DNA from: Chloroflexota bacterium | GTDB lineage: Bacteria > Chloroflexota > Dehalococcoidia > UBA2247 > JAUWOP01 | Assembly (NCBI GenBank): GCA_030612045.1 | Contig: JAUWOP010000002.1 | Location: forward strand, 5,894 to 69,893 | Direction: 5' to 3' | DNA length: 64,000 bases | Part shown: positions 1-64,000 of the stretch, one piece after another | Numbering within the stretch: the first letter of the stretch is position 1 | How the letters are laid out: each line of letters opens with the position of its first letter | Notes under the pieces: generated by a model | What the model saw: the letters and a program-made list of their open reading frames with translations, nothing else | Database searches by the model: none | What the model was told of the DNA's origin: nothing | Made by a program: the position numbers and the translations under genes

Positions 1-892
1 GGTTCCTGTTTTGAAATTTATTACACTCAACAAGGCTAGCTTCATTGGGGGTCTCAATACCAACAAACACTGTATCAAACCCCGCCTTGACCATCAGATT
101 CATGAGCTCATCATCATCCGAGAGATTTATAGATGCTTCAGTGAAGAATGAAAAGGGGTAAGTTTTCCTATCCATCCATTCAATTACAGCAGGCAGGATA
201 TCCCTCTTCAGTTTCATCTTATGCCCTATGAAGTTATCATCCACGATGAATACACCCCCCCGCCACCCATGATTATGCAATGTGTCAAGCTCTCCGAGTA
301 ATTGCTCTCTGCTTTTTGTTCGCGGTACATGCCCATTCAACACAACAATATCACAAAACTCACAATCAAAGGGGCAGCCTCGAGAATATTGAATACTCAT
401 CGAAGAATATTTCTTCATATTAATAAGGTTCCAGAGAGGAACAGGACTCATCTTTATGTCTGGCCATTTATCAGATGCATAGATGTGCTGGGCACATCCA
501 TTGTCCAGGTCTTGTAAAAAGGGCGCAAGTGTAATTTCAGCCTCGCCAAGCACAAGATGGTCTACTTCCTTAAATTCCTCATACTCGGTAGTAAAAAGAG
601 GTCCACCAGCCACAGTCTTAATGCCCAACCCCTTACATTTCCGGACAACCCTTTTCGCCGACTCTCTTTGTACTGCCATAGCACCGATAAATACATAGTC
701 AGCCCACTCGATGTCCTTATCCTTCAAGGTGGTCACATTCATATCTACAAGCTTTCTCTCCCACTCTCTGGGAAGCATTGCTGCTACAGTTAATAAACCC
801 AGGGGTGGGAAGGATGCCTTCTTAGAGATAAATTTCAAGGCATGCTTAAAACTCCAGAAAGTATCCTTGTACTGTGGATAAATAAGAATTAT
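1..892 (-). CDS. B12-binding-domain radical SAM protein (class B), N-terminal part; the 3' end runs off the window
   Basis: Reverse-strand translation gives MKLKIILIYPQYKD...FISKKASFPPLGLLTVAAMLP (B12-binding-like region) followed by SRGCPFDCEFC (CxxxCxxC radical SAM cluster motif). A GAGGAGG RBS precedes a TTG/AAG start near 890. Not listed in the ORF track because it is open at the window edge. Confidence 0.6.
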   Translation of the reverse strand, partial: MILIYPQYKDTFWSFKHALKFISKKASFPPLGLLTVAAMLPREWERKLVDMNVTTLKDKDIEWADYVFIGAMAVQRESAKRVVRKCKGLGIKTVAGGPLFTTEYEEFKEVDHLVLGEAEITLAPFLQDLDNGCAQHIYASDKWPDIKMSPVPLWNLINMKKYSSMSIQYSRGCPFDCEFCDIVVLNGHVPRTKSREQLLGELDTLHNHGWRGGVFIVDDNFIGHKMKLKRDILPAVIEWMDRKTYPFSFFTEASINLSDDDELMNLMVKAGFDTVFVGIETPNEASLVECNKFQNRN

Positions 893-894
893 TT

Positions 895-1782
895 TCAACT
901 TGTGCCTCCTCGCATACTATTCTCAGGTTCAATACCTATAATCTGATAGTAGAGCTTACCTGAAGGAGTAACCACCTCTATAGAATCTCCCACTTCCCGA
1001 TGCAACAGTGCTCTGCCCACAGGTGAGGCTGTAGATATCTTACCCTCTACCACATTAAGTTCATTGGGACTAACCAGAATATAACTCAGCTTCTCATCTA
1101 TATCAGCTCTTCTCACTGCGACTCTACTGCCCATGTTCACCCTCAAAGAATCAACCTCTTCCTTCTCATCTGCTACCATTGCCAACTGAAGCATTGACCT
1201 CAGTTCCTTAATCTGAGCTTCTATCTGTTCATGCTCCTCTCTGGCTGCTTCCAAAGGAGCGTTCTCACTGAAATCCTTATCCGCTGCTGCCCGCCGTATC
1301 TCCTCAGCAATCCGAGGGCGTTCTTTCTCCAATGTGGATATCTGTGCCTTCAATTGCTCATAGGCTTGTGCTGTCAGCGTTGTTCGCTTTTCTCTCTCTT
1401 GTTTATTGAGAGATGGTGATTTTCTCTTGGAAGGACCTTTTTTTACCCCTAAATGCGAAGAGAGACTAATAGGAACTAGCCTTTCTTTCTTGGCATAAGT
1501 CAAAAATGCCCTCACTGGGATTAACTTTTGTGCTGCCCCATTCTTCACAGCACTTATGTTAGTTGAACTCATTATCCACTCTGCATAACTTCCTACCTCA
1601 GGGGCAGTAAGCTCATGTATAAGTCGGCCTCTACCATTCCACTCAACGAAACGATTGACCTCCTGCTGGTATTCTTTCCTCTGTTCAGGTGACAGACTAA
1701 GGAGGAAACTCTGGGCTGCTTCATCAATGCTCATATCTCGATTCAAACTCTTCGCCACATGCTCCTTTCTCAAAGGTATCAC
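895..1782 (-). CDS. GreA/GreB-family transcript cleavage factor with a ~135-aa N-terminal extension
   Basis: The C-terminal ~160 aa match GreA (DFSENAPLEAAREEHEQIEAQIKELRSMLQLA...ISTASPVGRALLHREVGDSIEVVTPSGKLYYQIIGIE). The N-terminal 135 aa are unrelated to GreA, and there is no internal ATG at the domain boundary. Confidence 0.6.
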   Translation of the reverse strand: MIPLRKEHVAKSLNRDMSIDEAAQSFLLSLSPEQRKEYQQEVNRFVEWNGRGRLIHELTAPEVGSYAEWIMSSTNISAVKNGAAQKLIPVRAFLTYAKKERLVPISLSSHLGVKKGPSKRKSPSLNKQEREKRTTLTAQAYEQLKAQISTLEKERPRIAEEIRRAAADKDFSENAPLEAAREEHEQIEAQIKELRSMLQLAMVADEKEEVDSLRVNMGSRVAVRRADIDEKLSYILVSPNELNVVEGKISTASPVGRALLHREVGDSIEVVTPSGKLYYQIIGIEPENSMRGGTS

Positions 1783-1832
1783 TAACCTGCCATGATACCT
1801 ATTTTAGGTATCTCTACTTCTAAGCGTCAACT

Positions 1833-2570
1833 TTACCATCCATAGCTCAGGCGCGTTGCTAGCCGGTGAGGTAATCCTGCTTGTATCATCTTATTCTGAG
1901 TGGCATTAACATCATAATCCACTCGGTAGTGGCAGAATATCTTCCTCTCGGTATCGATTAAAGCATAACTGGCACGGGAGTCACCATCCCGAGGTTGACC
2001 CACTCCACCGGGATTGACAATCAGGCGGATTCCTTCCTGCTCAAGAGATAAGCTTTCAAAAAGCTTGCAAAGATGGCAAATACGATTAGCGGCAGAACAC
2101 CTGAAAAGCAGCGGAATATGGGAATGGGCAATGAGACAATGAGGTGTCTCAAACCACTCAAGATTCTCTGCAGCATCCTGTGCTGAAAGAAGATATTCCC
2201 ATACGGGTTCACGAGGGCTACCGTGAACAAGAGTAAACTCACCACGGCACAATCTCAAAGGCAGGTTACCCAAATACTCGATACTCCGCTGACTCAACTG
2301 GGCAGCAGTCCAACGGCAAGCTAAAGCAGCCTCAGCGTTAAAATCAGAGGTGTCTATCTTCCCGATAGCAGCCCAGTCATGGTTCCCCGCTACACAGCAG
2401 TGTTGATATTGCTGCAATAGGTTTAGACACTCCTCAGGTTCAGGACCATATCCTACTACATCTCCCAAACACCATAGCTCATCGACTCCACCCCTATGCT
2501 CCACATCCGCCAGTACCGCCTTAAAGGCAGCAAGATTACCATGGATATCACCAATGATAGCATAACGCAT
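1833..2570 (-). CDS. metallophosphoesterase (calcineurin-like phosphoesterase)
   Basis: MRYAIIGDIHGN...LGDVVGYGPEP...GNHD motifs are typical of the MPP superfamily. Confidence 0.75.
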   Translation of the reverse strand: MRYAIIGDIHGNLAAFKAVLADVEHRGGVDELWCLGDVVGYGPEPEECLNLLQQYQHCCVAGNHDWAAIGKIDTSDFNAEAALACRWTAAQLSQRSIEYLGNLPLRLCRGEFTLVHGSPREPVWEYLLSAQDAAENLEWFETPHCLIAHSHIPLLFRCSAANRICHLCKLFESLSLEQEGIRLIVNPGGVGQPRDGDSRASYALIDTERKIFCHYRVDYDVNATQNKMIQAGLPHRLATRLSYGW

Positions 2571-2650
2571 ACTTTATATATTATAGCATACTATACCTGG
2601 TCAAGGATAATAAGGTATACTTTCACGTAAGAGGCGATTCCAGTAACATC

Positions 2651-3232
2651 ATGCTGTTGATAGTTGATAACTATGATTCCTTTGTCTATAACCTTGCTCA
2701 GTATGCAGGAGAACTGGGTTGGGAACCCTTAGTCTACCGTAATGATAAGCTCCGCATGATGGAGATCGAACAACTGACTCCTAGCCACATCATTATTTCT
2801 CCAGGACCTCGTACTCCTCTGGAGGCAGGAATATCCAACGAGGTTATCCGTCACTTTGAAGGTAGGATTCCTATTCTGGGAGTTTGCCTGGGTCATCAAT
2901 GTATTGGACATGTCTATGGTGGTGTGGTTACCCGCTCTCAGATTCCTGTGCATGGTAAAACCTCACTCATACACCATGATGGTAGAACTGTATTCAACGG
3001 AATCCCTAACCCATTCGAAGCCGGACGCTATCATTCCCTGATAGTTGAGCCGGACTCTCTGCCTGACTGCCTGGAAATTTCAGCATGGACTGCTGATGGG
3101 AAGATAATGGGACTGCGCCACAAAGAATATATCGTAGAGGGGGTTCAGTTCCACCCTGAATCCATTCTAACAGCGGTTGGACACACAATCTTACGGAACT
3201 TTCTGAGTCAGTCCTACCCTATCCAAGAATGA
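2651..3232 (+). CDS. anthranilate/aminodeoxychorismate synthase component II (class I glutamine amidotransferase)
   Basis: LIVDNYDSFVYNL...ILGVCLGHQCIG...VQFHPES is the TrpG/PabA GATase signature with the catalytic Cys and His. Confidence 0.8.
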   Translation: MLLIVDNYDSFVYNLAQYAGELGWEPLVYRNDKLRMMEIEQLTPSHIIISPGPRTPLEAGISNEVIRHFEGRIPILGVCLGHQCIGHVYGGVVTRSQIPVHGKTSLIHHDGRTVFNGIPNPFEAGRYHSLIVEPDSLPDCLEISAWTADGKIMGLRHKEYIVEGVQFHPESILTAVGHTILRNFLSQSYPIQE

Positions 3233-4416
3233 ATAATCGGTTGACCCTGGTCACCATCTATGTAGTAATTCTCTTTACTCATATCGGCTTCAGTATGCTT
3301 TTCCCCGTGAATCCCCGCTATGCTATCTACGTGGGGGCTTCTGTTTCTCATATTGGATTAATTGTCGGCACCTTCGCTTATGTTACTGCTCTTACTATGA
3401 TACCCTTCGGCTTGCTTGCTGACAGAATAGGGAAACGCTCCCTATTACTCATAGGAGTAACAGCGTGTATTGCAGTTCCCTGGCTTTACCCCCAGGCTAG
3501 CACTCCATCCCAACTGGTACTGGTTATCGGACTTCACGGGCTTGCTACAGCCAGCTTTATTCCTGCCGCCAATGCCTTGCTGGTTGACATCACGCCCCCT
3601 CCTAAATGGGGACGAATCTTAGGGCAATTTACGGCTATTGCTCTACTGGGTATGGCTATTGGTCCCGCAATTGGCGATTTTCTCCTGGAGAACTGCGGCT
3701 TCAACACTGTGTTCCATACCTGTAGTCTGATGCCAATTCCAGGGCTTCTGCTCATAGCAATCGTCTTCAGACGCATCCCACACGAACCCAGCCAGGCAGG
3801 TCGCCCGACGTCGGGTGACCCTACCCTGCCTCGAAGCTCACGAGGTTGGTTGAAAAGCCCTGCAGCACTTATCGCTCTGCTTACGCCGCTATTCATAACC
3901 GTCGGGTCCGGAACTATTTGCGCCTACATGCCCCTCTATGCTGATGAGCTTGGAATCACCTGGGGTGGTGCTGCTGGTTTTCTTATTATGGCGCTTTATG
4001 GTGGGTCGGTGGTGTCGCGCGACCCAGCGGGTAGGATTTCAGATAAGATAGGGAGATTTCCTGTTATCCTCTTTGGATTCGGCATCAGCGTCATTTCCCT
4101 TGCCTGCATCTCTATGGTCACTTCCTTCCCTGCATTAATAGTAACTACTACCTTCTTTGGAGTAGGGATGGGGATTGCTATGCCTCCCGGTTTTGCCCTT
4201 ATGGCGGATGTAGCTCCCGCTGAGATGAGGGGGTTCGGTTTGGGCATAGCAAACAGTTCCCTTCAAGTTGGGGTTGCCGTGGGAGGTAGCTTGATGGGAC
4301 TCGTGGTAGGCACATGGGGTTATGAGATAATGCTATATTGCTGCACCTTGGTAGTAGCTATAGGGATGCTAATCGTGCTGGTGCTCGGCTATTATGCTAG
4401 AAAAAAGAGGCAATAG
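3229..4416 (+). CDS. MFS transporter
   Basis: ~12 predicted TM segments, a GxLADRxGKR-like motif after TM2, and typical MFS architecture. The start overlaps the upstream stop by 4 nt. Confidence 0.7.
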   Translation: MNNRLTLVTIYVVILFTHIGFSMLFPVNPRYAIYVGASVSHIGLIVGTFAYVTALTMIPFGLLADRIGKRSLLLIGVTACIAVPWLYPQASTPSQLVLVIGLHGLATASFIPAANALLVDITPPPKWGRILGQFTAIALLGMAIGPAIGDFLLENCGFNTVFHTCSLMPIPGLLLIAIVFRRIPHEPSQAGRPTSGDPTLPRSSRGWLKSPAALIALLTPLFITVGSGTICAYMPLYADELGITWGGAAGFLIMALYGGSVVSRDPAGRISDKIGRFPVILFGFGISVISLACISMVTSFPALIVTTTFFGVGMGIAMPPGFALMADVAPAEMRGFGLGIANSSLQVGVAVGGSLMGLVVGTWGYEIMLYCCTLVVAIGMLIVLVLGYYARKKRQ

Positions 4417-4564
4417 GGAATACTAGAGACAACAAGTGGAAACCGCCGATGGCTCAATTAATGCATAGCGATAACGAGGGTTGCATCTGATTTCCCATTG
4501 GAGTACCTGTTAACAGACTTTGGTTTGCTGTAACCTTCATAGTACCCGAGAAAGAAGCAAACAC

Positions 4565-4770
4565 ACATGGACGGCTGCCCACCAACGAACCATGAAAATA
4601 AGTTGTCATTGCGAGTCTTTTCCCCTTGTCATTGCGAGCAAAGCGAAGCAATCCCATCGCCACTCCCACCGCCGAGGTTGCTTCGGCACTGCGTGCCTCG
4701 CAATGACACACTATGGGGACGCTCCTCGCAATGGCAGATGTGGGGATGAGGCTATTTTCGGAATAAAGAG
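4565..4770. repeat. composite hairpin repeat array: linker module (ggctgcccaccaacgaaccatgaaaata) followed by nested GTCATTGCGAG...CTCGCAATGAC inverted-repeat unit
   Basis: Nearly identical modules recur at 20941-21030, 24817-24960, 30908-31015, 56327-56395 (inverted), 56902-57060 and 61327-61455. Each has an internal GAAGCAATC(T/C)C / GAG(A/G)TTGCTTC hairpin and ends AATGACA(N)ATGGGG. Confidence 0.85.
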
Positions 4771-4839
4771 TTTGCTATTCAGTAGCCTTGTCCTTATGAT
4801 ATAGTTCACTTTTGCGTATAAGAGAAGGGTGTATCAGGG

Positions 4840-6543
4840 ATGTTGGATGAGTTTAGTCTTATACTGGATATAGCTATTGTTCTGGGTGCAGCTTTAGCAG
4901 GAGGGTTGGTCGCCCGCTTCTTGAAGCAGCCTACCATAATAGGTTACCTCCTGGCTGGAGTTATCATTGGTCCTCATGTGTTTGGCTTAATTCATGAATC
5001 GGATGAAATAAGGGTACTGGCTACTATTGCGATTGTGCTACTCCTCTTCACTCTTGGGATAAAGTTCTCGCTACGGGAAATGATTCGGGTGAGGAAGGTA
5101 GCTATTGGGGGTGGTATATTTCAACTTCTGGCTACTACAGGGTTGGGAATAGGTATTGCCACCCTCCTTGGATGGTCGCTTCATGAGGCAGTAATCTTCG
5201 GCTTTCTAATTGCCCTCAGCAGCACGATGGTAGTAATCGGTATGCTTACCGAGCGTGGGGAGTTGGAATCAGTACATGGTCGGGTGATGATAGGAATCCT
5301 CCTGATGCAGGATATTGCTGCCGCTTTCATGATGTTCATCCTTCCAGCACTGGGAGACTCAGGTGGGAACCTGCCCCCCGTACTGGGGATGGCAGTCCTT
5401 AAAGCTGTGCTATTCCTAGCTTTAGTCTTGCTCCTGGGAGCATGGGTAGTACCTCGATTCATAAGGCGTGTAGCGGGTCAAGGACCCAGGGACAGGGAGC
5501 TGTTCATACTTTCCAGTGCTGTGTTGTGCTTCGGAGGTGCCTTTGGCGCCTACTATTTTGGTTTGTCGGCGGCTTTGGGTGCTTTTGCCATCGGGCTTCT
5601 CATTAGTGAATCTGACTTCGCCCATCAGGTGCTTGGCGATATGATACCCCTGCGTGATATCTTCTCCGCCCTTTTCTTTGTGTCAGTAGGAATGCTTGTT
5701 GACATATCTTTTATGGCGGGAAGTATCGGCACTGTCATTGTAGTAGCTCTAGTGGTTATTCTGGGTAAGTTTCTTATCTGCTCTGCTACCGCCAGGCTCT
5801 TCGGTTATAGGGGTAAGACAGTACCCCTGGTGGGGGCGGGAATGATACAAGTTGGGGAATTCAGCTTCGTGTTAGCAGAGCTTGGGCTAGAGACAGGGGG
5901 AATTTCAGAGCACCTATATTCGCTGATTCTTGCCAGTGGTATGATTTCCATTATCCTCACCCCATTTGTCTACACACTGACAACCAACCTCAGCACCAGA
6001 TTGATTCGAGTGAGAGGGCTGAGGTCTCTCACAGGGGTTGGTGCACCACAATTAGTTGAGGAGGTAGCGAAGATTTCTGACCATGTAGTTATTTGTGGTC
6101 ATGGTCGTGTAGGTGGTAGTGTAGCCCGGATGCTGGGGCAGTTAGAGATTCCATATTTGGTCATTGACCTCGACCCGGCGATTATCTCCAATCTCCGGGA
6201 TGAGGGGATTCCCTGCGTCTACGGGGATGCTGGTAACCGGGAGGTGCTTTCCAAGGTGGGACTTAAGGATGCAGCCCTTTTGCTGATTGCTATGCCTGAC
6301 CCTATGGCAGCGAGGCTTACTCTCGACCACGCTCTCCATATTAACCCTCATCTGGATGTTGTGGCACGTGTTCATAGCGATTTCGAGCTTGATTTCTTGC
6401 GGGGAAGGGGAGCTTCTGTGCTGGTCCAGCCGGAGTTTGAGGCAAGCATAGAGATGGTGCGGCATGTCTTGTGCCGATTGGGATTGCCCGAGGACAAGGT
6501 GAAGGAGTTTGTCAACAACTGGAGAGCAACATGCCCTGTATAA
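4840..6543 (+). CDS. Kef-type (CPA2) cation:proton antiporter with C-terminal RCK/TrkA-N domain
   Basis: N-terminal Na+/H+ exchanger TM domain, then a VVICGHGRVGGSVARML Rossmann (TrkA-N) motif. Confidence 0.8.
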   Translation: MLDEFSLILDIAIVLGAALAGGLVARFLKQPTIIGYLLAGVIIGPHVFGLIHESDEIRVLATIAIVLLLFTLGIKFSLREMIRVRKVAIGGGIFQLLATTGLGIGIATLLGWSLHEAVIFGFLIALSSTMVVIGMLTERGELESVHGRVMIGILLMQDIAAAFMMFILPALGDSGGNLPPVLGMAVLKAVLFLALVLLLGAWVVPRFIRRVAGQGPRDRELFILSSAVLCFGGAFGAYYFGLSAALGAFAIGLLISESDFAHQVLGDMIPLRDIFSALFFVSVGMLVDISFMAGSIGTVIVVALVVILGKFLICSATARLFGYRGKTVPLVGAGMIQVGEFSFVLAELGLETGGISEHLYSLILASGMISIILTPFVYTLTTNLSTRLIRVRGLRSLTGVGAPQLVEEVAKISDHVVICGHGRVGGSVARMLGQLEIPYLVIDLDPAIISNLRDEGIPCVYGDAGNREVLSKVGLKDAALLLIAMPDPMAARLTLDHALHINPHLDVVARVHSDFELDFLRGRGASVLVQPEFEASIEMVRHVLCRLGLPEDKVKEFVNNWRATCPV

Positions 6544-6548
6544 AAATG

Positions 6549-6840
6549 TAACTACTCAGACAGGATAACAGGATACACATCAGGTAGAGATAGAGACCCT
6601 CCCCCCTCTATCTCTGTTGTTTGGACTGTTAGACAGTTAAACAAGGGGTTGCAACCTCTTGTTCATTTCCTCAGTGTCCTCGGTGAACTCTGTGGCTTAC
6701 CATAGTCGTTGAATGGTTGGGCTGCTGGTTTTGGTTGTCGTTAATCGTTAAAGGTCTTGACGAGTTGCGCAACCCTTTATCCTTCACCGTTCCCTTTCCT
6801 CTGTGAACTCTGTGGCTATCAATTACTGGCTGAGTAGTTA
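6549..6840. repeat. intergenic repeat cluster (family D): GTAACTACTCAG...CTGAGTAGTTAC inverted termini, with internal direct repeats CTCGGTGAACTCTGTGGCT and CTCTGTGAACTCTGTGGCT
   Basis: The GGTAACTACTCAGCC...GATAGCCACAGAG module recurs at 20855-20900, 27805-27835, 52612-52650 and 13990-14003. Confidence 0.7.
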
Positions 6841-8292
6841 CCTTATCTCTTTATGATACCTCTCCAAACCATCTAGCAAAACCCCCAGATTATAGTGGGC
6901 TTCGGCATAGTTCGGATTTACTCTCAATGCCTCCCTGAACTCAGCCTTTGCCTCTTCATACCTCTCCAAATCCTTCCCTAGTAAAATCCCCAGATTATTA
7001 TGGGCTTCGGCATAGTTCGGATTTACCCTCAGTGCCTCTCCGTATTCAGCCTCTGCCTCTTCACATCTCTCCAAATTACTTAACAAAATCCCCAGATTAT
7101 TATGGGTTTCGGCAAGGTCTGGATTTACCCTCAATGCCTCCCTGAACTCAGTCTCTGCCTCTTCACATCTCTCTAAATCCCCTAGCAAATTCCCCAGATT
7201 ACTATGGGCTTCGGCATAGTTCGGATTTATCCTCAATGCTTCCCTGTATTCAGCCTCTGCCTCTTCATGCTTCTCTAAATTCCCTAACAAAACCCCCAGA
7301 TTATTATGGGCTTCGGCAAGGTCTGGATTTATCCTCAATGCTTCCCTGTATTTAGCCTCTGCCTCTTCATGCCTCCCTAGATTCCCTAGCAAATTCCCCA
7401 GATTATTATGGGCTTCGGCATCGTTCGGATTTACTCTCAATGTTTCCCTGAACTCAGCCTCTGCCTCTTCATACCTCTCCAAATCCTTCCCTAGTAAAAT
7501 CCCCAGACTATTATGGGCTTCGGCATAGTTCGGATTTAGCCTCAGTGCCTCTCTGTATTCAGCCTCTGCCTCTTTAAAATCCTCGGCGTAGTAGCAGGCA
7601 TTGCCGCGGTAGAAATGACCCTCTGTGGTGAGATCCTTGATTTTCTTCAGCACCTCTGCCATCACAGCAGCTTCTCTCCTGGCGGCATCCGAAATCCCCT
7701 CCACCTTCCCTACAGTGCTGAGGGAAACAGGGGACTCCACGGCTACCTTTGCCGCCTCCCTAGCTTCTTCAGGCTTGATGCTGATTATGCGGGCTATCTC
7801 ATCTTCTATCTTTTCCATAGCACTCTGGAAGCTTATATTTTTCGTTAGCTCACTTATAATCATTTCCTTATCGGCATCACCGTGGTATGAAAGGATGGTC
7901 GTGCCATTCTTATCAGAAAGGGCTTCAGTAAGGTCTATATGGGCGTTTTTATTTCCAAGGGGGACAACGAACTTCTCCAGTCCGTCCAGCAGTCCCCATT
8001 CATAGGAGATGTTATGTCTCAGCTCATTATAGATGACGATACCGAAGTAGCACCTCCTCATTATCTCCCTGAGTCCCTCATCCGTTTTCACTCCTGCCGA
8101 TATCTCTCTCCCCGTGTGAACCTCAAACCCCCTCCCCTTAAGATAATCTATCAAGATGCGCTCTATCCGGCTTGGATTATCTCCCGATGTAAATGCGAGG
8201 GCTAAGAATACGGACTTGGGGTTAACCCTCTGCTCAGTTTCCATATTAATTCTCCGTCCTCCGTAGCTGCTAATAAAAGGAGAGTTGGTCAA
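6838..8292 (-). CDS. TIR-like (flavodoxin-fold) N-terminal domain protein with nine C-terminal TPR repeats
   Basis: The N-terminus SVFLALAFTSGDN...IERILIDYLKGRGFEVHT...CYFGIVIYNELRHNISYEWGLLDG resembles TIR/DUF1863-type domains. The C-terminus has nine 34-aa repeats of the form NPNYAEAHNNLGxLLGxLERxEEAEAEYREALR. The repeats are near-identical at the DNA level. Confidence 0.55.
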   Translation of the reverse strand: MTNSPFISSYGGRRINMETEQRVNPKSVFLALAFTSGDNPSRIERILIDYLKGRGFEVHTGREISAGVKTDEGLREIMRRCYFGIVIYNELRHNISYEWGLLDGLEKFVVPLGNKNAHIDLTEALSDKNGTTILSYHGDADKEMIISELTKNISFQSAMEKIEDEIARIISIKPEEAREAAKVAVESPVSLSTVGKVEGISDAARREAAVMAEVLKKIKDLTTEGHFYRGNACYYAEDFKEAEAEYREALRLNPNYAEAHNSLGILLGKDLERYEEAEAEFRETLRVNPNDAEAHNNLGNLLGNLGRHEEAEAKYREALRINPDLAEAHNNLGVLLGNLEKHEEAEAEYREALRINPNYAEAHSNLGNLLGDLERCEEAETEFREALRVNPDLAETHNNLGILLSNLERCEEAEAEYGEALRVNPNYAEAHNNLGILLGKDLERYEEAKAEFREALRVNPNYAEAHYNLGVLLDGLERYHKEIR

Positions 8293-8346
8293 ATTTCCTT
8301 CATCGAGTTAAATTGGCTTCGACAGCCTGATTTAATAGGTGACTTA

Positions 8347-9615
8347 ATGGTAAGATACCTTGCTGAGTTTATGCTGTCAACTTTGGGAGGGGGGCTTGTC
8401 CGTGTTGTTACTCTGCTGGATTTGCTATACTATAAGAGTTGTAGAGAGTATTTATGGTTACCAAAGATGAACTCTTTTTATCTCCATCAAACCCCTGACC
8501 TCTCCACAAAGGTCAAGGAGCTGGGGAAAGCCTCCGGAGAGGATGCCTTCAGCTCTTATGAACAAGTGGATTCCCTTCCATTTCGATGCTGGATATATTC
8601 CGCCTCATCTCAGGGCAGGGCTATACCTATATTTAAGGTATTGATGAGCAATTCCTGCAGGAACAACTGCCTTTATTGTGCTAGCCGTTCGGGTCGTGAT
8701 TTTCCCAGATATTCTCTTAAGCCAGAGGAGCTTGCTCACGCCTTTGCTGAATTATATAGCTCGAGAATGGTAGAAGGAATCTTTTTAAGCTCAGCAATCG
8801 AAGATAACCCTGACAGGACAATGGAGCAGATGATTCGTGCTATTGAGCTCATTCGCTTCCAGTATAAGTTCAGAGGCTATGTTCACCTTAAACTCATGCC
8901 CGGTGCTAAATTACATTATGTGGAGAGGGCAATCGAGCTTGCGGACAGGGTCTCGGTAAACCTGGAAGCACCAAACCAAAGCCGTCTTAGCAAGATAGGT
9001 CCGAATAAGGAGTTTGCCCATGCCTTAAAGCAGATGGAATATGCTAAGAAGCTAATAGAGCAGGGCATGGGTAGGGCAAGAAGCCAGACAACTCAGTTTG
9101 TGCTTGGAGCATCGGGAGAGTCAGATGAGGAGATTCTTGATACCTTAAACCTCGTCTATGAGAATTTTAACCTCAGGCGCTGCTACTTCAGGTGTTTTCA
9201 TCCTGTGCCTGATACGCCCCTGGAGGGGTATCCACCAACCGTGAAGTGGAGAGAGCGAAGGCTCTATCAGAGTGATTTCCTCATCAGAAACTATGGCTTT
9301 AAGCCCGATGAGATGGTACTTGATGCGGGTGGAAACCTTCTCCTCAATATTGACCCAAAGCTAGCCTGGGTGAATTGCCATCCTGAGCTTTTCCCTGTTG
9401 AGATAAACACTGCTGAGCCTGAGGAGCTGCTGAGAGTGCCCGGATTTGGTCCCCGCACCGTCTCACGAATTTTGGAGCTGAGGAGCAGAGGGAAGCTTAA
9501 CCCCGGTGATTTAAGGCGGGTGGGGGTTCCCTTAAAGCGTGCAGCTCCCTTCCTTCTGGTCGATGGGAGAAGGATAGACAGCAAGGATTGTCCTATCAGG
9601 CTGAGCTTGCTATAA
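8347..9615 (+). CDS. putative DNA modification/repair radical SAM protein with C-terminal helix-hairpin-helix domain; the true start is probably internal (~8467)
   Basis: SCRNNCLYC is a CxxxCxxC motif. The C-terminus PGFGPRTVSRILELR is HhH. The domain organisation matches the radical-SAM DNA-repair-like family that is usually paired with a UDG-like gene; that partner is absent here. Confidence 0.6.
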   Translation: MVRYLAEFMLSTLGGGLVRVVTLLDLLYYKSCREYLWLPKMNSFYLHQTPDLSTKVKELGKASGEDAFSSYEQVDSLPFRCWIYSASSQGRAIPIFKVLMSNSCRNNCLYCASRSGRDFPRYSLKPEELAHAFAELYSSRMVEGIFLSSAIEDNPDRTMEQMIRAIELIRFQYKFRGYVHLKLMPGAKLHYVERAIELADRVSVNLEAPNQSRLSKIGPNKEFAHALKQMEYAKKLIEQGMGRARSQTTQFVLGASGESDEEILDTLNLVYENFNLRRCYFRCFHPVPDTPLEGYPPTVKWRERRLYQSDFLIRNYGFKPDEMVLDAGGNLLLNIDPKLAWVNCHPELFPVEINTAEPEELLRVPGFGPRTVSRILELRSRGKLNPGDLRRVGVPLKRAAPFLLVDGRRIDSKDCPIRLSLL

Positions 9616-9653
9616 TCACCTTTGGAGAGTGTGAAGGGTAAGGGGGATACTTT

Positions 9654-11180
9654 GTGGTGATTGCAAAGGTAAACTCTGCTGCTGTGGTTGGTATTGAGGG
9701 GCGATTGGTTGAGGTAGAGGCAGATATTTCGAGTGGATTGCCCTCAATGACCATCGTAGGCTTACCTGATACTGCAGTGCAGGAAGCAAGAGAACGGGTA
9801 CGCTCTGCTATTAGAAACTCTGGTTATATCTTTCCCAACCGCAGGATAACGGTTAATCTTGCTCCTGCTGACCTTAAGAAAGAGGGCCCTGCCTATGACT
9901 TGCCTATAGCTGTAGGCATCCTGCTCAGCTCTGAACAGGTGAGCGCTGATGTATCTCAGATATTCTTCCTGGGTGAGCTTTCCCTCAATGGTAAGGTGCG
10001 CCACACCTATGGTATTCTCCCCATGACGGCTCTCGCTAAAGAGCATGGGCTCTCTCAGGTTTTTGTGCCTGCTGAGGATGCCTTTGAAGCCTCTCTGATA
10101 GACGGGATGCAGGTATTCCCGGTGAATTCGTTGGCTGAGGTGTTGGGACATCTGCGGGGAGAAAATCCCATTCCGCTATATGTCCCACCCCCGATTACGG
10201 AGAGGCAGAGTCCTCAGTATGAGCGAGCTATTGACCTCACACATATCAAGGGGCAGGAGCACATTAAGCGGGCGCTGGAGGTGGCTGCTGCTGGAGGACA
10301 TAACATGCTGATGAGTGGGCCACCGGGCAGTGGTAAGACAATGCTTGCCCGTGCTCTCCCATCCATCCTCCCTGAGATGAGCTCTGAGGAGTCACTGGAT
10401 GTTACCAGAATATACAGTGTGAGCGGGCTTCTTCCCCATGATGTTCCTCTGATTACTCAGCGTCCCTTCCGTGCCCCTCATTACACTATCTCTCATGCTG
10501 GATTAGTAGGAGGGGGACGCTGGCCCCGACCGGGTGAGGTAAGCCTGAGTCATCGAGGAGTGCTTTTCCTGGATGAACTTCCTGAATTTGGCCGCTCGGT
10601 GCTGGAAGTGCTGCGCCAACCTCTGGAGGATAAGGTGGTAACCATCAGTCGCGCTCAGGGGGTTATTACCTTCCCTGCTAATTTTATGCTGGTAGCTGCC
10701 ATGAATCCTTGCCCCTGTGGCTACTATGGAGACCCTGTGAAGGAGTGCCGCTGTTCCCCGAGAGAAATATCTCGATACCAGAGGCGAATCAGTGGACCTT
10801 TATTAGACAGGATTGATATATTCGGTGAGGTTCCTCGCGTGGAATATGAGAAACTTGTAGATGAACGACAGGGGGAAACCTCTGAACAAGTCAGAGCCAG
10901 GGTTGAGACAGCACGGAATATTCAGAGGGAGCGTCTCAGTAAGTCAGGACTTATTTGTAATGCGGAGATGACTCCACTGGAGGTGCGTGATTTTTGTCAG
11001 GTTAACCCTACATCTCAGAGTTTGCTCCGTACAGCGATGAGTCAGTTCTCATTATCCGCGCGTGCCTTCCATCGTATCCTTAAACTTGCTCGTACTATAG
11101 CAGACCTTGATGGTGCTGATATAATCAAGACGCACCATCTGGCAGAGGCATTGCAGTATCGTCCCAGGGGTTTGATGTAA
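9654..11180 (+). CDS. comM: YifB/ComM family Mg-chelatase-like AAA+ ATPase
   Basis: Lon-protease-like N-terminal domain ([15 protein letters not shown]...), Walker A GPPGSGKT, and a C-terminal ChlI domain. Confidence 0.85.
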
Positions 11181-11241
11181 CACGGGCATTGGACTCTCAA
11201 CTCGATAGAATTTCTCAAGGGATGAGTAGGAGGGAAATCCT

Positions 11242-11925
11242 ATGACTATAGACAGGGTGGTTGTCAGTTGTGAAGAGGCAGTGGCAGATATTCCAGATGG
11301 CGCTACCATCCTGTTTGGTGGAGTAGCAGCCAGAGGCACACCCGATCACCTGATTGTAGCACTAGCTAGAAAAGGCACCAGGGATATAACGGCCATAACT
11401 ATTGAGTGTACTGGTGGATGGGGTTCCTCCGATGATATATCTCTTCTAATTGAGACAGGACAAGTTAAAAAGGTGATCACTTCCTACGCCGTCTCAATCG
11501 TGCTCTCAAAAATCAACGCTTTTGAGAGGAGGTATCGAGAGGGGGACATTGAATTGGAGATGGTTCCCTTCGGTACGATGGCAGAAAGGATTCGCTGTGC
11601 GGGAGCAGGTCTGGGAGGGGTCTACGTGCCTACAGGGGTAGGCACGCTTATGGAGGAGGGAAAGGAAAAGAGGGTCATCAATGGTAAAGAGTATCTCCTT
11701 GAGTTGCCTCTACACGCCGATTTTACCCTGATTAAAGCCTACAAGGCTGACAGGATGGGTAACCTGACCTACAGGGTATCAGCGAGAAATATGAACCCAG
11801 TTATGGCAACGGCAGCTCGAGTAACCATTGCCGAGGTTGAGGAGATTATAGAGACAGGGAAACTTGACCCCGAAACTATTGTTACCCCGGCAATTTATGT
11901 ACACCGTGTAGTAGAAATACGCTGA
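11242..11925 (+). CDS. 3-oxoacid CoA-transferase subunit A
   Basis: Glutaconate/3-oxoacid CoA-transferase A signature, adjacent to subunit B. Confidence 0.8.
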   Translation: MTIDRVVVSCEEAVADIPDGATILFGGVAARGTPDHLIVALARKGTRDITAITIECTGGWGSSDDISLLIETGQVKKVITSYAVSIVLSKINAFERRYREGDIELEMVPFGTMAERIRCAGAGLGGVYVPTGVGTLMEEGKEKRVINGKEYLLELPLHADFTLIKAYKADRMGNLTYRVSARNMNPVMATAARVTIAEVEEIIETGKLDPETIVTPAIYVHRVVEIR

Positions 11926-11939
11926 AGGGGAAGACAGCC

Positions 11940-12605
11940 ATGATGAAGAATAGGCTAAGTGAAGAGACAATCGCTATGCGAGTAGCTAAGGAGATTGAAG
12001 ACGGTTTTTTTATCAATCTAGGGATTGGTATCCCTACTCTGGTCTCCGATTTCGTTCCTGAAGATAGGATGGTGATGTTCCAGTCGGAGAATGGTATTCT
12101 AGGTATGGGGGGACTCTTCCCTGCAGGAGAGGGAGACTTCGACCTGGCTAATATGTCCGGGCAGTCCGTAAAGCTCGTGCCTGGCGCCTCTTTCTTCGAT
12201 TGTGTCTACTCCTTCGACATGATTAGAGGCAAACATCTCGATGCGGCTGTATTGGGGGGATTTCAGGTATCAGAGAAGGGTGACCTGTCGAACTGGATGC
12301 TGAACGAGAGAAAAGTGGGTGGGGTAGGAGGGGCAATGGATGTAGCAGTAGGTGCCAAGAGGCTTTTCATCGCCATGACGCATACTGATAAGAACGGGAA
12401 TGCCAAAATAGTCAAGGAATGCACCCAGCCTGTTACCGCCCAAAGGTGTGTAAACACAATATTTACCGACTTGGCGGTTATTGAGGTAACTGAGGAAGGG
12501 CTATTACTGAAAGAAATAGCCCCCGGTTGGCAGGTAGAGGAGGTTCAAGCACTCACTGAACCCAGGCTTCTAGTAAGTAGCGACCTTAGAGAGATTACCC
12601 TCTAG
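11940..12605 (+). CDS. 3-oxoacid CoA-transferase subunit B
   Basis: ENGxLGxG motif (SENGILGMGG) carrying the catalytic Glu. Confidence 0.8.
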   Translation: MMKNRLSEETIAMRVAKEIEDGFFINLGIGIPTLVSDFVPEDRMVMFQSENGILGMGGLFPAGEGDFDLANMSGQSVKLVPGASFFDCVYSFDMIRGKHLDAAVLGGFQVSEKGDLSNWMLNERKVGGVGGAMDVAVGAKRLFIAMTHTDKNGNAKIVKECTQPVTAQRCVNTIFTDLAVIEVTEEGLLLKEIAPGWQVEEVQALTEPRLLVSSDLREITL

Positions 12606-12750
12606 TGTAGTGTAATTGTAATAACTATACAGTTTGTCATTCCGTGCTTGACACGGAATCCATCCCTGGACCTTCTGGATTCCCGCTTTCGCGGGAATGA
12701 CATGGGGCGCTTCATTGTCGAGTCATTTAGGAGACACTACACTAGAAGTA
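12601..12750. repeat. MITE-like element (family B): perfect 11-bp terminal inverted repeats CTAGTGTAGTG/CACTACACTAG flank a two-hairpin core TGTCATTCCgtg..cacGGAATCC...GATTCCCGCtttcGCGGGAATGACATGGGG
   Basis: A near-identical copy including the flanks lies at 43030-43206. Core variants lie at 57145-57215, 61201-61267 and 25847-25886 (inside a CDS). Confidence 0.8.
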
Positions 12751-12843
12751 TCATGTTGACACTACTACCTCTTGTTGTTATCCTTTACGATTAGTAATTG
12801 TCTGAGAGAGCAACCTGATACATTCGAAGAATTAAGAGGAACT

Positions 12844-13257
12844 ATGATTTGCCCGGTATGTAAGGAAGATATGATTGTGGTAGAGCACGAGAGAATCGAG
12901 CTTGACTACTGTGTGAAGTGCTTCGGTGTTTGGTTTGATGCCGGAGAGCTAGAACTCCTGCTTGAATCCCTGGGACTAGAGGAGTCAGGATTTCGGATGG
13001 AGGAGATAATGGCTCTGCCTGAGAAGAGAGCAACTGAGGAGGTGCGCAAGTGCCCCATCTGCAGGAAGAAGATGCGGAAGGTTACCATCGGTCATACCCC
13101 TGCGGTGCTCATCGATGCCTGCCCTCAGGGAGATGGACTGTGGTTCGACGGTGGTGAGGTAAATCAGGTTATAAGGCAGCTTGTGGACACTTCCCCTGGT
13201 GATACACAGGGGCAGGTTGTCACCTTTCTGGGAGAGGTTTTTAAGGCTAGAGAATAG
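12844..13257 (+). CDS. tandem zinc-ribbon (zf-TFIIB-like) protein
   Basis: Two CPxC...CxxC modules (MICPVCKED...CVKCFGVWFD; CPICRKKM...CPQGDGLWFD). Confidence 0.5.
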   Translation: MICPVCKEDMIVVEHERIELDYCVKCFGVWFDAGELELLLESLGLEESGFRMEEIMALPEKRATEEVRKCPICRKKMRKVTIGHTPAVLIDACPQGDGLWFDGGEVNQVIRQLVDTSPGDTQGQVVTFLGEVFKARE

Positions 13258-13365
13258 CACTATTATGGTCTCCTCTCCCCTTCGGGGTAGACTAACTGAC
13301 ATCAGTTAATCTATTATTCTAATGAGTAGAGTGTTAGGGTGAACTGTTTATTTTGGAGGTAGGAT

Positions 13366-13923
13366 ATGGTCTATATCATTATTGGGGTTGTTGTTGTCCT
13401 GATTGGACTATTTGTGCTTGCCTATAATGGGCTGGTGCGGTTGCGCAATCAGATGAAAAATTCCTGGTCTCAGATTGATGTACAGCTCAAGAGGCGGCAT
13501 GACCTGATACCCAATTTGGTAGAGACAGCCAAGGGGTATATGACCCACGAGAGGGAGACACTGGAGAGTGTAACCAATGCCAGGAACCTGGCGCACCAAA
13601 CTAGCGGTGGTGGTGTAGCCGAGCAGGCAAAGTCTGAGCAAGCACTCAGTGGAGCATTGAGCCGCTTCTTTGCTGTTGTGGAGAGGTATCCTGACCTCAA
13701 AGCCAATCAGAACTTCCTTGCCTTGCAGGAAGAGCTTACCTCGACTGAGAACAAGATAAGCTTTGCTCGCCAGTATTACAATGATACAGTCTTAAATTAT
13801 AACAATAAGACTCAGGCAATCCCTACTAATATTGTGGCTAGTATTGGTAAGTTCAAATCGGGAGAATTCTTTGAACTGGAAGCACCGGCAGAGCGAGAGG
13901 TTCCTAAGGTAAGCTTCTCGTAA
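13366..13923 (+). CDS. lemA: LemA family protein
   Basis: N-terminal TM helix followed by NGLVRLRNQMKNSWSQIDVQLKRRHDLIPNLVE, the LemA signature. Confidence 0.8.
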   Translation: MVYIIIGVVVVLIGLFVLAYNGLVRLRNQMKNSWSQIDVQLKRRHDLIPNLVETAKGYMTHERETLESVTNARNLAHQTSGGGVAEQAKSEQALSGALSRFFAVVERYPDLKANQNFLALQEELTSTENKISFARQYYNDTVLNYNNKTQAIPTNIVASIGKFKSGEFFELEAPAEREVPKVSFS

Positions 13924-14005
13924 TAGAGTTATAGAGTTCATAGAGTTATAGAGTTTGTTGAGTTGGGGGGGAACTCAATGAACTCAACAACCTGAGTAGT
14001 TACTG
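13922..14005. repeat. intergenic repeat family C (AGAGTTATAGAGTT tandem motifs + GGGGAACTCAATGAACTCAA)
   Basis: Related copies lie at 20905-20935 and 25003-25090. The element ends in a CCTGAGTAGTTAC family-D fragment. Confidence 0.7.
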
Positions 14006-14044
14006 CGAATTTGCATCGGATTATACAGGAGAGCATAAATACCC

Positions 14045-15256
14045 ATGTGGGAGCAAATTAGAGCCAACAGGATAAAATCAACAGGGTTGGTGATAGGCAT
14101 GGCTTGCCTGCTTTTCATTATAGGTTACTTTGTAGGGATACTAGTTTTGGGGTCACCACTTGCTGGTCTCATCATAGCCTTAATAATATGGATTATAATG
14201 ACCCTTGTTGCCTATTATCAGGGCAACAGCATTTTCCTTTCAATATCGAAGGCGAAGAAAATAAGCCATAAGGACCATCCCCAGCTCTTCAATATAGTAG
14301 AAGAGATGAAGATTGCTTCAGGGCTCCCTGTTATGCCAGAGATATATATTATTGATGACCCTGCTCCTAATGCCTTTGCCACAGGCAGGGACCCTCAGCA
14401 TGCTGCTGTGGCAGTCACTTCAGGATTGCTGCAAAGACTCAACCGCGACGAGCTACAGGGTGTGATTGCCCATGAGATGTCACACATTAAGAACCGTGAT
14501 GTTCTCCTAATGATGATGTCTGGGGTCATGATGGGAAGCATCATTATACTTGCCGACATAGCCTTGTGGTATCTTATTTTGGGAGGTGGTCGTTCCGGAC
14601 GGCGTTCCTCCTCATCGGGAGGTGGAGGACAGGCACAACTTATCATACTGGTAGTGGGGATAGTGTTCATAATCCTTGCTCCTATTCTGGCTCAATTGCT
14701 CTACTTCGCTATCTCTCGTAAGAGAGAATACATGGCTGATGCCTCGGCAGCGTTATTTACTAGATACCCTGAGGGACTGGCTTCAGCCCTGGAGAAGATA
14801 TCCTCATCCCCTGCCAAGCTAGCTTCAGCCAACCGTACTACTGCACCCATGTATATTATCAATCCACTTAAGAGGAAGGGGAAGAAAGCCAGCGACCTTA
14901 CCAGTACTCATCCACCAATCTCTGAGAGAATAAGGATACTGCGGAGCATGGGGGGTGGCAGTTCGCTGTTAGATTACGAGAGCGCGTTTGAGCAGGCTCA
15001 TAAAGGGGGAGGCAGGATTATGCCTGCTTCTGCTCTCGCCGGAGTATCTCCTCTTACCGCGCGTGAGCCAGGTGCAGCAGTGGAGCCATCGAAGATTGAC
15101 AGGGCAAGAGAAACATCAGATCTTATGTGGAAGCTTAACCAGTATAGCTCCTTAACCTGTGCCTGTGGGACAAAATTCAAGATTCCACCCAAGTTTAAGG
15201 CTGCTACCATCAAGTGCCCTCATTGTGGGGTGATTAATCACATACCTGGCAGGTAG
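14045..15256 (+). CDS. HtpX-like M48 zinc metalloprotease with C-terminal zinc-ribbon
   Basis: TM helices, HEMSHIKNRD (HExxH) and a downstream Glu. The C-terminus has CACGTKF...CPHCG. The LemA-M48 pairing is a common two-gene module. Confidence 0.8.
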   Translation: MWEQIRANRIKSTGLVIGMACLLFIIGYFVGILVLGSPLAGLIIALIIWIIMTLVAYYQGNSIFLSISKAKKISHKDHPQLFNIVEEMKIASGLPVMPEIYIIDDPAPNAFATGRDPQHAAVAVTSGLLQRLNRDELQGVIAHEMSHIKNRDVLLMMMSGVMMGSIIILADIALWYLILGGGRSGRRSSSSGGGGQAQLIILVVGIVFIILAPILAQLLYFAISRKREYMADASAALFTRYPEGLASALEKISSSPAKLASANRTTAPMYIINPLKRKGKKASDLTSTHPPISERIRILRSMGGGSSLLDYESAFEQAHKGGGRIMPASALAGVSPLTAREPGAAVEPSKIDRARETSDLMWKLNQYSSLTCACGTKFKIPPKFKAATIKCPHCGVINHIPGR

Positions 15257-15287
15257 AATCATCCTTCCAAGCACATCGTAGCCAGAA

Positions 15288-15305
15288 GGTGGGTTTTCAC
15301 CCACC
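15288..15305 (+). terminator. GC hairpin GGTGGGT-tttc-ACCCACC downstream of the htpX-like gene
   Basis: 7-bp perfect stem 32 nt after the stop codon. No strong U-tract follows. Confidence 0.3.
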
Positions 15306-16080
15306 CTACGAAATCTTCACTGCTCGAAGTCTGGCAGCGCCGCAGCAAGCTCTTGGAAGAGACAATCCCTCTGCTCTACGTTGAGGGATTGTCGACGAGA
15401 GACTTCAAACGAGCTCTCAGTCCGCTATGGGGTAAGAGCGGTCTCTCCCACTCCAGTGTTTCACGGGCGAATAAAGCCCTCAAGGAGGCCTTCAACAACT
15501 GGCATCACCGTGACCTATCCCTCAAGGAGATAATTTTCCTCTTTCTGGACGGCATCTACCTGGGGGTAGGGGGTAACAGCCGCAATAGGGAAGCTGTGCT
15601 GGTAGCCCACGGTATTACTAGCGAAGGGAAACGGGTAGTCCTGCACCTGAGCCTCGGGGGCAGGGAGAGCACCGAGTCATGGAAGGGAGTGCTAAATGAC
15701 CTGGTGGGGGGCGTGGCTTAAGGCGGCCTCAGCTATTCATTACTGATGGTAACCAGGGGCTGCTTAGGGCGATAAAAGATGTCTGGACGATGCCCGGGAT
15801 GAAGCCAAGCAGTTTCTGTCCCGTTACAGCAGGGAGGTCCCCACTGCTTGTGAGACCTTAGCCAGACACATCGAGGAATGCCTCACCTTCTATCGCTTCC
15901 CTGAGCGTCACTGGAAACACATCCGCACCAGTAATGTCATTGAACGAGCCTTTAAGGAGGTTAAGAGAAGGACCAGTGTGGTTGGTCGCTTTCCGAATGA
16001 AACCTCGGCCCTGGTGATGGTTTTCAGTATTCCGAATGAGGAGCGGTTGAAGTGGCAGAAAGTCAGGATGAGGGCTTGAG
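15290..16080 (+). pseudogene. IS256-family (mutator-type) transposase remnant, 5'-truncated and frameshifted
   Basis: The ORF fragment LYVEGLSTRDF...IFLFLDGIYLGV...LVAHGITSEGKRVV is the IS256 transposase middle region. The C-terminal part (DAREEAKQFL...FPERHWKHIRTSNVIERAFKEVKRR) continues in another frame at 15720-16080. No N-terminal region and no terminal inverted repeats were found. Confidence 0.7.
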
Positions 16081-16305
16081 GATATCGCCTGGATAGGGGA
16101 AGCATCAAAGGCATTAGAGCAGGAGCCAATCAGATTGGAATTCTTAGAGGAAGCACTGATTGCTTAAAGGGATTGACTGAGATGGCAGAAGGGTATGGGA
16201 TATGGCCAAGAGAATTTCCACCAGTTATGGGACGCAGCCCCAAAAAGTGTATGTGCAATCTTAATGTGCACTTGTTATAATAAATCTCGTGGAGGTAGCC
16301 AAAGT

Positions 16306-16476
16306 ATGAGAAGCAATTTAAGATGCCCGAAAAGTGATGAAGAATTTGAATATAGATGGCTACCCATGGTATCTTTTCTGAGCATAAGGTGGATGGGGAA
16401 AAGATATATGCGCTGTCCAAAATGCCACAGATTCTCATGGTTTAACGTACGGAGTACGAGAGTTAGTGACAAATAA
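16306..16476 (+). CDS. small zinc-ribbon protein (56 aa) in an AT-rich islet
   Basis: MRSNLRCPKSDEEF...RCPKCHRF carries two CxxC-type pairs. A GGAGG RBS sits 8 nt upstream and a TATAAT-like box (ttgttataataaa) upstream of that. A hairpin follows at 16495-16520. Confidence 0.35.
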   Translation: MRSNLRCPKSDEEFEYRWLPMVSFLSIRWMGKRYMRCPKCHRFSWFNVRSTRVSDK

Positions 16477-16494
16477 ATGAGCGGTAGAACTCTG

Positions 16495-16520
16495 CGGAAA
16501 CCTTCGCGGTTTCCTTGTCT
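16495..16520 (+). terminator. stem-loop GGAAACC-ttcgc-GGTTTCC followed by a T-rich tract
   Basis: Inverted repeat immediately after the small ORF stop. Confidence 0.4.
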
Positions 16521-17166
16521 TGCCTTCCACTCGGGCATATAACATATGTAAACTGGCCATGAGACTTTTTCTGGAGTTGACCGCCCAAATATTGCATTAG
16601 ACGCTTTTCGCATGTAACAAAAGTCCTTAAAGTTGCTACATAGGGGTTAAAAACCAACGAGGGGGGGGTTGGGTGGTCACACAAGCAGGGGGAACACTCT
16701 CGCCCTGAGGGTGTCATGTTACAGTAAGTGCTCCCGCAAGGTCTTTGGAGGCATAGTATCTAAGGTAAGCGTCCACATCATCTGCATCAAGAAGTCCCAT
16801 AACATCTGCATCAGGTCCCATCAAGCCGTAACCGACACTTCCTCCCTCTGTGTAACCGAGGACTGCTATGACATCATAGCTTCCTGCCTGTGAGGAAAGG
16901 TAGGACTGCATTCGATTCCAAACTTCTACCCCGATGCCCAGGGTACGGGTAACCCCTAATGTCCCTACATACCATCGCCCAGGTGACTAGAAGGGTCCCG
17001 AGGTGTACTCACAGAAGCTGCCATTCTGCTTGAGAATGAAACCTACCAGAACACCAGACCCGGGGGCTATGCGCCAATCCTTCGGCTTTGCTCAGGACAA
17101 GTTTATCCAGTGTATCTCAGCCAGGATAGTTCTCTGGCTGGGCACTGTTAGGGGAAGTACAGGGAC

Positions 17167-17195
17167 TTGAAATCGTCCCCGTGGGAGTGTAGTAT
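17167..17195 (+). promoter_or_regulatory. sigma70-like promoter TTGAAA-N17-TAGTAT upstream of the tRNA cluster
   Basis: Consensus-like hexamers with 17-nt spacing, ~33 nt upstream of tRNA-Leu. Confidence 0.35.
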
Positions 17196-17228
17196 ATTCG
17201 AATGTAGAGTAGTTTCGACTAGCTTCCT

Positions 17229-17311
17229 GCCGAAGTGGCGGAATGGCAGACGCGCTACGTTCAGGGCGTAGTGCCCTCAGGGGCATGGGAGTTCAAGTCT
17301 CCCCTTCGGCA
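17229..17311 (+). tRNA. tRNA-Leu (anticodon CAG)
   Basis: Manual cloverleaf. Acceptor GCCGAAG/CTTCGGC, anticodon loop TTCAGGG, long variable arm (type II), T-loop GTTCAAGTC. CCA is not encoded. Confidence 0.8.
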
Positions 17312-17331
17312 TTAAATCAAGGGCTAAGGGA

Positions 17332-17405
17332 GCGCTTGTAGCTCAGTAGGATAGAGCGCAGCCCTGCGGAGGCTGAGGTCGTGGGTTCGAGACCCACCAA
17401 GCGCG
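17332..17405 (+). tRNA. tRNA-Arg (anticodon GCG by manual fold)
   Basis: Acceptor GCGCTTG/CAAGCGC, anticodon stem CAGCC/GGCTG, loop CTGCGGA with U33 and G37, T-loop GTTCGAGAC. Confidence 0.65.
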
Positions 17406-17410
17406 CTAGA

Positions 17411-17483
17411 GGGCGATTAGCTCAGCGGTGAGAGCACCAGTTTTACACACTGGGGGTCAGAGGTTCAAATCCTCTATCGCCCA
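17411..17483 (+). tRNA. tRNA-Val (anticodon TAC)
   Basis: Acceptor GGGCGAT/ATCGCCC, anticodon loop TTTACAC, T-loop GTTCAAATC. Confidence 0.8.
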
Positions 17484-17501
17484 CTTACTCACATAAGGAA
17501 T

Positions 17502-18344
17502 ATGCCCACACTTTACCTTGTTGGCACCCCAATTGGTAATCTGGAGGATATCACTCTACGTGCTCTCCGTATCCTCGATGAGGTGGAGCTTATTGCTGCT
17601 GAGGATACACGCCGAGCACGACAGCTTCTCTCTGCCTATAATATCAAGACCCCTCTAACAAGCTACTATGAATACAGCTCAAGAGCAAAGCTCTCCTCTC
17701 TATTACAGCAACTTCAGGAAAAAGATATAGCTATTATCTCTGAAGCAGGTATGCCAGGGCTGAATGACCCAGGCTACCAGCTTGTTAATGCGGCACTTCA
17801 CCAGGGTATCAGGGTAGAGCCAGTCCCCGGCGCTTCTGCTTTAGTTACTGCCGCAGTAGTTTCCGGATTACCTGTAGAGCAATTCTTATACCTCGGCTTC
17901 CTCCCACGCCGTAAGGAAAAGAGGAGCCAGTTGCTGAAATCAATCATAGCAGAGCCTTACACCATTATAGCCCTTGAAGCTCCCCATCGCATACAATCTA
18001 CTCTAGTTGACCTTTTGGCTATCCTGGGCGATAGACAAATCGCTGTTGCCAGAGAGCTAACCAAGATTCACGAAGAGGTGTTTCATGGTAGAATAAGTGA
18101 AGCCAAGGAATGGTTTTCTCAGCCCAAAGGTGAATTTACCCTCGTCATCGAAGGGAACAGAAGGGAAGATGAGGAGTTCTCTCTTTCCGAGATAGAGGAG
18201 AGATTATCTCAGTTATATCACAAAGGTATTAAAGCCAAAGAAGCAGTTTCTGAGGTAGCAGGGGTAACTGGTTTATCGAAAAGGGAAATCTATGGGATTT
18301 GGGTACATTTATCAGAAACAATACATAAGGAAGAATCACCATAA
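17502..18344 (+). CDS. rsmI: 16S rRNA (cytidine1402-2'-O)-methyltransferase
   Basis: MPTLYLVGTPIGNLEDITLRALRIL...AAEDTRR is the tetrapyrrole-methylase-fold RsmI N-terminus. Confidence 0.85.
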   Translation: MPTLYLVGTPIGNLEDITLRALRILDEVELIAAEDTRRARQLLSAYNIKTPLTSYYEYSSRAKLSSLLQQLQEKDIAIISEAGMPGLNDPGYQLVNAALHQGIRVEPVPGASALVTAAVVSGLPVEQFLYLGFLPRRKEKRSQLLKSIIAEPYTIIALEAPHRIQSTLVDLLAILGDRQIAVARELTKIHEEVFHGRISEAKEWFSQPKGEFTLVIEGNRREDEEFSLSEIEERLSQLYHKGIKAKEAVSEVAGVTGLSKREIYGIWVHLSETIHKEESP

Positions 18345-18394
18345 GGTTACCTGATGGCTGATAGCCAACAGCTAACAGTGAAAAAGGGGGTATC

Positions 18395-20059
18395 TTGGGC
18401 GAAGTAATCTTTATCGGTGTGGCATGGCCCTATGCTAACGGACCCCTGCACCTGGGACATGTTGCTGGCGCTTACCTGCCAGCGGATATTTTTGCTCGGT
18501 ATCATCGTGCTAAGGGTGACAGGGTGCTCATGGTCTCCGGGAGTGACCAGCATGGTACACCGATAACCCTGCGTGCTAAACAAGAGGGTGAGGAACCCCA
18601 GGCAATAGCTGCCAGATACCATCAGAGCTTTCTTCAGTGCTGGGAGAAACTAGGGATAAGCTTTGACCTTTTTACCTCTACAAACACACCTAATCATATG
18701 AAGGTAACCCATGATGTTTTTCTTACCCTGCTCAACAAGGGCTATATTTCTCGGCACACCATGCCACTACCTTACTGCCCTCAATGTAAGCGGTACTTGC
18801 CCGACCGTTATTTAGGAGGCACCTGTCCCTACTGTAATTCCCCCGATGCCCGAGGCGACCAATGCAATACCTGCGGCAAGCCACTAAATTCGGTTGACCT
18901 CATTGCACCCCACTGTCAATTATGCGGCGCTCCCTCCCACGTCAGAGACTCCGAGCACTTCTTTCTTCGTCTTGATGCCTTCCAGGATAGGCTTATCCAA
19001 TGGGTAAAGCAGCAGACTCATTGGAGAGAGAGTGTACGGCACTTTACCATCAACCTTCTGGAAGAAGGATTAAAGAAGCGAGCTATTACCAGGGACATCG
19101 ACTGGGGGGTAACTATACCTCAGCCTGGTTTTGAAAATAAACGAATATATGTGTGGTTTGAAGCGGTCATCGGATATCTCTCTGCGAGTCAGGAATGGGC
19201 ATTATCCCAGGGAGACTCCCAGGGATGGCAGCCCTTTTGGCAGCCAGGGACAAAAAGTTACTACTTTATTGGAAAGGATAACATCCCTTTCCACACCATT
19301 ACCTGGCCTGCAATGTTGATGGGATATGAAGGACTCGCCCTTCCCTATGATGTCCCTGCCAATGAATTTCTTACCTTAGAAGGGAAGCAGTTCTCCACCA
19401 GCCGCAATTGGGCAGTATGGCTACCAGATTACCTGGAGCATTATGCCCCTGACCCTCTGCGATACATGCTATCAATAAATATGCCCGAAGGGGCGGATAC
19501 AGATTTTTCCTGGAGGGAGCTTGTCCGCCGGAATAATGATGAATTAGTGGCTACCTATGGGAATCTAGTGCACCGTGTTCTCACCTTCACTCAGCGTCAG
19601 TTTGGGAGAGAAGTACCTGCTCATGGCGAGTTTGACCCTGTAGACAACGCACTACTACATGAATCAGAAACTACCTTTACAAAAGCGGGCTCTCTTCTTG
19701 ATAAGTGTCACTTTCGAGATAGTATTCAATCTGCAATGTCCCTAGCCCACGAGGCAAATCGCTATCTGGAGAAGAAATCTCCCTGGAAGATGATTAAGCA
19801 AGATAGGCAAGCTACTGCTACATCACTTTATGTTGCTCTCTCTGTAATCTCCTGCCTCAAAACTATACTCTATCCTTTCTTACCTTTTAGCTCCCAGAAG
19901 CTCCATCACCTACTAGGATTTTCCGGGAAAATAGAGGATAGTGGCTGGACTTACCCTGTTTTGCCTCCAGGACAGGAGATGGCACCTCCCGAGCCTCTAT
20001 TCACTAAACTTGATGAAGAGGTAGTAGCGAATGAGACCACCAGGCTAGGAGGAACGTGA
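18395..20059 (+). CDS. metG: methionine--tRNA ligase (short form, no C-terminal tRNA-binding domain)
   Basis: PYANGPLHLGHVAG (HIGH), KMSKS-region analogue, and a zinc knuckle CPQC...CPYC. TTG start with an AAAAAGGGGG RBS. Confidence 0.85.
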   Translation: MGEVIFIGVAWPYANGPLHLGHVAGAYLPADIFARYHRAKGDRVLMVSGSDQHGTPITLRAKQEGEEPQAIAARYHQSFLQCWEKLGISFDLFTSTNTPNHMKVTHDVFLTLLNKGYISRHTMPLPYCPQCKRYLPDRYLGGTCPYCNSPDARGDQCNTCGKPLNSVDLIAPHCQLCGAPSHVRDSEHFFLRLDAFQDRLIQWVKQQTHWRESVRHFTINLLEEGLKKRAITRDIDWGVTIPQPGFENKRIYVWFEAVIGYLSASQEWALSQGDSQGWQPFWQPGTKSYYFIGKDNIPFHTITWPAMLMGYEGLALPYDVPANEFLTLEGKQFSTSRNWAVWLPDYLEHYAPDPLRYMLSINMPEGADTDFSWRELVRRNNDELVATYGNLVHRVLTFTQRQFGREVPAHGEFDPVDNALLHESETTFTKAGSLLDKCHFRDSIQSAMSLAHEANRYLEKKSPWKMIKQDRQATATSLYVALSVISCLKTILYPFLPFSSQKLHHLLGFSGKIEDSGWTYPVLPPGQEMAPPEPLFTKLDEEVVANETTRLGGT

Positions 20060-20910
20060 TGCTGGCAGATTCCCACGCTCACCTTGATTGGGATGCCTTT
20101 GACGAGGATAGAGAGCAGGTAATCTCTCGAGCTCGGGAGGCAGGAATAGAGCTTATCCTGACTGTAGGGTGTAACCTGGAATCAAGCCGAACAGCTATCA
20201 GACTGGCGGAGGAGCATCAAGACATTCTGGCTGCTGTGGGCTTTCATCCCAATGATACCACTGGGGTAAAAGAGAGTGATTTGGAAACTCTAGCAGAACT
20301 TTCTCAGCACCCCAGAGTAGTAGCTATCGGTGAAATTGGATTAGATTTCTACAGGGAATGGTCACCGCACGAAACTCAGATTGAGGTATTTCGACACCAG
20401 TTGAGATTAGCTCAAGAAGTAGACCTCCCTGTAGTAATCCACTGCCGTAATGCACACTTAGAGATGTTAGAAATTCTCGACTACTGGGTTAGCCATCTTA
20501 CCTTACATCACAGTAACCATCCCCCAGGAGTTATTCACTGCTTCAGTGGTGATGTCGCCATTGCACAGAGGTACATTAGCCTGGGATTTCTTATATCTCT
20601 AGCGGGACCTGTTACCTATCCTTCTGCTCGTAATACTGTGAAGGTAGCGCAATATTTGCCTCCAGAATCCCTCCTAATAGAGACAGATAGCCCCTTCCTC
20701 GCCCCCCAGGACCATCGTGGCAAACGCAACGAACCAGCCTACCTGACTACTACAGCCAAAAAGGTAGCACAGGTTAGGGAAATGTCTCTCGAATCAGTCT
20801 GTAAATCTACCACCCAAAATGTCCGGTGCCTCCTCCGTCTGGAGGATAAAAACAATGTAACTACTCAGCCGACGATTGATAGCCACAGAGAACACGAAAA
20901 GGGTTATTGA
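20056..20910 (+). CDS. tatD: TatD family metal-dependent hydrolase, with a ~25-aa C-terminal tail encoded by a family-D repeat
   Basis: SHAHLDWDAF...GFHPN...GEIGLDFY is the TatD signature. The ORF is 284 aa, versus ~255 aa typical for TatD. The last ~55 nt (20855-20910) belong to the GTAACTACTCAGCC...GATAGCCACAGAG repeat. Confidence 0.8.
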   Translation: MMLADSHAHLDWDAFDEDREQVISRAREAGIELILTVGCNLESSRTAIRLAEEHQDILAAVGFHPNDTTGVKESDLETLAELSQHPRVVAIGEIGLDFYREWSPHETQIEVFRHQLRLAQEVDLPVVIHCRNAHLEMLEILDYWVSHLTLHHSNHPPGVIHCFSGDVAIAQRYISLGFLISLAGPVTYPSARNTVKVAQYLPPESLLIETDSPFLAPQDHRGKRNEPAYLTTTAKKVAQVREMSLESVCKSTTQNVRCLLRLEDKNNVTTQPTIDSHREHEKGY

Positions 20911-21045
20911 GTTTATAGAGTTCATTGGGTTCATTACGAGCCTTTCCCCTTTGTCATTGCGAGCGAAGCGAAGCAATCTCAGTGGGGGGAGGGGCGATGA
21001 GATTGCTTCGTCGCTAGCGCTCCTCGCAACGACATGGGGATGATG
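20855..21045. repeat. repeat cluster: family D, family C and one GTCATTGCGAG hairpin unit
   Basis: See the family descriptions above. 20941-21030 is a single A-type hairpin. Confidence 0.8.
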
Positions 21046-21100
21046 CTCCGCACAAATTCTCCTATAGAGACGATAGCCAGGTGAGAATGAATCAGACAAT

Positions 21101-22075
21101 TCAGTTTGGCTTCAATGCCTTTCCATGCTTATCAAGTAGTACATCGATAGCCGTGATATCTTCCTCAGAGAGCGTCTGGTCTGCAGCGATAACAGTTTCC
21201 TCAACCTGAGATGGACGCCTTGCACCTACAATAGCTGCTGTTACTTCAGAATGCCGCAAGACCCATCCTATGGCTAATTGTACTATAGTCCTGCCGCTCT
21301 TTTCAGCAATAGGACGCAAGCCCTCAACCAGTTCAAGATTGGCGCTTAATGCAGGCTCCTGAAAATGTGGCTGATTACGTCGGTGGTCATCCTGTGGCAG
21401 GTTTTGAATATATTCCTTGCTAAACTTTCCTGTAAGCAGTCCCCTTTGCATGGGACTATACACAATAACCCCAATCCCATTCATGGCACAATAATCTAGC
21501 AATCCCTCTTCAACACCCCGCTCAAGCATACTGTAAGGTGGTTGGAGAGAGGCTACAGGGTGGATAGGTTGGATGCGTTTAAGCTGTTCCGCGCTGAAAT
21601 TGGATACGCCAGCATAACGGACCTTGCCCTCCTTTACCAGGTTTGCCACAGTGCCCCATGCCTCCTCAATGTCTTCACCAGGATGTGGCCAGTGAATTTG
21701 ATAGAGGTCAATAACATCTACCTGGAGTCGCCTCAGGCTCGCCTCAATCTCGGAACGGATACTCTCTTTCTTCAGGCGATTGGATATATTCCCATCTTCA
21801 TCCCAGACCAGACCACACTTGGTAGCAATGATAGGTCTCTCATGCTTATACTTGATAGCCTTACCCACAACCTCTTCAGAATGGCCAAGCCCATAAACCG
21901 GAGCTGTGTCTATCCAATTCACGCCCTTTTCTAGAGCAGACAAAATGGCAGCCGTTGACTCCCTGTCATCTTGCGGTCCCCAACCGAACTCCCAACCACC
22001 ACCTCCTATTGCCCATGTGCCGAGTCCAATAGCCGACAAGTTAAGAGATGTCCTACCCAAAGCTCTTGTTTCCAT
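21101..22075 (-). CDS. aldo/keto reductase
   Basis: METRALGRTSLNLSAIGLGTW...WIDTAPVYG is an AKR signature. The ORF-track N-terminal 40 aa are probably not translated; the call starts at the internal METRALG. Confidence 0.75.
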   Translation of the reverse strand: METRALGRTSLNLSAIGLGTWAIGGGGWEFGWGPQDDRESTAAILSALEKGVNWIDTAPVYGLGHSEEVVGKAIKYKHERPIIATKCGLVWDEDGNISNRLKKESIRSEIEASLRRLQVDVIDLYQIHWPHPGEDIEEAWGTVANLVKEGKVRYAGVSNFSAEQLKRIQPIHPVASLQPPYSMLERGVEEGLLDYCAMNGIGVIVYSPMQRGLLTGKFSKEYIQNLPQDDHRRNQPHFQEPALSANLELVEGLRPIAEKSGRTIVQLAIGWVLRHSEVTAAIVGARRPSQVEETVIAADQTLSEEDITAIDVLLDKHGKALKPN

Positions 22076-22215
22076 GACCTCATCCTTTCCATAAGTGCTA
22101 CTCCACCAATAAATAGAGTAGATGCTAGAAATAGCATTGTCAATAGTGGTTCCAAACGGGCTGTCCAAAAAGGGTAACGTTAGCAAGGCGTCCACTCCTG
22201 TGGCAAGGAATTCTT

Positions 22216-22237
22216 CGTCGTGACAGGGGTCACGACG
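22216..22237. promoter_or_regulatory. perfect 9-bp palindrome CGTCGTGAC-aggg-GTCACGACG in the divergent intergenic region (AKR / moaB)
   Basis: Seen directly in the sequence. Candidate operator or structured element. Confidence 0.25.
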
Positions 22238-22406
22238 CTACGCAGAATGGGGTTTCTGGACACCCTGCAAATAACCATGTTTTAAGGTGATGATAGATTA
22301 TGCAAGGATAATCGGGTTTACAGTTAAAGAAGCAACCTCTATACTTAGGGAGTAAGAAGTGAGGATGAATCTCAGCGAGCTATGAAAGAAGAAGCGAGGA
22401 GGGGTA

Positions 22407-22910
22407 ATGGGGTATCAGGAACATAAGAGCAAAGCTCACGCGAGCATCAGCTGTGCTATAATCACTGTCTCTGATACCAGAACGGAAGAGGATGATGTCT
22501 CAGGAAGAATCATAAGGCAGAAACTTGAAGAAAAAGCACACAAAATAGTTTCCTCCTATATCCTCAAGGATAATGTCACACTGATTAGGGATAAAGTCCA
22601 GCAATTGCTGGGCAACGGGGGGATACAGGTCATCATAACTAATGGTGGCACCGGCATTAGCAAAAATGATGTTACAATAGAAGCAATATCCCCTCTTCTG
22701 GAGAAGAGATTAGATGGATTTGGTGAGGTCTTCAGGTTCCTGAGCTATCAGGAGATAGGAAGCGGTAGTATCATGAGCCGTGTTATGGCGGGAACTACAG
22801 GGGGGAAGATTATAATCTGCCTGCCAGGTTCGATAGATGCAGTGCGATTGGCAATGGAAAACCTAATCTTGCCCGAGATTAGCCATATGGTCTGGGAGGC
22901 AGCAAGGTGA
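22407..22910 (+). CDS. moaB: molybdenum cofactor biosynthesis protein B (MoaB/MogA family)
   Basis: VIITNGGTGISKNDVTIEA carries the GGTG motif. Size and fold are typical. Confidence 0.75.
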   Translation: MGYQEHKSKAHASISCAIITVSDTRTEEDDVSGRIIRQKLEEKAHKIVSSYILKDNVTLIRDKVQQLLGNGGIQVIITNGGTGISKNDVTIEAISPLLEKRLDGFGEVFRFLSYQEIGSGSIMSRVMAGTTGGKIIICLPGSIDAVRLAMENLILPEISHMVWEAAR

Positions 22911-24766
22911 ATCATATTTCCTGGCAAGAGCGATATAAAGACAAGCTATCTTCACCCCGCGATGCCCTCAAGTGCATCAAGAGAGGACACCGTGTTTTTA
23001 TTGGCTCGGCTTGTGCTGAGCCACAACTTCTGGTAGAAGAATTAGGACGAATCGGAGCTCACCTATCAGATACAGAAATTATCCATACCTTGACCCTTGG
23101 TGCAGCTCCATATACAGAACCCAGATTCATTGATAATTTCCGTCATAGCGCCTTTTTTATTGGTCCCAATGTGCGCCAGGCAGTTTCTGAAGGTCAAGCT
23201 GACTATATTCCCGCCTTTCTATCTGAAGTGCCTGCCATATTTCGAAGCGGTCGCATCCCTATTGATGTTGCCCTTATTCAGGTATCTCCTCCTGATGAAT
23301 ACGGGTTTTGCAGCTATGGGATATCCGTGGATATTGTAAAATCTGCCACCGAGAGTGCCAGGATTGTCGTTGCTGAAGTAAATCCTCAGATGCCCAGAAC
23401 TCTGGGTGATAGCTTTATTCACATCGATGACATTGACATCCTGGTAGAGAGCGACAGACCTATCCTGGAAGTGCATCCTGTTATCCCTGATAAGGCGATT
23501 GCTTCTCAAATTGCTGAAAATGTGGCTCAGCTCATCGAAGATGGCGATACATTTCAGATGGGTATAGGGAGGCTTCCCTATGCTATCATCCCCTTCCTCA
23601 AGGGTAAGAAGGACCTGGGAGTTCACACTGAGATGTTTGATGATGGAATCATGGACCTCATTAAATCAGGTACAGTTACTGGTAAAAAGAAGACCATACA
23701 TCCCGGAAAGGTTATAGCCAGCTTTTGCATGGGCTCCCGGCGCCTCTACGACTTTGTAAATAATAACCCCATTTTCGAATTCCACCCCTCGGACTATACC
23801 AGTAACCCCTTCATTATCAGCCAAAATGATAATATGGTAGCCGTTAATGCAGCGCTAGAGGTTGACCTTACAGGGCAGGTGTGTGCCGATTCTCTAGGTC
23901 ACGTCTTTTACAGTGGCATCGGCGTACACTGTGAGTTTATTCGTGGTGCTGCCTGCTCCAAGAGAGGCAAGCCAATTATTGTCCTCCCTTCAACCACCAG
24001 TGATGGCTTGAGGTCTCGAATTGTTCCTCACCTTAGTGAGGGTGCTGGAGTAGTTACTACCAGGGGAGATGTTCATTATGTAGTTACTGAATACGGAATT
24101 GCTAATCTACATGGGAGAAATATTCGCCACCGAGCGATGGATTTAATTCAAATTGCCCACCCCAAATTCAGGGAGGAGCTTCTAGCAGCAGCTAAGGAAT
24201 ATCACTATGTCTATCCAGACCAGGTGCTGCCACCACAGGCTGCACGATACCCCAGGGAATTAGAGATGCGTGAGACATTCAAGGATAACCTGCTCATCTT
24301 CTTCAGACCGGTAAAGCCAACAGACGAGCGCATGCTTCAAGAATTCTTCTATTCCCTTTCAGACAAGTCAGTATATCACCGCTATTTTACCGCCAAAAAG
24401 ACTATGCTCCACAGTGAGGCACAGTGGTTAGTGAACCTCGATTATAAAAAGCACATGGCAATTGCAGGGATAAGAAAGGATGAAAATGGGAATGAAAGAA
24501 TAATCGCTGTGGGACGTTATATCCTGAATCACTTTACCAACATGGCTGAAGTAGATTTTGGCATCAATGACCAATATCAGAATAAGGGCATAGGAAGCTT
24601 TCTGCTCAAATACTTAATCCAGATTGCTAAGGAACAAGGTATTTCTGGATTCACAGCGGAGGTTCTGGCAACTAATCCTAGCATGCTATGTGTCTTTCAT
24701 AGAAGTGACCGTATCGTTGAAAGCATCCTGGACAGTGGAACCTATTCCATCTTGCTCAGATTCTGA
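22907..24766 (+). CDS. acetyl-CoA hydrolase/transferase family protein fused to a C-terminal GNAT N-acetyltransferase domain
   Basis: The N-terminal ~430 aa match the AcH/4-hydroxybutyrate CoA-transferase family. The C-terminal ~170 aa carry a GNAT acetyl-CoA binding motif (QNKGIGSFLLKYLIQ). The start overlaps the moaB stop by 4 nt. Confidence 0.7.
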   Translation: MNHISWQERYKDKLSSPRDALKCIKRGHRVFIGSACAEPQLLVEELGRIGAHLSDTEIIHTLTLGAAPYTEPRFIDNFRHSAFFIGPNVRQAVSEGQADYIPAFLSEVPAIFRSGRIPIDVALIQVSPPDEYGFCSYGISVDIVKSATESARIVVAEVNPQMPRTLGDSFIHIDDIDILVESDRPILEVHPVIPDKAIASQIAENVAQLIEDGDTFQMGIGRLPYAIIPFLKGKKDLGVHTEMFDDGIMDLIKSGTVTGKKKTIHPGKVIASFCMGSRRLYDFVNNNPIFEFHPSDYTSNPFIISQNDNMVAVNAALEVDLTGQVCADSLGHVFYSGIGVHCEFIRGAACSKRGKPIIVLPSTTSDGLRSRIVPHLSEGAGVVTTRGDVHYVVTEYGIANLHGRNIRHRAMDLIQIAHPKFREELLAAAKEYHYVYPDQVLPPQAARYPRELEMRETFKDNLLIFFRPVKPTDERMLQEFFYSLSDKSVYHRYFTAKKTMLHSEAQWLVNLDYKKHMAIAGIRKDENGNERIIAVGRYILNHFTNMAEVDFGINDQYQNKGIGSFLLKYLIQIAKEQGISGFTAEVLATNPSMLCVFHRSDRIVESILDSGTYSILLRF

Positions 24767-24799
24767 GTCCTTCGGCTTCGCTCAAGGTAAACTCCGCGA

Positions 24800-25160
24800 A
24801 GGTAATCGTTCACCTGTGTCATTGCGAGCCCTTTCCCCCTGTCATTGCGAGCGAAGCGAAGCAATCTCATCGTTACTTCCCCCGCCGAGATTGCTTCGGC
24901 ACTGCGTGCCTCGCAATGACAGATTATGGGGACGCTCTTCGCAATGACAGATGTGGGGATCAGTCTATTTTCAGAGCAAAGAATCTCATTGGAGTGGAGA
25001 TGATGAGTTTATAGAGTTTGTAGTGTTATAGAGTTGATGGGGTTGGTGGGGAACTCAATAAACTCAATAAACTCAAAGAACTCATCGAGGGAGGGATGTC
25101 ATTTCGACCGAAGGGAGAAATCTTGAGCGTAAGATTCCTCACATGCGTTCGGAATGACAA
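24800..25160. repeat. dense intergenic repeat array: two nested A-type hairpin units, a family C unit and a degenerate B-type unit (25097-25158)
   Basis: The flank ATCGTTCACCTGTGTCATTGCGAG is shared with the 30903 copy. Confidence 0.85.
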
Positions 25161-25166
25161 TTTGGC

Positions 25167-27866
25167 ATGGGTGATAGGTTACTACGCTTCCTCAAAGCGC
25201 ATAAGCATTATGTATTTGCCCTCTTGATTCAGTTAGCACTGGCAGGATTCTTCTTCAACACCTGGGATGGCTTTGTATTCCTCACCTCCACACAGCAGTT
25301 TTTGGAAGGCATCTCCCCCTATCAGATAGGACTGGAAGCTCCACCATATGTATTCTACTCCCTCTTCGACACTGCGGAGAACTGGTATTCCTACCCACCC
25401 CTGCCCTTGTTCATGTTCTGTATCGGCTATGCCCCCTACTTCTGTCTGGGAGGAGATAGTCTCATCCCAGCACGGATACTTATCAAGCTTACCTTCATTC
25501 TGGGGAACTTGCTCTGTGCCTACCTGGTTTATAGATTCGTTGCCAGGACAAGTTCACAGAAGAGGGCTTCCCATGCAGAGAAATTAATCCTGTATAATCC
25601 CTTTCTCATCTATATCGCAGCAGTATGGGGGATGTTTGATATCTGGATGGTGAACTTCGTGCTGCTAAGTCTACTCTGCCTCCGCGGGAAGAGATGGGTT
25701 AGGGGTGGCATCTGCTTGGGGCTGAGCATTCTTACTAAACCACTGACCCTGATACTTGCTCCTCTTCTCGCTGTCCATGTGTGGAACAAGTCCGATACAA
25801 ATAGAGGCAAAGATAGAGAAAGGGAACACTCAGTCACTTCCTGTCATTCCCGCGAAGGCGGGAATCCAGGTGGGGTGGGACGGTCTCTGTCTCGATTCTC
25901 TATCTTTAAGCCCCTCCTGTTTCTCATCTGTGCCGCAGCTATCTTTATGCTGGTCTCTCTCCCCTTCATACTCCAATCCCCTGATGGATTCATCCACCAG
26001 GTCGTAGGTGAACATGCTGACCGCCCTCCCTTTGGCTGGTCTACCATGCAACTACTCTATGGGGGACAACACCTCAATGATTACTTCAGTATTAGCTTCA
26101 TCCCCTGGCTGCCCTGTTCGACAATTACCATCATTTCCACCGTCCTGATGATAATAGCGGCTGGAATAATCATCCTCTATTACCGCCTGTATCGCCAGCA
26201 GAGCGAAAAGTCGCTTCTGACCATGCTGTTCCTGACAATGTTATGCTTCGTCGTTTTCAGCAAGGGTGTAAGCCCCCAACACCTCGTTATCCCCATTGTC
26301 CTCTCTCTGACTCTTCTTTATGCCTACAGCGATTATAAATTTATACGGCAACGTGAACTCAGCCGCTATTATAAGATTGTTACCTTCTGTGGTCTGGGAG
26401 GAGTCTTCCTCGATGGGGGGCACTTCTTACACTTCCTCCAGCCAGATATTATCCTCTCCCTGACGGGGAAGACCGCCCTGGAGATGGAACAGGTGATAGC
26501 AGGAAGCTTTCCTGCCTCACCATATCTCTACTATGCTCTGACAGGGGCGATAACTCTAGCTTTTATCATCTGCACTGTAGTTATAGCAGCCATCATATTG
26601 TTTCGAGCCCTGGGGGGTATTATCCCCGCTATTGCCAGAAAGAGTGCCGGAGCAGTGCTACGGACAGGTCTGACTTCGAAACGGAGATTGGCTGAAAGGA
26701 TAGTAGCAGTCTTTCTGGTGTGTGCCTTTATTTTCATCCCTCTGTTGGCAGGCGGAGCAGATTTGCGGGGGGCAGAGCGAAACCACCCTCCCCCACCTCC
26801 CCCCTCCTCTTTCTATCGTCAGGATAAGCTTACAGGTGTGCTATATTACTGCTGGTGGAGAAACTCCTCATTTGACCCCACCAGGCAGTGTGATAACTGG
26901 CAGTGGGCAGGACTGACACCTGAGGAGGGCTACTATCACATCAATCAAGCTTACCTCAGAGAAGACATCCTTCAGATGAAACAGTCAGGCATAGACTTCG
27001 CCATAGTTCCCATTTCAGGTGAGATGAGAGAGAGCTACAATGCCTTCGCCATGGCTGCTGAGGAGGAGAACTTCCGCTTTGCTCCTATGATAGAGTTGTA
27101 TAACCTTGATATCGATAGACCCATTGTAGAGAAGGAAGGTCTCGACTCAGTGTCAGAGGTAAAAGAGGATTTACTGGATAAGATAGATGCTGCCCTGGCA
27201 AGAAGGAATTCTCCTGCCTACCTGTGGTATGAGGATAAACCAGTAGTATTCTTGCATCCCGATGTCTACTTTATATCTGAAGGTAACCTGCCCTCACCCT
27301 ATAGCACAGCAGAGTTCTGGCAGGAGATTGAATGCGAGGTAGAGCAAAAATATCATGAGGATATCTTTTGGGTAGCTGACTATAGCAGTTGGCGGGAGAA
27401 GGGAGAAGATATGGCGGTAGCGCCTGACTGTTTTGATGCAGTATTCTTCCGCTCTCCCTCTACAGTATGGGCTAGCAGCAACGGGAATGATTCAGCCCTT
27501 GATACATGGCAGGCGGAGATGCAGAGATTAAAAAGCTACTGCTTAGGGCAAGATATGCCCTATATCACAACAGTCATGCCCTACTATAATGACAAAACCA
27601 TGCGGGAACCAGGAATGGAGATACCCCAGGATATTGGCGGCGATTCTACATACGATTTACTATGGGAAATAGCTCTTGAGGAACGACCAAACCTGATTAT
27701 AATAGCCAGTTGGAATGAATACTTCGAGAGTTCCTGCATCGAGCCTACCCGGGAGTTTGGCACGCTCTTTCTTAACAGAACACAAGACTGGAACAGCAAA
27801 TTTAAAGGTAACTACTCAGCCACAGCCCTGACCTCCAATCATTCTCTGCAAATAGATACTTACTAG
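25167..27866 (+). CDS. large polytopic membrane protein: N-terminal GT-C-like multi-TM glycosyltransferase-like domain, a Pro-rich linker, and a C-terminal soluble glycoside-hydrolase-like domain
   Basis: More than 10 TM helices in the first 520 aa, a PPPPPPSS linker, and a C-terminal ...IIASWNEYFESS motif reminiscent of GH99/TIM-barrel families. Contains an in-frame B-type repeat insertion (25847-25886). The C-terminal tail is encoded by a family-D repeat. Confidence 0.55.
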   Translation: MGDRLLRFLKAHKHYVFALLIQLALAGFFFNTWDGFVFLTSTQQFLEGISPYQIGLEAPPYVFYSLFDTAENWYSYPPLPLFMFCIGYAPYFCLGGDSLIPARILIKLTFILGNLLCAYLVYRFVARTSSQKRASHAEKLILYNPFLIYIAAVWGMFDIWMVNFVLLSLLCLRGKRWVRGGICLGLSILTKPLTLILAPLLAVHVWNKSDTNRGKDREREHSVTSCHSREGGNPGGVGRSLSRFSIFKPLLFLICAAAIFMLVSLPFILQSPDGFIHQVVGEHADRPPFGWSTMQLLYGGQHLNDYFSISFIPWLPCSTITIISTVLMIIAAGIIILYYRLYRQQSEKSLLTMLFLTMLCFVVFSKGVSPQHLVIPIVLSLTLLYAYSDYKFIRQRELSRYYKIVTFCGLGGVFLDGGHFLHFLQPDIILSLTGKTALEMEQVIAGSFPASPYLYYALTGAITLAFIICTVVIAAIILFRALGGIIPAIARKSAGAVLRTGLTSKRRLAERIVAVFLVCAFIFIPLLAGGADLRGAERNHPPPPPPSSFYRQDKLTGVLYYCWWRNSSFDPTRQCDNWQWAGLTPEEGYYHINQAYLREDILQMKQSGIDFAIVPISGEMRESYNAFAMAAEEENFRFAPMIELYNLDIDRPIVEKEGLDSVSEVKEDLLDKIDAALARRNSPAYLWYEDKPVVFLHPDVYFISEGNLPSPYSTAEFWQEIECEVEQKYHEDIFWVADYSSWREKGEDMAVAPDCFDAVFFRSPSTVWASSNGNDSALDTWQAEMQRLKSYCLGQDMPYITTVMPYYNDKTMREPGMEIPQDIGGDSTYDLLWEIALEERPNLIIIASWNEYFESSCIEPTREFGTLFLNRTQDWNSKFKGNYSATALTSNHSLQIDTY

Positions 27867-27957
27867 CTCCAACTCATTACTGCGATATAACAAGAATGCC
27901 TCCTGCCAGAGCCATCGTTGAACACTTTGCTAAAGTGTTCACTCTACGACTTGCAGC

Positions 27958-29406
27958 CTATTCTTCCTCAATGTCCTGGTAGATGCTGCTGAACTGGGTC
28001 AGGGCAGATTCGAGGTTGTCGGCAATTTCCCGGGCGAGGATGTCTGGCTCTGGTAAGTTTGCGGAATCCTCAAGGCTTTCATCCTTTAGCCAGAATATGT
28101 CGAGGTTTACCTTGTCCCGTTGCATCAACTCCTCATAAGTGAAAGCTCTAAATCTCTCGGCTTCTTTTCTTTCGTGTCGATTCTGGGGATTGTAGCAGCG
28201 GACAAAATCTAGCAGGTCATCATCTCGCAAGGTATTGGTTTTAAGAGTAAAGTGCATATTGGTTCTAAAATCATATATCCAGAGCTTGTCTGTCCATGGC
28301 TTTTCGCTGCCCGGCTTGCGGTCAAAGAAGAGGACATTTGCCTTGACGCCAGGGCGGTAGAATACACCTGTGGGCAACCTCAAAAGAGTATGAACATCAC
28401 ACTCCTGAAGTAGTTTCATTCTCACTGTCTCACCGGCGCCACCTTCAAAGAGGACATTGTCAGGCACGACTATAGCAGCCCGACCATTAGTCTTGAGGAG
28501 TGTTTTCACATGCTGGAGGAAATTCAATTGTTTATTAGATGTGGTCGCCGAGAAGTCTGGACGTTCATAGACCTGTGATTCCTTATCAGCCTTTCCCTCA
28601 CCATTAACTATGGTGTAGCTGCTTTTCTTGCCGAAGGGCGGATTGGTGAGTACCATATCAAAACGCTCACCGGGGTCAGCTATGAGGCTATCCCCGCTTT
28701 CAACAGGAGTCTCAATCCCATGTAGATAGAGATTCATCACACAGAGTCTGACCACACCATCAACAATATCCTTCCCTCTGAAAGCGTTGAATTTAAGGAA
28801 TTCCTTCTGGTCTATGTCCAGGTTATTGTGTTTGGGGATATAGTCATAGGCTGCCAGCAAAAAGCCACCTGTGCCACAGGCAGGGTCGCAAATAATCATT
28901 TCCGGCTCAGGTCTCATAGCCTCAACAATAGCTTTGATGAGAGCCCTAGGGGTGAAATACTGCCCAGCGCCGCTCTTAACATCCTCGGCGTTCTTCTGCA
29001 GAAGACCCTCATATATCTCCCCTTTGACATCGACATCCAGCCCAACCCAGGTTTCGGCATTGATAAGTTCAATAAGGCGCTTGAGCTTGGCTGGGTCTTG
29101 AATCCTGCTTTGAGATTTGCGAAAGATAATGCCGAGCATACCGCTCTCTTTGCTCAGGGACTCAAGGATAAGACGGTAATGAGCCTCCAGGGCGGCTCCA
29201 TCCCTCTCCCGCAGGCTTAGCCAATCAAAGCCCATGGGAATGGTTGAGGGCTTGTTGAAAGGATGCCTGGTCTGTTCATCAGCCATCTTCAGAAACAGCA
29301 GGTAAGTTAGCTGTTCCACATAGTCGCCATAGCTTACACCGTCATCACGAAGCACATGGCAGTAGTTCCACACTTTTGAGACAATTGTCGATGATTCATT
29401 GGGCAT
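27958..29406 (-). CDS. hsdM: type I restriction-modification system methyltransferase subunit
   Basis: HsdM N-terminal domain and N6-adenine MTase motif DMVLTNPPFGKK (NPPF). Confidence 0.9.
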   Translation of the reverse strand: MPNESSTIVSKVWNYCHVLRDDGVSYGDYVEQLTYLLFLKMADEQTRHPFNKPSTIPMGFDWLSLRERDGAALEAHYRLILESLSKESGMLGIIFRKSQSRIQDPAKLKRLIELINAETWVGLDVDVKGEIYEGLLQKNAEDVKSGAGQYFTPRALIKAIVEAMRPEPEMIICDPACGTGGFLLAAYDYIPKHNNLDIDQKEFLKFNAFRGKDIVDGVVRLCVMNLYLHGIETPVESGDSLIADPGERFDMVLTNPPFGKKSSYTIVNGEGKADKESQVYERPDFSATTSNKQLNFLQHVKTLLKTNGRAAIVVPDNVLFEGGAGETVRMKLLQECDVHTLLRLPTGVFYRPGVKANVLFFDRKPGSEKPWTDKLWIYDFRTNMHFTLKTNTLRDDDLLDFVRCYNPQNRHERKEAERFRAFTYEELMQRDKVNLDIFWLKDESLEDSANLPEPDILAREIADNLESALTQFSSIYQDIEEE

Positions 29407-29879
29407 TAGCCACTATTTCCCCTCAAACTTTGATCTATATACTCAACTTTCAAAAACACACCATTAAGGTGGTCAAAATCATGGTCTGTTGTTAAAAGCA
29501 AAGCGTTAATCACCGAACCTGTAGCAGCAATCCATATATCATTCTTACCCATATTTCGTGAAGATACCCCTTGAAGTAGTTTTTTTGAGGGATGTTTGCC
29601 CTGGCTATACGCATCAATTTCTGCATACTTCTCCAATATCTGATGGTCACCAATGTCAGCGAAAGGGATTTTTCCTAAGATGTCCCCGATCTTTCGCTTT
29701 TTTTCTTCACTCCACCCAAATTGTAGAGATACAGAATAGATTTCCCCAACTGTTACCACAGAAATAAGTGCAATATTGGGTGGCATGGATACCCCAAAAC
29801 GCTTCTCTACATACTCGGCGTAGCCTGCCCCTCGCACATAGCCCAGAATGATGCCCGTATCTAGGAGGTAAGTAGTCAT
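29406..29879 (-). CDS. PIN-domain nuclease (VapC-like)
   Basis: LLDTGIIL at the N-terminus and LLTTDHDF near the C-terminus give the PIN acidic residues. 157 aa. Confidence 0.7.
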   Translation of the reverse strand: MTTYLLDTGIILGYVRGAGYAEYVEKRFGVSMPPNIALISVVTVGEIYSVSLQFGWSEEKKRKIGDILGKIPFADIGDHQILEKYAEIDAYSQGKHPSKKLLQGVSSRNMGKNDIWIAATGSVINALLLTTDHDFDHLNGVFLKVEYIDQSLRGNSG

Positions 29880-30835
29880 AAGGTTTCTACGGATGCCTGC
29901 CTCAATACAGAAAGAATTTCGTCAATTGATTCTTCTCCTGGCCACTGTCCCCAAATCTCCGTCAGCGGGCTTTTGGTGCCTTGCTTTCTTTTCAATTCCT
30001 CGATTAACCTGTGAGGTGACTTTGATTCCGTAATATTCTGGAATATCTCCTCTCCAACCTCAAATGGTTTGATTATTTGTGCTTCAATAAAGCGCACCTT
30101 ACGGGAGGCATTGAAGTGAGCCGTCCCTTTAATCGTGACCTTCTTCCCCCAGAGACCTCTCATTTTCCCCTCTGTAATTAAGGGTGAGTCTGCCCTCCCA
30201 CGTACCTTTTGACCGTCTTCTAACTCAAGTTGGAACTGCCTCCGAGCATGTTCAATCAAATCGAATAAACCTGCAACGACAATAGCGTGAGACTGCGGTG
30301 TTTCTGTCTCCATGTGGCTTATCTTCTCTAACTCTTCGCGCCCTATCTTGAAATTATCCCTTTCCCTGATCTTGGAATTTACCTCAAGCTCACTCATGTA
30401 TTTCTTAAGAGGAGATCTGAAAGAGAGCAGAGCGTTTAACACTCCTCGGTCATAGTATTCGCTTTCCAATTGCTCGGAGGTTGCATCTGATACTGACCTG
30501 GAAAGCAAGGACATCGCAGTATCTTCCGGATTGGGCAGTGTATACCAAAGGGTCTGCTGCTGAACCTGTTCGGGGGCTGATTCTGCCAAAGTCGGCGCTT
30601 CAATCTCCAGTACTGTTGAGCCTTTACTGATTCCGGCAATCGTGAATTCAAGGGATTTACTTAACCATTCTGGATTCTTTCCTCTTTTCACGCTCCTGCC
30701 TTCGATCGAAAGGCGTAGTGCTCGTTCGCATCCCTGCAAAAGTGTATCAGAGATATCCCTGAGAGCTCTCAGGGGGATAGTGCCTTCTGGCGTTTTAAGC
30801 CCGGTAATTCTAATCGTGTAATGGATGCCGTTCAC
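29876..30835 (-). CDS. hypothetical protein (319 aa), immediately upstream of and overlapping the PIN gene
   Basis: Long ORF with good codon usage and no recognisable motif. Overlaps the PIN ORF by 4 nt (29876-29879). Confidence 0.5.
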   Translation of the reverse strand: MNGIHYTIRITGLKTPEGTIPLRALRDISDTLLQGCERALRLSIEGRSVKRGKNPEWLSKSLEFTIAGISKGSTVLEIEAPTLAESAPEQVQQQTLWYTLPNPEDTAMSLLSRSVSDATSEQLESEYYDRGVLNALLSFRSPLKKYMSELEVNSKIRERDNFKIGREELEKISHMETETPQSHAIVVAGLFDLIEHARRQFQLELEDGQKVRGRADSPLITEGKMRGLWGKKVTIKGTAHFNASRKVRFIEAQIIKPFEVGEEIFQNITESKSPHRLIEELKRKQGTKSPLTEIWGQWPGEESIDEILSVLRQASVETL

Positions 30836-30902
30836 TTTCTGCCACCCCCTCTTTATTCTACCCTAACTCACAGTGCCTGTCCCCTTTTTGCCTTCTCCTC
30901 CC

Positions 30903-31015
30903 TTGTGATCGTTCACCTGTGTCATTGCGAGCGAAGCGAAGCAATCTCGTTCTCCCCTTACCGAGATTGCTTCGTCGCTACGCTCCTCGCAATGACATGA
31001 GAGCGGGTGAACGGT
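30903..31015. repeat. A-type hairpin unit with outer CGTTCACC...GGTGAACG inverted flanks
   Basis: It overlaps the 3' end of hsdS and supplies its last residues (...MSLRGA) and stop codon. Confidence 0.8.
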
Positions 31016-32495
31016 TACCCTCCCTTATCCTTTCCAGCAGCTTGTCAGCAGGTTCGTCGCTGGGGTCTTGAGGAACCAGTTTACCCTCAAAGGCTCTCTT
31101 TAGAATACTCTGGCGCAATCTTACCGACTGCTTGAGGCTCTGGTCAACGGCTTTTCCTATCTCATCAGCTACCGAAAGGCGGCGCTCGATTTCCTCAACG
31201 ATTTTGTGTTGTTCGGTGAATGAGGATAATGGAAGTGGAAGGATTCGCAGGTGTTCGAGAGGAATGAACTTCTGTGTCGTTCCCTTCGAAAGTTTCCCCT
31301 TTTCCAATATCTCATTGAATGTCCAGCTTGCCAACCAAAACTTGAGGTATTTTGACCTGAGAAAGGATTGATTCTTCTTAAATAACCCCACGTTTTTAAT
31401 ACTAAAGAGCCTGTCTGTCTGAACTACTACAGGATTTCCCACCGTTCCTATCATTGCAAAGAGTATGTCCCCATTCTCAACCCCAGAACGTACACTAATT
31501 TTTTTGTGGTCTTCGATGCTAATATTCTTGGTCGTTGTGAAGTCTAAGCCATCTTCTTTGAGGTTTTTTGATGTCACCAACGGGATTCCCTCTTCAACAT
31601 ACCTAGGGGTATCGTGTGTACCATCTCTTACAGAAGAACAAACATCACTTGTTATCGTCCACACCCACCCCTCTGGCAAATCGGGCAAATCGGATGTATC
31701 CAATGACGGAAGTTCTTTGTATTTGCCCTGGGCATTTTTTGGGTGTTCTCTCTTGATGCGCTCCAGGAGCGCGGAGGCGGGCTCCAGTTCTCCCTTGTGG
31801 TCCTCTCGCCACTCCTGCGTCAGTTTTCCCTGGAAGGCATCCCTCAAAACTGCCTGGCGGTAGCGTTTTAACTGAGCCTTTATTTTCTTCAGCGCCGCTA
31901 CCCCGGCATCCAGCCTGGTGAAAAGCCCCTCAATCCTGGCAACGATGCGGTGCTGCTCAGGGAGGGGCGGGAGAGGGATGGGAATTTGGTGCATATAATG
32001 AACTGGCACCCTTAATTGACCTGCAGAGCCTGTCATATTTCTTTGGGCATCCCTTCTGAGGTCTTCTCGTATCAAAAAGAAGAAGAGCAACTTCCTTGGA
32101 AATGATTCAGGCAATCTGATAACATGGAACTCAGTTGAACCGAAACCGATACCGTTTTTCAAACCATGAGCTATTGCCACTTTCCCGTTTTCCATACAAG
32201 GTGTAATTTTGGCAAAAAGTAAGTCACCCTCTATGAATGGTGTATACCCTTTTTTTACTTCTGATAATCTCCTCGTAAAGAATAAATTGAGATGTCCTGT
32301 TAATTCCTCAACGCATTTCATCGGTAGAAATGCAACTTCTGTGTCGTCTGTGAGATATTCGCCTGTAAATTTCGGATTGATTTCTGCAATCTCCCCCAAC
32401 CTCATCCACACCCACCCCTTAGGCAATTGACGAGTGTTCACTCCTTCATCTCCTACGCTGCTAGCTCTTGAATATGTTCGTCCCGGCAACTCCAC
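30978..32495 (-). CDS. hsdS: type I restriction-modification system specificity subunit
   Basis: Two target-recognition domains, each followed by a conserved PLPPLPEQHRIV / LPLPLSSFTEQHKIV coiled-coil repeat. The true start may be the internal MRLGEIAEI (~32405). Confidence 0.85.
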   Translation of the reverse strand: MELPGRTYSRASSVGDEGVNTRQLPKGWVWMRLGEIAEINPKFTGEYLTDDTEVAFLPMKCVEELTGHLNLFFTRRLSEVKKGYTPFIEGDLLFAKITPCMENGKVAIAHGLKNGIGFGSTEFHVIRLPESFPRKLLFFFLIREDLRRDAQRNMTGSAGQLRVPVHYMHQIPIPLPPLPEQHRIVARIEGLFTRLDAGVAALKKIKAQLKRYRQAVLRDAFQGKLTQEWREDHKGELEPASALLERIKREHPKNAQGKYKELPSLDTSDLPDLPEGWVWTITSDVCSSVRDGTHDTPRYVEEGIPLVTSKNLKEDGLDFTTTKNISIEDHKKISVRSGVENGDILFAMIGTVGNPVVVQTDRLFSIKNVGLFKKNQSFLRSKYLKFWLASWTFNEILEKGKLSKGTTQKFIPLEHLRILPLPLSSFTEQHKIVEEIERRLSVADEIGKAVDQSLKQSVRLRQSILKRAFEGKLVPQDPSDEPADKLLERIREGNRSPALMSLRGA

Positions 32496-33220
32496 AGGAT
32501 ATCTTTCACATCATATCGACGAAGGGCATTGATAAGGTCTGGATTTAACGGGCGTTCGGTATCATTTAGGACCGCATAGGCAGTAGATTCGGGCAGTCTT
32601 ACCTTTTTGGTATCAGTCCATGCAAAGATAAGCGTTGTGATACTCTGACGGTCAGGCCGATTAATGGCTCTGAGTACTCTTTCAGGTTTTACACGGGAGG
32701 CAGGAATTACGAAGTCGAAAGAATTGTCCAAGCCGCTTTTTCCGGTGAATTTGACTGAAGGGGTAAAGCGAATATCATGGGCACGCAGATATGTCTCAAC
32801 ATCTTCTCGAAAAATACTCATCACCATTGGGGCAGCCATCACAAAGAGGTCATTTATTGCGAGCATGGCTTGAATCAGGTTGTGTTTCTTCTGCGGAAAG
32901 TTATCAGGGCGTGCCTCTACAATAAGCTCCTCACCCTGAAGACGAACTCCAAAGCCATTTAAAACAGCATTAAGCATCTGCCGTCTCTTCTCCGTCGTGA
33001 ACTCACATCCACTCAAGCGGAGGTCTCGGATAATGTAGCCATCGTCTGTGAGGGTAAATCCCTCTTTAGACCGCTTGATATATATCTGTAGATAGTCATT
33101 GTGACGGTCAACAAAGGGAGTGGTAATCTCACAAACACCATCTATATCCTGAATACTCATCTTTTGACCAAGCCATCTAATATAGACTTGAACAAGATCA
33201 CTGCACTCATTTGAAATCAT
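32453..33220 (-). CDS. hypothetical protein (255 aa) embedded between hsdR and hsdS
   Basis: ORF with no recognisable catalytic motif. Its start overlaps the upstream ORF stop (ATGA, 33217-33220). Confidence 0.5.
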   Translation of the reverse strand: MISNECSDLVQVYIRWLGQKMSIQDIDGVCEITTPFVDRHNDYLQIYIKRSKEGFTLTDDGYIIRDLRLSGCEFTTEKRRQMLNAVLNGFGVRLQGEELIVEARPDNFPQKKHNLIQAMLAINDLFVMAAPMVMSIFREDVETYLRAHDIRFTPSVKFTGKSGLDNSFDFVIPASRVKPERVLRAINRPDRQSITTLIFAWTDTKKVRLPESTAYAVLNDTERPLNPDLINALRRYDVKDILWSCRDEHIQELAA

Positions 33221-33714
33221 AGCAACCTCCTTTGAATCAAAGGCTGTTCAATAACATTACAAAATCGAAAGAAGTCCTCAAGAGTTGAAAACAGATCGTT
33301 TGTTTGGGGGAACTTATTGCTTGGTGCTGGAATTGCCCACTTATCCATAAATCCTTCCACATATAAGTGAAGATGAGGGGTTGGTAAGGTGACACCATTA
33401 TAAGGTTCGAGGAAAGAAAGTGGCACTGCCTCAACTTCTGGATTCGGGTGAGGGGAACCATCTACATCCAACCGCACAAGGATGAATGTGCCTTGATACC
33501 GTTCTTGATATGAGCATTTTGTCAGTCGAATTTGACCTCTGTTTACATCTATTAGGAAAGTCTCTATCTCATCAGTTGAAACAATGGGAATGACTAAAGA
33601 GCTCCCTGGGTAGGGGAAGAAATAGTTCTCGTTTCTGGCTCTTTTTTTTGGCATCTTTATTAAGAAATCTGCTTCACTCTGCGAAGGCATTCTGCTCCTT
33701 CCTAATTTGCTCAA
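33217..33714 (-). CDS. hypothetical protein (165 aa) embedded between hsdR and hsdS
   Basis: ORF starting 7 nt after the hsdR stop, translationally coupled to the next ORF. Confidence 0.45.
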   Translation of the reverse strand: MSKLGRSRMPSQSEADFLIKMPKKRARNENYFFPYPGSSLVIPIVSTDEIETFLIDVNRGQIRLTKCSYQERYQGTFILVRLDVDGSPHPNPEVEAVPLSFLEPYNGVTLPTPHLHLYVEGFMDKWAIPAPSNKFPQTNDLFSTLEDFFRFCNVIEQPLIQRRLL

Positions 33715-33720
33715 TTTGCT

Positions 33721-36468
33721 TCATGCTACCAGCACCTTATTCAGCTCTTCTAGAATACTGTCCAGCTCATGTTCGAAGAGATTGTATGCCTTTATTGCTC
33801 CACCCTTCCCAGCAAATGGCGTAAGCTCAAAGTGGTCTATGCTGATGCTTAAAGAAGCAGCGATGTGGTATTTTATCATCTCCAGCCACTCCATCTGCTC
33901 TGGGGTAAATTCTCGTCCTAAGCTCGCCTGCTCGGAAATCCATTCATTGAATCGCTTATCTACTGTCTCAGAGAAGGGTTCCAGCACATCAGTTTCCCCT
34001 ACAGCAAAGCGTATGAGTGAGATGATATTGGTTAGGAGTTTCTGGGTTCCAGCGTCCCTGACCTTGGAGCTCTCCAAATGTTCATAAGCCTGCCACAATA
34101 GCTCAGGTGTAAGATTATAAGGTGGCTTTTTGATAGCACTGGCAAGCTGCTTTATCTCCTGGTAGGTCAAACGGCGCTTGCTGTAAGGCTTACTATAAAT
34201 CACCTGCAAAGCGGTAAGCTCGTCCTTGTTCTCCTCTATGAATTTGTGAAAGGTATCAACGATGGTTCGAGCCTTTTCTTTCGCCTGAGCATCAAAGCCA
34301 GCAAAAATTAGCTTGTCCTGACTCACGGTATCAATAACCTGCTCACTTTCTCTCTTGAGGTCAATGAGCATATCACGCAGTTTAGGATTATCAAAGGGAC
34401 TGCAAGCAATTGTAGTCAGTTCATTACTAGCTTTCTTAACCTGTTCCTCTGTGGGTGCTTCTGTGTTGAAGAGCTCTTTCGCCTTATCTATTTGCTTGTC
34501 CGGGTCAACGGCGTCCAGCAAGCTATTGGTGAGCTGTTTTGGAGATATACCCCCTGTGGCACTTTGGATTTGCTGGCGGTCTTCTTCCTCAATCTCCTTA
34601 TCCAGTTGAGCGAGTCTTCCTGCCAGAGAAGTGAGCATGTCCTCATCTCTATTACCCAGAGCAACGGACATAAGCAGCTTATCGAAGGGGAGACTCTTGT
34701 TCCTTTCCAGAGGTTGGGAGTCTTGTTTCTCATTCTCGCACACGCCGACGGCATCCACGATTACGAAATTTGTCTTGTGAGATGCATCCGGGGTAACGGC
34801 GTTAAAATCCGTGGGCAGGATTGTCCTGCTGCCGCGTCCTTTCATCTGCTCAAACAGCAGCCGAGATTTAACATCTCTCATAAAGATGATGCACTCCAGA
34901 GGTCTAATATCGGTCCCGGTAGCAATCATATCCACTGTCACCGCGATGCGGGGATGATACGAGTTACGAAAGCTGGTAATCAGGTCCTCGGGCTTCTCGG
35001 TCTTGTAGGTTATCTTCTTACAGAGTTCATTTCCCTTACCGAATTCCTCCCTCACAATATGGACAATATCCTCAGCATGGGAATCGCTCTTGGCAAAGAT
35101 TAGGGTTTTGGGGACCTCAGTCCTGCCGGGGAATATCTCGGTAAAGAGTTTCTCCTTGAAGGTTTTGACCACTGTTCTTATCTGGTCTGGAGCAACTATG
35201 CTGCGGTCGAGTTGCTCTGGGGGGTAATCGAGAGCCTCATCCAACTGCTCCCAGCGGATTTGCCTGGTGAGCTTGTTTCGCTTATCTATATAATAGTCTG
35301 CTTTTATGGTGCTTCCCTCTTTGGTAATCTTTGTCTGGATGAGGTAAACATCGTAGCCTACATTAACGCCATCTGCCACAGCCCGCTCGTGGCTGTATTC
35401 CATAACCAGGTTCTGATTGAAAAAGCCCAGGGTTTGCTTTGATGGAGTTGCGGTGAGTCCGATAATAAAGGCATCAAAATACTCCAGCACCTGACGCCAG
35501 AGGTGATATATTGAGCGGTGACATTCATCGGTGATGATGAAGTCAAAGGTCTCAATGGGGATAGCGGGGTTATAGGAGATTTCTTTCGGTGGAAGAACTC
35601 CCAGTGGCATGCTGGGGAGAGACTGTTCCTCAAGCTCGGCATCAAAGTCTGGCTCTCCCTTGAGCATGGAATAGAGCCGCTGTATGGTGGTGATACAAAC
35701 TCGACTTACTGGGTCCAGGGTATTAGAGGTAACATGCTGGATATTATAGAGCTCAGTAAATTTCCTGCCGTCATCGGGTGTATCATATTGCTGGAACTCC
35801 CTTCTTGTTTGGCGGCCCAGGTTACTCCTATCAACAAGGAAGAGAACCCTTTTAGCATTGGCGAACTTTATCAGACGGTAAACAGAGCTCACGGCGGCAT
35901 AGGTCTTACCAGTTCCCGAGGTCATCTGGATAAGCGCTCGCGGCCTTTCCCCTGCAAAGGATTCCTCAAGATTTCCAATCGCCTCAATTTGGCAATCCCT
36001 CAATCTGTCAGTTTTTAGCGGAGGCATAGTTTTGAGTCTGGCTCTGAGAGTGTCCTGCTGAGTTAGCCATTCATTAAGCGTTTCGGGACGATGAAAGCTA
36101 AACACCCTTCGAGAGCGGGGTGCTGGGTCTCTTAAATCTCTGAAGGAGGTTTCTGTGCCTGTGCTCTCATAAACAAAGTGAAGAGGCTCCTGGACATGGG
36201 GGAGATTTTCAGGGGAAGCTGTTGAGTATTTTCCAGACTGTTCAGCTACACCACTTAAGGTAGTACCGACTGGTTTAGCCTCCACAACCCCAACAGCTTT
36301 TCTGTCAACAAAAAGGACATAATCAGCCGTTCCAGATTTCAGGGGAAATTCACGGACGGCTACTCCTGGAGAAGCTCCGAGATTCAGTTGCCGCAGGTCC
36401 TGAACAGCCCAACCGGCAGTCTCCAGCATCTGGTCAATCCTTTGTCTTGCCTTTTCCTCTGGTTTCAT
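33721..36468 (-). CDS. hsdR: type I restriction enzyme R subunit (helicase-nuclease)
   Basis: N-terminal nuclease domain, SF2 helicase motifs MTSGTGKT (Walker A) and DECHRS (DEAH), and a C-terminal domain. 915 aa. Confidence 0.9.
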   Translation of the reverse strand: MKPEEKARQRIDQMLETAGWAVQDLRQLNLGASPGVAVREFPLKSGTADYVLFVDRKAVGVVEAKPVGTTLSGVAEQSGKYSTASPENLPHVQEPLHFVYESTGTETSFRDLRDPAPRSRRVFSFHRPETLNEWLTQQDTLRARLKTMPPLKTDRLRDCQIEAIGNLEESFAGERPRALIQMTSGTGKTYAAVSSVYRLIKFANAKRVLFLVDRSNLGRQTRREFQQYDTPDDGRKFTELYNIQHVTSNTLDPVSRVCITTIQRLYSMLKGEPDFDAELEEQSLPSMPLGVLPPKEISYNPAIPIETFDFIITDECHRSIYHLWRQVLEYFDAFIIGLTATPSKQTLGFFNQNLVMEYSHERAVADGVNVGYDVYLIQTKITKEGSTIKADYYIDKRNKLTRQIRWEQLDEALDYPPEQLDRSIVAPDQIRTVVKTFKEKLFTEIFPGRTEVPKTLIFAKSDSHAEDIVHIVREEFGKGNELCKKITYKTEKPEDLITSFRNSYHPRIAVTVDMIATGTDIRPLECIIFMRDVKSRLLFEQMKGRGSRTILPTDFNAVTPDASHKTNFVIVDAVGVCENEKQDSQPLERNKSLPFDKLLMSVALGNRDEDMLTSLAGRLAQLDKEIEEEDRQQIQSATGGISPKQLTNSLLDAVDPDKQIDKAKELFNTEAPTEEQVKKASNELTTIACSPFDNPKLRDMLIDLKRESEQVIDTVSQDKLIFAGFDAQAKEKARTIVDTFHKFIEENKDELTALQVIYSKPYSKRRLTYQEIKQLASAIKKPPYNLTPELLWQAYEHLESSKVRDAGTQKLLTNIISLIRFAVGETDVLEPFSETVDKRFNEWISEQASLGREFTPEQMEWLEMIKYHIAASLSISIDHFELTPFAGKGGAIKAYNLFEHELDSILEELNKVLVA

Positions 36469-36639
36469 ACAGCTATAGCTCTAGGGAGATAAGTTCGGAT
36501 AGGACTATTTCCCACATATAATAGCACACAAAAGCTCACCTTGTATTGAAAGAGACTGTCAATAGTATTTATTACTAAATTATCGGAATACGATAAGTTA
36601 GGTATTGACATATTTCATATAGCGGATTACAATGTAAAT

Positions 36640-36939
36640 GTGGAGGTAATATTTGCTACTGAAGATTTAGACCGTTTGGAAGTAGATGGGTCTTTTACGG
36701 CTGGATTTAACCAAACGTTAGTAAAAGCATACCGCAATAAAATCAATATTATCAGGCAAGCTGTTGATGAAAGGCTCTTTTACGCTATTAAATCTCTTCA
36801 CTTTGAGAAGCTGGAAGGTAAACGAAAACATCAGCACTCTATACGCTTAAACAATAAATATAGCCTGATTGTCGAATTGGTCGAACGCAAACCGGAAAAC
36901 AAAGCCGTTAGGATAGTAGAAATCACAGATTATCATTAG
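36640..36939 (+). CDS. higB: HigB-like (RelE/ParE superfamily) toxin, GTG start
   Basis: The KSLHFEKLEGKRKHQHSIRLNNKYSLIVEL motif is typical of the HigB/plasmid-maintenance-killer family. The toxin gene precedes the antitoxin-like gene, as in hig loci. Confidence 0.7.
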   Translation: MEVIFATEDLDRLEVDGSFTAGFNQTLVKAYRNKINIIRQAVDERLFYAIKSLHFEKLEGKRKHQHSIRLNNKYSLIVELVERKPENKAVRIVEITDYH

Positions 36940-36957
36940 AGAAAGGAGGAATCTGAC

Positions 36958-38106
36958 ATGATGACTGCTATGAAGGAGAGAATACCGGCCGAAGGCTTCC
37001 TGCCTGGAGATTTAATCAAGGGGGAGTTGAAGGAAAGGGGTTGGACACAAGAGGACTTAGCAGAAATACTAGGGCGTACTACTAGTGCCGTAAATGAGAT
37101 AATTACTGGCAGAAGAGGTATTACGGTTGATACTGCAAAGGGTCTAGGAGAAGCGCTTGGAACTGGGGCACAGTTTTGGCTTAACATGGAATCAGCTTAT
37201 CGCTTGTCTTTGGAAAGAACTAGGCCGGAATCTGTATCTCGCAAGGCAGTTTTGTACGAAGCAGCACCAATTCGTGCCATGATAAAGAGAAATTGGATTG
37301 AATCCTCGACAAATATTGAAGTTCTGGAGCAAAGGCTCCGTGAATTTTTCGGAACTTCGGATTTGTCTCAAATTCCGCGTTTGAACTGTATGACCAGAAA
37401 GTCTACAGAGGAACTTACACCAGCACAAAGAGCCTGGCTATTTCGAGCAAAAAATCTTGCTATGGCTGTTCATGCAGGAAAATACACAAAAAGTCGTCTG
37501 AATATGGCATTGGAACGATTGAAGGATATGAGAGCTAACGAGGCAGATATTAGGCTGATACCTAAGGTCTTAGCCGATGCTGGTATAAGGTTGCTTATTA
37601 TTGAACCTTTTCCTCAATCTAAGATAGATGGTGCTAGTTTTTGGGTCAATGGGTCACCAGTCATAGCATTATCGCTTAGGTATGATAGAATAGATTCTTT
37701 TTGGCATACGTTAATGCATGAGATAGGACATGTAAAGAACGAAGATGGATTAATTGACAACTGTATGATTCTGGATACCGATTTGCTTGATGAATACAAT
37801 GATGTTAAACCCTACGAAAGAGCGGCGGATGAATTTGCGGTTAATTTCTTAGTTCCACAAAAAGAATTAAACGATTTTATAGCTCGTATTCAACCAATAT
37901 ATTCTAAGTCCAAAATCGTAGGCTTTGCGAACAGGATAAAAGTTCATCCGGGCATAGTGATAGGACAATTACATCATCGAGGTAAGGAACGAGGTGGTCT
38001 TGATTATTCCCATAGTCGTGAGATGCTGGTTAAGGTTAGACATCTTATTACAAGAGCAGCGACGACCGATGGATACGGACAAATATTGTCTTTGAATCTA
38101 AGTTGA
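36958..38106 (+). CDS. HigA-like HTH-XRE domain fused to an ImmA/IrrE-family zinc metallopeptidase domain
   Basis: N-terminal HTH (KERGWTQEDLAEILGRTTSAVNEIITG). C-terminal region with HEIGHV (HExxH) and a downstream Glu, typical of COG2856/ImmA. 382 aa. Confidence 0.7.
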   Translation: MMTAMKERIPAEGFLPGDLIKGELKERGWTQEDLAEILGRTTSAVNEIITGRRGITVDTAKGLGEALGTGAQFWLNMESAYRLSLERTRPESVSRKAVLYEAAPIRAMIKRNWIESSTNIEVLEQRLREFFGTSDLSQIPRLNCMTRKSTEELTPAQRAWLFRAKNLAMAVHAGKYTKSRLNMALERLKDMRANEADIRLIPKVLADAGIRLLIIEPFPQSKIDGASFWVNGSPVIALSLRYDRIDSFWHTLMHEIGHVKNEDGLIDNCMILDTDLLDEYNDVKPYERAADEFAVNFLVPQKELNDFIARIQPIYSKSKIVGFANRIKVHPGIVIGQLHHRGKERGGLDYSHSREMLVKVRHLITRAATTDGYGQILSLNLS

Positions 38107-38115
38107 GGTAAGAGT

Positions 38116-38574
38116 ATGACTTACAATGAACAATTACAGAGGCTTGTGAACAAATACATCGAAGCTGGCGAAATATGGCCTGCAACCTCGCATGAATTGG
38201 CTGCTTGGGCTTTGAATAATAAGTTGTGGGCACCCCAAAAGAGTGAAGTTTTAAATATATGTGCAGAACAACTAGCTCGTGCTATGCGAGAAGAATATAT
38301 AGTCGACCCGCAAGGTCGCAAGGTAAGATCGAAGCATGCTGCTAGAATCAAACAGGCAGTCTTATGGGATGATATTAGAACAGCGAGTCGTGAACACATG
38401 CAGATAGCATTTCAGCAGAGAAGGCAGCAAATAGTTGGTGATTGCCACCAGCTCAAATTGGACGTAGACAGCTACAATGAAAATAAGAGTGCTGGCATAC
38501 CAATCCAGATGGTATTTGATTTTACTTTCGATTTGATTGAAATGGAGAAGAAGCCAGAACTAGCCAAAGCCTAA
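38116..38574 (+). CDS. hypothetical protein (152 aa) directly downstream of the HTH-peptidase gene
   Basis: ORF 10 nt after the upstream stop, likely co-transcribed. No recognisable motif. Confidence 0.4.
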   Translation: MTYNEQLQRLVNKYIEAGEIWPATSHELAAWALNNKLWAPQKSEVLNICAEQLARAMREEYIVDPQGRKVRSKHAARIKQAVLWDDIRTASREHMQIAFQQRRQQIVGDCHQLKLDVDSYNENKSAGIPIQMVFDFTFDLIEMEKKPELAKA

Positions 38575-38611
38575 CTAATCTCTTTTTCGCCAACGAACAC
38601 TTGCTACTAGT

Positions 38612-38851
38612 TTAGCTTATTTCTTTGCGTTGCTCGGGTGTTAGCTTCTCAGTCCTAGCTTTACCACCATTCAATCCCCCAAGGTGCCCTAATACCACAG
38701 GGTCAAATTTCTTTTCTTTATCCGTGTTGACTTGCTCTGATTCAGTTTTACTTTGCCCTGTAGCTTCTTGTACTACACGGAAGGCTGTAACGCTGAAGTC
38801 ATGCTCTTTCCTCTTCTTTTTCTTCTCTACCATACTTAAATGGTAAATCAT
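38612..38851 (-). CDS. small basic hypothetical protein
   Basis: Lys-rich N-terminus and a GHLGGLNGGKARTEKLTPEQRKEI C-terminal motif. Weak call. Confidence 0.3.
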   Translation of the reverse strand: MIYHLSMVEKKKKRKEHDFSVTAFRVVQEATGQSKTESEQVNTDKEKKFDPVVLGHLGGLNGGKARTEKLTPEQRKEIS

Positions 38852-39220
38852 CGCTCAAGCATTTCAAAATGATACACTACCCAATATTTAGCAGGATATC
38901 ACCTATTCATCCCTTTGTAGCTTCATAGCTACACTATGTCATTCAGGTTGAGGCTGTGCCCAATCAAATTAACAGTCTACTATGGCCAGAGGGATTAACA
39001 GGCTCAGCCCTGCTAAATGTCTCAGCTGCCTTCTCCATCTCATGGAAAGTCCTGCCATCTTTGAGTATGTAATAAATCCGCTCCAGTAGCTTTCTTGCAG
39101 TTGGAAGAGACTCTCCCTTGACTCAGTGAAGGGGGGAAAGGTATGCTAAAGGGTAATCAGACTTCTTTTCGTAATGCTTATGCTAGTATTTAGGAAAAGG
39201 CTTAATCGGTTAGTTCAAAG

Positions 39221-40534
39221 ATGCCATTATATAAAGCACCACGAGGCACACAAGACATCCTCCCATCAGAGCAGCCTTACTGGAGATTTATAACCCAGAA
39301 GGCAGAGGCGCTATGCCAGCTTTATGGTTATAAGCGTATCGATACTCCAGTGTTTGAAGAAACAAGGCTGTTTAGCCGAAGTATAGGTGAGGGCACCGAC
39401 ATCGTGGAAAAGGAGATGTATACATTCACCGACCAGGGAAAAACTATGATAACCCTCCGCCCCGAGGGTACAGCACCAGTCTGTCGTGCCTACCTCGAAC
39501 ATGGATTGCATAACGCTCCTCAACCAGTGAGAGTATACTATCTTACCTCTATATTTAGATATGAGAGGCCACAGTCGGGACGATACCGCCAACATCAGCA
39601 GTTTGGCTGTGAAGCCCTGGGGGTTGCCGACCCTGCGCTGGATGCAGAAATCATTGACCTGGTATGGCAATTCTACATCTCGGTAGGACTAAGAGACCTT
39701 ACCCTGCACCTTAATAGTATTGGTTGTCCTGACTGCCGTCCAAACTACCTGCAGGCTCTCAAGCATCACTACTCACAGCAAACTGGTGTCCTGTGTCAGG
39801 ACTGTAAGGTCAGATTGGAAAGAAACCCCCTGCGTCTACTAGATTGTAAGAATCCTTCATGTCAGGAGATTATTCACAGCGCTCCTAAAATTACCGATTT
39901 TCTCTGTGAGCAGTGCGCTGAGCATTTCCAGCAGGTGAAGGAATACCTTCAGGATATTGACATCCCCTTTACCCTTAACCCCTATCTGGTACGAGGTCTG
40001 GATTATTATGCCAGGACAGTTTTTGAGGTTCAACCGGGTAGATTGACCGACGTCGGTCAACCTACCCTCTCTCAGCAGAGTACTATTGGAGGGGGAGGAC
40101 GCTATGACCTTCTGATTGAAGAGCTAGGGGGGAATGCTACTCCGGCAGTGGGTTTTGCTACAGGTCTGGAGAGGATTATTCTCAATCTAAAGAAGCAGAA
40201 CATTGTCGTACCACCGATTCCTGAGCCGATGGTTTATGTCGCTTATACTGGAGAGGAAGGTAAGCATGATGCTGTAAAAATAGCAGCAGTACTGCGTCGT
40301 GCGGGAATAGGGGCTATCCTCTCTATGGGTAAGAGAAGTCTCAAGGCACAACTGAAACAGGCAAATGTGCTGGGTGCAAGCCAAGCCATAATCATAGGTG
40401 AAGATGAGCAACGCCGTGGGATGATAGTGTTGCGTGACCTCATCGAGGGGAAGCAAAGAGAGGTCCCTTACGAAGGAATAGCGGAGGCGGTCTTGCCGCC
40501 AATTGATAGCTATCAGAGATCAGCTATTAGCTAA
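39221..40534 (+). CDS. hisS: histidine--tRNA ligase
   Basis: Class II aaRS motifs (RPEGTAP, FRYERPQSGRYRQHQQFG) and a C-terminal anticodon-binding domain. Confidence 0.9.
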   Translation: MPLYKAPRGTQDILPSEQPYWRFITQKAEALCQLYGYKRIDTPVFEETRLFSRSIGEGTDIVEKEMYTFTDQGKTMITLRPEGTAPVCRAYLEHGLHNAPQPVRVYYLTSIFRYERPQSGRYRQHQQFGCEALGVADPALDAEIIDLVWQFYISVGLRDLTLHLNSIGCPDCRPNYLQALKHHYSQQTGVLCQDCKVRLERNPLRLLDCKNPSCQEIIHSAPKITDFLCEQCAEHFQQVKEYLQDIDIPFTLNPYLVRGLDYYARTVFEVQPGRLTDVGQPTLSQQSTIGGGGRYDLLIEELGGNATPAVGFATGLERIILNLKKQNIVVPPIPEPMVYVAYTGEEGKHDAVKIAAVLRRAGIGAILSMGKRSLKAQLKQANVLGASQAIIIGEDEQRRGMIVLRDLIEGKQREVPYEGIAEAVLPPIDSYQRSAIS

Positions 40535-40563
40535 TAGCTCGTATAGCACAGGCAGTAACTATA

Positions 40564-41319
40564 ATGAATATGGCATTAACAGGTATACTAGGTGCTCACC
40601 TTGCAGAGGTAAATCCCATCGTAAATGCTCTGGCAGCAAGGGAAGTTAGTATGGGAATGGGGAAAAGGTTTGCCCTCGGGACTATATCGGGGCATTCCCT
40701 GGTTGTTACTACCTCCGGGGTAGGTAAGGCACGCACTGCGGCGCGGTGCCAATTTCTCTTAGACAATTACAACATTGCCAGGATTATCTTTACAGGTGTG
40801 GCAGGAGCTCTCAATCCTGACCTCAAGCCAGGTGATACTATAGTTTCCCGATATATTATAGAGCATGACTTCAAACTCGGGGTGGACGCCGACCAGACCC
40901 TATTTCAGAGTGATTGCGCCGAACACAGCATCTCCAGACCTATCTACGAAGCTGACCCGATGCTGATTGAGGCAGCTCTAGCAGCAGGGGAAAGATTGGG
41001 AGGGGAGGGGAGGATATGTGCAGGCACGATACTGAGCGGTGATGAGGCTATCCTGCAGCACTCCCGCAAGCAGCAGTTGAGACAAGCCTTCGGTGGTGAC
41101 TGTGTGGAGATGGAGGGGGCTGCTATGGCTGCAGTCTGCCAGCTCAATAGCACAAGCGCTACGAAAAGGATTCCCTTCGTAGCTATCCGCACCATGTCTG
41201 ACATGGCAGATGAGGATGCTGCAGATACTTTTAACCATTGGTTCCGACAGGCAGCGGAACGCTCTGCTTCTCTGGTGATTGAAATGCTGAAGGAGTTTCC
41301 TAAACCCTCGATTGCATAA
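40564..41319 (+). CDS. 5'-methylthioadenosine/S-adenosylhomocysteine nucleosidase (PNP/UDP family)
   Basis: The TSGVGKARTAA and FTGVAGAL motifs are typical of MtnN/Pfs. Confidence 0.7.
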   Translation: MNMALTGILGAHLAEVNPIVNALAAREVSMGMGKRFALGTISGHSLVVTTSGVGKARTAARCQFLLDNYNIARIIFTGVAGALNPDLKPGDTIVSRYIIEHDFKLGVDADQTLFQSDCAEHSISRPIYEADPMLIEAALAAGERLGGEGRICAGTILSGDEAILQHSRKQQLRQAFGGDCVEMEGAAMAAVCQLNSTSATKRIPFVAIRTMSDMADEDAADTFNHWFRQAAERSASLVIEMLKEFPKPSIA

Positions 41320-41391
41320 GTAGTCATCAGTGGGTAGCTGTCAGCTAGAGTGAAGATTGATAGTGGTGAACTGAAAGCTGAGGACTGAACA

Positions 41392-42168
41392 GTGAATTAC
41401 GATACTATCAAATATGAGAAGAGTGGTGCCATCGGGCGTATAACTCTTAATCGCCCTGAGAAGGGCAATACCATCAATTCCATAATGGAAGGGGAGCTGA
41501 TAGATGCATGTCGTCACCTTAATCAGCAGGATGACCTCAGAGTAGTCATAATTACCGGTGCCGGGGATAGGGATTTTTGTTGTGGCGAGGAGCTGGAAGG
41601 CTTGCCAAATACTATAGATGGAGAGGAATATCCGGCGTGGTACCCCAGCTTAACTGCTGCAGTGCTGGGTGTTGAAGTCCCGCTGATTGCCGCCATGAAC
41701 GGTAATACCCTGGGAATAGGTCTTGCTCTGGCTCTGGGATGTGATATCAGGATACTTTCACAGGATGCTATGGTAGGTGTACCAGATGTAGCCCAGGGGT
41801 TCCGCTATGCCAGTGGAATTACTCAACTGCTGCCCCGCATCGTGGGCAGGGGAAAGGCATTGGAATTGATACTTACCGCAACATCGATTGATGCCTCTGA
41901 GGCATATCACATAGGGCTAGTTCATAAGGTAGCTCCTCATCATGAGGTGCTTCCTGAAGCAGAAAAGCTGGCACAAGGCATTGTCTCCAGTGCACCCATC
42001 GCTCTCAAATATGCCAAAGAGTCTATATGCAAGGGACTGGACCTGACCCTGGAGCAGGGTCTGAGGCTGGAATGTGACCTTTATATGATTCTGCATACTA
42101 CTGCTGACCGCACCGAGGGTGTTCGGGCATTTCAGCAGAAAAGGTCTCCCGAGTTTAGGGGTGAATGA
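41392..42168 (+). CDS. enoyl-CoA hydratase/isomerase family protein
   Basis: Crotonase fold (IAAMNGNTLGIGLALALGCDIRI). Confidence 0.8.
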   Translation: MNYDTIKYEKSGAIGRITLNRPEKGNTINSIMEGELIDACRHLNQQDDLRVVIITGAGDRDFCCGEELEGLPNTIDGEEYPAWYPSLTAAVLGVEVPLIAAMNGNTLGIGLALALGCDIRILSQDAMVGVPDVAQGFRYASGITQLLPRIVGRGKALELILTATSIDASEAYHIGLVHKVAPHHEVLPEAEKLAQGIVSSAPIALKYAKESICKGLDLTLEQGLRLECDLYMILHTTADRTEGVRAFQQKRSPEFRGE

Positions 42169-42932
42169 ATAATCAGAGTGTTATTATCTATGAGAAATCC
42201 CATAGTATTGGCTACATTACCCTGAATCGTCCCCAGGTAATGAATGTCTATAACCTTGAAATGCGAGATGGGCTCTACCAGATACTGGAAGCTATCAGGG
42301 ATGACCCTGATGTAAGAGTAGTTATCCTCAAGGGGGCAGGAGAAAGGGCTTTCTGTGCTGGTGCAGATTTAAGTGAATTTCTCACTGCGCCATCTCCAGT
42401 GATAGCCCGTCGGGTACGGTGGGAACGAGATGTGTGGGGTCTCTTTCTGGGCTTGCCCCAGCCCCTGATTGCTGCTCTTCATGGCTATGTCTTGGGCTCA
42501 GGTATCGAGATGTCTCTCTGCTGTGACCTGAGGATTGCCGCCGAGGGCACCAGGTTTGGGCTTCCTGAGACCTCCCTGGGACTCATCCCTGCTGCCGGGG
42601 CTACCCAAACACTGCCTCGTACTATCGGTAGAGCTAGAGCATTGGAGATGCTTCTCTGTGGCAAGTGGCTCAATGCGACAGATGCCTGTGATGCCGGACT
42701 GGTCAATCAGGTAGTTCCACGCGATGAGCTTCTGACCCGTTCAGAGGAGATAGCCCACCGTATTCTCTCCCATCCCTATGCTGCAGTAAGGTGCGCTAAG
42801 CAGGCAGTCCATCGTGGTCTCGACATGAGCTTAGAGAATGGACTGGAGCTAGAAGGAAGGCTTCTTGTGGCATGTGGGCTTGTCCCTCACAAAGTTTCTG
42901 CCGAGGGTAAGCCTCGGCACTACGATACTTAG
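42165..42932 (+). CDS. enoyl-CoA hydratase/isomerase family protein (second paralog)
   Basis: Crotonase motif IAALHGYVLGSGIEMSLCCDLRIA. Overlaps the upstream stop. Confidence 0.8.
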   Translation: MNNQSVIIYEKSHSIGYITLNRPQVMNVYNLEMRDGLYQILEAIRDDPDVRVVILKGAGERAFCAGADLSEFLTAPSPVIARRVRWERDVWGLFLGLPQPLIAALHGYVLGSGIEMSLCCDLRIAAEGTRFGLPETSLGLIPAAGATQTLPRTIGRARALEMLLCGKWLNATDACDAGLVNQVVPRDELLTRSEEIAHRILSHPYAAVRCAKQAVHRGLDMSLENGLELEGRLLVACGLVPHKVSAEGKPRHYDT

Positions 42933-43029
42933 CGTGTGTCATGAAATAAGTGTAGCAAGTCCGTATCTGTCGAGATTGCTGTAAATTGAGATAGTTATTT
43001 CGTGTCAGGCACTTAGTGGCATATTTGAT

Positions 43030-43206
43030 TTTTGGTAAGTAGTGTAGTGTAATCGTAATAACTATACAGTTTGTCATTCCGTGCTTGACACGGAATCCAT
43101 CCCCTAGACCTTCTGGATTCCTGCTGGAGTTTACCCCGTACTTGATACGGGGCAGGAATGACATGGGGTACCCTATTGTCAGGTCATTTAAGAGACACTG
43201 CACTAG
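43030..43206. repeat. MITE-like family-B element (second full copy with TIRs TAGTGTAGTG / CACTGCACTAG)
   Basis: Identical flanks and core to 12601-12750, plus an extra internal hairpin CCCCGTActtgaTACGGGG. Confidence 0.8.
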
Positions 43207-43217
43207 AATATTTGAGT

Positions 43218-45155
43218 TCAGTCGTATATAGTTTCGCATTCTAGAAGTGCCACAGGAATGCCTATTCCCCTCTCTATTTCCAGGTAAACCTTGCCTGTAA
43301 TGTCTCTTCCCCAGTCACCCAGACTAAATGGCGAGGAGGGAATCACTATCAAATCAGGAGTCCATTCCCCCTCAACATACTCCTTCAAATAGTCAATAAA
43401 GTCTTGCACTACCAGTAAGTCACCCATAAATATGTTTCCACCAAAGAATCTATTGGGCGGCACCTCTACACGGAGGTCAACACCGCCAAAAAGTGGAGAA
43501 ATGGCAAGGGACTGTTCGAGGACTGGTCTCACCAGTTGGGAAGAAAGTAGCAGCACCTTTTTCGTAGTACTGGCATAAGCATTATGAGATATGCTTTTTA
43601 TCCCGGAAAGACTAATAACACCCTTGAGCTTCTCCAGAGTACCCACCCGGAATCCCATGCCCATAAAGATAATCCCAAAGTGGTGGTCTATCTCTAGTGA
43701 ATAGGGATAGGAGAACTGGCCTGGGTTCAGACCTAATTGTAAAACATCTGCATTCCTTTGAACCTCGAGAATAACCCCTTGCTCTGAACCCCGTTGCACT
43801 GCTCGAAGCAGGTCACGCCCTTGCGGTCGATTAGAAACAGGTATTCCATTCAACTTTAGAAGCAGGTCACCCTTCCTTAGACCAGAGTATGCCGCAGGGG
43901 AGTTCTTTACCAGTCCAATAGCTCGGGGTAGATTCTTGGTTTGCTCATAGAGATTCTCTTCATACATCTCAGGCATTACTACAATAGGACACTCAGTCTT
44001 CTCTCTTAATTCCCGCACCAGTGAAACTATCGCTGCCCACACCTCTTCTCTATCGAAGAGTTTCTCTTTCACCACACTTACTCTGGTAGAGAAGAACTGC
44101 GTGTAGCCAGGCAGGTTAATCTCTACAAGGTGGGCACTATGCTTATCAGCATAAGCTACTGTCTCTGTAATATCATTCAGCATCTCATCTAGCATAGATG
44201 CTGGAGAAAGAGAATGTAGTGGCCAGGGAACAATTACCACCGCATAGGGGATTTCTCTATCACTAAGGTGATGGGGAGCACTCAGGGCTACCATAGAGTT
44301 ACTAGCATGCATCAGCTTCTGTCGACGCTGCAAAGATGCACTATTCAAGGAAAGATAGATATAGATAGGCTTCAATTTTGCTAGAGCTTTGATAACATCC
44401 GTGGTAAGGTTTTCACCATTAGTAGCTATTCTGAATGGTAAGGGGGTTTTTTCACGCAATGAGGGCAATATATCCATAGAGTAGGGATGAGCTAAAACTT
44501 CATGTATGCCTCCCAGAGTAGGGAAAAGGCAGCGCCTTGCAGAAGGGGAAAAGTACTTTACCCGTGTCAGTGCTTCCTGGTATTCCTCCTCAACTGACCT
44601 ATGAGGGTGAATTAGAGAAACAGAGGGTGGATTCCCCTTCAGATAACAGAACTCACAATTACAGTTACATCTTGTGGCGAGATGTTCAAACACCTCAGCA
44701 GGGTCACCACCGGAGCTTACCAGCCAATCCTGAAGATTCTTCAACCGAAACTCATCCACCTCTACTCTTTTACCATTCTTTTCTAATTCTACTACTGATA
44801 GAAGGCTCTCCAGTTGCTGTTTAATAAGAACTATTCGTGGTTCGTACAAGGAAGCATTCTGAATACACTGTGGGCAGAGATTTGAGACCGAGGCTGCTTC
44901 TCCTTCATTTTCTGTTTGCTGTCTCTCTCTTTGGGGAAATACCTCATACGCTATATCTTGCTGATTCAGTAGCTTGAAGCCATCAATCTTTACTTCCTTC
45001 CCTTGCTGGAGCGGGATGAGAAGGTCAAGAAGAGACGCTAATTGCAACCGTATCATCTCGGTAAGTCGGTCGTGATAGAAGCCCTCCCTATCCTGATTCA
45101 GAGCCAGCGGGTAGCGGAATACATAATCACCCGAATCATTATCTTTTGGAGACAC
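43218..45155 (-). CDS. radical SAM protein with C-terminal PDZ domain (DUF512-like), 645 aa
   Basis: CNCNCEFC is a CxxxCxxC motif. The PDZ-like region is GLVKNSPAAYSGLRKGDLLLKLNG. There is an extra N-terminal domain. Confidence 0.6.
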   Translation of the reverse strand: MSPKDNDSGDYVFRYPLALNQDREGFYHDRLTEMIRLQLASLLDLLIPLQQGKEVKIDGFKLLNQQDIAYEVFPQRERQQTENEGEAASVSNLCPQCIQNASLYEPRIVLIKQQLESLLSVVELEKNGKRVEVDEFRLKNLQDWLVSSGGDPAEVFEHLATRCNCNCEFCYLKGNPPSVSLIHPHRSVEEEYQEALTRVKYFSPSARRCLFPTLGGIHEVLAHPYSMDILPSLREKTPLPFRIATNGENLTTDVIKALAKLKPIYIYLSLNSASLQRRQKLMHASNSMVALSAPHHLSDREIPYAVVIVPWPLHSLSPASMLDEMLNDITETVAYADKHSAHLVEINLPGYTQFFSTRVSVVKEKLFDREEVWAAIVSLVRELREKTECPIVVMPEMYEENLYEQTKNLPRAIGLVKNSPAAYSGLRKGDLLLKLNGIPVSNRPQGRDLLRAVQRGSEQGVILEVQRNADVLQLGLNPGQFSYPYSLEIDHHFGIIFMGMGFRVGTLEKLKGVISLSGIKSISHNAYASTTKKVLLLSSQLVRPVLEQSLAISPLFGGVDLRVEVPPNRFFGGNIFMGDLLVVQDFIDYLKEYVEGEWTPDLIVIPSSPFSLGDWGRDITGKVYLEIERGIGIPVALLECETIYD

Positions 45156-45202
45156 ACCTCACCTCTACCCTATCATTCATGGTGGTACCTCCCTGTCTAT
45201 CT

Positions 45203-46105
45203 CTACTTCTCAAAGCTCTCATCCTGAGTTGGATAATTGAGCTTATTGACTAACCATGATATCCATTGGCGCCGCACCTTACCTGGTAGCAAAGGGGTAG
45301 AATGAAATCCCTTAGCGTACAACAACTCCCTTTTCGTGATACCTGTGCGGGGCTTGGGAATACTCTGATACAGTAACAGTACCAGTACTCCTCCAGCAGA
45401 AACCCTGCGGTCTTCGCCACAGGTTACCCAGAGGAGAGGGCAAGGGATTCCATTCTGTAATGAAGTTAAAAGACTGTGCTCAGTCCTTGATGCTAACGAG
45501 GCTTCCCAATCAACACACATTCGATAATCCCGTACTCGCATCCAGAGCCAGGAAAAGACACCCATGAATAAACTAAACCCAGGTATTAAACCATCTTGCG
45601 GATACTCAAATACTGTTCTCCCTTCTCTCTCAAGATGATGCCGAGCATAAACGGCAATTTTATCCTCTTCAGAGAGCTTCTCATCTGGAGGACAAGAAAG
45701 TATAACTGCTGCACAGATATTATCAAGTTCAGGAAGGGCATGAATGACTCCCATTGCACCCAGACTGTGCCCTACCAATGCAATTCGCTTTCTATCAACC
45801 CAGGGATGAGCAACAACCTTATGATAAGCGGCATTAACCTCAGGAGCGATATCACCTCTCATCACACCACCACTTTCCCCATGTCCTGGCAAATCAAAGA
45901 TAAAAGTGGCAACACCCTTTCTCACTATTTGTTCTGCGCATGGCTTCATTGCCCGATGGTCTGTCCCCATACCATGACATAGAATAGCTAAAGGAAAGGG
46001 ACTATCCCCATTTTGTGGGAATAGAAACTGACCATAAATATCTTCACCGCGACTGGTGAAGTTCCCCCTCTGGGAGGAAAATCTCTGGTATGAAAAGAAG
46101 CCCAT
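45203..46105 (-). CDS. alpha/beta hydrolase
   Basis: GHSLG nucleophile elbow and HGxG oxyanion motif. Confidence 0.7.
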   Translation of the reverse strand: MGFFSYQRFSSQRGNFTSRGEDIYGQFLFPQNGDSPFPLAILCHGMGTDHRAMKPCAEQIVRKGVATFIFDLPGHGESGGVMRGDIAPEVNAAYHKVVAHPWVDRKRIALVGHSLGAMGVIHALPELDNICAAVILSCPPDEKLSEEDKIAVYARHHLEREGRTVFEYPQDGLIPGFSLFMGVFSWLWMRVRDYRMCVDWEASLASRTEHSLLTSLQNGIPCPLLWVTCGEDRRVSAGGVLVLLLYQSIPKPRTGITKRELLYAKGFHSTPLLPGKVRRQWISWLVNKLNYPTQDESFEK

Positions 46106-46185
46106 ACTCCTACAGATAGTGACCTGAGAATGTTATTTCTACAAAAGTAGGAAACAGAGACCCCACACCTTCTCTCTATTATCTC

Positions 46186-47028
46186 CTATCGGACAGCCGC
46201 TTGTTGCGAAGCAAGGCGAATAAGCCGCTCTACGGATTCAGAGGGAAGGCTTACATTTCCCAGGGGAGTCTCAACATTATTTGGCAGTCCATGATAGTCA
46301 CTTCCTCCACAGGGAATGAGATTATACTTGCTGCTGAGTGAGGCTAGTTGTCTGATAACGCCAGCATTATATCCATTATAGTACACCTCCATCCCTACCA
46401 AGCCCTCTCTCTGAAGATTGGAAATCAGCTCCTCCAGACCATCAATATTGGCAGGGTGAGCCAGTACCGGCAGACCCTTCCCCTCTTTCACTATTATTCT
46501 TACTGCCTCAGCAGGTGTCATCTTTTCCCGTTCCACATAAGCAGGACCATCCCGACCAATATACCGTTGGAATGCCTCTTTAAGGGATTGGATATATCCC
46601 TGCTCTAGCATTACTCTGGCAATATGAGGGCGTCCGAATGACCCACTACCAGCTAATTCCACAACCCGTTCCCAGTCAATATAGATATTCATATCCCTCA
46701 GTTTGGATACCATCTTCTCGGCTCTCACCCTCCTGGAGTCCCGTGACCTTACTAGAATACGCAAGAAGTTGGGGCTCTGCCAGTCGATGAAATATCCCAG
46801 GATATGCACCTCTCCATGGGGAACATCAGTGCTTAGCTCTACTCCGGGAATGACCAAAAGTGGAGGAAACTTCTGTGCCTCAGCGAGTGCCTCTTCTATC
46901 CCATTAACAGTATCATGGTCAGTTATCGCAATTATGCTGAGGCCTAAGCCTGCTGCCTTAGAGACAATTTCCGCGGGGCTGGATGTCCCATCAGAAGCGC
47001 TAGTATGAATATGTAGATCCGTTTTCAT
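46186..47028 (-). CDS. PHP-domain phosphoesterase
   Basis: MKTDLHIHTSASDG...ITDHD is the PHP signature. Confidence 0.75.
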   Translation of the reverse strand: MKTDLHIHTSASDGTSSPAEIVSKAAGLGLSIIAITDHDTVNGIEEALAEAQKFPPLLVIPGVELSTDVPHGEVHILGYFIDWQSPNFLRILVRSRDSRRVRAEKMVSKLRDMNIYIDWERVVELAGSGSFGRPHIARVMLEQGYIQSLKEAFQRYIGRDGPAYVEREKMTPAEAVRIIVKEGKGLPVLAHPANIDGLEELISNLQREGLVGMEVYYNGYNAGVIRQLASLSSKYNLIPCGGSDYHGLPNNVETPLGNVSLPSESVERLIRLASQQAAVR

Positions 47029-47033
47029 ATTCT

Positions 47034-47804
47034 TTAATCTATCTCCCGATCCAGACGGGAGATATTAATAGCTCTCCCCATAGTCTCATCCAAATCGAGC
47101 AGTACCGAGTTAAATATCAGCCTACCCTTCTTAGCTACCTGCAGCCGATGAGGCATCTGAGTAAGGAACCTCTGAATCACATTTTCGACATCATCACCAA
47201 TTACGGATTCTTTAGGTCCCGTCATGCCTACATCTGTGACATAAGCTGTACCCTTGGGTAAGATGCAAGCATCTATTGTACCCACATGAGTATGAGTCCC
47301 CACCACAGCACTAACCCGCCCATCGAGGTAGCGTCCCAGAGCATTCTTCTCTGATGTAGCTTCAGCATGAAAATCAACGATAATCAGTCGGACATTATCA
47401 TCTGTTTTCGATAGAAGCTCATCCATAGCACGGAAGGGGCAATCAGCATTTCCCATAAAGACACGTCCAGCAAGGTTAACCACCATTACTTGCTTCCACA
47501 AAAGATACCCTCTCCCTATCACATATGGGGAATAATTTAAGGGGCGGAGAATTGGCATCCCATCATCAAGCAGGGGGAATATATCCTTTTGAGCCCAGAT
47601 GTGGTTACCAGAGGTCATCACATCAACCCCTGCATCCATAAGCTCTTCTGCTGTTACTGGTGTCACACCTTTCCCGCCCGCAACATTCTCAGCATTGGCA
47701 ACAACCATGTCAATCTCATATTCACAACGCAGGTCTGGCAACAAACTGCTCACCGCTAATCTGCCAGGTTTGCCAATTACATCCCCAATCATCAATATGC
47801 GCAA
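47034..47804 (-). CDS. ymdB: YmdB-family metallophosphoesterase (2',3'-cyclic-nucleotide phosphodiesterase)
   Basis: MRILMIGDVIGKPGR...VVANAEN...SGNH matches the TIGR00282-type family. Immediately downstream of rny, as in Bacillus. Confidence 0.8.
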   Translation of the reverse strand: MRILMIGDVIGKPGRLAVSSLLPDLRCEYEIDMVVANAENVAGGKGVTPVTAEELMDAGVDVMTSGNHIWAQKDIFPLLDDGMPILRPLNYSPYVIGRGYLLWKQVMVVNLAGRVFMGNADCPFRAMDELLSKTDDNVRLIIVDFHAEATSEKNALGRYLDGRVSAVVGTHTHVGTIDACILPKGTAYVTDVGMTGPKESVIGDDVENVIQRFLTQMPHRLQVAKKGRLIFNSVLLDLDETMGRAINISRLDREID

Positions 47805-47888
47805 AAGGTACTCCCTTCCGTGAGTTATCGATTATTACCCTTCAGTCAACTATGATCTAAGAGATGGAAACTCATCCTCTCTTTATCT

Positions 47889-49427
47889 CTACTTAGCGTA
47901 CTCCACTGCCCTTGTCTCTCGTATGACGGTAACCCTTATCTGCCCGGGGTAACTTAGACTATCCTCAATCCTCTTAGCAATGTCTCTTGCTAATCTCATT
48001 GCACTGATATCATCTATCATCCCTGGTTTGACCATAACACGGATTTCTCTTCCTGCCTGGACAGCGTAGGTTTTCTCCACACCACTAAAACCTTTGGCGA
48101 TATTCTCCAGTTCCTCCAGGCGTTTCAGATATTTCTCCAGGGATTCACGCCTTGCTCCAGGTCTCGCTCCACTTACTGCATCAGCACTAGAAACGATAAA
48201 CCCTTCTACAGAAGTGATAGGCACTTCCTCGTGGTGTGAGGCAACAATCTTAGCAACAAGAGGTGATTTCTCCCATTGCCTGACAATCTCACCACCTATA
48301 TGAGCATGAGAGCCTTCCATCTCAAAGTCTACAGCCTTGCCGATATCATGAAGCAGTCCCGCTCTCCTTGCTATATCAACATTTGCTTTCAGCTCTGAAG
48401 CCATTATAGCTGAGAGCAAAGCCACTTCCACACTATGAGTCAACACGTTCTGCCCGTAACTGAAGCGGTATTTCAGACGTCCCAGTAGCCTGATTAACTC
48501 AGGATGTAGCCCGGAAACCTTTGCCTTAAGGGCAGCTTGCTCACCCTCCTTTTGAATAATTACCTCCATCTCCTCCCTGACTTTTTGGACGGTCTCCTCG
48601 ATACGAGCTGGGTGTATACGCCCATCGAGGATGAGCCTGTTCAAAGCAAGACGAGCAATCTCACGACGCACAGGGTCAAAACATGAAAGTGTTACACTCT
48701 CAGGGGTATCATCAATAATCAATTCTACCCCGGTAGCATGCTCTAGTGCCCGAATATTACGACCCTCACGTCCGATAAGTCGTCCCTTTATTTCATCACT
48801 CGGGAGAGATACTGTAGAGACAGTGCTTTCAGACACTACTTCAGTAGTACAACGCTGTATAGCCTGGGCTAGTATACAGCGGCTTTTTTCCTCACACTCC
48901 TCCTTCACTTTTTCTTCCATCCGCCTCACACGGCAGGAAGCCTCCTCCTGAATCTCACTCTCTATCCTCTCAAGCAACATCTCCCTGGCTTCAGAAGAAG
49001 AGATGCGAGAGATTACTTCTAACTGGGTTATTTGTCTGTTTCTTAACTCTGCTGCCTCAGACCGTATTTTCTCCAATTCCTTATCCTTGGTAGTGATAGT
49101 CTGCTCTCGCTGCTCAAGATTAGCTAACTTACGCTCCAGGTTCTCCTCCTTTTGAATAAGGCGCCTTTCCTGCTTTTGTAACTCAGAGCGTCGTTCCCGG
49201 GCCTCTTTCTCAGCACCTGATTTTATCTCCAAAGACCCTTCTTTAGCATGAAGAAGAATCCCCTTACTCTCATCATTAGCATGGGATAGTAGCTCCCTTG
49301 CCTCTATCTCTGCCTTATGAAACCTGCGGACAGCCAACTGGTGTCTAAGGAAAAATGCTATCACCCCCCCACAGATGAAACAAGCCAGACCAACCAGTAT
49401 CAATATTAAACTATGGGGCATTATCAC
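47889..49427 (-). CDS. rny: ribonuclease Y
   Basis: N-terminal TM helix, coiled coil, KH domain, and HD domain (HSVEVA...[10 protein letters not shown]). Confidence 0.9.
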
Positions 49428-49701
49428 CTCTCTTTCTGCCTACAAAATTATAACCACTTACCTATGCCATTCTAACTAAGTGCAGCGACCGAAGAATCCT
49501 GGATGTCCCTTCGCTTTAGTCAAGGTGACACAGGAGTAGCTAAATACTCATCATGAATTTACAGTGTGAGGATAGATTACCCTATCTCTAGAGTTCCATT
49601 AAACCTCTTTCCAGAAGTGATGTCAAGGTAAAAGGTCTGATAATCCAGGGAATTGACAGCGGACTCAGACTAGGATAGACTTAGACACGATGAAGTGAGG
49701 A

Positions 49702-51387
49702 ATGTTTTGGGAAGGAGGATTGTTTATGGGTGTGCCGAGTAAGAGCAAGCAGGATTGGATAAATGGCACCTTTGAGCCTGCTGTAAAACGTGCTCCTGAG
49801 CGTCAGGAAAGGTTTGAAGGTAGCTCCCGAATAGAATTCAAGGCATTATATACACCGGAGGATTTAGAGGGGTTCAACTATAATGAAGCGCTAGGATACC
49901 CCGGTGAATACCCATTTACCCGAGGTGCGCAACCTTCTATGTATAGAGGGAAGCTGTGGACTATGCGGCAGTACTCCGGTTTTGCCTCTGCGGAGGAATC
50001 TAATCGGCGCTACCGTTATCTTCTGGAGCAGGGTCAAACAGGGCTCAGTATCGCTTTCGATCTTCCTACACAAATCGGATACGATTCTGACCACCCTCTA
50101 TCTGAGGGTGAGGTAGGCAAAGTAGGAGTCCCAATCGATTCCTTGCAAGACATGGAGATACTCTTTCAGGAAATACCTCTGGAGAAGGTAAGTACCTCCA
50201 TGACTATTAATTCTACCGCCCCTATTCTCCTGGCAATGTATATTGCCATGGCAAGGAAGCAGGGAGCTAATCCAGCGAAACTAAATGGGACTATTCAGAA
50301 TGATGTGCTCAAGGAATATATTGCACGAGGAACTCATATCTTCCCACCTCGGCCCTCAATGCGTTTAATTACCGACATATTCAAGTATTGTCGTGAAAGT
50401 ATTCCCCGCTGGAACACCATAAGTATTAGCGGTTACCATATAAGGGAAGCAGGAGCAACTGCTGCGCAGGAGGTCGCCTTCACCCTGGCTGATGGAATTG
50501 CCTATGTGCAGGCGGCTATTGATGCTGGGCTTGATGTCGATGAGTTTGCCGGCAGATTATCATTCTTCTTCGATGCTCACAATAATTTCTTTGAAGAAGT
50601 GGCGAAATTCCGAGCAGCAAGGAGGATGTGGGCAAAGATTATGAAGGAGCGTTTCAAGTCGAAGGATCCTCGTTCCTGCACACTACGCTTTCATACTCAG
50701 ACTGCTGGTTGCAGCTTGACAGCTCAACAGCCCCACAATAATATTGTGAGGACAGCGATAGAAGCTCTGGCGGCTGTCCTGGGAGGCACACAGTCACTGC
50801 ATACTAATTCCTATGACGAGGCTTATGCTATCCCCGGCGAGGAAGCAGTTACAGTAGCATTACGCACCCAGCAGCTTCTTGCCAACGAGAATCGTGTGGG
50901 TGATTGCATTGACCCCATGGGTGGCTCTTATTTTATAGAGACCCTTACTGATGCTCTAGAGAAGGAGGCTACAAAATATATCGAGAATATCGATAAGTTA
51001 GGGGGTGCCCTCGCTGCTATTGAGCATGGTTACCAGCAACGAGAGATTCAAGAGAGTTCTTATCAATACCAGAAGGATATTGAGAGCGGGAAACAAGTAA
51101 TCGTGGGAGTTAATAAGTTCATCTCCGACTATCCAAAGATAACTGGCTTGACCCGCATTGACCCGGCGGAAGCAAGAAGGCAAAAGGAAAAACTGGCGCG
51201 AGTTAAGGCAGAGAGAGACCAGGCTAAGGTTACTGCAGCTCTGAAAAGGTTGGAGGAGGTAGCACGCGGAACAGAGAATACTATGCCTGCTTTCGTAGAA
51301 TGTGTTGAATCCTATGCGACGCTGGGTGAGATATGTGATACATTGCGGAATATATTCGGGGTGCAGAGGGAAGTGCTGGTCTTCTAA
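49702..51387 (+). CDS. methylmalonyl-CoA mutase family, catalytic (substrate-binding) subunit
   Basis: MCM N-terminal TIM-barrel signature ([21 protein letters not shown]). The B12-binding domain is encoded separately at 53252-53677. Confidence 0.85.
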
Positions 51388-51445
51388 TAGGAGAATTAGC
51401 TGACGGTTATCAGTTAATGACTGCCAGAGGAACGGCAAAATTTAT

Positions 51446-52603
51446 ATGCAAGGAGATTGCCAAATGGACTTTTCCTTCAATGAAGAACAGTTGATGTTTC
51501 AGAAGATGGTGCGGGATTTTGCTGCAAAGGAGATTGCGCCTGTAGCAGCACAGGTAGACGAAACAGCAGAGTATCCTGCTGAGCAGATAAAGAAGATAGG
51601 CGATTTGGGGCTTATGGGGATAACTATCCCTGAGGAATATGGGGGAAGTGGCAAAGGCAGGGTGGACTTTTGTATTGCTGTGGAGGAGCTTAGTCATGCC
51701 TCTGCTGCTATCTGCGCTCCCTTCCGTATTAGCCTGTCTTTAGGGCTCACCCCTATTCTTATGCATGGCTCAGATGACCAGAAGCAGAGGTATCTGGTTC
51801 CTCATGCCAAAGGGGAGGAACTGGCTTGCTTTGGGCTAACTGAAGCTGGCGCCGGAAGTGACCCAGCAGCTCTGGTAACCTCTGCCAGGCGGGAGGACGA
51901 CCACTATGTTATTAATGGTAATAAGCTCTTCATTAGTAATGGTGCAGAGGCAGATATAGCAGTGATATTTGCCACTATGGATAAATCATTGGGCTATCGT
52001 GGGATAACTGCTTTTATCGTGGATAAGGGTACCCCAGGGTTCTCTGTAGGTAAGCACGAGAATAAGTTAGGATTTCGTGGTTTGTCTGCAACAGAACTCA
52101 TATTTGAGGAATGCCGCGTGCCAGCAGCGAATCGGATTGAGGCGGAGGGTAAAGGTTTTAGAGTAGGACTTGAAGCCCTGGATGAAAGCAGGACTACGGT
52201 GGGTGCTGAAGCCCTAGGCATCTCCAAAGCCGCCTTTGATGCTGCTGTAAGCTATGCTAAGGAGCGCCAACAATTTGGACAAGCGCTCTCCAGCCTTCAG
52301 GCAATTCAGTGGATGTTAGCCGATATGGCAGTACACATTGAAGCTGCCAGACTCCTGACATATCAGGCAGCCTACTTCCAGGACCATGGGTTACCTTTCA
52401 TAAAGGAGGCAGCTATAGCTAAACTGTTCTCTTCTGAGGCTTCCAGTATGGTAACTAATAAGGCACTTCAGATTCATGGTGGATATGGCTACACCAAGGA
52501 TTATCCTCTGGAGCGTTATCTCCGGGATGCCAAGCTAACTGAGATATATGAAGGGACTTCGGAGATGCAACGCATGACCATTGCCAGGCATGTACTGCGC
52601 TAA
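51446..52603 (+). CDS. acyl-CoA dehydrogenase
   Basis: ACAD N-terminal, middle and C-terminal domain motifs (GLTEAGAGSD; catalytic region YEGTSEMQR). Confidence 0.85.
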   Translation: MQGDCQMDFSFNEEQLMFQKMVRDFAAKEIAPVAAQVDETAEYPAEQIKKIGDLGLMGITIPEEYGGSGKGRVDFCIAVEELSHASAAICAPFRISLSLGLTPILMHGSDDQKQRYLVPHAKGEELACFGLTEAGAGSDPAALVTSARREDDHYVINGNKLFISNGAEADIAVIFATMDKSLGYRGITAFIVDKGTPGFSVGKHENKLGFRGLSATELIFEECRVPAANRIEAEGKGFRVGLEALDESRTTVGAEALGISKAAFDAAVSYAKERQQFGQALSSLQAIQWMLADMAVHIEAARLLTYQAAYFQDHGLPFIKEAAIAKLFSSEASSMVTNKALQIHGGYGYTKDYPLERYLRDAKLTEIYEGTSEMQRMTIARHVLR

Positions 52604-52611
52604 CGGTAACA

Positions 52612-52760
52612 TATTGGTAACTACTCAGCCACAGAGGACACCGAGGTCATATAAAGGTTCTTTTAATGTGACTACTCAGGTTATTAGGTTCATGGTTCAC
52701 GGTTACTGGGTTCAACTCTGAACCTTGAACTCGGGAACTGTGAACCTGTGTAGTTACGCA
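52612..52760. repeat. intergenic family-D/C-related repeat cluster (GTAACTACTCAGCCACAGAGGACACCGAGG...)
   Basis: Sequence similarity to 6660-6840 and 20855-20900. Confidence 0.6.
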
Positions 52761-52865
52761 TATTGTTTATAGTCTTTCACCTGACTCCCTCTTATCAAGA
52801 GAGATGGTAGGATAGAGATGAGCTATAAGGAATTTTGCAGTTGATTACTGCAGGAGGAGGTACGA

Positions 52866-53267
52866 ATGGTAAAGAAGATAGACCATGTAGCTATTGGTGT
52901 GAAGAATCTAGATGAGGCATTGCAACTTTATGAGAAATTGTTCGGGCTCAAGCCTTCTTGTATTGAAACTATCCCTGCCCAGGGAGTGAAGGCAGCCATC
53001 CTACCCGTTGGGGATGGCAGTGAGCTTGAGTTGCTGGAGCCTATCGACCCTCAGAGTGGAGTAGGGAAGTTTGTAGAAAAGAGTGGTGGTGGCATTCACC
53101 ATATTGCCATTGAGGTAGATGATGTGGATAAAGAGCTCGATATTCTCGCGGGAAAAGGTGTAGCTCTCATAGATAAGAAAGGTAGACCCGGATTGGCAGG
53201 AAAGGTTGCGTTTATTCATCCCAAGTCGATGGGAGGCGTGCTTGTTGAGCTGTGCCAGAAGGTCTAA
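52866..53267 (+). CDS. methylmalonyl-CoA epimerase (VOC/glyoxalase fold)
   Basis: [15 protein letters not shown]...HHIAIEVDD metal-binding His/Glu motifs, in context with the mutase. Confidence 0.75.
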
Positions 53268-53677
53268 AAGAGAGGGAGGTAAGAATTGTGGTAGAAGCAG
53301 TGAAGCGTGTTTTAGTAGCAAAACCCGGTTTAGATGGGCACGACCGTGGCGCTAAGATAGTAGCCCGAGCATTACGGGATGCAGGAATGGAGGTAATCTA
53401 CACAGGAATTCGCCAGACCCCAGAGATGATTGCCGAAACAGCTCTCCAGGAGGATGTAGAGGTGGTGGGACTGAGTATTCTCTCTGGTGCTCACCTGGAG
53501 CTTTTCCCTCTAGTTATAGACCAGCTTAAGAAGAGGGGAATGAGTAAGGTTAGAGTAATTGCCGGTGGGATTATACCCGAAGAAGATGTATCTGCTTTAA
53601 AGGAGATAGGAGTGTCAGCGGTTTTTGGGCCCGGAACTCCAACTCAACAGATTATCGATTGTGTACAAGGATCATAG
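53252..53677 (+). CDS. methylmalonyl-CoA mutase B12-binding subunit
   Basis: The DxHxxG cobalamin-binding motif ([11 protein letters not shown]) and a GG...IIP C-terminal motif. Confidence 0.8.
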
Positions 53678-53776
53678 GTAGCTAGAATTTCCCTGAGATG
53701 GGTGGTGCTAGGGGCTTAATTGGAAACCACTCATAGTGAAAAGCACCACTTCTAGGATTAGGTCACAAACATCATC

Positions 53777-53849
53777 GGGGATATAGCTCAGTTGGGAGAG
53801 CGCTGCGTTCGCATCGCAGAGGTTGGGGGTTCGAATCCCCCTATCTCCA
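53777..53849 (+). tRNA. tRNA-Ala (anticodon CGC)
   Basis: Acceptor GGGGATA/TATCTCC with a G3:U70 wobble pair (the Ala identity element). Anticodon loop TTCGCAT, T-loop GTTCGAATC. Confidence 0.8.
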
Positions 53850-54048
53850 CTCTTTTCATCTCTTTCTTAACACTGTATCTCATTCTTACCCTGAAATGGT
53901 TATAGCTATCCCCCGGTGAGCTTTCCCATAAAGTGACCTATCCCCAACAACCACGATAAAATAGAAGCTTAACCAATCAATGCTGCTCCAGCTTGACAAA
54001 AGAAGGGAAACCCTATACGATGAAGAGGTTAATTTTAAATTGGAGGTA

Positions 54049-54195
54049 ATGATGAGAAAGATAGGATTAGCAACGACCATTATTTTCCTAATAGCATTGC
54101 TTGTTAGTTGTGTGGGGCTTAGTGGTTGTGGTGGTAATGGTAATGGTGACGGTAATGGAGGGGGAACAATAACTGAGCTGCCAGGAACCTATTAG
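54049..54195 (+). CDS. lipoprotein signal peptide fragment (lipobox LSGC) with a Gly/Asn-rich tail, ending at an in-frame TAG
   Basis: MMRKIGLATTIIFLIALLVSCVGLSGCGGNGNG... The same reading frame continues into ORF 54232-54792 after a single TAG. Confidence 0.4.
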   Translation: MMRKIGLATTIIFLIALLVSCVGLSGCGGNGNGDGNGGGTITELPGTY

Positions 54196-54231
54196 TTCTC
54201 CATAGAATATTCGGAATCGGATGGAGACACA

Positions 54232-54792
54232 ATGACTATGGAGGTGTGGGTGAGGGAGGATGGGAAGGCGAGGACTGACTACTGGAAATGGACAACGCCT
54301 GGTGAGCCAACAGAGACAAAAATTTTCATCAGCGATGGTGAATTTGACTGGATGTATCATCCCTCTGTTGAGAACACAGCTTATAAGTGGTCCTTAGGGT
54401 CCGGGATGAACCCAGGCATAGTTTGCGAGGCATGGTTTACCGGGTCTTACTATGGTGACTATATGACAGAGGGTGAGATACTGGCAGCAATGCAGGCTAC
54501 ATGTGCCGCTAACCCCAAATGCGCCAGTGTGACCTTGGATCATGAGACAATTTCTGAAGAGTATTGCACCAAGTTCACCTGGAACTATACCAATGGCGAC
54601 ACATACAGCTTCTGGATTCCACAAGCCCACGGCTGGCTCGCGAAGTGGCAGTATTACGAGGCATCCGAAGGTGTTACCACAACGATGCAGTTTACAGATA
54701 TAGACCTGGACCCAACAATACCAGATGACATCTTCGATGTAGACAAAGTTTTCGCCCCTGGAACCGAAATAATAGATATGACCGTGGGATAG
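54232..54792 (+). CDS. hypothetical secreted-domain protein, probable continuation of the upstream lipoprotein
   Basis: In frame with 54049-54195. No RBS of its own is evident. Confidence 0.45.
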   Translation: MTMEVWVREDGKARTDYWKWTTPGEPTETKIFISDGEFDWMYHPSVENTAYKWSLGSGMNPGIVCEAWFTGSYYGDYMTEGEILAAMQATCAANPKCASVTLDHETISEEYCTKFTWNYTNGDTYSFWIPQAHGWLAKWQYYEASEGVTTTMQFTDIDLDPTIPDDIFDVDKVFAPGTEIIDMTVG

Positions 54793-54967
54793 TGAGCTGA
54801 GGTATTCGCTGCCGGACGACAGTGTCAGCTATTTAAAGGTTGGCGGCAGCGGGGGTGGCGCTGGCTGGGAATATGAGCTGACAGACCTTACCCTGGGATG
54901 AGAAGCGAGAACGCGAGCGGAGCGTGACAGTCTCAGGTTATAAGCCGTCATATAGAATGTCAAGATA

Positions 54968-54995
54968 GGGCTTGGCAATAAGCCAAGCCTTATCT
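54968..54995 (+). terminator. rho-independent terminator GGGCTTGGC-aataa-GCCAAGCC + TTATCTTG
   Basis: GC-rich 8-9 bp stem followed by a T-rich tract, ~175 nt after the stop. Confidence 0.45.
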
Positions 54996-55305
54996 TGTAT
55001 ATACTTGGCTCAAGGTTTCAACTTACTGCAGGTTAGAGGTCGATCTATTGAGCGAGCGCAAGAGTTCCTTTCGATATCTGAGAACTCAATTAAGCTCTAG
55101 TTGAATGGGAGAAGGTGTATAATACCATCCGATTTCATCAAGCATTGGTATACTTCACACCAAGGGAGTTTCTGGAATGCTATCAACAAAATCGGAGAAA
55201 GGAGGTGATGTGTCACTGATGTATTGAACAAGCACAGAGGTTGTTTATTCTCACTAGAATATGGTATTATCCCACGAAGTTTAAGCCATCGAATAAGGAG
55301 GTAAA

Positions 55306-55737
55306 ATGTTTTGTGGTAAGTGTGGCGCTGAGAACCCTGAAGGCACTACCTTTTGTCAGAAGTGTGGAGCTGTTTTGACCCCCTCTACTCCAAGTGGTGA
55401 GGCTAAGCCTACTGGATTACAACCAAATGTGGCTGGGCTACTTTGCTATGTAGTGGGCTGGATAACTGGATTGATATTCTTCCTTATGGAGAAGGAGGAC
55501 CAGTTCGTCCGCTTCCATGCTATGCAGTCTATAGTCACCTTTGGTGGTCTTACCGTAATCAGCATCGTGTTCTCTATACTCGGGTTAATCCCTTATGTAG
55601 GTCTCATATTTGGGGTATTACAGATACTTGTGGGTATCCTGGGGTTTGTCCTCTGGATACTGCTGATGGTCAAGGCGTATCAGGGCCAGAGATACAAGCT
55701 TCCTTGGGTTGGCAACTTTGCTGAAAAGTATATCTAG
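55306..55737 (+). CDS. zinc-ribbon + DUF4870-like membrane protein
   Basis: MFCGKCGAENPEGTTFCQKCG zinc ribbon followed by three TM helices. Confidence 0.6.
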   Translation: MFCGKCGAENPEGTTFCQKCGAVLTPSTPSGEAKPTGLQPNVAGLLCYVVGWITGLIFFLMEKEDQFVRFHAMQSIVTFGGLTVISIVFSILGLIPYVGLIFGVLQILVGILGFVLWILLMVKAYQGQRYKLPWVGNFAEKYI

Positions 55738-55825
55738 GAAAGTGCCCCAAAATGCCAGCCGTGCCAATTTGGAGGTAGTACCTCTAGTAATTATCTGGGG
55801 GTTTCATCGATAGAAAGGAGGTAAA

Positions 55826-56218
55826 ATGTTTTGTGGTAAGTGTGGCGCCGAGAATCCTGAAGATGCAGCCTTTTGTGGTAAGTGTGGAGCTGACCTGGCC
55901 TCACCTGCCCCGAGTGAGCCCATGTCCGCCAGGGAAAGTACCGTGATGCAGCCAATGGAAGAGCGCAAAGCGATGGTGAGCTTCCAACTTTCTGTTGGAC
56001 CTATTCTCAGGTACCTGGCTTATGCGGCAGCAGGGTGTTTTGTGATTGCTGGCATCTGCTCCGCTGCCCAATCTGGTCACTTCAACGGAGCTATTAGGGC
56101 TAGCTGGCTTTTTGTTTATTTCGGTCAGGCAGCTTTTTATGGTGGCTTACTATATGCCTTTTCATACCTGGTGCCCTGGCTTCTTGAGCTCAAAAGGGCT
56201 GAGGGGAAGACAGAATAG
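55826..56218 (+). CDS. zinc-ribbon membrane protein, paralog of 55306-55737
   Basis: Identical N-terminus MFCGKCGAENPE and an identical 5' region including the RBS (gaaaggaggtaaaATGttttgtggtaagtgtggcgc). Confidence 0.6.
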   Translation: MFCGKCGAENPEDAAFCGKCGADLASPAPSEPMSARESTVMQPMEERKAMVSFQLSVGPILRYLAYAAAGCFVIAGICSAAQSGHFNGAIRASWLFVYFGQAAFYGGLLYAFSYLVPWLLELKRAEGKTE

Positions 56219-56326
56219 GAGAAGGCTGTTCTCAGGTAAGCACCTTTTAGAAGGCTGTTGACACAGCTAAATTAGGTTATTCTGATTATAGCATCTTGCA
56301 AAAATAACCGTATTATGTCATTGCGA

Positions 56327-56395
56327 GGAGCGCTAGCGAGATTGCTTCGCTTTGCTCGCAATGACAACCTATTTTCATGATTCGTCGGTGAGCAG
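56327..56395. repeat. A-type hairpin + linker module in inverted orientation
   Basis: GTCATTGCGAGgagcgctagcGAGATTGCTTCGctttgCTCGCAATGAC, then CCTATTTTCATG (reverse complement of CCATGAAAATAGG). Confidence 0.8.
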
Positions 56396-56446
56396 TTACA
56401 CATGGGGATTTGCTATCTTAATTCTTATTCTCGCGAGGAGATTTCC

Positions 56447-56935
56447 ATGGTAGAGCCACTGGAGCAGATTTTCGCTTCGTGTAAAGTTGAAAGGAAAGAG
56501 CTTATTCCCTTACTACAGGAAATTCAGGAAAAGCTGGGCTATCTCTCTGATGATGCCATGAAGGCTGCTGCCGAATTTCTGCATATTCCTCCGAGTGCTG
56601 TCTATGGAGTGGCTACCTTCTATAACCAGTTCCGTTTTGTTCCTGCGGGGAAACATCCCCTGAAGATCTGCCTGGGGACTGCCTGTCACATACAGGGGAG
56701 CAAGCTCATTATGGAAGCTATGGAGCGAGAGTTGGATATTAAGGCGGGGAATGTTACCCCTGACCATGAGTTCAGCCTGGATAGGGTTGCCTGTGTGGGG
56801 TGCTGCGCTCTGGCTCCAGTAATAATAGACAAAAAGACAGTCTACCCCCGGATGACCCCCTTCAAGGTAGAGGAGGTGCTGGCTCTTCTCAAGGAAGAAA
56901 ATGCCCATGGGCGGTTGCCCACCAACGAACCATGA
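56447..56935 (+). CDS. NuoE-like thioredoxin-fold [2Fe-2S] ferredoxin subunit (NADH dehydrogenase 24 kDa / HoxF-HydC type)
   Basis: The four Cys (C..C...C..C: CLGTACHIQG...CVGCCALAP) of the NuoE family. The C-terminal tail HGRLPTNEP and the stop codon are supplied by the repeat linker module. Confidence 0.8.
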   Translation: MVEPLEQIFASCKVERKELIPLLQEIQEKLGYLSDDAMKAAAEFLHIPPSAVYGVATFYNQFRFVPAGKHPLKICLGTACHIQGSKLIMEAMERELDIKAGNVTPDHEFSLDRVACVGCCALAPVIIDKKTVYPRMTPFKVEEVLALLKEENAHGRLPTNEP

Positions 56936-57240
56936 AAATAGGCTGTCATTGCGAGCGAAGCGAAGCAATCTCGGTGGGGCGGCGATGAGATTGCTTCGTC
57001 GCTACGCTCCTCGCAATGACACATTATGGGGGCGTGCCTCGCAATGACAAATGTGGGGTCAGTCTATTTTCGGAATAAACACTCATGGGCGGCTGCCCAC
57101 CAACGAACCATGAAAATAGTGCTTCCTTGCAACGACTTTGCCTGTCATTCCTGCGGAAGCAGGAATCCATGTGGGGTGGGTGTAGATTCCCGCCTGCGCG
57201 GGAATGACATAGTCTATTTTCGAAGCAAAGAGTGTGAATC
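56902..57240. repeat. 340-bp repeat array: linker, nested A-type hairpin unit, linker (CTATTTTCGGAATAAACACTCATGGGCGGCTGCCCACCAACGAACCATGAAAATAG), B-type two-hairpin unit, linker
   Basis: Same module order (in a different arrangement) as 61195-61455. Confidence 0.85.
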
Positions 57241-57243
57241 AGG

Positions 57244-59136
57244 GTGACCTTTGAAGAGATTCAGCACCATGCCATGGCGGAGTGGGAAGCCCTCCATGCA
57301 GGTGAGATACCGTGTGTCCGTATTGGTACGGCTACTTGTGGTAGAGCAGCCGGTGCACTATCAATAGCTCACATCTTTGCCACAGAGATTGAAAGGCGGG
57401 GTATTGAGGCTGCTCTCCTGCAGGTAGGCTGTTTAGGGCTATGTTATGCTGAGCCTATCGTGGTGATAAGCAAGCCAGGGATGCCCCTAATTTGTTACTC
57501 TAATGTAACCCCGGAGATTGCCCTACGGTTGATAACAGACTACCTTGAAGATGATGACCCCTGCCTCGACCTGGCAATGGGGACACTGGAGGGTGGTGGT
57601 GAGGAGCTCCTTTATATCCCTGAGCTCACCCGGTTTGAGTATGAACAGCACTTTCTCCTGAAACGGTGTGGATATATAGACCCACTAAACATCAATCACT
57701 ATATTGCTACCGGCGGTTACCATTGTTTGAATAAGATGTTACAAACTCCTCCTCATGTAATAATTGATGAGATAGAGCGTTCCGGACTCAGGGGGAGGGG
57801 CGGGGCAGGATTCCCTACTGGTCTGAAGTGGCGGCTGTGTCATGATGCCGTTAACCTTCTCAGATATATAGTATGTAATGCTGACGAAGGAGACCCCGGT
57901 GCCTTTGTGGACCGCGTCATCCTGGAGAGTGACCCTCATGCCATCCTGGAAGGGCTACTTATTGGCGCCCATGCAGTAGGTGCCTCCAGGGGTTATGTTT
58001 ATTGCCGCTCAGAGTATCCTCTGGCTCTGCAGTGCCTTCACCATGCTGTTACCCAGATGAAAGATTATGGACTTCTGGGCAACCACATTCTGGGTTCAGA
58101 TTTCAATTTTCACCTTGAGATAGTTGAGGGCGCAGGAGCATTCGTGTGTGGTGAGGAGACGGCGCTTCTGGCTTCTATCGAAGGTAGACGTGGTATGCCA
58201 CGCCCTCGTCCTCCCTATCCTGTCGAGTCTGGCTTATGGAACAAGCCTACACTGGTTAATAATGTAAAAACCTTTGCTTGTATTCCTCTCATACTCGACT
58301 ATGGTGCTGACTGGTTTACCAGTATTGGGACAGAAAGAAGCAAAGGGACACAGGTATTCGCCTTAACAGGTAAGGTGAGACACACCGGATTGGCAGAGGT
58401 GCCAATGGGCACGACTCTCCACCAACTGATATATGACATTGGTGGCGGGATACAAGGAGACAAGACATTCAAGGCAGTCCAGATAGGGGGACCCTCAGGG
58501 GGATGCCTTCCTGCAGGGTTATTGCATACCCCAATAGATTTTGATTCCCTTGTTAATGTAGGTGCTATGATGGGTTCGGGTGGGATAGTAGCGATGGATG
58601 AAACCAGCTGTATGGTAGATATTGCCCGTTACCTTCTCGATTTTATTCAGAAGGAATCCTGTGGAAAGTGCTCTCTATGCCGCCTGGGGACCAGACAAAT
58701 GCTTCAGATATTAGAGGATATTGTGAGTGGGAAGGGTAAGGAAGGAGATATTGAGCTACTTACCAATCTTGCCGAGGATATTCAGGTGGGTTCTCTCTGT
58801 GGGCTGGGTAAGACAGCACCTAACACTGTTCTTACTACCCTGCGTTACTTCCGAGAGGAATATGAAGCCCATATTCGAGAGAAATGCTGCCCAGCACTAG
58901 TATGCAAAGACCTTATCGCCTACTATATCCTGCCTGAGAGGTGTAGTGGCGCCTGCGACCATTGTGTAGTTACTTGCTCTACCAAGGCAATCAGTAGCAA
59001 TGAAGTAGGAGTAAAGGTTATTGACCAGAGCAAGTGTGTCAAGTGCGGGACATGCCTTGAAGTCTGTCCTCTAGAGTACAGTGCAGTAATTAAGGTATCA
59101 CCTCCTGACTCTATACCAGAAGCGGGACAGAGATAG
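57244..59136 (+). CDS. NuoF-like NAD(P)H-binding flavoprotein subunit with N-terminal thioredoxin-like [2Fe-2S] domain and C-terminal 2x[4Fe-4S] ferredoxin domain (HndC/HoxF/FdhB type)
   Basis: GRGGAGFPTGLKW FMN site, a C-x2-C-x2-C-x3-C soluble-ligand cluster, and C-terminal CxxCxxCxxxCP x2. Confidence 0.85.
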   Translation: MTFEEIQHHAMAEWEALHAGEIPCVRIGTATCGRAAGALSIAHIFATEIERRGIEAALLQVGCLGLCYAEPIVVISKPGMPLICYSNVTPEIALRLITDYLEDDDPCLDLAMGTLEGGGEELLYIPELTRFEYEQHFLLKRCGYIDPLNINHYIATGGYHCLNKMLQTPPHVIIDEIERSGLRGRGGAGFPTGLKWRLCHDAVNLLRYIVCNADEGDPGAFVDRVILESDPHAILEGLLIGAHAVGASRGYVYCRSEYPLALQCLHHAVTQMKDYGLLGNHILGSDFNFHLEIVEGAGAFVCGEETALLASIEGRRGMPRPRPPYPVESGLWNKPTLVNNVKTFACIPLILDYGADWFTSIGTERSKGTQVFALTGKVRHTGLAEVPMGTTLHQLIYDIGGGIQGDKTFKAVQIGGPSGGCLPAGLLHTPIDFDSLVNVGAMMGSGGIVAMDETSCMVDIARYLLDFIQKESCGKCSLCRLGTRQMLQILEDIVSGKGKEGDIELLTNLAEDIQVGSLCGLGKTAPNTVLTTLRYFREEYEAHIREKCCPALVCKDLIAYYILPERCSGACDHCVVTCSTKAISSNEVGVKVIDQSKCVKCGTCLEVCPLEYSAVIKVSPPDSIPEAGQR

Positions 59137-59206
59137 AAAATCGGGACACAGGGAAGGAGAATCATGAGTTTCTATCCTAGCCTCTACTTGAAGCAGGAGA
59201 CAATAG

Positions 59207-59968
59207 GTGGAAGCTGAACTTGTTACCCTGACCATTGATGATATCAAGGTTAAAGCTAAGAAGGGAATCAAGGTCCTGGATGCTGCCCTGGGAGCCGGTA
59301 TCTACATCCCTCACCTCTGTTACCTGCCTGAGGCTGAGGTTCCTCTTGCCTCCTGCCGTCTATGTTATGTGGAAATTGAGGGAAGGGGGATGGTTACTGC
59401 CTGTACCGAGCTAGTAGCTGAGGGGATAGTGGTGCATACTCACAATCCCCGGATTGATAGGCTGCGTCATACCACGATGAGGCTTATCCTTGCTAACCAC
59501 CCCATTGATTGTAGCTCCTGCCCTAGAAACAGAGATTGTGAACTTCAGAGGATTGCTGCCTACCTTCATATAAAGCTGGGAAATCCTTCTGGGTCCCCTT
59601 CCCTAAAGGGGGATTTAGGGGGATTTAGGGAAATGCCTCTCCGTGACCTTCCTATAGATGACAGCCATTCCCTGTTTATCTACGACCCCAATAAGTGTGT
59701 TCTCTGTGGTAAGTGTGTGATGATTTGTAATGAGCGTATGGGAGTAGGCGTTCTTAACTTTATCTTCCGTGGCTATAATACCAGGGTTGGCACCTTCAGG
59801 GAGATACCGTGGGGAGAAGCAGGGTGTATTTCTTGTGGAGCATGTGTAGCTGCCTGTCCTGTAGGCGCCCTGGTTCCTAAGAATATCAAGGTACTCTCCT
59901 TTACAACATCACCAGGTTGTTACGATGCACCACTTCATCACCATATTCATAGCCCAGGAGATCGGTAA
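59207..59968 (+). CDS. NuoG N-terminal-like iron-sulfur protein ([2Fe-2S] + [4Fe-4S] domains only, 253 aa)
   Basis: CRLCYVE...TAC 2Fe-2S motif, HPIDCSSCPRNRDCELQ, CVLCGKCVMIC and CISCGACVAACP. No downstream catalytic domain. The 3' end overlaps convergent proB by ~68 nt. Confidence 0.7.
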   Translation: MEAELVTLTIDDIKVKAKKGIKVLDAALGAGIYIPHLCYLPEAEVPLASCRLCYVEIEGRGMVTACTELVAEGIVVHTHNPRIDRLRHTTMRLILANHPIDCSSCPRNRDCELQRIAAYLHIKLGNPSGSPSLKGDLGGFREMPLRDLPIDDSHSLFIYDPNKCVLCGKCVMICNERMGVGVLNFIFRGYNTRVGTFREIPWGEAGCISCGACVAACPVGALVPKNIKVLSFTTSPGCYDAPLHHHIHSPGDR

Positions 59969-61123
59969 TCCTATTGGAGTGAGTCCCTTTAATTATATCA
60001 ATATCAGCCGAGCTATAGTTAGATATACCATGAGCAATAGAGTTCCCTTCAGGGTCAACAATATTGACTATATCCCCTCGCTGAAAATTCCCTCTTACTG
60101 CCTTTATGCCAGCGGGTAATAAACTGCCCCTCTCTTTGAGTGCCTGGGCAGCTCCAGTATCAATAAGGATTTCTCCTTTTTCGTAACGCTTCCGTTTATA
60201 TCCCAACCCACTTAGCATCCACCGCTTGCGACTCTCCAGTTGTGTAGTGATGGGAAGGAAACGGGTTCCTATCTGTTCTCCCTTTATGAGGCGAGGAATA
60301 ATTTCAGGGGTTCGCCCATCAGCAATAACTGTCATAACTCCTGAACTGGTAGCTAATCTGGCTGCTTCTACCTTGGTGACCATGCCACCAATGCCACGCT
60401 GTGAGAGGGTATCCCCGGCTAGCTGCTCAATGTGGCTGTCTATTCTCTCCACTACGGGTATGAGTTGAACTTCAGAATCAAGGTGAGGGTCAGCAGTGTA
60501 GAGTCCACCCACATCACTGAGGAGTACTAGTAAGTCAGCATCTACCAGATTTGCTACCATGGCTGAAAGGTTGTCATTATCACCAAATTTAGCTTCCCTA
60601 ATCTCATCGATAGCCACAACATCATTCTCATTTACTATAGGTAATACTCTGAGTTCCAATAGTCCCAGGAGGGTGTTACGCGCATTAAGGTAGCCAGCAC
60701 GGTCAGACATATCATTTTTGGTAAGCAGTGCCTGGGCTATAGTAATATTATGCCAGGAGAAGAGTTGCTCATAGGCATGCATCAGGCAGTTCTGCCCCAC
60801 TGCAGCCAGAACCTGTTTTTTCGTAGTGCTTGCACCTTTTCGTAGTGCTTGCACCTTTTTACGGTACTCACACTGGCAGCCTCATGCTCTTGAATGAGAC
60901 CAAGCTTGTGTCTACCTGCAGCAATTGCCCCTGAGGAAACGAGGACTATTTCTGCCCCCTGGCGATGCATTCGGGCTATTTGACCTACAAGGCTAGACAT
61001 TATCCCCAACTCGAGGTAATCGCCACCCCCAGTTATCAGATTAGCTCCTAGCTTTACCACCGCACGGTGATGATAAATATTTTCTATTTCGCCCATTCCA
61101 GTATTATATATCCTGAGTAACAA
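59901..61123 (-). pseudogene. proB: glutamate 5-kinase interrupted by a tandem 2x19-bp insertion (frameshift)
   Basis: ORF 60782-61123 encodes the ProB N-terminus (AVVKLGANLITGG...VLVSSGAIAAGRHKLGL). ORF 59901-60854 encodes the rest (KKQVLAAVGQ...PUA domain). The two are joined at a tandem duplication of cgtagtgcttgcacctttt (60822-60859). Confidence 0.75.
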
Positions 61124-61194
61124 ATCTTCAAAGCGATGCCTTAATTAAACTTCTTCTCGACGATGCTGAGCTTAAATTGATATAATACACCCGC

Positions 61195-61455
61195 ACCCAT
61201 TGTCATTCCTGCGGAAGCAGGAATCCAGGTAAGGCAGGTGTAGATTCCCGCGTAGGCGGGAATGACATATTCTATTTTCGAAGCAAACACTCATGGGCGG
61301 CTGCCCACCAACGAACCATGAAAATAGCCTGTCATTGCGAGCCTTTCCCCTCTGTTATTGCGAGCGAAGCGAAGCAATCTCGGTGGGGTAGAAGAGATTG
61401 CTTCGTCGCCATGCTCCTCGCAAAGACACATCGAGAATCTATTTTCGGAATAAAT
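61195..61455. repeat. repeat array: B-type two-hairpin unit, linker, nested A-type unit, linker
   Basis: 61201-61267 matches 57145-57215. 61327-61425 matches 56941-57050. Confidence 0.85.
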
Positions 61456-62119
61456 GGTAATGGTAGAGGAACGAATTACCTTCCCAGCAGCGGATATACA
61501 GTTGGAGGGCATACTGCACTTGCCTGAGCAGGGAGAAAACTTTCCTGCGGTAGTAGTATGTCATCCCCATCCTCTCTATGGTGGTGATATGAGCAATAAT
61601 GTAGTGGTGGCAGTCTGCCATGCTCTGGCTAAGCAATCCACTGCCTCTCTCAGGTTCAACTTCAGAGGAGTTGGCAGGAGCGAGGGACAGTATAGTGATG
61701 GAGTAGGAGAGAGGGAAGACCTGGGGGCAGCCCTTGATTTCCTCTCATCAAGGGAAATGGTGGATAGTGGCAGGATTGGTCTGGTGGGATATTCCTTTGG
61801 TGCTGCTGTAGCACTGCCGGTAGCACTTCAGGACAAGCGCATTCGGGCACTGGCTCTTATTTCCCCACCTCTACCTATCACAGAGCTGGAAGAGCTAAAG
61901 GATTATCCTCAGCCAAAGCTTGTCCTTTGTGGTGAGACAGATATCTTTGCTTCGGAGCAAGCCTTACAATTCCAGCAAGTTATTACTCAGACAGAGGTTC
62001 AGGGAATGGTGCAATGTGAGTTGATACAGGGGGCTGACCATTTCTGGTGGGGCTGTGAGGGGAAGGTAGGAGACATGGTATCAGATTTTCTCTCAGTAGC
62101 CCTGGGTACATCTGCTTGA
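61454..62119 (+). CDS. alpha/beta hydrolase (dienelactone-hydrolase-like)
   Basis: GYSFGA nucleophile elbow and an HPHPLYGG oxyanion region. Confidence 0.7.
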   Translation: MVMVEERITFPAADIQLEGILHLPEQGENFPAVVVCHPHPLYGGDMSNNVVVAVCHALAKQSTASLRFNFRGVGRSEGQYSDGVGEREDLGAALDFLSSREMVDSGRIGLVGYSFGAAVALPVALQDKRIRALALISPPLPITELEELKDYPQPKLVLCGETDIFASEQALQFQQVITQTEVQGMVQCELIQGADHFWWGCEGKVGDMVSDFLSVALGTSA

Positions 62120-62502
62120 TAGAACTTATTCCCAAGCTATATAGAATGACATAATTAAATGTGCATACACTGGAATTAAACTCTAATCTCTAAGTTCTAA
62201 ATCCTAAACAATACCCAAATTAGAATAAGCAAAACCTTCTAGCTGCAGAGCTTTGTGTCTTTAACTTGCGGCTCTAACGCACCCTAAAAGATGCGGCTAT
62301 GGCTGGTTTTGAGATTGTGATTTGGGTCATTTGAATTTGTTTAGAGTTTAGAAATTCCTCATATATCCTATGCGCAAATACTTGTGTCGTCACATATAGA
62401 GCATAATTAGTGCTTTGGCAAGCCTTTAGAGATATAGTTAATTTAGAGTAGCAAATAAGGCAGACAGGATTGTTCGGCTTGATATGATTTATCTACGCCT
62501 CA

Positions 62503-62532
62503 TTGACAGGGCTTGTCTTGGTAGTTTACAAT
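62503..62532 (+). promoter_or_regulatory. sigma70-like promoter TTGACA-N18-TACAAT inside a ~530-bp AT-rich leader
   Basis: Consensus -35 and near-consensus -10, ~120 nt upstream of the 62655 start. Confidence 0.35.
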
Positions 62533-62654
62533 ACTAAGGATTTAATCTGGCAGAATCAGGTGTGCATTTTGTGGGAAAGCTAAGTGTTTGCCCGCTCCTT
62601 ATATGTCGCTCCGACCCTGAATGGTTACCAAGAAGGTTAATGTGGAGGTGAAGC

Positions 62655-63614
62655 ATGTCAGGAAGCACTATTCGGAAACGGAGAGTAAAAAGGGTTCAGG
62701 TTATTACTTCGAAACTCAACCCTCACAGGATTCCGAGGATTCCCTTTCAGTTACTGTCTCAGAAGGTATTACCCCTTCTGTTGGCAGGTTTGTTGGTGAT
62801 GACCTTTGCTGGAGTAGGCCTGATAATTCCCTCACCAGCTTTGGCACAAGCTGACCAGAATGAGCTGACCGCAAGCTACATGCCTGCTGATATTGACTTT
62901 TACCTTAGTCTCAAGTCCGAATTGAGTGGCGACCAGCTTACCAATTTCTGGAGGGTGGCAAACAACTGGTGGCAGGATGCCGGTGTGCAGTCAAAATGGC
63001 AAGAGGCAATTGATGAAGTTAAGAGCGAAAGTGATACTAATATAGATATTCCGCAAGATGTCCTCCCCTGGCTGGGACCTGAGCTTGCCGCAGGAATGCG
63101 TAATATCTATACTGAGGAGCCAGATATTATTGTCTTTATCGGCACCAAAGACAAGAGCGCCTCAGATAGCTTCTTCTTCGATAAGCTCGCTCCTGAGATA
63201 GCAGAAGAGGGGACTACTCCTCCCTCAGCACCCACAGGCTCCTATGCCGGGATAGAAACCCTCTACAACTTTCTCGATACCACCACATTCTGGGCTTTCA
63301 CTAATAGCTACATTATATTATCCAGTAACCAGCAGCTTCTTGAGGAGTGTTTAGACTTGCTCTCTGGCTCCTCCTCAGATTCCCTGGCTAACACATCAAA
63401 CTTCCAGGCAGCCCAGAGTAACCTTCCTGCTGAGCGAGCAGGAATGCTCTATGACAACATAGAGAATATCTGGATTGACATTCTCTCCATTATTCCCCCA
63501 GAGCAGCAGGCTATATTTAATGTCATGGGTTCCTACTACCCCCCCCTATTTTACTGCCTCAGTTCAATTTACCGAAGATGGGATAACAGTTACAGGATAT
63601 TGTCCCTTTCCTGA
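62655..63614 (+). CDS. signal-anchored secreted protein, 5' part; the frame is broken at a C8 homopolymer (63539-63546)
   Basis: N-terminal TM/signal (VLPLLLAGLLVMTFAGVGLIIPSPALA). The +1 frame continues as an open ORF to the window end. Confidence 0.5.
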   Translation: MSGSTIRKRRVKRVQVITSKLNPHRIPRIPFQLLSQKVLPLLLAGLLVMTFAGVGLIIPSPALAQADQNELTASYMPADIDFYLSLKSELSGDQLTNFWRVANNWWQDAGVQSKWQEAIDEVKSESDTNIDIPQDVLPWLGPELAAGMRNIYTEEPDIIVFIGTKDKSASDSFFFDKLAPEIAEEGTTPPSAPTGSYAGIETLYNFLDTTTFWAFTNSYIILSSNQQLLEECLDLLSGSSSDSLANTSNFQAAQSNLPAERAGMLYDNIENIWIDILSIIPPEQQAIFNVMGSYYPPLFYCLSSIYRRWDNSYRILSLS

Positions 63615-64000
63615 AGGTATAACCCCACCAACTACCGCGGGTGATGAACTTAAGAGCGCCTCTATAGTCCCTGGTGATGCCTGGCTCTTTGACTCAGAAG
63701 AGGATGTCAACGCCTGCTGGCAGGAGATGAAGTCCTACTTAAGTGATAACTGGGCAGATATAGGTGAAGCAACTGGAATGGGTGAGGAATGGCCCGCCTC
63801 TCTTAATGATGCTCTTACTCAGCTCCAAGAGCAACTGGGCTTCAATATAGACAGCGATGTCTTCGGCTGGATGAATGGTGAGGTATCTATGGTACTACTG
63901 CCACTTTCCTTCCCAACAAGTGAAGAGGTTCTCATCGGTGAACCGGTAATCCCTGATGTTCTCGTTCTATTTGAGGTCAGTGATACCAGTGCAGTGCAGG
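63547..64000 (+). CDS. continuation of the 62655 protein in the +1 frame (partial; runs off the window)
   Basis: Uninterrupted 151-codon ORF (YFTASVQFTEDGITVTGYCPFPEG...) to the window edge. Absent from the ORF track only because it has no stop. Confidence 0.45.

Follow-up and report, generated by a model that had tools for sequence, protein, structure and literature searches.

Modular hairpin repeats in the window

The window, i.e. the whole 64-kb stretch of Chloroflexota DNA analyzed here, harbors hairpins of families A, B and D, which we consider with a probability of about 0.7 to be SRMs, the recognition sites of Ssn nucleases; their pairs would be gene-less cassettes in mosaic arrays. 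The hairpins are probably Ssn-related motifs in NIME-like arrays and, as such, represent a further case of a system already known rather than a new one.

A scanner for the pattern GTC-ATT-stem(≥5)-loop-stem-AAT-C detected 21 hairpins in the window as compared to 0.3 ± 0.6 in dinucleotide shuffles; the modular hairpin repeats reported in an earlier note on this DNA are real. The repeats were said to occupy at least 12 loci, but hairpins were located at 11, ten of them intergenic and one within a gene (25809-25907). They share the plan GTC-ATTxx-loop-xxAAT-C, occur mostly as convergent (+,-) pairs, and show the features by which SRMs are recognized, namely an oriented 5' GTCAT flank and a C immediately 3' of the semi-palindrome. 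Tandem, convergent, divergent and intra-operon contexts are all represented among the loci, and the arrays fold as single-stranded DNA much more strongly than shuffled sequences (z about -5). The unit end AATGACA(N)ATGGGG, thought to be universal, was present at about 9 of 15 unit ends and missing from the others. The following features were mapped:

4556..4767, + strand: array 1, consisting of LE 4556-4602, outer A arm 4604-4615, A hairpin(+) 4628-4653, degenerate A hairpin(-) 4674-4707, outer arm 4725-4735 and RE 4752-4767
12601..12746, + strand: MITE-like B element, a 13-nt perfect TIR enclosing a family B pair with NTS-like hairpin(+) 12636-12660 and hairpin(-) 12678-12701, a dRS3 match
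13925..13993, + strand: C module, a hairpin with 9-nt periodic (Y)ATAGAGTT arms and a G7 loop
20905..21040, + strand: A unit with partial C module (20905-20935), then an outer A-like arm, A(+) 20953-20978 and degenerate A(-) 20999-21033
24817..24980, + strand: nested A unit with outer arm 24817-24828, A(+) 24841-24866, A(-) 24889-24920, outer arm 24938-24949 and RE variant 24965-24980
25000..25159, + strand: C module 25000-25085 and family D pair with hairpin(+) 25098-25122 (GTCATTTC...GAAATC) and hairpin(-) 25133-25158
25809..25907, + strand: in-frame insertion with 12-nt perfect TIR AAAGATAGAGAA/TTCTCTATCTTT and a single NTS-like hairpin 25842-25869
30920..30997, + strand: A unit with A(+) 30921-30946 (26-nt type) and A(-) 30965-30996 (32-nt type)
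43040..43206, + strand: second MITE-like B element with hairpin(+) 43073-43097 and hairpin(-) 43117-43162, the latter with a 27-nt insert in its loop
56316..56414, - strand: reversed element with compact A unit 56316-56366, including A(-) 56340-56365, and a reversed, diverged LE 56368-56414
56896..57229, + strand: array between NuoE-like and NuoF-like genes with LE 56896-56942, which contains the stop codon of the NuoE-like ORF, A(+) 56945-56970, A(-) 56989-57020, outer arm 57038-57048, RE+LE 57064-57120, B(+) 57144-57167, B(-) 57185-57208 and RE variant 57214-57229
61201..61454, + strand: array with B(+) 61202-61225, B(-) 61243-61266, RE+LE 61271-61328, outer arm 61331-61341, A(+) 61354-61379, degenerate A(-) 61394-61427 and RE 61439-61454

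Array 1 is identical in strain contig L001; the hairpin loop of the element at 12601..12746 is not the same as in strains L001 and L127.

The nested inverted repeat with a central hairpin described for family A was recovered, with arms GTCATTGCGAG/CTCGCAATGAC occurring 20 times (≤1 mismatch) at 8 loci around the central GAAGCAATCTC/GAGATTGCTTC. Its architecture is GTC-ATTGC-GAG-(variable helix)-GAA-GCAAT-C, and among 100 distinct family A-type hairpins the inner helices were far more self-complementary than shuffles (p = 7e-10). Family B double hairpins are located at 12635-12702, 43072-43163, 57143-57209 and 61201-61267 with the compensated stem pairs CCGTG/CACGG, CCTGC/GCAGG and CCCGC/GCGGG. 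Covariation of both the family B stems and the family A inner helices confirms the structural constraint with compensatory stem changes that had been suspected.

The 26-mer core of family A was found as an exact match at a minimum of 120 loci in genomes of about ten phyla, with Alpha- and Gammaproteobacteria, Desulfobacterota, Chloroflexota, Planctomycetota, Bacteroidota, Cyanobacteria and Omnitrophota among the groups represented. An inverted partner lay ≤110 nt away in 91 of 137 copies among the matches listed. The covariation, the occurrence of this core in many phyla, and identical copies of one element at different genome sites uphold the view that these elements are interspersed and of the REP/BIME or MITE type, as opposed to duplications in decay.

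A linker had been proposed to join the units at four loci. Its full 56-nt form is present only at 57064-57119 and 61271-61327; the locus at 4565-4770 carries the two halves, one at each end, and that at 24800-25160 only the CTATTTTC half. A fifth copy of the left half, in reverse orientation, is located at 56368-56414. The linker is not a spacer but two adjacent element ends, a right end (RE) and a left end (LE). In two other metagenomic lineages LE...RE encloses unrelated hairpin cargo; the lineage-specific LE/RE frame can enclose other cargo, and it may represent an element not described before, which would be mobile or else a structured nucleic acid.

Proposed relation to NTS, SRMs and Ssn nucleases

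SsnA is a GIY-YIG nuclease with the NTS as its cutting site on single-stranded DNA (Chenal et al., Nat Commun 2025, PMC11893778). It binds the NTS only as ssDNA, cuts upstream of it and does not bind RNA; SRMs were found within 5 kb of 71% of ssnA homologs and are spread across phyla (PMC11893778). The published degenerate SRM motif, HGTCWYN(0-2)YYVSBRHN(0-5)WNVSBRGN(0-2)RNCYNB, matched the window three times as compared to 0.26 expected matches (12675-12702, 25842-25869 and 57182-57209). These matches fell on right arms of family B and on the in-gene copy, whereas left arms of family B gave none. Furthermore, the window contains four perfect dRS3 sites (ATTCCC-N8-GGGAAT) against none expected. 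Family B and the in-gene copy agree almost base for base with the Neisseria NTS/dRS3 motif, and the hairpin at 25842-25869 (TGTCATTCCCGCGAAGGCGGGAATCCAG) shares 27 of its 28 bases with the Neisseria NTS consensus CGTCATTCCCGCGMAVGCGGGAATCYRG.

The same motif did not match families A and D in the window, the loop and internal loop of family A being too large. These families were assigned to the SRMs because they share the hairpin frame and, in other genomes, the gene neighborhood. Family A-type hairpins were located on both sides of a small gene of 89-99 aa with PF01541 as its only domain at all seven loci examined in other genomes, including all four Ssn-like genes selected from the protein side (L129, L130, L249 and L250). 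Among the at least 120 loci with the 26-mer, three carried a GIY-YIG gene of 89-97 aa; the hairpin directly abuts the gene in two, and in the third the gene is about 1.2 kb away from the 26-mer but has A-variant hairpins of its own at its ends. The usual order of the cassette is hairpin(+), 10-16 nt, ATG...stop, hairpin(-). The flanked proteins match Pfam PF01541 alone, with UPF0213 as the nearest PDB entry (E = 4e-4), and show a Tyr-Tyr spacing of 11 and a Tyr-Glu spacing of 47, as do the mutated SsnA residues Y6, Y17 and E64.

An ssn or GIY-YIG gene was found neither in the 64-kb window (tblastn E > 0.5; Pfam scans) nor in roughly 10 kb of additional strain sequence, and an ssn-like gene was absent from all 105 viral contigs with the 26-mer. 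A search of the genome collection with the linker 25-mer did not recover the species. We infer that the host genome encodes a cognate Ssn acting on the copies in the window.

SRM hairpins, the class to which families A, B and D belong according to the explanation proposed here, are oriented structures formed on single-stranded DNA; they combine a fixed 5' GTCAT head with an ATTxx/xxAAT stem that is directly followed by a C. Ssn-family enzymes, which are small GIY-YIG ssDNA endonucleases of a single domain, recognize the hairpin by binding it and cleave a few nucleotides upstream of it. The convergent (+,-) pair is most likely a gene-less, non-autonomous form of the hairpin-ssn-hairpin cassette, because the same convergent layout encloses ssn genes elsewhere; family A pairs may be mobile in this form. 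Combination of the pairs with the LE/RE frame, C modules and TIR-bounded MITE shells would yield the intergenic mosaic arrays, which resemble Neisseria NIMEs or enterobacterial BIMEs. Spread presumably occurs through Ssn, MITE shells or recombination, and the arrays may in turn influence ssDNA recombination.

Whether family A constitutes a distinct pan-bacterial class of Ssn targets, together with an LE...RE frame that is an undescribed element, is a more tentative proposal, to which we give somewhat less than even odds. The published SRM motif may miss this target class.

Alternative explanations

The units could be ordinary MITEs, i.e. non-autonomous derivatives of DDE transposons moved in trans by a transposase that acts on their TIRs, with the hairpins as passengers. 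Genuine TIRs were identified on three elements: a perfect one of 13 nt (12601-12613/12734-12746), an imperfect one (43040/43196) and one of 12 nt (25809/25896). Accordingly, the two family B copies credited with perfect 11-bp TIRs differ: the 12.6-kb copy has one, even of 13 nt, but that of the 43-kb copy contains a mismatch. ENA assemblies of the same genome contain two identical 167-bp MITE-like copies at different sites (X and Y) and also the 12.6-kb copy, which is about 91% identical over a 172-bp alignment; these copies speak for mobility as MITEs. The insertion at 25809..25907, which lies in frame in an 899-aa glycosyltransferase-like ORF (25167-27866) and adds a 34-aa insert that 12 homologs lack, likewise fits a MITE. 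All three B-type copies have TA on either side, which, as read from the sequence, would fit a duplication of the IS630/mariner type; however, TA may simply be part of the TIR. Moreover, TIRs beyond the hairpins are absent from the A pairs at 4.6, 20.9, 24.8, 30.9, 56.3, 56.9 and 61.3 kb and from the D pair, and the three TIR types are unrelated, yet the same GTCAT hairpins are found inside. A matching transposase was not seen in the window, where an unrelated IS256 fragment (15353-15718) was the sole remnant of a transposase; the suggestion of an IS200/IS605 or IS256 partner thus found no support. MITEs also leave unexplained the identity of the 26-mer across phyla and its position around GIY-YIG genes, and we regard this explanation as unlikely. 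Synteny with three ENA assemblies ends at the right end of the element at 43040..43206, and a chimeric join at 43206 is possible.

Even less probable is a function of the arrays as RNA, either as sRNAs or as hairpins that stabilize, attenuate or terminate transcripts like E. coli REP/BIME. The array at 56896-57229 is probably transcribed, since the genes on either side of it, NuoE-like and NuoF-like, usually share a transcript, and the predicted folding is strong (z about -5). In addition, an NTS-like hairpin is part of FtrB, an sRNA of Francisella that was confirmed by Northern blot (probe GAGATTCCCGCCTACGCGGGAATGAC...), and a weak Rfam match to FtrB was obtained at 57161-57216. At the Rfam gathering threshold, however, the whole window yielded only four tRNAs, and the best sub-threshold matches of the arrays were at chance level. 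Intrinsic terminators (a GC-rich hairpin followed by a T run) were not enriched between 56200 and 61600, with five sites as compared to 4.1 expected. Gene contexts vary, the pairs are symmetric on both strands, covariation is equally compatible with ssDNA, and SsnA does not bind RNA. The dedicated small RNA that had been considered is not supported, given the lack of an Rfam match and the mixed contexts of the loci.

REP/BIME elements that owe their spread to a RAYT (a Y1 transposase of the IS200/IS605 type) would also appear as short imperfect palindromes of alternating orientation clustered in mosaic arrays, and the Ssn authors themselves drew this analogy (PMC11893778); but the scanned window ORFs contained no Y1 transposase (in one scan among the best 25 families listed, so that a weak match may have escaped), the conserved head is GTCAT, and the genes enclosed by these hairpins elsewhere encode GIY-YIG and not Y1 enzymes, which makes this origin highly improbable. 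The typical head of REP sequences is GTAG.

Comparison with known systems and significance

The interpretation as Ssn recognition sites is in line with NTS/SRM and SsnA (PMC11893778) in the GTCAT head, the ATTCC.../...GGAAT stem and the C after the stem, in the hundreds of mostly intergenic copies per genome in many phyla, and in the hairpins flanking single-domain GIY-YIG genes of ~95 aa. In contrast to that system, the outer stem of families A and D is 5 bp long, their internal loop, GAG/(C)GAA, is conserved and their inner helix is variable; the hairpins mostly form tight convergent pairs and are set in LE/RE frames or TIR shells; and the host is a probable Chloroflexota MAG, with no cognate gene seen in the window.

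NIMEs consist of dRS3 repeats flanking RS units of 50-150 bp (Bentley et al. 2007, PMC1797815) and were described as Neisseria-specific (PMC1797815). The arrays resemble them in their perfect dRS3 sites, in the alternation of inverted hairpins with short repeat modules, and in that arrays differ or break between strains. However, the LE/RE and C modules are unrelated to the RS families and the arrays are short (2-3 units); the arrays are NIME-like and not members of the NIMEs, and they show that NIME-like arrangements also occur outside Neisseria. With REP/BIME-RAYT systems they share extragenic alternating palindromes that cluster as mosaics, and a small nuclease gene with repeats of its own on either side, but differ in having a GIY-YIG instead of a Y1/HUH enzyme, a different head and no RAYT among the scanned window ORFs. 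Bacterial MITEs such as the Rickettsia palindromic and Correia elements are comparable in size (100-170 bp), TIRs, identical copies and one in-frame copy; such TIRs were, in contrast, found at only 2-3 of about 11 loci, and the shared part is the internal hairpin and not the termini.

Such repeats may break or mis-join metagenome assemblies, as would be the case at the junction at 43206, and the hairpins are probably the origin of the short 'LRFARND.../...RGND' hypothetical proteins in metagenome annotations; such peptides are present in the translations of the window. A hairpin type outside the published motif that surrounds Ssn genes in many phyla also provides more candidate pairs of enzyme and site for ssDNA tools. 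An Ssn-type identity would explain a type of intergenic sequence that is very common in uncultured bacteria. If family A is indeed a distinct class of Ssn targets with mobile, gene-less pairs, Ssn cassettes would be a GIY-YIG-driven counterpart of REP/RAYT, and arrays of the NIME type would extend well beyond Neisseria.

Structured hairpins of the window

The hairpin repeats described in the earlier note are present at the coordinates that it gave. The arms of family A, GTCATTGCGAG / CTCGCAATGAC (n = 20), are spread over eight loci of the window. The other features are:

12.6, 43.1, 57.1 and 61.2 kb: family B double hairpins
25098-25158: family D pair, GTCATTTC...GAAATC / GATTCC...GGAATGAC
13925-13993, 20905-20935 and 25000-25085: C module, arms of 9-nt periodic ATAGAGTT with a G-rich loop between them
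56368-56414: fifth copy, reversed, of LE, the left end of the frame bounding the arrays

All half-units of families A, B and D share one design consisting of GTC, ATT with 2-5 further bases of the stem, a loop, the complementary strand of the stem with AAT as its end, and C. A scan of the window for this design returned 21 hairpins as compared to 0.3 in dinucleotide shuffles, and almost always a (+) copy was followed by a (-) copy. According to the ORF map, 10 of 11 loci are intergenic and the remaining one lies within a gene; tandem, convergent, divergent and intra-operon settings all occur. As single strands, the arrays were far more stably folded than shuffles (z about -5). The hairpins are a genuine feature and are structurally constrained. 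The ending AATGACA(N)ATGGGG, which had been ascribed to every unit, was found in about 9 of 15 units and not in the others. C-type arms (9-nt periodic GAGTTNNTT) also adjoin family A-type hairpins in viral contigs (L192, L198 and L237), and C-type modules occur many times in L198.

Relation to Ssn-related motifs

SsnA is a 94-aa GIY-YIG protein which binds its Neisseria site, NTS, as single-stranded DNA only and cuts a few bases upstream (PMC11893778). NTS, CGTCATTCCCGCGMAVGCGGGAATCYRG, extends the dRS3 repeat ATTCCC-N8-GGGAAT and gives it an orientation (Chenal et al. 2025, PMC11893778). In various phyla, ssnA homologs are surrounded by Ssn-related motifs (SRMs; PMC11893778). Comparison of NTS with window positions 25842-25869 revealed identity at 27 of 28 positions. 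Furthermore, three hairpins of the window conform to the degenerate SRM motif as published, where 0.26 were expected, and four perfect dRS3 sites were found as compared to none expected. Given these matches, family B consists of two NTS-like hairpins, the second of them inverted, with a spacer between them. The feature of the window is probably an instance of the Ssn-related motif system described in 2025, in mosaic arrays resembling the Neisseria intergenic mosaic element (NIME).

Family A did not fit the published SRM motif, although its head and tail are the same. In species-representative genomes, its 26-nt core GTCATTGCGAGCGAAGCGAAGCAATC had exact matches at at least 120 loci. Among the matches listed, the hosts include Bradyrhizobium, Sphingomonadales, Rickettsiales, Legionellales, Coxiellaceae and Desulfobacterota as well as Chloroflexota, Planctomycetota, Bacteroidota, Calothrix and Omnitrophota; the 26-mer was also present on plasmids and in 105 viral contigs. 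An inverted partner was located at most 110 nt downstream in 91 of the 137 family A copies among the matches listed; therefore, the convergent pair is the general family A unit and not a local peculiarity.

A set of family A-type structures chosen on the 5-bp outer stem alone yielded 100 distinct inner sequences, in which a variable inner helix (e.g., GGCCAC-GAA-GTGGCC, AGTTGC-TT-GCAACT or CCTGCC-GAA-GGCAGG) sits between conserved GAG and (C)GAA/GTG bases. Folding energies of these sequences surpassed those of shuffles with p = 7e-10. The commonest family A form contains GCGAAGC, an unusually stable DNA mini-hairpin.

Hairpins flanking GIY-YIG nuclease genes

Among the at least 120 loci with the family A 26-mer, three carried an ORF of 89-97 aa with a GIY-YIG domain alone. 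Two of these ORFs directly adjoin the hairpin with the 26-mer. The distance to the 26-mer is about 1.2 kb for the third ORF (L039), which has A-variant hairpins of its own at the gene ends. Additionally, four named homologous proteins were taken as a starting point, P0110 of Chloroflexi, P0072 of Anaerolineales, P0038 of Deltaproteobacteria and P0123 of Marinimicrobia; on both sides of all four genes, there were family A-type hairpins or their close variants (GTCGTTGC..., GTCATTCT...). The usual cassette consists of hairpin(+), 10-16 nt, ATG...stop and hairpin(-); at locus L016, the entire cassette comprises about 380 bp. In the flanked proteins, the Tyr-Tyr spacing of 11 and the Tyr-Glu spacing of 47 equal those of SsnA residues Y6, Y17 and E64, mutation of which abolishes cutting (PMC11893778). 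As hairpins flank Ssn-like genes elsewhere and the catalytic spacing is that of SsnA, we infer that the A, B and D pairs of the window are a gene-less form of these hairpin-ssn-hairpin cassettes.

No ssn gene was found in the 64-kb window, where a crude GIY-YIG regular expression returned nothing real. An array-encoded peptide used as query for the ssn gene of the organism gave no candidates; a search with the GIY-YIG family returned more than 8000 matches, too many to single out the organism's own gene.

Possible effects at the RNA level, and transposases

A side effect of the arrays at the RNA level is possible. The array between nuoE and nuoF is probably transcribed, and an NTS-like hairpin is part of the published probe for the Francisella sRNA FtrB; hence, FtrB probably overlaps a repeat of the NTS-like class. 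However, no Rfam family fitted the hairpins of the window, a permissive threshold giving chance-level matches only, and a terminator scan at the arrays revealed no enrichment of terminator-like sites. These results speak against the small-RNA reading proposed earlier. One of the weak Rfam matches, at 57161-57216, was to FtrB.

A cognate transposase of the IS200/IS605 or IS256 type, for which the earlier note suggested a search, is not supported: no Y1 transposase was seen among the scanned ORFs of the window, and the sole transposase trace, a 122-aa IS256-family (Transposase_mut) fragment at 15353-15718, is unrelated to the hairpins. This remnant covers profile positions 105-219 of 379.

The LE/RE frame

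The 56-nt linker said to join arrays at four loci was complete at 57064-57119 and 61271-61327 and nowhere else. It consists of two element ends side by side: the right end RE, CTATTTTCGRARYAAA, and the left end LE, ...AACAC-CATGG-GGGC-N4-GCCC-ACCAACGAACCATGAAAATAG. LE stands at the start of an array and RE at its end. The same LE and RE also occur in two unrelated metagenome contigs, where the hairpins between them lack the GTCAT motif; in one of these contigs the small LE stem GGGC/GCCC is changed to GGCC/GGCC.

A 25-mer of the linker had no match in species-representative genomes, which therefore lack the source species or its linker. A 22-mer was found in two JGI contigs only among metagenomes, and not in viral contigs. 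When 100 loci from other phyla were searched with R1, a covariance model of LE, no copy was detected, and LE is therefore lineage-restricted. Since LE was not detected in these loci and the frame encloses non-GTCAT hairpins elsewhere, LE/RE is a frame separate from the hairpins. Its interpretation as an integron attC site, a retron or an IS605 end was dropped, with no integrase, reverse transcriptase or TnpA/TnpB gene nearby.

The LE at 56896-56942 provides the NuoE-like ORF with its stop codon and the approximately 13 codons before it. The reversed LE overlaps this ORF at its longest possible start; the ENA gene call begins downstream at 56447.

Mobility and strain comparison

Two B elements, at 12601-12746 and 43040-43206, carry terminal inverted repeats (TIRs) and have TA on either side. 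Both TIRs had been reported as perfect 11-bp repeats; that of the 12.6-kb copy is indeed perfect, with 13 nt, whereas that of the 43-kb copy contains a mismatch. In ENA assemblies from the same population (99.9% identical), two identical 167-bp copies were present at different sites, copy X after enoyl-CoA hydratase genes and copy Y before a radical-SAM gene. A 99-bp element at 25809-25907 with a third TIR type (12 nt) and one NTS-like hairpin inside lengthens a glycosyltransferase-like protein (ORF 25167-27866) in frame by 34 residues, and this insert was absent from all 12 homologs compared. TIR-bounded B copies at different sites and a TIR-bounded in-frame element indicate that some hairpins travel inside MITE-type shells. 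The in-frame element was also present in the other strain.

Arrays were identical between strains with two exceptions. At the hairpin at 12687, the window has the loop TTTC and other strains a 27-nt hairpin-bearing insert, the same as in the 43-kb copy of the window. Secondly, the single copy at 43040-43206 has the left flank of X on one side and the right flank of Y on the other, whereas X and Y are separate in three ENA assemblies (compare L126 16083-16600 and L141 1-420); Logan contigs end inside the element, about 30 bp beyond its left end (window 43069). This join reflects either recombination between the copies X and Y or a chimeric contig.

Two further strain differences concern genes. 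A 19-bp indel at 60817 splits an amino-acid kinase and PUA (ProB-like) gene into ORFs 59901-60854 and 60782-61123, the counterpart in ENA strain L141 being one 404-aa gene. Repeats of 102 bp in tandem at 6856-7574 lie within a TPR-protein gene (6838-8292, minus strand) and represent variation of a coding repeat, the alignment with strain L001 showing offsets there.

The window encodes MetRS, HisRS, RNase Y, methylmalonyl-CoA mutase and NuoEF-like proteins as housekeeping functions, and the best named homolog of one of its proteins came from a Chloroflexota MAG; with moderate confidence, the host probably belongs to Chloroflexota. At 27958-36468, a type I restriction-modification locus (HsdM, HsdS, HsdR) with PIN, DUF1828/1829 and DUF6978 genes is followed by a pair of HigB-like toxin and HTH-M78 peptidase. 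The region 27958-36468 looks like a defence island beside the 30.9-kb A unit.

Three points are modestly new: the family A hairpin type, which is paired around ssn genes, the frame made up of LE and RE, and the in-frame insertion.

Follow-up and report, generated by a model that had tools for sequence, protein, structure and literature searches.

A rare protein joining a TIR-like domain to a strain-variable TPR array in Dehalococcoidia and uncultured archaea

Introduction

TIR-type NADases are an immunity currency common to bacteria, plants and animals, and most of the known bacterial forms depend for their activation on nucleotide sensors (STING, SAVED, Pycsar), Argonautes or STAND ATPases. 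In the family PF10137, the TIR domain is the NADase effector of the TIR-STING protein of CBASS (Cap12) and of the Pycsar protein PycTIR, and its partner is a cyclic-nucleotide sensor, i.e., STING or the sensor of PycTIR. TIR-II of E. coli combines a TIR domain and TPRs in one antiphage protein that needs its TIR active-site residues; it is reported to be the commonest and most widely distributed TIR system of its survey, and about 30 % of these systems also carry an ATPase (PMC11350192). Avs and NLR-like STAND proteins bear an N-terminal TIR or DUF4062/NIR effector and a C-terminal TPR sensor, and DUF4062/NIR, folds related to TIR, act as NADase effectors (preprint 10.64898/2026.09.04.749371). 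MilB, the nucleoside 2-deoxyribosyltransferases and DNPH1 are small stand-alone proteins without TPRs; MilB has been linked to TIR domains through the helix carrying the glutamate (PMC9402430).

Here, we describe a gene found in a window of 64,000 nucleotides, the whole stretch of DNA that was analysed, from a Chloroflexota bacterium of the class Dehalococcoidia (GCA_030612045.1, contig JAUWOP010000002.1). Its product is predicted to consist of three parts: a TIR-like domain, a helical linker of about 80 residues and a TPR solenoid of seven units closed by a capping helix (Table 1). In architecture, the only level at which the two were compared, it resembles E. coli TIR-II in uniting TIR and TPRs in one polypeptide without an obligatory partner; unlike TIR-II, it belongs to an extremely rare and mostly archaeal family, and the PADLOC models give no match to its N-terminal domain. 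The order of effector and TPR sensor is that of Avs and NLR-like STAND proteins, and the repeats resemble one another within the array and vary in number, as do those of NLRs, whereas the linker occupies the place of a STAND/NACHT NTPase between effector and repeats and the protein, at 468 aa, is much shorter. In contrast to Cap12 and PycTIR, the TIR-like domain is paired not with a cyclic-nucleotide sensor but with a TPR array, and no cyclase or CD-NTase gene lies near the gene; the TPRs likewise set the protein apart from MilB and its relatives. The family would differ from most known bacterial forms by a Cap12-type TIR domain joined directly to a TPR array.

Gene and Protein Architecture

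The first-pass annotation placed the gene at 6838-8292. The minus-strand open reading frame over this stretch, which starts with TTG at 8292, is indeed intact over its whole length, but its start is not supported. Translation most likely begins at the ATG at 8244, which is favoured over the TTG because the Shine-Dalgarno-like sequence GGAGGACGGAGA precedes it; read from this ATG, the protein is a 100 % match to a 468-aa entry of a public collection (P0003), and a strain variant (P0052) has the same start. The 484-aa product of the longer, TTG-initiated frame is likewise unsupported. Three sigma-70-like sites were found against 2.8 expected by shuffling, i.e., not above expectation, and the match upstream of the gene is therefore only a candidate promoter. 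No second copy of the gene was detected by hmmsearch with the family profile among all ORFs of the window.

Table 1. Coordinates of the gene, its putative signals and the parts of its predicted product in the window.
Feature	Position	Strand	Remarks
TIR-like/TPR protein CDS	6838..8244	-	468 aa; stop codon 6838-6840
Probable TIR-like domain, Cap12/PycTIR type	7870..8223	-	residues ~8-125
Putative active-site motif R76-H-N78-I-S-Y-E82	7999..8019	-	E82 opens alphaC
S110-D111 loop motif	7912..7917	-	candidate trans-acting aspartate
Conserved helical linker	7630..7869	-	residues 126-205
TPR array	6841..7629	-	residues 206-468
TPR units 1-4	7528-7629, 7423-7527, 7321-7422, 7219-7320	-	
TPR units 5-7	7117-7218, 7015-7116, 6910-7014	-	
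TPR unit 8, truncated	6841-6909	-	one terminal helix in AlphaFold model
102-nt tandem DNA repeat, under TPR units 2-8	6856..7574	.	TRF
Strain polymorphism site	7120..7121	-	L018: 114 extra nt (one 38-aa TPR unit)
Shine-Dalgarno-like GGAGGACGGAGA	8251..8262	-	5' of ATG 8244; read from sequence
Weak sigma-70-like promoter match	8352..8380	-	TTGACA, 17 nt, TATCTT; 10/12

The linker is predicted to fold into four helices (residues 126-135, 137-154, 158-170 and 186-200) with a loop of lower confidence at about residues 171-185. It matched no known family, and a motif ES-N/D-I/V-P-L-G within it is kept in homologues. Scans with Pfam, NCBIfam and PADLOC returned no P-loop domain, and thus no central STAND (NACHT/NB-ARC) NTPase as in Avs and NLR-like proteins, the place between effector and repeats being taken by these helices, which do not form an NTPase fold. 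The protein contains no NTPase or nucleotide-sensing domain to account for activation.

C-terminal to the linker, Pfam recognizes seven stretches each of TPR_11 (E 6.5e-58) and TPR_1 (E 1.5e-45), and the full-length model places 15 helices at residues 207-467, mostly with pLDDT above 90, in agreement with tandem helix-turn-helix units of 34 residues.

Relationship of the N-terminal Domain to Known Families

For residues 1-215, AlphaFold predicts a five-stranded beta-alpha fold (pLDDT 86.7, pTM 0.82) composed of beta1 (11-16), alphaA (26-37), beta2 (41-44), alphaB (54-63), beta3 (67-72), alphaC (77-88), beta4 (92-98) and beta5 (118-120). The five-stranded parallel, flavodoxin-like beta-sheet has the strand order and helices of TIR proteins, as in the STIR/TIR-like superfamily. 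Foldseek matched it in the PDB to MilB (3e-4) and to the TIR-APAZ protein of SPARTA (5e-4), and a search of viral structures gave a Cap12/Pycsar TIR protein as the top match (5.9e-5). The top structural matches also comprise the animal adaptor TIRs TIRAP, IL-1RAcP and MyD88, as well as enzymes of the MilB/nucleoside 2-deoxyribosyltransferase/DNPH1 group, which hold a glutamate in the equivalent helix.

Searches with the window protein itself were silent: its N-terminal 205-221 residues matched nothing in Pfam even at E <= 10, and phmmer against the PDB returned noise only. Matches such as those to PilW, Tgl and PrimPol in PADLOC and NCBIfam were dismissed as repeat artefacts driven by the TPRs, none of them concerning the N-terminal domain. 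The profile of the family was more telling, since against the PDB it retrieved Cap12 first (E 0.0017), followed solely by TIR-class domains (plant TIRs and SEFIR), one caspase and a single Rossmann protein of designed origin; deoxyribosyltransferases were absent from the matches of this search. Comparison by hhalign of a 19-sequence domain alignment of the family (A3) with an alignment of 21 PF10137 proteins seeded on 9lmq_A (A4) gave a probability of homology of 95.9 % over 100 columns (E 5.6e-9). PF10137 itself matches 12 of 20 family members, two of which (P0008, 28.4 bits; P0018, 27.4 bits) exceed its gathering score of 24.7 bits and the other 10 stay below it; P0008 and P0018 are respectively 42 % and 40 % identical to the window protein over the matched stretches. 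As the window protein has no direct match to PF10137, its membership is transitive, by way of profiles and homologues. At current thresholds, Pfam, NCBIfam and PADLOC give neither a domain nor a defence-system call for the N-terminal domain of the window protein; a few homologues do pass PF10137.

The N-terminal domain is thus best described from its sequence relatives as TIR-like, of the Cap12/PycTIR type and probably NAD-cleaving. This bears out the earlier proposal of a TIR-like domain, and the two motifs on which that proposal drew, VFLALAF and GIVIYNELRHNISYEWGLLDG, are present and prove to constitute the core that is conserved across the domain family. The suggestion of a DUF1863-like pattern fared less well, as DUF1863/ThsB-type TIRs (PF08937) are not the closest relatives.

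A Candidate Active Site

The putative active-site motif of the domain, R76-H-N78-I-S-Y-E82, aligns with R-D-N-V-V-F-E of Cap12 (R-D-N-V-x-F-E). N78, E82 and G84 are invariant in A3, where R76 reaches a conservation of 90 % or more, as does E82 in alignment A2. The counterparts in SfSTING are R78, N80 and the catalytic E84 (PMC9402430), which makes E82 a candidate for the conserved catalytic glutamate that the first-pass annotation had proposed to look for. The family thereby shares with Cap12 the R-x-N-x3-E-x-G motif of the catalytic helix as well as the S-D loop further downstream; unlike Cap12, it lacks a 13-residue insertion before R-x-N. S110-D111, which is retained at 90 % or more across the family, is aligned by hhalign to the invariant P-S-D of the Cap12 alignment. 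In SfSTING, D110 is contributed by the dimer mate and completes the NADase pocket (PMC9402430), and by analogy with SfSTING only, we infer that D111 may act in trans.

The remainder of the pocket is conserved in part only when compared with the hydrophobic nicotinamide-stacking residues F6, W33, F37 and L47 and with Ser10 of SfSTING. F13 is conserved in the family, and the consensus F13-x3-S17 has the spacing of F6-x3-S10 in SfSTING, the window protein having Ala at position 17 instead of the consensus Ser (LAFTS vs LSYTS). The nicotinamide-stacking W33 and F37 of SfSTING have no conserved counterparts, their place being taken by a T-G-R that is invariant in the family. This T-G-R stands where Cap12 has its conserved Trp ("W..D.F"), and H43/T44 within it align with the Trp that is invariant in A4. 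Since W33 and F37 are not conserved, NAD+ may not be the substrate.

Repeat Structure and Variation Between Strains

Nine near-identical TPRs of about 102 nt had been proposed for the C-terminal part. The period is correct, and TRF reports a period of 102 with 7.0 copies, 83 % matches and a score of 946; the number is eight, i.e., seven complete TPRs and a truncated eighth. Near-identity overstates their resemblance, as units 2-7 share 79-96 % of their DNA sequence and 68-91 % of their protein sequence with one another, the value of 96 % being reached by units 2 and 7 only, and unit 1 is more distant, at about 56-63 % identity to the other units.

The proposal of recent expansion or ongoing recombination, by contrast, is borne out, as is the expectation of length polymorphism among strains. 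The window and the locus L018 of a close strain are syntenic and about 99 % identical over 13.5 kb, and their genes differ in alignment by one substitution and one in-frame 114-nt indel, L018 having exactly one additional unit. Among homologues, the number of TPRs ranges from about 1 to more than 10, and 28 of 39 repeat units resemble units of their own protein more than those of orthologues: the units have undergone concerted or independent expansion. That two strains of 99 % identity differ by one TPR unit offers a concrete and testable instance of how a repeat array diversifies in a candidate receptor of prokaryotes.

Distribution and Genomic Context

The family is very rare. An exhaustive HMMER search recovered 24 clusters among 1.84 billion representatives, as against only 2 relatives reached by a word-indexed homology search; alignment A1 served as the query for the metagenome scan. 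Hosts are scattered across ANME-1, GoM-Arc1 (Argoarchaeum, Ethanoperedens), Methanosarcinales, Altiarchaeum, Desulfobacteria and Dehalococcoidia, and the family includes members that are only 21-26 % identical overall. Most occurrences fall in uncultured archaea that oxidise alkanes and in the organisms beside them in the sediment, of which the antiviral repertoire is little known. The closest homologue outside the species, at locus L010 of another Dehalococcoidia genome, is 69 % identical and follows recR/dnaX-like genes. The window contains no rRNA; this homologue and the bacterial neighbours of the gene suggest a bacterial origin, probably in Chloroflexota/Dehalococcoidia. A genome-scan match in Poseidoniia (L012) was set aside as a spurious short motif in a membrane protein. 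Carriage by viruses or mobile elements was not indicated: with tblastn, none of 50,697 phage records matched and 72,556 plasmids yielded a chance match only (E 0.2), and a scan of IMG/VR for homologues was negative.

In the window and at 10 other loci, neighbouring genes are mostly of the housekeeping kind (YifB, K+ efflux, aspartate kinase, argininosuccinate synthase, RecR/DnaX and ProC), the bacterial neighbours in the window including YifB, GreA and LemA, and the ORF lists of 12 loci likewise consist mostly of housekeeping genes. No recognisable defence island surrounds the gene in the window. All-against-all BLASTP of the window and seven loci (L004, L006-L011) identified no common neighbour, except between the two GoM-Arc1 genomes. 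An operon partner was rejected on the grounds that neighbours are not conserved across loci.

Possible Function and Alternative Explanations

A TIR-like domain together with a strain-variable TPR array gives the protein the look of a single-protein immune sensor-effector, and we hold with moderate confidence that it is a stand-alone TIR-TPR sensor-effector comparable to the single-protein TIR-II of E. coli. The analysis shows the fold, the homology to TIR domains of the Cap12 type, the conserved catalytic motif, the solitary setting among neighbours that change from locus to locus, the patchy spread across bacteria and archaea and the gain or loss of a TPR unit between strains; enzymatic activity, substrate, trigger and defence role are what we infer from these, and a part in NAD+ depletion or in defence is to be taken as putative. 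The TPR array would bind a protein or peptide cue, most plausibly viral or from a mobile element, or else mediate self-association; either event would bring TIR-like domains together into composite active sites, to which the retained E82, the ribose/phosphate-binding pair R76-x-N78 and the S110-D111 loop could contribute. The enzyme might then cut the N-glycosidic bond of NAD+ or of a related nucleotide, leading to growth arrest or abortive infection, or to the production of a signalling nucleotide. On a more tentative reading, the family could represent an NTPase-free branch of TIR immune receptors, exchanged horizontally, in which rapidly recombining TPRs would directly recognise proteins of viruses or of non-kin cells and ligand-driven oligomerisation would switch on a Cap12-type NADase. 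With similar reserve, the partners in this exchange would be syntrophic archaea that oxidise alkanes and methane (ANME-1, GoM-Arc1), Altiarchaeum and bacteria living near them in the sediment. If true, such a branch would amount to a minimal "NLR without the N" and would provide one of the few candidate abortive-infection effectors of these uncultured archaea.

Other explanations hinge on what the N-terminal domain does. It might be a nucleoside or nucleotide N-glycosidase or transferase of the MilB/nucleoside 2-deoxyribosyltransferase/DNPH1 type. Such an enzyme would act not on NAD+ but on a (modified) nucleotide, e.g., to sanitise the nucleotide pool or in salvage, and the TPRs would serve only to tether it to partner proteins. 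Weak similarity to PF05014 in 8 of 20 members, which in the distant branch P0022-P0026 is as good as that to PF10137, the lack of conservation of the nicotinamide-stacking Trp/Phe of TIR-STING and the housekeeping neighbours would all suit such an enzyme. Yet every match to PF05014 lies below the gathering score of 28.8 bits (best, 22.2 bits) and covers only the beta3-alphaC-beta4 part of the profile, whereas two members exceed that of PF10137, and the profile search of the PDB yields TIR-class proteins rather than deoxyribosyltransferases. Deoxyribosyltransferases have the motif spacing D-x-G-T-x2-E-x-G. The [D/N/E]-x2-R-x-N-x3-E-x-G of the family and its later S-D fit the Cap12-type TIR instead, and extreme rarity and patchy spread speak against a salvage or housekeeping role, so that we regard this explanation as unlikely. 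The domain might also be an interaction module devoid of catalysis, like the animal adaptors that rank among its top structural matches, in a TPR scaffold or co-chaperone with neither enzymatic nor immune role. TPR proteins are often scaffolds, the genomic context is of the housekeeping kind, and three prokaryotic homologues of TeTIR, from another TIR-like family, were inactive in vitro as isolated domains (preprint 10.64898/2026.09.21.753143). However, R76, N78, E82, S110 and D111 are near-invariant even among members with an overall identity of just 21-26 % and coincide with those that a proven NADase uses for catalysis, which is hard to explain without catalysis, and a general scaffold would not be expected to be so rare; we consider this reading rather improbable. 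Should the protein be a scaffold of the ordinary kind or an enzyme that hydrolyses nucleotides, the present analysis would bring a modest improvement of annotation only.

The divergent neighbouring gene offers a further alternative, in which the protein would work with a radical-SAM enzyme, e.g., as regulator or sensor of a DNA-modification system. The ORF at 8347-9615 matches TIGR03916, "putative DNA modification/repair radical SAM protein" (E 1.1e-90), at 304.8 bits, below the cut-off of 343.5. The first-pass annotation correctly described the two genes as divergent. They stand head-to-head, about 100-230 bp apart, and the pairing is kept at L018. That locus, however, belongs to the same species and its synteny is uninformative, no such homologue adjoins the gene at L004, L006-L011 and L013-L017 according to BLASTP and ORF lists, and at L010 the closest homologue has its recR/dnaX-like neighbours instead. 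A functional tie is therefore very improbable, and the adjacency of the radical-SAM gene looks coincidental.

The rarity and scatter of the family and its changing number of TPRs speak for an accessory, fast-evolving gene, as do two observations on individual copies. Disrupted copies occur in two metagenome-assembled genomes, and the copy at L016 sits some 0.65 kb upstream of a tyrosine-recombinase-like ORF, from which it is separated by one 155-aa ORF.

Gene Structure and Neighborhood

The gene encoding the TIR-like/TPR protein occupies an intact open reading frame (ORF) that extends from 8292 to 6838 on the minus strand, divergent from a radical-SAM gene, a layout that the first-pass annotation had described correctly according to the ORF calls and the TIGR03916 match. 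Translation probably does not begin at the TTG at 8292. The stretch GGAGGACGGAGA precedes the ATG at 8244, the 468-aa product of this ATG is identical throughout to a protein already in the public collection (P0003; exhaustive search of 1.84 billion representatives), and a close strain variant (P0052) has the same start position. The divergent ORF matches TIGR03916, “putative DNA modification/repair radical SAM protein,” with an E-value of 1.1e-90 and 304.8 bits, below the curated cut-off of 343.5 bits, and the match starts only at ORF residue 84. The promoter-like site of the TIR-TPR gene falls within the first codons of this ORF, so translation of the radical-SAM gene probably begins further downstream. 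A gene coding for a YifB-type ATPase adjoins the radical-SAM ORF, after it, and a CPA2 K+ efflux gene lies downstream of the TIR-TPR gene.

Features of the window discussed in the text
Feature	Coordinates	Strand	Remarks
TIR-TPR coding sequence	8244-6838	-	468 aa from ATG at 8244
Stretch preceding the ATG	8251-8262		GGAGGACGGAGA
Promoter-like site of the TIR-TPR gene	8352-8380
Radical-SAM ORF	8347-9615	+	Upstream of TIR-TPR gene, divergent; TIGR03916 match
Tandem DNA repeat in the TPR region	6856-7574		102-nt period, 7.0 copies, 83 % matches, score 946 (Tandem Repeats Finder)
tRNA cluster	17228-17484	+	Leu-CAG, Arg-GCG, Val-TAC
Fourth tRNA gene	53777-53850		Ala-CGC
Dispersed short repeats	4551-4769, 20931-21034, 24817-24982, 30920-30997, 56337-57229, 61201-61431		~80-215 nt, 79-95 % identical
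Separate repeat pair	12603-12687, 43040-43125		86 nt, 95 % identity, same orientation, 30 kb apart

The N-Terminal Domain and its Putative Active Site

Direct searches with the N-terminal domain of the window protein returned no Pfam family, even at E <= 10, and no sequence match in the PDB; PADLOC and NCBIfam gave no match outside the TPRs. The family is very rare, with two relatives recovered by a word-indexed search of 5.8 billion proteins and 24 by an exhaustive search of 1.84 billion representatives. When 20 family members were scanned singly, PF10137 (CAP12/PycTIR TIR) was matched by 12, PF05014 by eight, TIR_2 and TIR by five each, and DUF4062 by two, most matches being below the curated cut-offs. 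Two members, P0008 (28.4 bits) and P0018 (27.4 bits), exceeded the PF10137 cut-off of 24.7 bits and covered nearly the whole profile. A profile restricted to the domain (19 sequences) retrieved Cap12 first from the PDB (E 0.0017), together with plant TIR domains, SEFIR, a bacterial TIR, a caspase and a designed Rossmann protein, and aligned over 100 columns with a PF10137 alignment seeded on the Cap12 chain (hhalign, 95.9 % probability, E 5.6e-9). The hhalign match and the two members passing PF10137 support the TIR-like domain proposed earlier and refine it, at the level of sequence, to the Cap12/PycTIR type.

V70, N78, E82 and G84 are invariant in the domain alignment, with conservation of at least 90 % at F13, C65, R76, S110 and D111. 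At position 17, where the family consensus is Ser, the window protein and its strain variant both have Ala. The motif R76-H-N78-I-S-Y-E82-W-G84 aligns with R-D-N-V-V-F-E-F-G of Cap12 by HMMER and hhalign alike, so that the conserved catalytic Glu sought since the first-pass annotation is found in E82, and hhalign places S110-D111 on the invariant P-S-D of Cap12. Cryo-EM of the TIR-STING NADase SfSTING shows the phosphodiester and ribose held by R78 and N80, E84 as the catalytic residue, and the pocket completed by D110 of the other subunit in the dimer; this last contribution explains why filament packing activates the enzyme (PMC9402430). The counterparts of all four residues are kept in the TIR-TPR family with the same spacing. 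The hydrophobic wall, by contrast, is not retained: the family has a conserved T-G-R where Cap12 has an invariant Trp.

An AlphaFold model of residues 1-215, built on the alignment of 20 members (pLDDT 86.7, pTM 0.82), adopts a beta-alpha-beta fold whose five strands lie within residues 11-120, with four helices after them at 126-200. Its best Foldseek matches are MilB and SPARTA TIR-APAZ, and the best match in the viral structure set is a Cap12/Pycsar TIR protein. The modeled fold by itself cannot tell TIR from the deoxyribosyltransferase superfamily, as is likewise the case for TIR-STING (PMC9402430) and DUF4062/NIR (preprint 10.64898/2026.09.04.749371). That the domain is a MilB/deoxyribosyltransferase-like nucleotide hydrolase is unlikely, no deoxyribosyltransferase appearing among the PDB matches of the domain profile. 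Somewhat less likely still is a non-catalytic TIR scaffold, the retention of the catalytic core arguing for an active N-glycosidase. The loss of the hydrophobic wall makes the substrate less certain than the N-glycosidase activity.

Composition and Dynamics of the TPR Array

Nine near-identical TPR repeats had been reported in the first-pass annotation. The tandem array is real; the count is wrong and the near-identity overstated. Pfam recognizes seven TPR stretches (TPR_11, E 6.5e-58), and manual division places complete units at residues 206-445, seven in all, and leaves an incomplete eighth at 446-468. AlphaFold's model of the whole protein (pLDDT 86.9) has 15 helices at residues 207-467, i.e., seven helix pairs and one long terminal helix. 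Units 2-7 share 79-96 % identity in DNA and 68-91 % in protein, 96 % being reached only by units 2 and 7, which have the same extra Lys, and unit 1 is far more divergent. Most archaeal homologues finish with a conserved cap or with an NKGYELTFEF module; the window protein has neither and terminates within unit 8. The cap (…AKKLFEKQGR..DVKKV..LLK, also written …AKKLFEKQGR.ADVKKVDELLK) is conserved in some homologues. The module, of ~90 residues (…NLSELY.I..DY…NKGYELTFEF.TLK…), follows the TPRs in P0004, P0008, P0009, P0012, P0013, P0018, P0019, P0023 and in the homologue at 1466-2671 of metagenome locus L016, and matched no family in the scans made.

Recent expansion or recombination of the array is supported, and the length polymorphism among strains that the first-pass annotation had proposed to look for was found. 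A second protein, of 506 aa, falls in the 90 %-identity cluster of the window protein; its source contig (L018, ENA ERZ4219663) is syntenic with the window and ~99 % identical over 13.5 kb. What separates the two genes is one substitution (R235K) and, in L018, one in-frame insertion of 114 nt that corresponds to one extra 38-residue TPR unit at window position ~7120. More distant homologues have arrays of anywhere between about one and more than ten units. The best match of an internal unit is in the same protein rather than in an orthologue in 28 of 39 cases, which suggests that units have expanded locally more than once or evolved in concert. A distant branch (P0022-P0026; 21-26 % identity) carries the motif VILDGLRPNV-x-FEYG-x-L-x-GLGKP and a 20-25-residue insertion ahead of the S-D motif. 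In this branch, too, the TIR-like domain is fused to a long TPR array in most members, so the TIR-like/TPR fusion is older than the core family.

Distribution and Genomic Context

Genome and metagenome scans recovered homologues in Methanophagales (ANME-1), Ca. Argoarchaeum and Ca. Ethanoperedens (GoM-Arc1), other Methanosarcinales and Halobacteriota, Ca. Altarchaeum and one Desulfobacteria genome, the closest (69 % identity) being in one Dehalococcoidia genome. At the loci compared, neighboring genes are mostly housekeeping, and none is conserved except between two GoM-Arc1 genomes. A partnership with the radical-SAM gene, adjacent and divergent in the window, is therefore very improbable. 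Two homologues are disrupted. In one from ANME-1 (DAOUUS010000267, 356-1337), a TAA interrupts the reading frame after ...SGDSD and a frameshift follows ahead of the TPRs; the other, from Ca. Altarchaeum (JAGWDQ010000053, 9995-11566), contains an in-frame stop and, separating its TIR-like domain from the linker, an insert of ~300 nt that includes an internal direct repeat. Pseudogene formation, small insertions or assembly errors may account for these disruptions. The scattered hosts, unconserved neighbors and disrupted copies describe a solitary, horizontally moving and dispensable gene, neither an operon member nor a housekeeping gene. No recognizable defense island surrounds it, and no relatives were found in phage, plasmid and IMG/VR collections. 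The only hint of a mobile-element context is a tyrosine-recombinase/integrase-like ORF, judged by eye from its C-terminal motifs, at 3326-4336 of L016 (metagenome contig Ga0075518_1001060), ~0.65 kb downstream of the family member with one 155-aa ORF between them.

Proposed Mode of Action

Alongside the fold, homology, motif conservation, solitary context and repeat dynamics observed here, the best-supported reading is a one-protein sensor-effector, whose activity, substrate, trigger and biological role we infer. The TPR array would bind a protein cue or drive self-association, thereby bringing the TIR-like domains together; D111 of one subunit would complete the E82 site of the next, and NAD+ or a related nucleotide would then be cleaved. 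TIR NADases are familiar, and the architecture has a characterized precedent in E. coli TIR-II, a single TIR+TPR protein that protects against phage in dependence on TIR active-site residues (PMC11350192); the window protein resembles it in joining TIR and TPR in one polypeptide, a comparison of architecture alone. New and open to testing are the family itself, the hosts that carry it and the repeat change seen between strains; the family is a divergent Cap12-type TIR subfamily, so far unannotated, that is joined straight to TPRs without NTPase or nucleotide sensor and occurs mainly in uncultured anaerobic archaea.

Other Features of the Window

Four tRNA genes and no rRNA were found in the window. 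The dispersed short repeats are possibly a REP/MITE-like element; those at 56-57 kb and at 61 kb are in part arranged in tandem or nested, and the copy examined (4551-4769) is intergenic, in the MFS/CPA2 transporter spacer, where only spurious small ORFs occur. The first copy of the separate 86-nt pair directly follows the two CoA-transferase genes.

Follow-up and report, generated by a model that had tools for sequence, protein, structure and literature searches.

An in-frame CGTC-1-type hairpin repeat within a membrane glycosyltransferase gene of an uncultured Chloroflexota bacterium

The closest described relatives of the repeat considered here are the CGTC and GTAG REPs (Di Nocera, De Gregorio & Rocco 2013, BMC Genomics 14:522, PMC3733652), whose architecture is shared by the repeats at this locus; they are mostly intergenic and often form inverted dimers, with occasional copies in frame within proteins. 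CGTC repeats have been reported in 5 phyla, mainly in alpha-Proteobacteria, with Chloroflexi being named only for GTAG; the tag of CGTC-1 is CGTC, with TGTC or CCTC in many units, the stem begins with A/T pairs, and the family has been equated with RPE-6 of Rickettsia and dRS3 of Neisseria (PMC3733652). The intragenic CGTC and GTAG REPs known from several species are hosted mostly by DNA repair and replication proteins and by RNA enzymes, where dimeric inserts add ~20-30 aa at what the authors suggest are linker or loop sites (PMC3733652). In-frame intragenic copies of this repeat family are already published, both these and the RPEs found in frame inside Rickettsia proteins (Ogata 2000, Science 290:347, as summarised in PMC10969869 and PMC3733652).

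In Neisseria the copies treated in the NTS papers are intergenic, with intragenic ones left unmentioned (PMC1797815, PMC11893778), the role of Ssn and NTS there being the modulation of transformation; ssn is a cd10448-type single-domain GIY-YIG gene that is typically flanked by the NTS/SRM motif (PMC11893778). REPIN/RAYT systems combine a GTAG-tagged doublet with a REP-associated tyrosine transposase, whereas the copy described here carries a TGTC tag and is an intragenic singlet. An in-frame ERIC MITE (Delihas 2007, as reported in PMC10969869) resembles it in being a small repeat with inverted-repeat ends that gives rise to a translational fusion. MITEs, however, occur as many full-length copies, with terminal inverted repeats of 15-30 bp and target-site duplications; the present insert has an inverted repeat of just 12 nt, lacks a duplication and gave no further full-length copy in the searches described below.

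The insert was found in a window of 64 kb, by which we mean the whole stretch of DNA analysed, from a Dehalococcoidia-like Chloroflexota bacterium. The features referred to below are as follows.

24800 to 25160: mosaic array of TGTC-tagged hairpins directly upstream of the host gene, the last dimer ending 8 nt before the ATG at 25167
25167 to 27866, + strand: host gene, 899 aa, GT-C-type membrane glycosyltransferase with a GH99-like domain
25797 to 25898, + strand: in-frame insertion of 102 nt (34 aa, T211-F244), placed by protein alignment
25809 to 25820, + strand: left arm of the inverted repeat, AAAGATAGAGAA, part of the left arm of the insert, which spans 25797-25839
25842 to 25869, + (coding) strand: CGTC-1 REP or NTS-type hairpin, sequence read directly
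25842 to 25845, + strand: hairpin tag TGTC, unpaired
25846 to 25853, + strand: first stem strand, ATTCCCGC, 8 bp
25854 to 25857, + strand: hairpin loop GAAG
25858 to 25865, + strand: second stem strand, GCGGGAAT
25866 to 25868, + strand: hairpin tail CCA, followed by G
25870 to 25879, + strand: spacer GTGGGGTGGG, common to the B-unit dimer at 57143-57210 (BLAST against the window)
25896 to 25907, + strand: right arm of the inverted repeat, TTCTCTATCTTT, overlapping codons S245-I246-F247
57143 to 57210, + strand: reference B unit, a pair of inverted CGTC-type hairpins with TGTGGGGTGGGTG between them
61201 to 61268, 12635 to 12703 and ~43072 to 43164: further hairpin dimers

On its sequence the in-gene hairpin is a CGTC-1 REP, of the family of dRS3/NTS and RPE-6. 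It has the tag, the 8-bp stem, the 4-nt loop and the CCA tail by which CGTC-1 is defined, its stem is perfect and the hairpin is recovered in a DNA fold. It matches 27 of the 28 bases of the NTS consensus CGTCATTCCCGCGMAVGCGGGAATCYRG, the sole mismatch being the first base, it fits the ATTCCC-N8-GGGAAT pattern of dRS3 exactly (Bentley 2007, PMC1797815), and it fits the degenerate SRM pattern, which has 3 matches in the window where mononucleotide shuffles predict 0.46. At least 120 genomes of many phyla, 10 Dehalococcoidia/Chloroflexota assemblies among them, contain the 27-base core unaltered, and shuffling the window never produced it. The flanks of the hairpin are wholly different between genomes, so that the conserved unit elsewhere is ~28 nt long. 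Three literatures are joined here, since RPE-6, dRS3/NTS and CGTC-1 appear to be names for one 28-nt hairpin; the kinship with RPE-6 follows PMC3733652, where R. conorii RPE-6 is equated with CGTC-1.

Hairpins of this kind are abundant around the gene, with ~26 TGTC-tagged hairpins at ~10 intergenic sites in the 64-kb window, where the in-gene copy is the only one within a real gene. Within the window, the in-gene copy and 12675-12702 come closest to the NTS consensus, with one mismatch each, and the in-gene hairpin alone is 96% identical to 12675-12702 on the minus strand; five hairpins of the dRS3 pattern are present beside the in-gene one. Much like the NIMEs of Neisseria (PMC1797815), the intergenic regions of the window combine hairpins with spacers in a mosaic. 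The repeat array adjacent to the gene is where short contigs of this organism end. The similarity to the B unit runs beyond the hairpin, 25840-25879 being 87.5% identical to 57141-57180 over 40 nt, and the same part of the insert is 92.5% identical over 40 nt to L014 and L054 (BLAST against 120 fetched loci). The repeat-derived stretch ends at 25879, or at ~25884 judged by one Dehalococcoidia locus. The preliminary description of the segment as half of a B unit is borne out, in that the insert has one hairpin and the GGTGGGGTGGG spacer but lacks the second, inverted hairpin.

The 34 additional residues are unique to the window protein, a MAFFT alignment with homologs of 34-48% identity having a gap of 34 columns in 23 of 23 of them, between W206-N-K-S-D and S-I-F-K248-P. 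In the 19 homologs for which loop strings were recovered the loop has 5 residues, and apart from the insert its length is constant across the 24 aligned sequences. The edges of the insert are uncertain by a few codons, an alternative delimitation being the 99 nt within the inverted repeat, 25809-25907. Reading through 25841-25879 (CTGTCATTCCCGCGAAGGCGGGAATCCAGGTGGGGTGGG) gives ...SCHSREGGNPGGVG... without a stop codon, and stop codons are absent from five of the six frames of the hairpin. It had been noted from the letters alone that the segment leaves the frame unbroken, and an alignment of orthologs had been proposed to see whether its ~30 aa are an insertion; ORF 25167-27866 is indeed free of stops and frameshifts, and the alignment bears the insertion out. 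A repeat origin extends to just 40 of the 102 nt (25840-25879). The other 62 nt match nothing that was searched, and ~21 of the 34 inserted amino acids are not repeat-derived.

An independent ENA assembly (ERZ4220937 NODE_444, loci L001 and L003) from this organism has the identical insert, and the 880-aa product of the public gene call is recorded with it at NCBI and ENA on 3 contigs, the longest of 73.9 kb, which makes an assembly artefact unlikely. Exact-protein look-ups and cluster listings returned neither an empty-site allele nor a close relative, only this organism, always with the insert; every 90%-identity protein cluster looked up contains this organism alone, and the closest other homologs are 45% identical for the glycosyltransferase and 73% for MetRS. 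The placement of the organism derives from named MetRS homologs of ~70% identity, which belong to Dehalococcoidia or Chloroflexota. As there is no close relative there is no empty site, the insertion cannot be dated, and one event cannot be separated from several.

The N-terminal part of the host protein has a GT-C fold of GT87, MptA_B or ALG6-like type and the GH99-like domain is C-terminal (Pfam, Foldseek). Pfam matches are weak overall: Alg6_Alg8 is the only family above its cut-off (27.6 against 25), with GT87 (24.7 against 25), GH99 (29.8 against 33) and GH71 (29.0 against 34) narrowly below theirs, and Foldseek returned GH99 structures (E 3e-9) as well as ALG6, ArnT and GPI-mannosyltransferase I. 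The public gene call starts at TTG 25224 and drops the 19 N-terminal residues of the 899-aa form; these can be aligned to homologs, and the gene probably starts at ATG 25167. The representative of the cluster of the 880-aa protein is a 457-aa fragment without the region of the insert. The gene is intact: the ORF is full length, it carries the consensus residue at 150 of 167 highly conserved columns, a share that falls inside the 74-99% of the homologs, and the ~650 codons 3' of the insert are still open and conserved. The 17 highly conserved positions that are off consensus include three prolines and one glycine, so that relaxed constraint on the protein is possible.

In the predicted structure the insert is a loop between two transmembrane helices, as the preliminary description had suggested it might be; AlphaFold pLDDT over residues 201-260 runs 93, 65, 58, 47, 75, 95, and the stretch of low confidence is flanked by confident helices at 192-~210 and 247-270. 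Transmembrane helices 6 and 7 would be joined at the insertion site by a short hydrophilic loop, which is probably cytoplasmic and would lie far from the extracytoplasmic catalytic loop with W33-D34-G35. The parity of positive-inside charges from TM4 onward suggests the cytoplasmic side, and the 34-residue extension is probably disordered and charged, with a net charge of ~+3.

The explanation that we favour, and consider reasonably probable, is that a selfish CGTC-1 REP inserted in the glycosyltransferase gene and has been kept as a passenger, most likely neutral or slightly deleterious. On this view one copy of a selfish hairpin repeat that is dispersed over the genome landed within the GT-C/GH99 coding sequence, and would have survived because 102 nt is a multiple of three, because five of the six frames of the hairpin are free of stops and because the site is a short hydrophilic loop. 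Purifying selection would keep only such an in-frame, loop-located event, with a passenger a more likely outcome than a functional module. The route may well have been the same process that spreads these hairpins between genes, which could be based on ssDNA and tied to Ssn-type GIY-YIG nucleases, or could consist in recombination with one of the numerous arrays close by. As 62 nt are unmatched to the repeat, a single-event REP insertion does not explain the whole insert. These 62-nt arms, the Dehalococcoidia-like host lineage and the membrane-protein context are what is new here. The insert reveals no new mechanism; it extends the occurrence of selfish palindromes translated within essential proteins from Rickettsia and Proteobacteria to a deep-branching lineage of Chloroflexota and to a polytopic membrane enzyme, in which a loop of constant length in 23 homologs tolerates a sevenfold extension. 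A practical consequence is that inserts of such a kind break assemblies.

The arms bear most directly on an alternative in which the 99-nt segment 25809-25907 is itself one mobile unit, MITE-like or a long palindrome with the CGTC-1 hairpin at its apex and without target-site duplication, which would leave an ancestral loop of SDTNRG, one residue longer than that of the homologs. An inverted repeat had been noted at 9 bp (GATAGAGAA 25812-25820 and TTCTCTATC 25896-25904); it is present, and its full length is a perfect 12 bp. It encloses exactly 99 nt, or 33 codons; among 20,000 composition-preserving shuffles only 13 gave an inverted repeat of at least 12 nt between the two 60-nt flanks. The loop of the hairpin is at most ~3 nt away from the centre of the segment, and the whole region (25795-25915) folds as ssDNA into one extended hairpin with z = -4.6. 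Against this, searches of the window, of the 120 loci, and of genome_contigs and metagenome_contigs gave no second copy of either arm or of the repeat pair, the source genome being in neither collection; genome_contigs scanned with the left-arm/hairpin junction and metagenome_contigs scanned with the left arm gave zero matches each, so that the arms are not a widespread module. The search for the arms reached ~74 kb of the source genome and the alternative is weakened on that scope. Nor is there a target-site duplication, no direct repeat of more than 4 nt being found at offsets of 96-107 nt, and the conserved unit of other genomes is far shorter than 99 nt. Furthermore the right arm codes for I-F at the hydrophobic residue that precedes K-P in the homologs, S245-I246-F247 fitting their pattern x-[ILM]-x-K-P, so that part of the right arm may be ancestral host sequence. 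On balance it would seem unlikely that the segment is one mobile unit. Two candidates were set aside. L124, the sole match in metagenome_contigs to a gapped inverted-repeat pattern, is an AT-rich palindrome that is unrelated and lacks the hairpin. For a further hairpin within the arms, either decayed in the right one or reversed in the left one, only matches of the 7/9 type were seen by eye, and these are insignificant.

By analogy with IS200/IS605 elements or with the mobility speculated for Ssn, the 99-nt segment could even be a vehicle in which CGTC hairpins move via ssDNA, although we hold this to be improbable. Were it so, such a vehicle would address the cross-phylum spread of CGTC REPs, which "apparently lack a dedicated transposase", and an envelope glycosyltransferase gene would bear a functional Ssn cleavage site on its coding strand.

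It is about as doubtful that the in-gene hairpin has been retained for a function, be it as a site of site-specific ssDNA breaks or recombination control within an envelope-glycan gene or, in RNA, as a signal for ribosome pausing or for processing between membrane helices. The nucleotides critical for binding and cutting by SsnA (Chenal et al. 2025, PMC11893778) are kept on the coding strand, with C after the palindrome for binding and GTC before it for cleavage, and the copy is among the two best NTS matches of the window with an unbroken stem. The gene adjoins a type I restriction-modification locus as well as the large hairpin array, and Ssn-like GIY-YIG ORFs (Pfam GIY-YIG E 2e-15) abut the identical 27-mer at four fetched loci (L098, L052, L092 and L050); the Ssn-like ORF scanned against NCBIfam matched no family there. 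However, neither a motif regex nor tblastn with the Ssn-like ORF from L098 revealed an Ssn/GIY-YIG homolog within the 64-kb window, and a recent insertion predicts an intact hairpin equally well. At the RNA level there is no T-run 3' of the hairpin, a single terminator-like call close to it is no more than chance would give, and an Rfam scan found no family at the hairpin and only four tRNAs in the window. In addition intragenic REPs are hosted by unrelated proteins and sites, which has been read as evidence against functional constraint (PMC3733652). The selfish passenger remains our preferred reading.

That there was no repeat insertion at all, but a chance or ancestral peptide, an assembly chimera or a pseudogene that happens to stay open, has a very slim chance indeed and is largely refuted: a random 102-nt insert would be stop-free with a chance of ~0.2, (61/64)^34, so that an open frame alone proves little, and there are the 17 departures from consensus, but the identity of the 27-mer across genomes with zero expectation in shuffles, the lack of the 34 residues in all homologs, the independent assembly and the conserved codons downstream stand against it.

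Finally, the same hairpin lies in frame in four other genomes, within IleRS (L040), TruB (L018), HsdM (L067) and an Eco57I-like methylase (L072), in each case with Pfam domains on both sides of it. The IleRS copy, from a Rickettsia endosymbiont, has the identical 27-mer as an in-frame dimer, the HsdM copy is from Pseudomonas saliphila, its insert being judged by PDB alignments as the window's own HsdM is too divergent at the C-terminus, and the frame ..HSREGGNP.. is common to the IleRS, HsdM and methylase copies. With these four loci and the published intragenic REPs of several species (PMC3733652), the earlier remark that in-frame palindrome insertion is rare outside Rickettsia was overstated. 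As far as the RPE summaries describe it, the likeness to RPE-6 is that of a palindrome in frame in a housekeeping protein, lacking in orthologs and compatible with the fold; RPEs, by the same accounts, have dozens of intragenic copies in an obligate intracellular alpha-proteobacterium, as against the single one seen here in the 64 kb from a Chloroflexota MAG of free-living type. Unlike the cases in PMC3733652, the present copy is a singlet within 34 aa, in a Dehalococcoidia-like host and a polytopic membrane glycosyltransferase.

The open reading frame at 25167-27866 (+) is intact, encodes 899 aa and carries an in-frame insertion. A search of a 5.8-billion-protein set returned 30 homologues, the best of these 45% identical to the window protein, and in a MAFFT alignment with 23 homologues the window protein alone has 34 extra residues (T211-F244, nt 25797-25898), which lie between W206-N-K-S-D and S-I-F-K248-P. 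The 34-column gap is identical in 23/23 homologues and the loop strings extracted from 19 of them are all five residues long. The orthologue alignment proposed in the preliminary description therefore favours an insertion, the 34 residues being without counterpart in every homologue aligned. An assembly artefact is an unlikely source because the identical insert is found in the same organism's contig from an independent ENA assembly (ERZ4220937 NODE_444), and an 880-aa product containing it is recorded from NCBI and ENA on three contigs, the longest of 73.9 kb. No closer relative was found, all protein clusters looked up at 90% identity holding this organism alone, and these clusters offered no empty-site allele for comparison; the named MetRS homologues at about 70% identity belong to Dehalococcoidia or Chloroflexota MAGs.

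Within the insert 25840-25879 alone matches other repeats of the window, with 87.5% identity over 40 nt to the first hairpin and spacer of the two-hairpin B unit at 57143-57210, whilst the hairpin alone is 96% identical to 12675-12702(-). The match is limited to that first hairpin and spacer, so that "half of a B unit" was a correct description, and the reported segment is indeed present in the intact frame at 25841-25879, where it is translated as ...SCHSREGGNPGGVG... The hairpin reads TGTC, ATTCCCGC, GAAG, GCGGGAAT, CCA, and judged by its sequence this architecture is exactly that of the CGTC-1 REP as defined by Di Nocera et al. (2013, PMC3733652), in which the tag is CGTC or, often, TGTC, the stem of 8 bp begins with AT, the loop has 4 nt and the tail is CCA. 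The same authors equate CGTC-1 with Neisseria dRS3 and Rickettsia conorii RPE-6 (PMC3733652), and the dRS3 pattern ATTCCC-N8-GGGAAT fits the insert hairpin. It also matches the NTS consensus at 27/28 positions, as well as the degenerate SRM pattern (Chenal et al. 2025, PMC11893778). The same study shows that SsnA, a GIY-YIG nuclease with one domain and with specificity for single-stranded DNA, uses the NTS as its signal for binding and cleavage (PMC11893778).

The exact 27-mer of the hairpin, GTCATTCCCGCGAAGGCGGGAATCCAG, occurs in at least 120 genome assemblies (loci L004-L123, from genome contigs), in surroundings that differ wholly between genomes. The assemblies listed include Pseudomonadota, Desulfobacterota, Planctomycetota, Patescibacteria, Nitrospirota, Gemmatimonadota, Omnitrophota and Actinomycetota, with more than ten phyla in all, and 10 of those listed are Dehalococcoidia/Chloroflexota. 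In four loci the 27-mer is adjoined by a small Ssn-like GIY-YIG ORF:

L098, 498-785
L052, 1642-1926
L092, 3134-3277 (with an internal stop codon)
L050, 1-195

The distance from ORF to 27-mer is 21-46 nt in L092, L050 and L098, a neighbourhood that agrees with the published NTS-ssn association; the 64-kb window itself has no GIY-YIG gene.

In-frame palindromic insertions were, according to PMC10969869, first described as the Rickettsia RPEs (Ogata 2000). Intragenic GTAG and CGTC REPs were later reported in several species, with hosts that included uvrA/B, recB, dnaE, tRNA synthetases and truB, the authors' argument being that these copies are mostly neutral and occupy linkers or loops (Di Nocera et al. 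2013, PMC3733652). The window element belongs to a well described, cross-phylum family whose in-frame copies inside genes are on record already; the Ssn/NTS paper (PMC11893778) makes no mention of intragenic copies, and the encoded peptides were not found in the literature searched. Among 147 exact 27-mer occurrences in the fetched loci, four proteins have a copy within the ORF and Pfam domains on either side, and a further ORF has no Pfam match:

L040, 1642-1769: in-frame hairpin dimer, IleRS, Rickettsia endosymbiont of Polydrusus tereticollis
L018, about 1690: in-frame hairpin dimer, TruB, Pseudomonadota MAG
L067, about 3374: in-frame hairpin, HsdM, Pseudomonas saliphila
L072, about 1321: in-frame hairpin, Eco57I-like methylase
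L084, about 1621: in-frame hairpin, 992-aa Omnitrophota ORF, no Pfam match

The IleRS, HsdM and methylase copies have the ..HSREGGNP.. frame in common with the window copy.

The remaining 62 inserted nt (25797-25839 and 25880-25898) have no match in the window or in the 120 loci, and scans of whole genome-contig and metagenome-contig collections gave none for the left-arm sequences. An inverted repeat around the insert had been described as 9 bp; it is present, but is in fact a perfect 12 bp (25809-25820 / 25896-25907), and the hairpin lies close to the middle of the exactly 99 nt that it encloses. When the flanks were shuffled 20,000 times, an inverted repeat of such length appeared 13 times, and as DNA the region folds into a single long hairpin (z = -4.6). 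There is no target-site duplication around the insert, and a gapped search of metagenomes for the inverted-repeat pair returned a single match, an unrelated AT-rich palindrome. The insert may have arisen as a single 99-nt composite element, or may represent a REP singlet together with separate growth of the loop. The right arm may be partly host sequence, since I246-F247, which it encodes, fit the hydrophobic pattern of the homologues just ahead of K-P.

Pfam matches of the 899-aa protein are weak, with Alg6_Alg8 above its cut-off and GT87, GH99 and GH71 just under theirs. In an AlphaFold model made from 24 aligned sequences (mean pLDDT 79.9) the C-terminal domain resembles GH99 endo-mannosidase structures (E about 3e-9) and the membrane domain the GT-C enzymes ALG6, ArnT and GPI-mannosyltransferase I, which identifies the host protein as a GT-C glycosyltransferase, polytopic and with a fused GH99-like domain. 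In the 167 highly conserved columns it agrees with the consensus at 150, inside the homologue range and at its divergent end. The recorded annotation begins at TTG 25224, giving 880 aa; the 19 residues that translation from ATG 25167 adds can be aligned with homologue N-termini (conserved K-H-Y) and the record therefore probably truncates the protein. No Shine-Dalgarno sequence is evident before ATG 25167.

Mean pLDDT per ten residues across 201-260 is 93, 65, 58, 47, 75 and 95, and because of this dip and recovery the model places the insert after a confident helix that starts at 192 and before the one at 247-270. Helix count and the positive-inside rule from TM4 onward suggest that the TM6-TM7 loop holding the insert is cytoplasmic, opposite the catalytic W33-D34-G35 loop. 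This assignment puts the GKR, YSDYKFIR and K/R-rich 479-505 loops inside, and the D/E-rich conserved loops 271-316 and 417-451 outside with the GH99 domain; loop 127-144 is the sole misfit. The inserted residues are hydrophilic, with a mean Kyte-Doolittle value of -1.5 and with 7 K+R against 4 D+E. Both the observation and its interpretation hold; what is new is the host lineage, the membrane-protein loop as insertion context and the 62 unmatched flanking nt with their 12-nt inverted repeat.

TGTC-tagged hairpins number about 26 in the window; they fall into two main types and are spread over roughly ten intergenic sites, the insert hairpin being the only copy within a real gene. NIME-like intergenic mosaics of these hairpins are found at:

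4554-4772
12603-12747
20908-21016
24800-25160
30899-30997
43040-43208
56315-56365
56894-57234
61201-61463

Besides ATTCC..GGAAT the second abundant type is TGTCATTGCGAGCGAAGCGAAGCAATC, which falls outside the published SRM pattern yet has the TGTCATT head in common. In the mosaic upstream of the host gene a hairpin dimer finishes 8 nt ahead of ATG 25167, and short Logan contigs of the organism stop at this array. An Rfam scan of the window gave four tRNAs and no other family, and the single terminator-like prediction close to the insert does not rise above chance.

Arrays 56894-57234 and 61201-61463 are similar composites, each with a B-unit dimer and a roughly 50-nt module, GAAGCAAACACTCATGGGCGGCTGCCCACCAACGAACCATGAAAATAG; the three-ORF segment between them (57244-61123, roughly 4 kb) may represent a cassette with these arrays as its borders. 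TAGAGTT-rich short periodic repeats (period about 8-9 nt, ending GGGGAACTCAATGAACTCAA) lie beside hairpin arrays at 13924-13993, 20908-20931 and 25000-25073. At 6856-7574, within ORF 6838-8292 (-), 484 aa, a unit of 102 nt is repeated in tandem at least 5 times with 82-91% identity, which suggests a repeat-domain protein. Directly downstream of the glycosyltransferase gene is a type I restriction-modification locus, 27958-36468 (-), comprising HsdM, a PIN protein, a 319-aa protein with no Pfam match, HsdS, DUF1828/1829, DUF6978 and HsdR, within which the array 30899-30997 lies just downstream of hsdS and ahead of the 319-aa gene.

Follow-up and report, generated by a model that had tools for sequence, protein, structure and literature searches.

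The genes of a type I restriction-modification (RM) system in the window (the whole analyzed stretch of 64,000 nucleotides) are separated by four genes that are not hsd genes. This raises the question whether, as proposed in the first-pass annotation, these genes form one undescribed four-gene module within an atypical operon. The layout of seven co-directional genes (hsdR, two ORFs, hsdS, one ORF, PIN and hsdM) was confirmed by ORFs and domain matches (Table 1). The identical arrangement was found on independently assembled contigs of two other samples, so it is no assembly chimera. The inserted genes are two separate, unrelated, mobile two-gene cassettes. The reading that we favor, with moderate confidence, is a small defense island on an intact RM operon whose two cassettes are RM-borne, toxin-antitoxin-like abortive-infection modules.

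Table 1. Features of the RM operon and its surroundings (positions in the window).
Feature	Coordinates	Strand	Remarks
PD-lambda-2-like trio	36640..38574	(+)	HigB-like 99 aa, Xre-HTH + M78 peptidase 382 aa, 152-aa ORF
hsdR	33721..36468	(-)	type I restriction subunit; 915-aa ORF, 902 aa by gene callers
M24A (DUF6978), 157 aa	33217..33690	(-)	from ATG 33690; maximal ORF (165 aa) from TTG 33714
M24B (DUF1828 + DUF1829), 255 aa	32453..33220	(-)	
hsdS	30978..32441	(-)	specificity subunit; likely start GTG 32441, alternative ATG 32405
hsdS maximal ORF, 505 aa	30978-32495	(-)	from GTG 32495
Dispersed palindromic REP/MITE-like repeat copy, ~80 nt	30920..31000	none	
ORF319, 319 aa	29876..30835	(-)	partner of the PIN protein
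PIN-domain nuclease, 157 aa	29406..29879	(-)	Pfam PIN 1.1e-7
hsdM, 482 aa	27958..29406	(-)	N6-adenine methyltransferase subunit

The type I RM operon is intact and its hsd genes are strongly assigned. The E-values of the hsd matches are given as 1e-17 to 1e-191, which is far beyond chance, with the single domain HSDR_N at 2.8e-5. Besides HSDR_N, HsdR matches EcoEI_R_C (1.5e-40) and ResIII (5e-34) in Pfam, REase_I in PADLOC (1.7e-52) and, under that model's cut-off, PRK11448 in NCBIfam (1e-122). It was classified as type IB/EcoAI-like because of its N-terminal PD-(D/E)XK nuclease domain, its SF2 helicase motifs and its C-terminal EcoEI_R_C domain; the motifs DECH and D...EAK are visible in the translation. 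For HsdS, two Methylase_S target-recognition domains were found in two stretches (Pfam), and residues 20-492 of 505 were aligned with PADLOC Specificity_I (7e-133). HsdM matches N6_Mtase (1.5e-65) and HsdM_N (2.9e-11) in Pfam as well as PADLOC MTase_I (5.6e-191), and its NPPF motif is found as LTNPPFG in the translation.

The tight coupling by overlaps of 1-4 nt that had been noted for the locus holds at three junctions only (M24A/M24B and ORF319/PIN 4 nt each, PIN/hsdM 1 nt), whereas gaps were found elsewhere. These comprise 6-30 nt between hsdR and M24A, ~11 nt between M24B and hsdS, if the latter starts at GTG 32441, and 142 nt between hsdS and ORF319. The start of M24A is likely the ATG at 33690, which is preceded by the Shine-Dalgarno sequence AGGAAGGAG; the resulting length of 157 aa is also that predicted by gene callers. 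An overlap of 43 nt between M24B and hsdS is only apparent and results from the 505-aa maximal hsdS ORF.

Most of the 142-nt spacer is occupied by the repeat copy, which forms a long hairpin, and the final ~13 codons of hsdS with the stop codon lie within or beside it. The repeat arm was matched 9 times in the window (0.06 expected), and six copies of the dispersed repeat were aligned. RNA folding of the hairpin gave -63.3 kcal/mol (z = -5.3). No T-run was found after the hairpin (30920..31000), therefore it is not a canonical terminator. Each cassette probably shares a transcript with the hsd genes, and the distal genes could be transcriptionally separated from the upstream genes by the hairpin-bearing spacer.

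The architecture turned out not to be atypical when compared with 80 metagenomic loci whose hsdM is 66-88% identical to that of the window. The native order among the closest RM relatives is hsdR-hsdS-hsdM, with a spacing of at most 100 nt between hsdR and hsdS in 31 of 44 loci and between hsdS and hsdM in 31 of 63. Cargo, defined as more than 450 nt co-directional between hsd genes, was present between hsdS and hsdM in 27 of 63 relatives and between hsdR and hsdS in 5 of 44; both junctions are commonly filled cargo slots of this RM family. The slots of the relatives contain MNT/HEPN, AbiEi/AbiEii, Fic, DUF3800, PtuA/AriA/OLD-like (Septu/PARIS-like) ATPases, DRT reverse transcriptase and IS200, and ORF319, PIN, M24A and M24B were found in none of the 80 closest hsdM relatives. 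In operon L009, with an hsdR 70% identical to that of the window, MNT-HepT, a DRT UG21 reverse transcriptase, a trypsin-like protease and a PRTase fill the hsdR-hsdS slot, and ORF319-PIN fills the hsdS-hsdM slot. Operon L008 was found without the M24 pair.

Defense genes embedded in type I RM loci follow the 'guilt-by-embedding' pattern, and PrrC is embedded almost exclusively in type I RM (Payne et al., 2024; bioRxiv 10.1101/2024.01.29.577857). The operon in the window shares with these loci the co-directional non-hsd genes nested among hsd genes, the mobile cargo cassettes of one to three genes and the slots that vary among related operons. No difference in kind was found, and the layout is a well-known pattern rather than a new kind of system; in the window, two different cassettes fill both junctions and the PD-lambda-2-like trio adjoins.

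The first-pass annotation had seen no motif in the three large inserted proteins, which is true of ORF319 at the sequence level but not of the other two. M24A is a DUF6978 protein (Pfam ~1.3e-36 to 1.6e-36; PADLOC PDC-M24A 2.2e-49) and M24B consists of DUF1828 and DUF1829 (Pfam 9e-31 and 5e-28; PADLOC PDC-M24B 6e-105). Both PADLOC models match full-length, and the pair in the window likewise has the A gene first, overlapping the B gene by 4 nt, inside a type I RM system. No difference was found, and the pair is a member of this candidate system. PDC-M24 was not named in the literature searched. Payne et al. (2024) assigned PDC-M24, with 153 instances, as one of the candidates drawn from RM/BREX/DISARM-embedded cassettes. 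Elsewhere, the pair was found on its own, behind a decayed EcoEI-type hsdR, and flanked by a type III-like helicase and a methylase. Of 54 viral contigs on which it was also detected, 43 have M24A adjacent, and 52 of the 54 loci are far from any RM.

M24A has no sequence relative in the PDB and shows an invariant Cys/His/Glu constellation (C59, H81, N83, PH106-L-H108, E112, C144). In the model of M24B, DUF1828 adopts a T3SS-chaperone/XisI-like fold, followed by a long helix and by DUF1829 with a PD-(D/E)XK restriction-endonuclease-like fold, which is predicted to bind and possibly to cleave DNA. The canonical PD-(D/E)XK residues are only 80-82% conserved, with an arginine at the lysine position, and M24B may bind DNA without cutting it. 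This was proposed for the DUF1829 protein of HipAD/DS-6, a validated defense system of a HipA-like kinase and a DUF3037-DUF1829 protein, the latter being the proposed binder of both partner and DNA. The DUF1829 domain is common to both proteins, whereas the HipAD partner is a kinase and the N-terminal domain is DUF3037, in contrast to DUF6978 and DUF1828 in M24.

The two pairs do not form one module, since the M24 pair (DUF6978 + DUF1828/1829) was found in 0 of 80 loci with an ORF319 gene. Of the two, only ORF319-PIN appears to be uncatalogued in the libraries searched (Pfam, NCBIfam, PADLOC), where it has no strong match. The family is new, but PIN nucleases paired with a large protein are a familiar type. 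PIN lies directly 3' of ORF319 in 77 of 80 species-representative genomes from many phyla, and 39 of 73 pairs have overlapping stop and start codons (-4 or -1 nt). The acidic residues D7, E46, D114 and D132 are invariant among 63 syntenic PIN partners, and the protein is predicted to be a catalytically competent nuclease; with NCBIfam VapC it scored 19.9 bits, under the 80-bit cut-off. The model of ORF319 shows a novel N-terminal alpha/beta domain (~residues 1-180), an SSB/RPA-like OB fold (~183-257), a disordered linker (271-300) and a C-terminal helix, which is preceded by the invariant motif G296-x-W-P-G-x-E302. The top matches of the OB fold include RPA14/32, RMI2 and Ten1; nucleic-acid sensing is not assured, because OB folds also make protein-protein contacts.

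In VapBC systems, VapB tails occupy VapC. ORF319-PIN resembles VapBC in the PIN domain with four conserved acidic residues and in the translationally coupled upstream partner gene, and the disordered C-terminal tail of ORF319 could occupy the toxin. However, the VapBC antitoxin is small and DNA-binding, whereas ORF319 has 319 aa, an OB fold and a novel N-terminal domain; RHH, AbrB, HTH and Phd domains were not found in it. A PIN effector is likewise paired with a large protein unlike any antitoxin in HEC-03 (with an ABC ATPase; found by embedding; Payne et al., 2024) and in DS-5 (with a DUF5830/AcrIF4-like protein; DefensePredictor, PMC13092281). ORF319 belongs to neither partner type (ABC ATPase or DUF5830 protein), and the window proteins match none of their PADLOC/Pfam models. 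Together with distant family members, ORF319 shows weak partial HMM similarity to the PDC-M32 A component (8e-7, residues 48-251) and weak similarity to the PDC-M63 B component (6e-4 to 7e-6, N-terminal ~70-190 residues). This suggests a domain shared among RM/BREX/DISARM-embedded candidates, but the scores are far under family level and the M32A model has 375 positions compared to 319 aa. In PADLOC, the PIN partner has no match, therefore the effector differs from those of PDC-M32 and PDC-M63.

Linkage to hsd genes was confirmed for ORF319-PIN, as 20 of 50 well-flanked loci have hsd genes at a distance of up to 6 kb. In 13 of these the order is hsdR/hsdS-ORF319-PIN-hsdM, as in the window, and in others the pair follows immediately after hsdS in hsdR-hsdM-hsdS operons. 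No hsd gene was found within 6 kb in the remaining 30, whose neighbors include MADS, type IIG RM, AriA and LRR/EAD11 conflict genes; ~60% of the pairs are reported among ordinary genes without a defense neighbor. ORF319-PIN was not found in 2.9 million viral contigs.

Both cassettes are mobile, and each consists of two translationally coupled genes, with a nuclease-type component among the products, as would be expected of plain addiction modules that stabilize the RM island, or hitch-hike in a permissive, well-expressed slot, with no role in phage immunity. Most copies of ORF319-PIN are surrounded by housekeeping genes, IS200-type transposases occupy the same slots, and insertions between the RM subunit genes are tolerated. 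We nevertheless regard this reading as rather unlikely. It does not account well for the strong, repeated and position-specific link to type I RM, always directly after hsdS, nor for the linkage to MADS, type IIG RM and PARIS-like genes. Otherwise, the slots overwhelmingly carry known defense or abortive-infection families, and six or seven of nine Hma-embedded candidates assayed conferred defense (Payne et al., 2024).

The gene of the PrrC anticodon nuclease lies inside the EcoprrI hsd locus. On this precedent, PIN could be held in a latent state through contact with the Hsd complex and be released once RM is inhibited by a phage anti-restriction protein. The 40% RM-linked loci, in which the pair always directly follows hsdS regardless of how the other hsd genes are ordered, and the 1-nt PIN/hsdM overlap would fit such a guard. 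This is unlikely, as ~60% of the pairs are free-standing and the pair is missing from the 80 closest hsdM relatives; the associated RM systems differ in hsd family and in gene order (at least two of each), non-type-I systems are also neighbors, and the features of ORF319 itself are those of a dedicated partner or inhibitor. Despite the restriction-endonuclease-like fold in M24B and the close, co-directional spacing of the seven genes, it is very improbable that the inserts are RM accessory subunits or domains (e.g., additional subunits with nuclease or DNA-binding activity) or housekeeping proteins, since all four genes are absent from 80 of 80 close RM relatives (M24 also from L008), both cassettes occur far from RM and no housekeeping family was matched in Pfam or NCBIfam. 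The view that the inserts are accessory modules recurring in defense operons, neither hsd domains nor housekeeping genes by family matches, was thus borne out.

For the favored reading of RM-borne abortive-infection modules, gene content, families, synteny, mobility, RM association, conserved catalytic residues and predicted folds are established. We infer the anti-phage function, the neutralizing partner and the trigger as follows. Both cassettes would serve as a second line of defense behind RM. ORF319 would keep the PIN RNase inactive, probably via its C-terminal GxWPGxE tail, by analogy with the VapB tail on VapC. PIN would be freed once the OB fold binds an infection-signal nucleic acid (ssDNA or RNA) or ORF319 is lost, and could then cut tRNA, rRNA or mRNA and halt translation.

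The PD-lambda-2-like trio is divergent and lies outside the hsd operon in the same small defense island. The matches are HigB-like_toxin (1e-6), HTH_3 and Peptidase_M78 in Pfam and PD-Lambda-2_B in PADLOC (2e-48), and PD-lambda-2 has been described as a three-component architecture (PMC9519451).

The seven consecutive minus-strand ORFs of the operon were found to comprise a type I restriction-modification (RM) system, intact as judged from its genes, in whose known cargo slots two cassettes reside, each autonomous, mobile and made up of two genes. As an instance of defence cassettes nesting in type I RM operons, which is a known rule, the locus is ordinary, and the proposal of the first-pass annotation that accessory genes are embedded here was borne out. 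ORF calling, translation and profile searches also confirmed the order of seven co-directional genes given there. The assemblies of two other samples contain contigs with an identical seven-gene layout, which excludes an assembly artefact.

The three hsd genes were assigned without ambiguity by profile searches. In HsdR, SF2 helicase motifs accompany a PD-(D/E)XK nuclease domain, and the EcoEI_R_C domain is typical of type IB-like HsdR. HsdM contains the NPPF motif (TNPPFG) together with the HsdM_N domain, and HsdS contains two target-recognition domains. Since the helicase motif DECH and the nuclease motif D...EAK (HsdR) as well as NPPF could be read in the translations, the RM system looks intact, and ATP-dependent restriction and sequence-specific methylation are predicted for it.

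Features of the operon, the adjacent gene trio and the dispersed repeat in the window
Feature	Position	Strand	Size or composition	Profile matches or location
Seven-gene operon	27958-36468	-	hsdR, M24A, M24B, hsdS, ORF319, PIN, hsdM	
hsdR		-	915 aa	ResIII 5e-34, SWI2-SNF2, Helicase_C, weak HSDR_N, EcoEI_R_C 1.5e-40
hsdS		-	505 aa	Methylase_S, two stretches; PADLOC Specificity_I 7e-133 over residues 20-492
hsdM		-	482 aa	N6_Mtase 1.5e-65, HsdM_N 2.9e-11, PADLOC MTase_I 5.6e-191
PD-lambda-2-like trio	36640-38574	+	HigB-like, 99 aa; Xre-HTH + M78 peptidase, 382 aa; ORF, 152 aa	
Operon and trio	27958-38574		~10.6 kb	between a glycosyltransferase-like gene and hisS
Repeat copy	~4630-4740			
Repeat copy	~20950-21060			
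Repeat copy	~24840-24950			
Repeat copy	30920-31000			3' end of hsdS
Repeat copy	~56930-57030			
Repeat copy	~61340-61440			

The tight coupling described earlier for all genes, with overlaps of 1 to 4 nt, holds at only three junctions (M24A/M24B, ORF319/PIN and PIN/hsdM), whereas the others are short gaps with realistic start codons (ATG at 33690 behind AGGAAGGAG; GTG at 32441 for hsdS) and, between hsdS and ORF319, a spacer of 142 nt. In a promoter and terminator scan, signals were no higher than background.

For comparison, 80 metagenomic loci with an hsdM 66-88% identical to that of the window were analyzed. Their gene order is hsdR-hsdS-hsdM and both junctions often hold cargo, so that the architecture previously regarded as atypical is that of the family. 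Of 63 loci, 31 had a distance of 100 nt or less between hsdS and hsdM and 27 had one above 450 nt; the hsdR-hsdS distance exceeded 450 nt in 5 of 44 loci. Inside those gaps 53 ORFs were found, almost all of them co-directional, including MNT/HEPN pairs, AbiEi/AbiEii, Fic/DOC, DUF3800, HATPase_c_4, Nmad3, AAA_15/AAA_21 ATPases (PtuA/AriA/OLD-like) and IS200 transposases. Both slots are filled in the relative locus L009 (region 2947-8300; hsdR 70% and hsdM 76% identical to those of the window). Its hsdR-hsdS slot contains genes for MNT-HepT, a PRTase-CE protein, a trypsin-like protease and a DRT reverse transcriptase of type UG21 (1e-112), and its hsdS-hsdM slot contains ORF319-PIN. In a further relative, L008, ORF319-PIN is present and the hsdR-hsdS slot is empty. 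This variable occupancy identifies both junctions as cargo slots with rapid turnover, and the window is one cargo combination among many. The census of the two slots within one RM family provides a ready list of further candidates. The hsdS of L009 is split into two half-genes.

In the window, the hsdR-hsdS slot is occupied by M24A (157 aa), identified as a DUF6978 protein (Pfam, 1.6e-36), and M24B (255 aa), which contains DUF1828 and DUF1829. Both component HMMs of the PADLOC system PDC-M24 were matched (PDC-M24A: 2.2e-49, profile positions 4-143 of 146; PDC-M24B: 6.3e-105, profile positions 3-255 of 255), and their genes are direct neighbours on the same strand, overlapping by 4 nt. In a supplementary table of Payne et al. 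(bioRxiv 10.1101/2024.01.29.577857), 153 instances are listed with the decision 'Assign as candidate PDC-M24'. A literature search returned no paper naming 'PDC-M24', and DUF1828 and DUF6978 were mentioned only incidentally. The locus represents a clean natural context for this catalogued candidate.

The M24B family is large, with 3619 word-index matches and 1867 representatives at 50% identity. Among the loci fetched for four relatives of M24B, the pair was found flanked by a ResIII helicase gene on one side and an N6_N4 methylase gene on the other, beside an integrase and PglZ, behind a decayed EcoEI-type hsdR with hsdM downstream, and free-standing in bacterial and Methanosarcinales genomes. 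In L088 (1-10579), a relative locus, the RM genes around the pair (ResIII helicase/N6_N4 methylase) are type III-like, and genes for a phage integrase, an S24 peptidase repressor-like protein and PglZ lie alongside. M24A and M24B are adjacent in 8 of 8 fetched loci. Furthermore, M24B is encoded on 54 IMG/VR contigs, 43 of which carry an adjoining M24A homologue, sometimes on the opposite strand. In about 10 of these viral-contig loci (L190, L195, L196, L198, L201, L212, L214, L215, L220, L226) the M24A homologue is not the co-directional upstream gene but lies 3' of M24B, encoded on the other strand. Translationally coupled toxin-antitoxin genes are not usually arranged in this way.

The structure prediction proposed in the first-pass annotation was carried out for M24B and for ORF319. 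The M24B model (pLDDT 93.3) consists of two domains linked by a 40-residue helix, and their predicted folds, a description added by this analysis, are chaperone-like and restriction-endonuclease-like, respectively. The catalytic positions expected for the latter are partly conserved (D169 in 82% and E180 in 80% of the sequences; D203 always acidic), and R181 (93%) stands where a lysine is expected. The best-conserved residues are P35, D38, N41, D42 and D59 in DUF1828 and Q117 and D124 in the helix. For M24A, for which Pfam contained nothing beyond DUF6978 at E-values up to 5, the invariant set C59/H81/N83/PH106-L-H108/E112/C144 suggests a metal site. PDB sequence searches with M24A and M24B returned no relative or noise only. 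In the validated defence system HipAD/DS-6, the non-kinase component is a different DUF1829-containing protein, proposed to bind its partner and DNA; the effector of PDC-M24 could therefore be either of the two proteins.

The second cassette, the ORF319-PIN pair, has no description in Pfam, NCBIfam or PADLOC v2. Of the undescribed module without recognisable motifs that the first-pass annotation had proposed, one half is thus a listed candidate with known domains, while ORF319-PIN is not in the libraries searched and ORF319 has no Pfam (E-value up to 5) or NCBIfam family. The Pfam and PADLOC searches suggested there returned weak partial matches of ORF319 to PDC-M32A (8e-7) and PDC-M63B (6e-4), and its 157-aa partner was assigned to Pfam PIN (1.1e-7). 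The partner did not reach the family score of NCBIfam TA_toxin_VapC (19.9 bits, cut-off 80) and matched no PADLOC model, even at E-values up to 1. Partial matches to PDC-M32A/PDC-M63B were also obtained for distant ORF319 relatives (L039, L083, L086). The weak matches hint at an N-terminal domain that may be common to ORF319, PDC-M32A and PDC-M63B and combined with different effectors.

At least 80 full-length, unannotated ORF319 homologues of about 310-320 aa were found. In a scan of one genome per species, relatives occurred at 127 or more places, and the counts of ORF319 loci given below refer to the 80 fetched out of 127 places. These loci belong to Chloroflexi, Acidobacteriota, Verrucomicrobiota, Planctomycetota, Gemmatimonadota, Myxococcota (including Sorangium), Bacteroidota and others. 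A PIN gene lies directly 3' of ORF319 in 77 of the 80 loci. Stop and start codon overlap (-4 or -1 nt) in 39 of the 73 pairs compared, and an alignment of 63 PIN partners showed no variation at the acidic residues D7, E46, D114 and D132. The order hsdR/hsdS-ORF319-PIN-hsdM of the window was found in 13 of 80 loci; in others, whose operons run hsdR-hsdM-hsdS and belong to a different hsd family, the pair directly follows hsdS. Both flanks extended over at least 4 kb in 50 loci, and hsd genes were located within 6 kb in 20 of these (~40%). The co-occurrence with hsd genes that had been proposed as a check was detected for ORF319. Of the 54 viral contigs encoding M24B, only 2 had hsd genes. Neighbours in the remaining 30 ORF319 loci include components of MADS, AriA-like ATPases, type IIG enzymes and conflict genes of the LRR/EAD11-trypsin kind, and most are ordinary genes. 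The idea that the pair is phage-borne was rejected, as no relative was found on IMG/VR viral contigs. No paper on a PIN + OB-fold defence pair was found in the literature search. In a relative from Verrucomicrobiota (L019), a PDC-S23-like Fic/DOC gene (11919-12323) lies between PIN and hsdM, showing that the slot can accommodate a third cassette as well.

The AlphaFold2 model of ORF319, built from 25 homologues (pLDDT 81.8, pTM 0.75), comprises an N-terminal alpha/beta domain predicted with confidence (residues ~1-180), a five-stranded barrel (residues ~183-257) and a low-confidence stretch (271-300) followed by a terminal helix. According to this model, ORF319 would combine a novel domain with an OB fold; a PDB search with its profile gave noise apart from weak IF-1/PriB matches at the OB region. 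The family alignment revealed an invariant G296-x-W-P-G-x-E302 just ahead of the terminal helix. VapB-type antitoxins possess a disordered, conserved C-terminal tail and are encoded alongside a PIN gene, and the ORF319 tail may be analogous to it.

We infer that both cassettes are toxin-antitoxin-like abortive-infection modules. For the second, ORF319 would restrain the PIN RNase through its C-terminal tail, the RNase is predicted to be catalytically competent on its conserved residues, and the OB fold may respond to a nucleic-acid signal. It is possible, though doubtful, that ORF319-PIN is a new widespread anti-phage system in which an SSB/RPA-like OB-fold sensor of phage single-stranded nucleic acid, phage SSB or an anti-restriction factor releases the PIN RNase, and which is recruited preferentially behind hsdS as a back-up of type I RM. 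If so, the N-terminal domain of ORF319, weakly related to PDC-M32A/PDC-M63B, would be a sensor module common to several embedded systems.

Alternatively, the cassettes could be pure addiction modules. The four conserved acidic catalytic residues of the window PIN are common to VapC, but the small RHH, AbrB, HTH or Phd antitoxin encoded upstream in VapBC is replaced by a 319-aa partner without such a Pfam domain (E-value up to 5). ORF319-PIN could also act as a PrrC-like guard coupled to the RM system. PrrC and RloC consist of an ABC-ATPase N-domain fused to an anticodon nuclease, and no ATPase or PrrC/RloC match was found in ORF319 or PIN. That the inserted proteins are accessory RM subunits is effectively excluded, because ORF319, PIN, M24A and M24B are absent from all 80 closest hsdM relatives. 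ORF319-PIN as an obligate part of this RM family was rejected on the same count. The single four-gene module assumed in the first-pass annotation was likewise discarded in favour of two unrelated cassettes, as M24A and M24B are also absent from 80 of 80 ORF319 loci.

Among other known systems, HEC-03 pairs an ABC ATPase with PIN, and no PADLOC HEC match was obtained for ORF319 or PIN; DS-5 pairs PIN with a DUF5830/AcrIF4-like protein, and ORF319 lacks DUF5830 at E-values up to 5. For PDC-M32 and PDC-M63, only one component each was weakly matched, and a family-level match to both components was not reached. ORF319-PIN can reasonably be regarded as a new candidate, although its type is familiar. 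If validated, it would extend the known defence repertoire by a PIN system with an OB-fold partner and provide a tractable case of how large non-canonical partners restrain RNase effectors.

Upstream of hsdR and divergent from it, a gene trio resembles PD-lambda-2, a validated system of a HigB-like A, an Xre-HTH + peptidase B and a small C component (Vassallo et al., PMC9519451). The three-gene order fits the published layout, with only the B component strongly matched (PADLOC PD-Lambda-2_B, 2e-48). The first gene matched Pfam HigB-like (1e-6) and no PADLOC model, and the third neither PADLOC nor Pfam (E-value up to 5). Together with the operon, the trio forms a defence island next to hisS.

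At least six copies of a palindromic repeat, ~80 nt long (core TGTCATTGCGAGGAGCGTAGCGACGAAGCAATCTC ... GAGATTGCTTCGCTTCGCTCGCAATGACA), are dispersed over the window, and the element looks REP- or MITE-like. One copy supplies the stop codon of hsdS and forms the hairpin of the 142-nt spacer; as the repeat is dispersed, this hairpin was rejected as a cassette-specific regulatory element. In the intervals 32000-34000 and 36000-39000, over the M24 cassette and the PD-lambda-2-like trio, the G+C content is 0.41-0.44, compared to ~0.47-0.49 in the flanking genes, which is compatible with recent acquisition.
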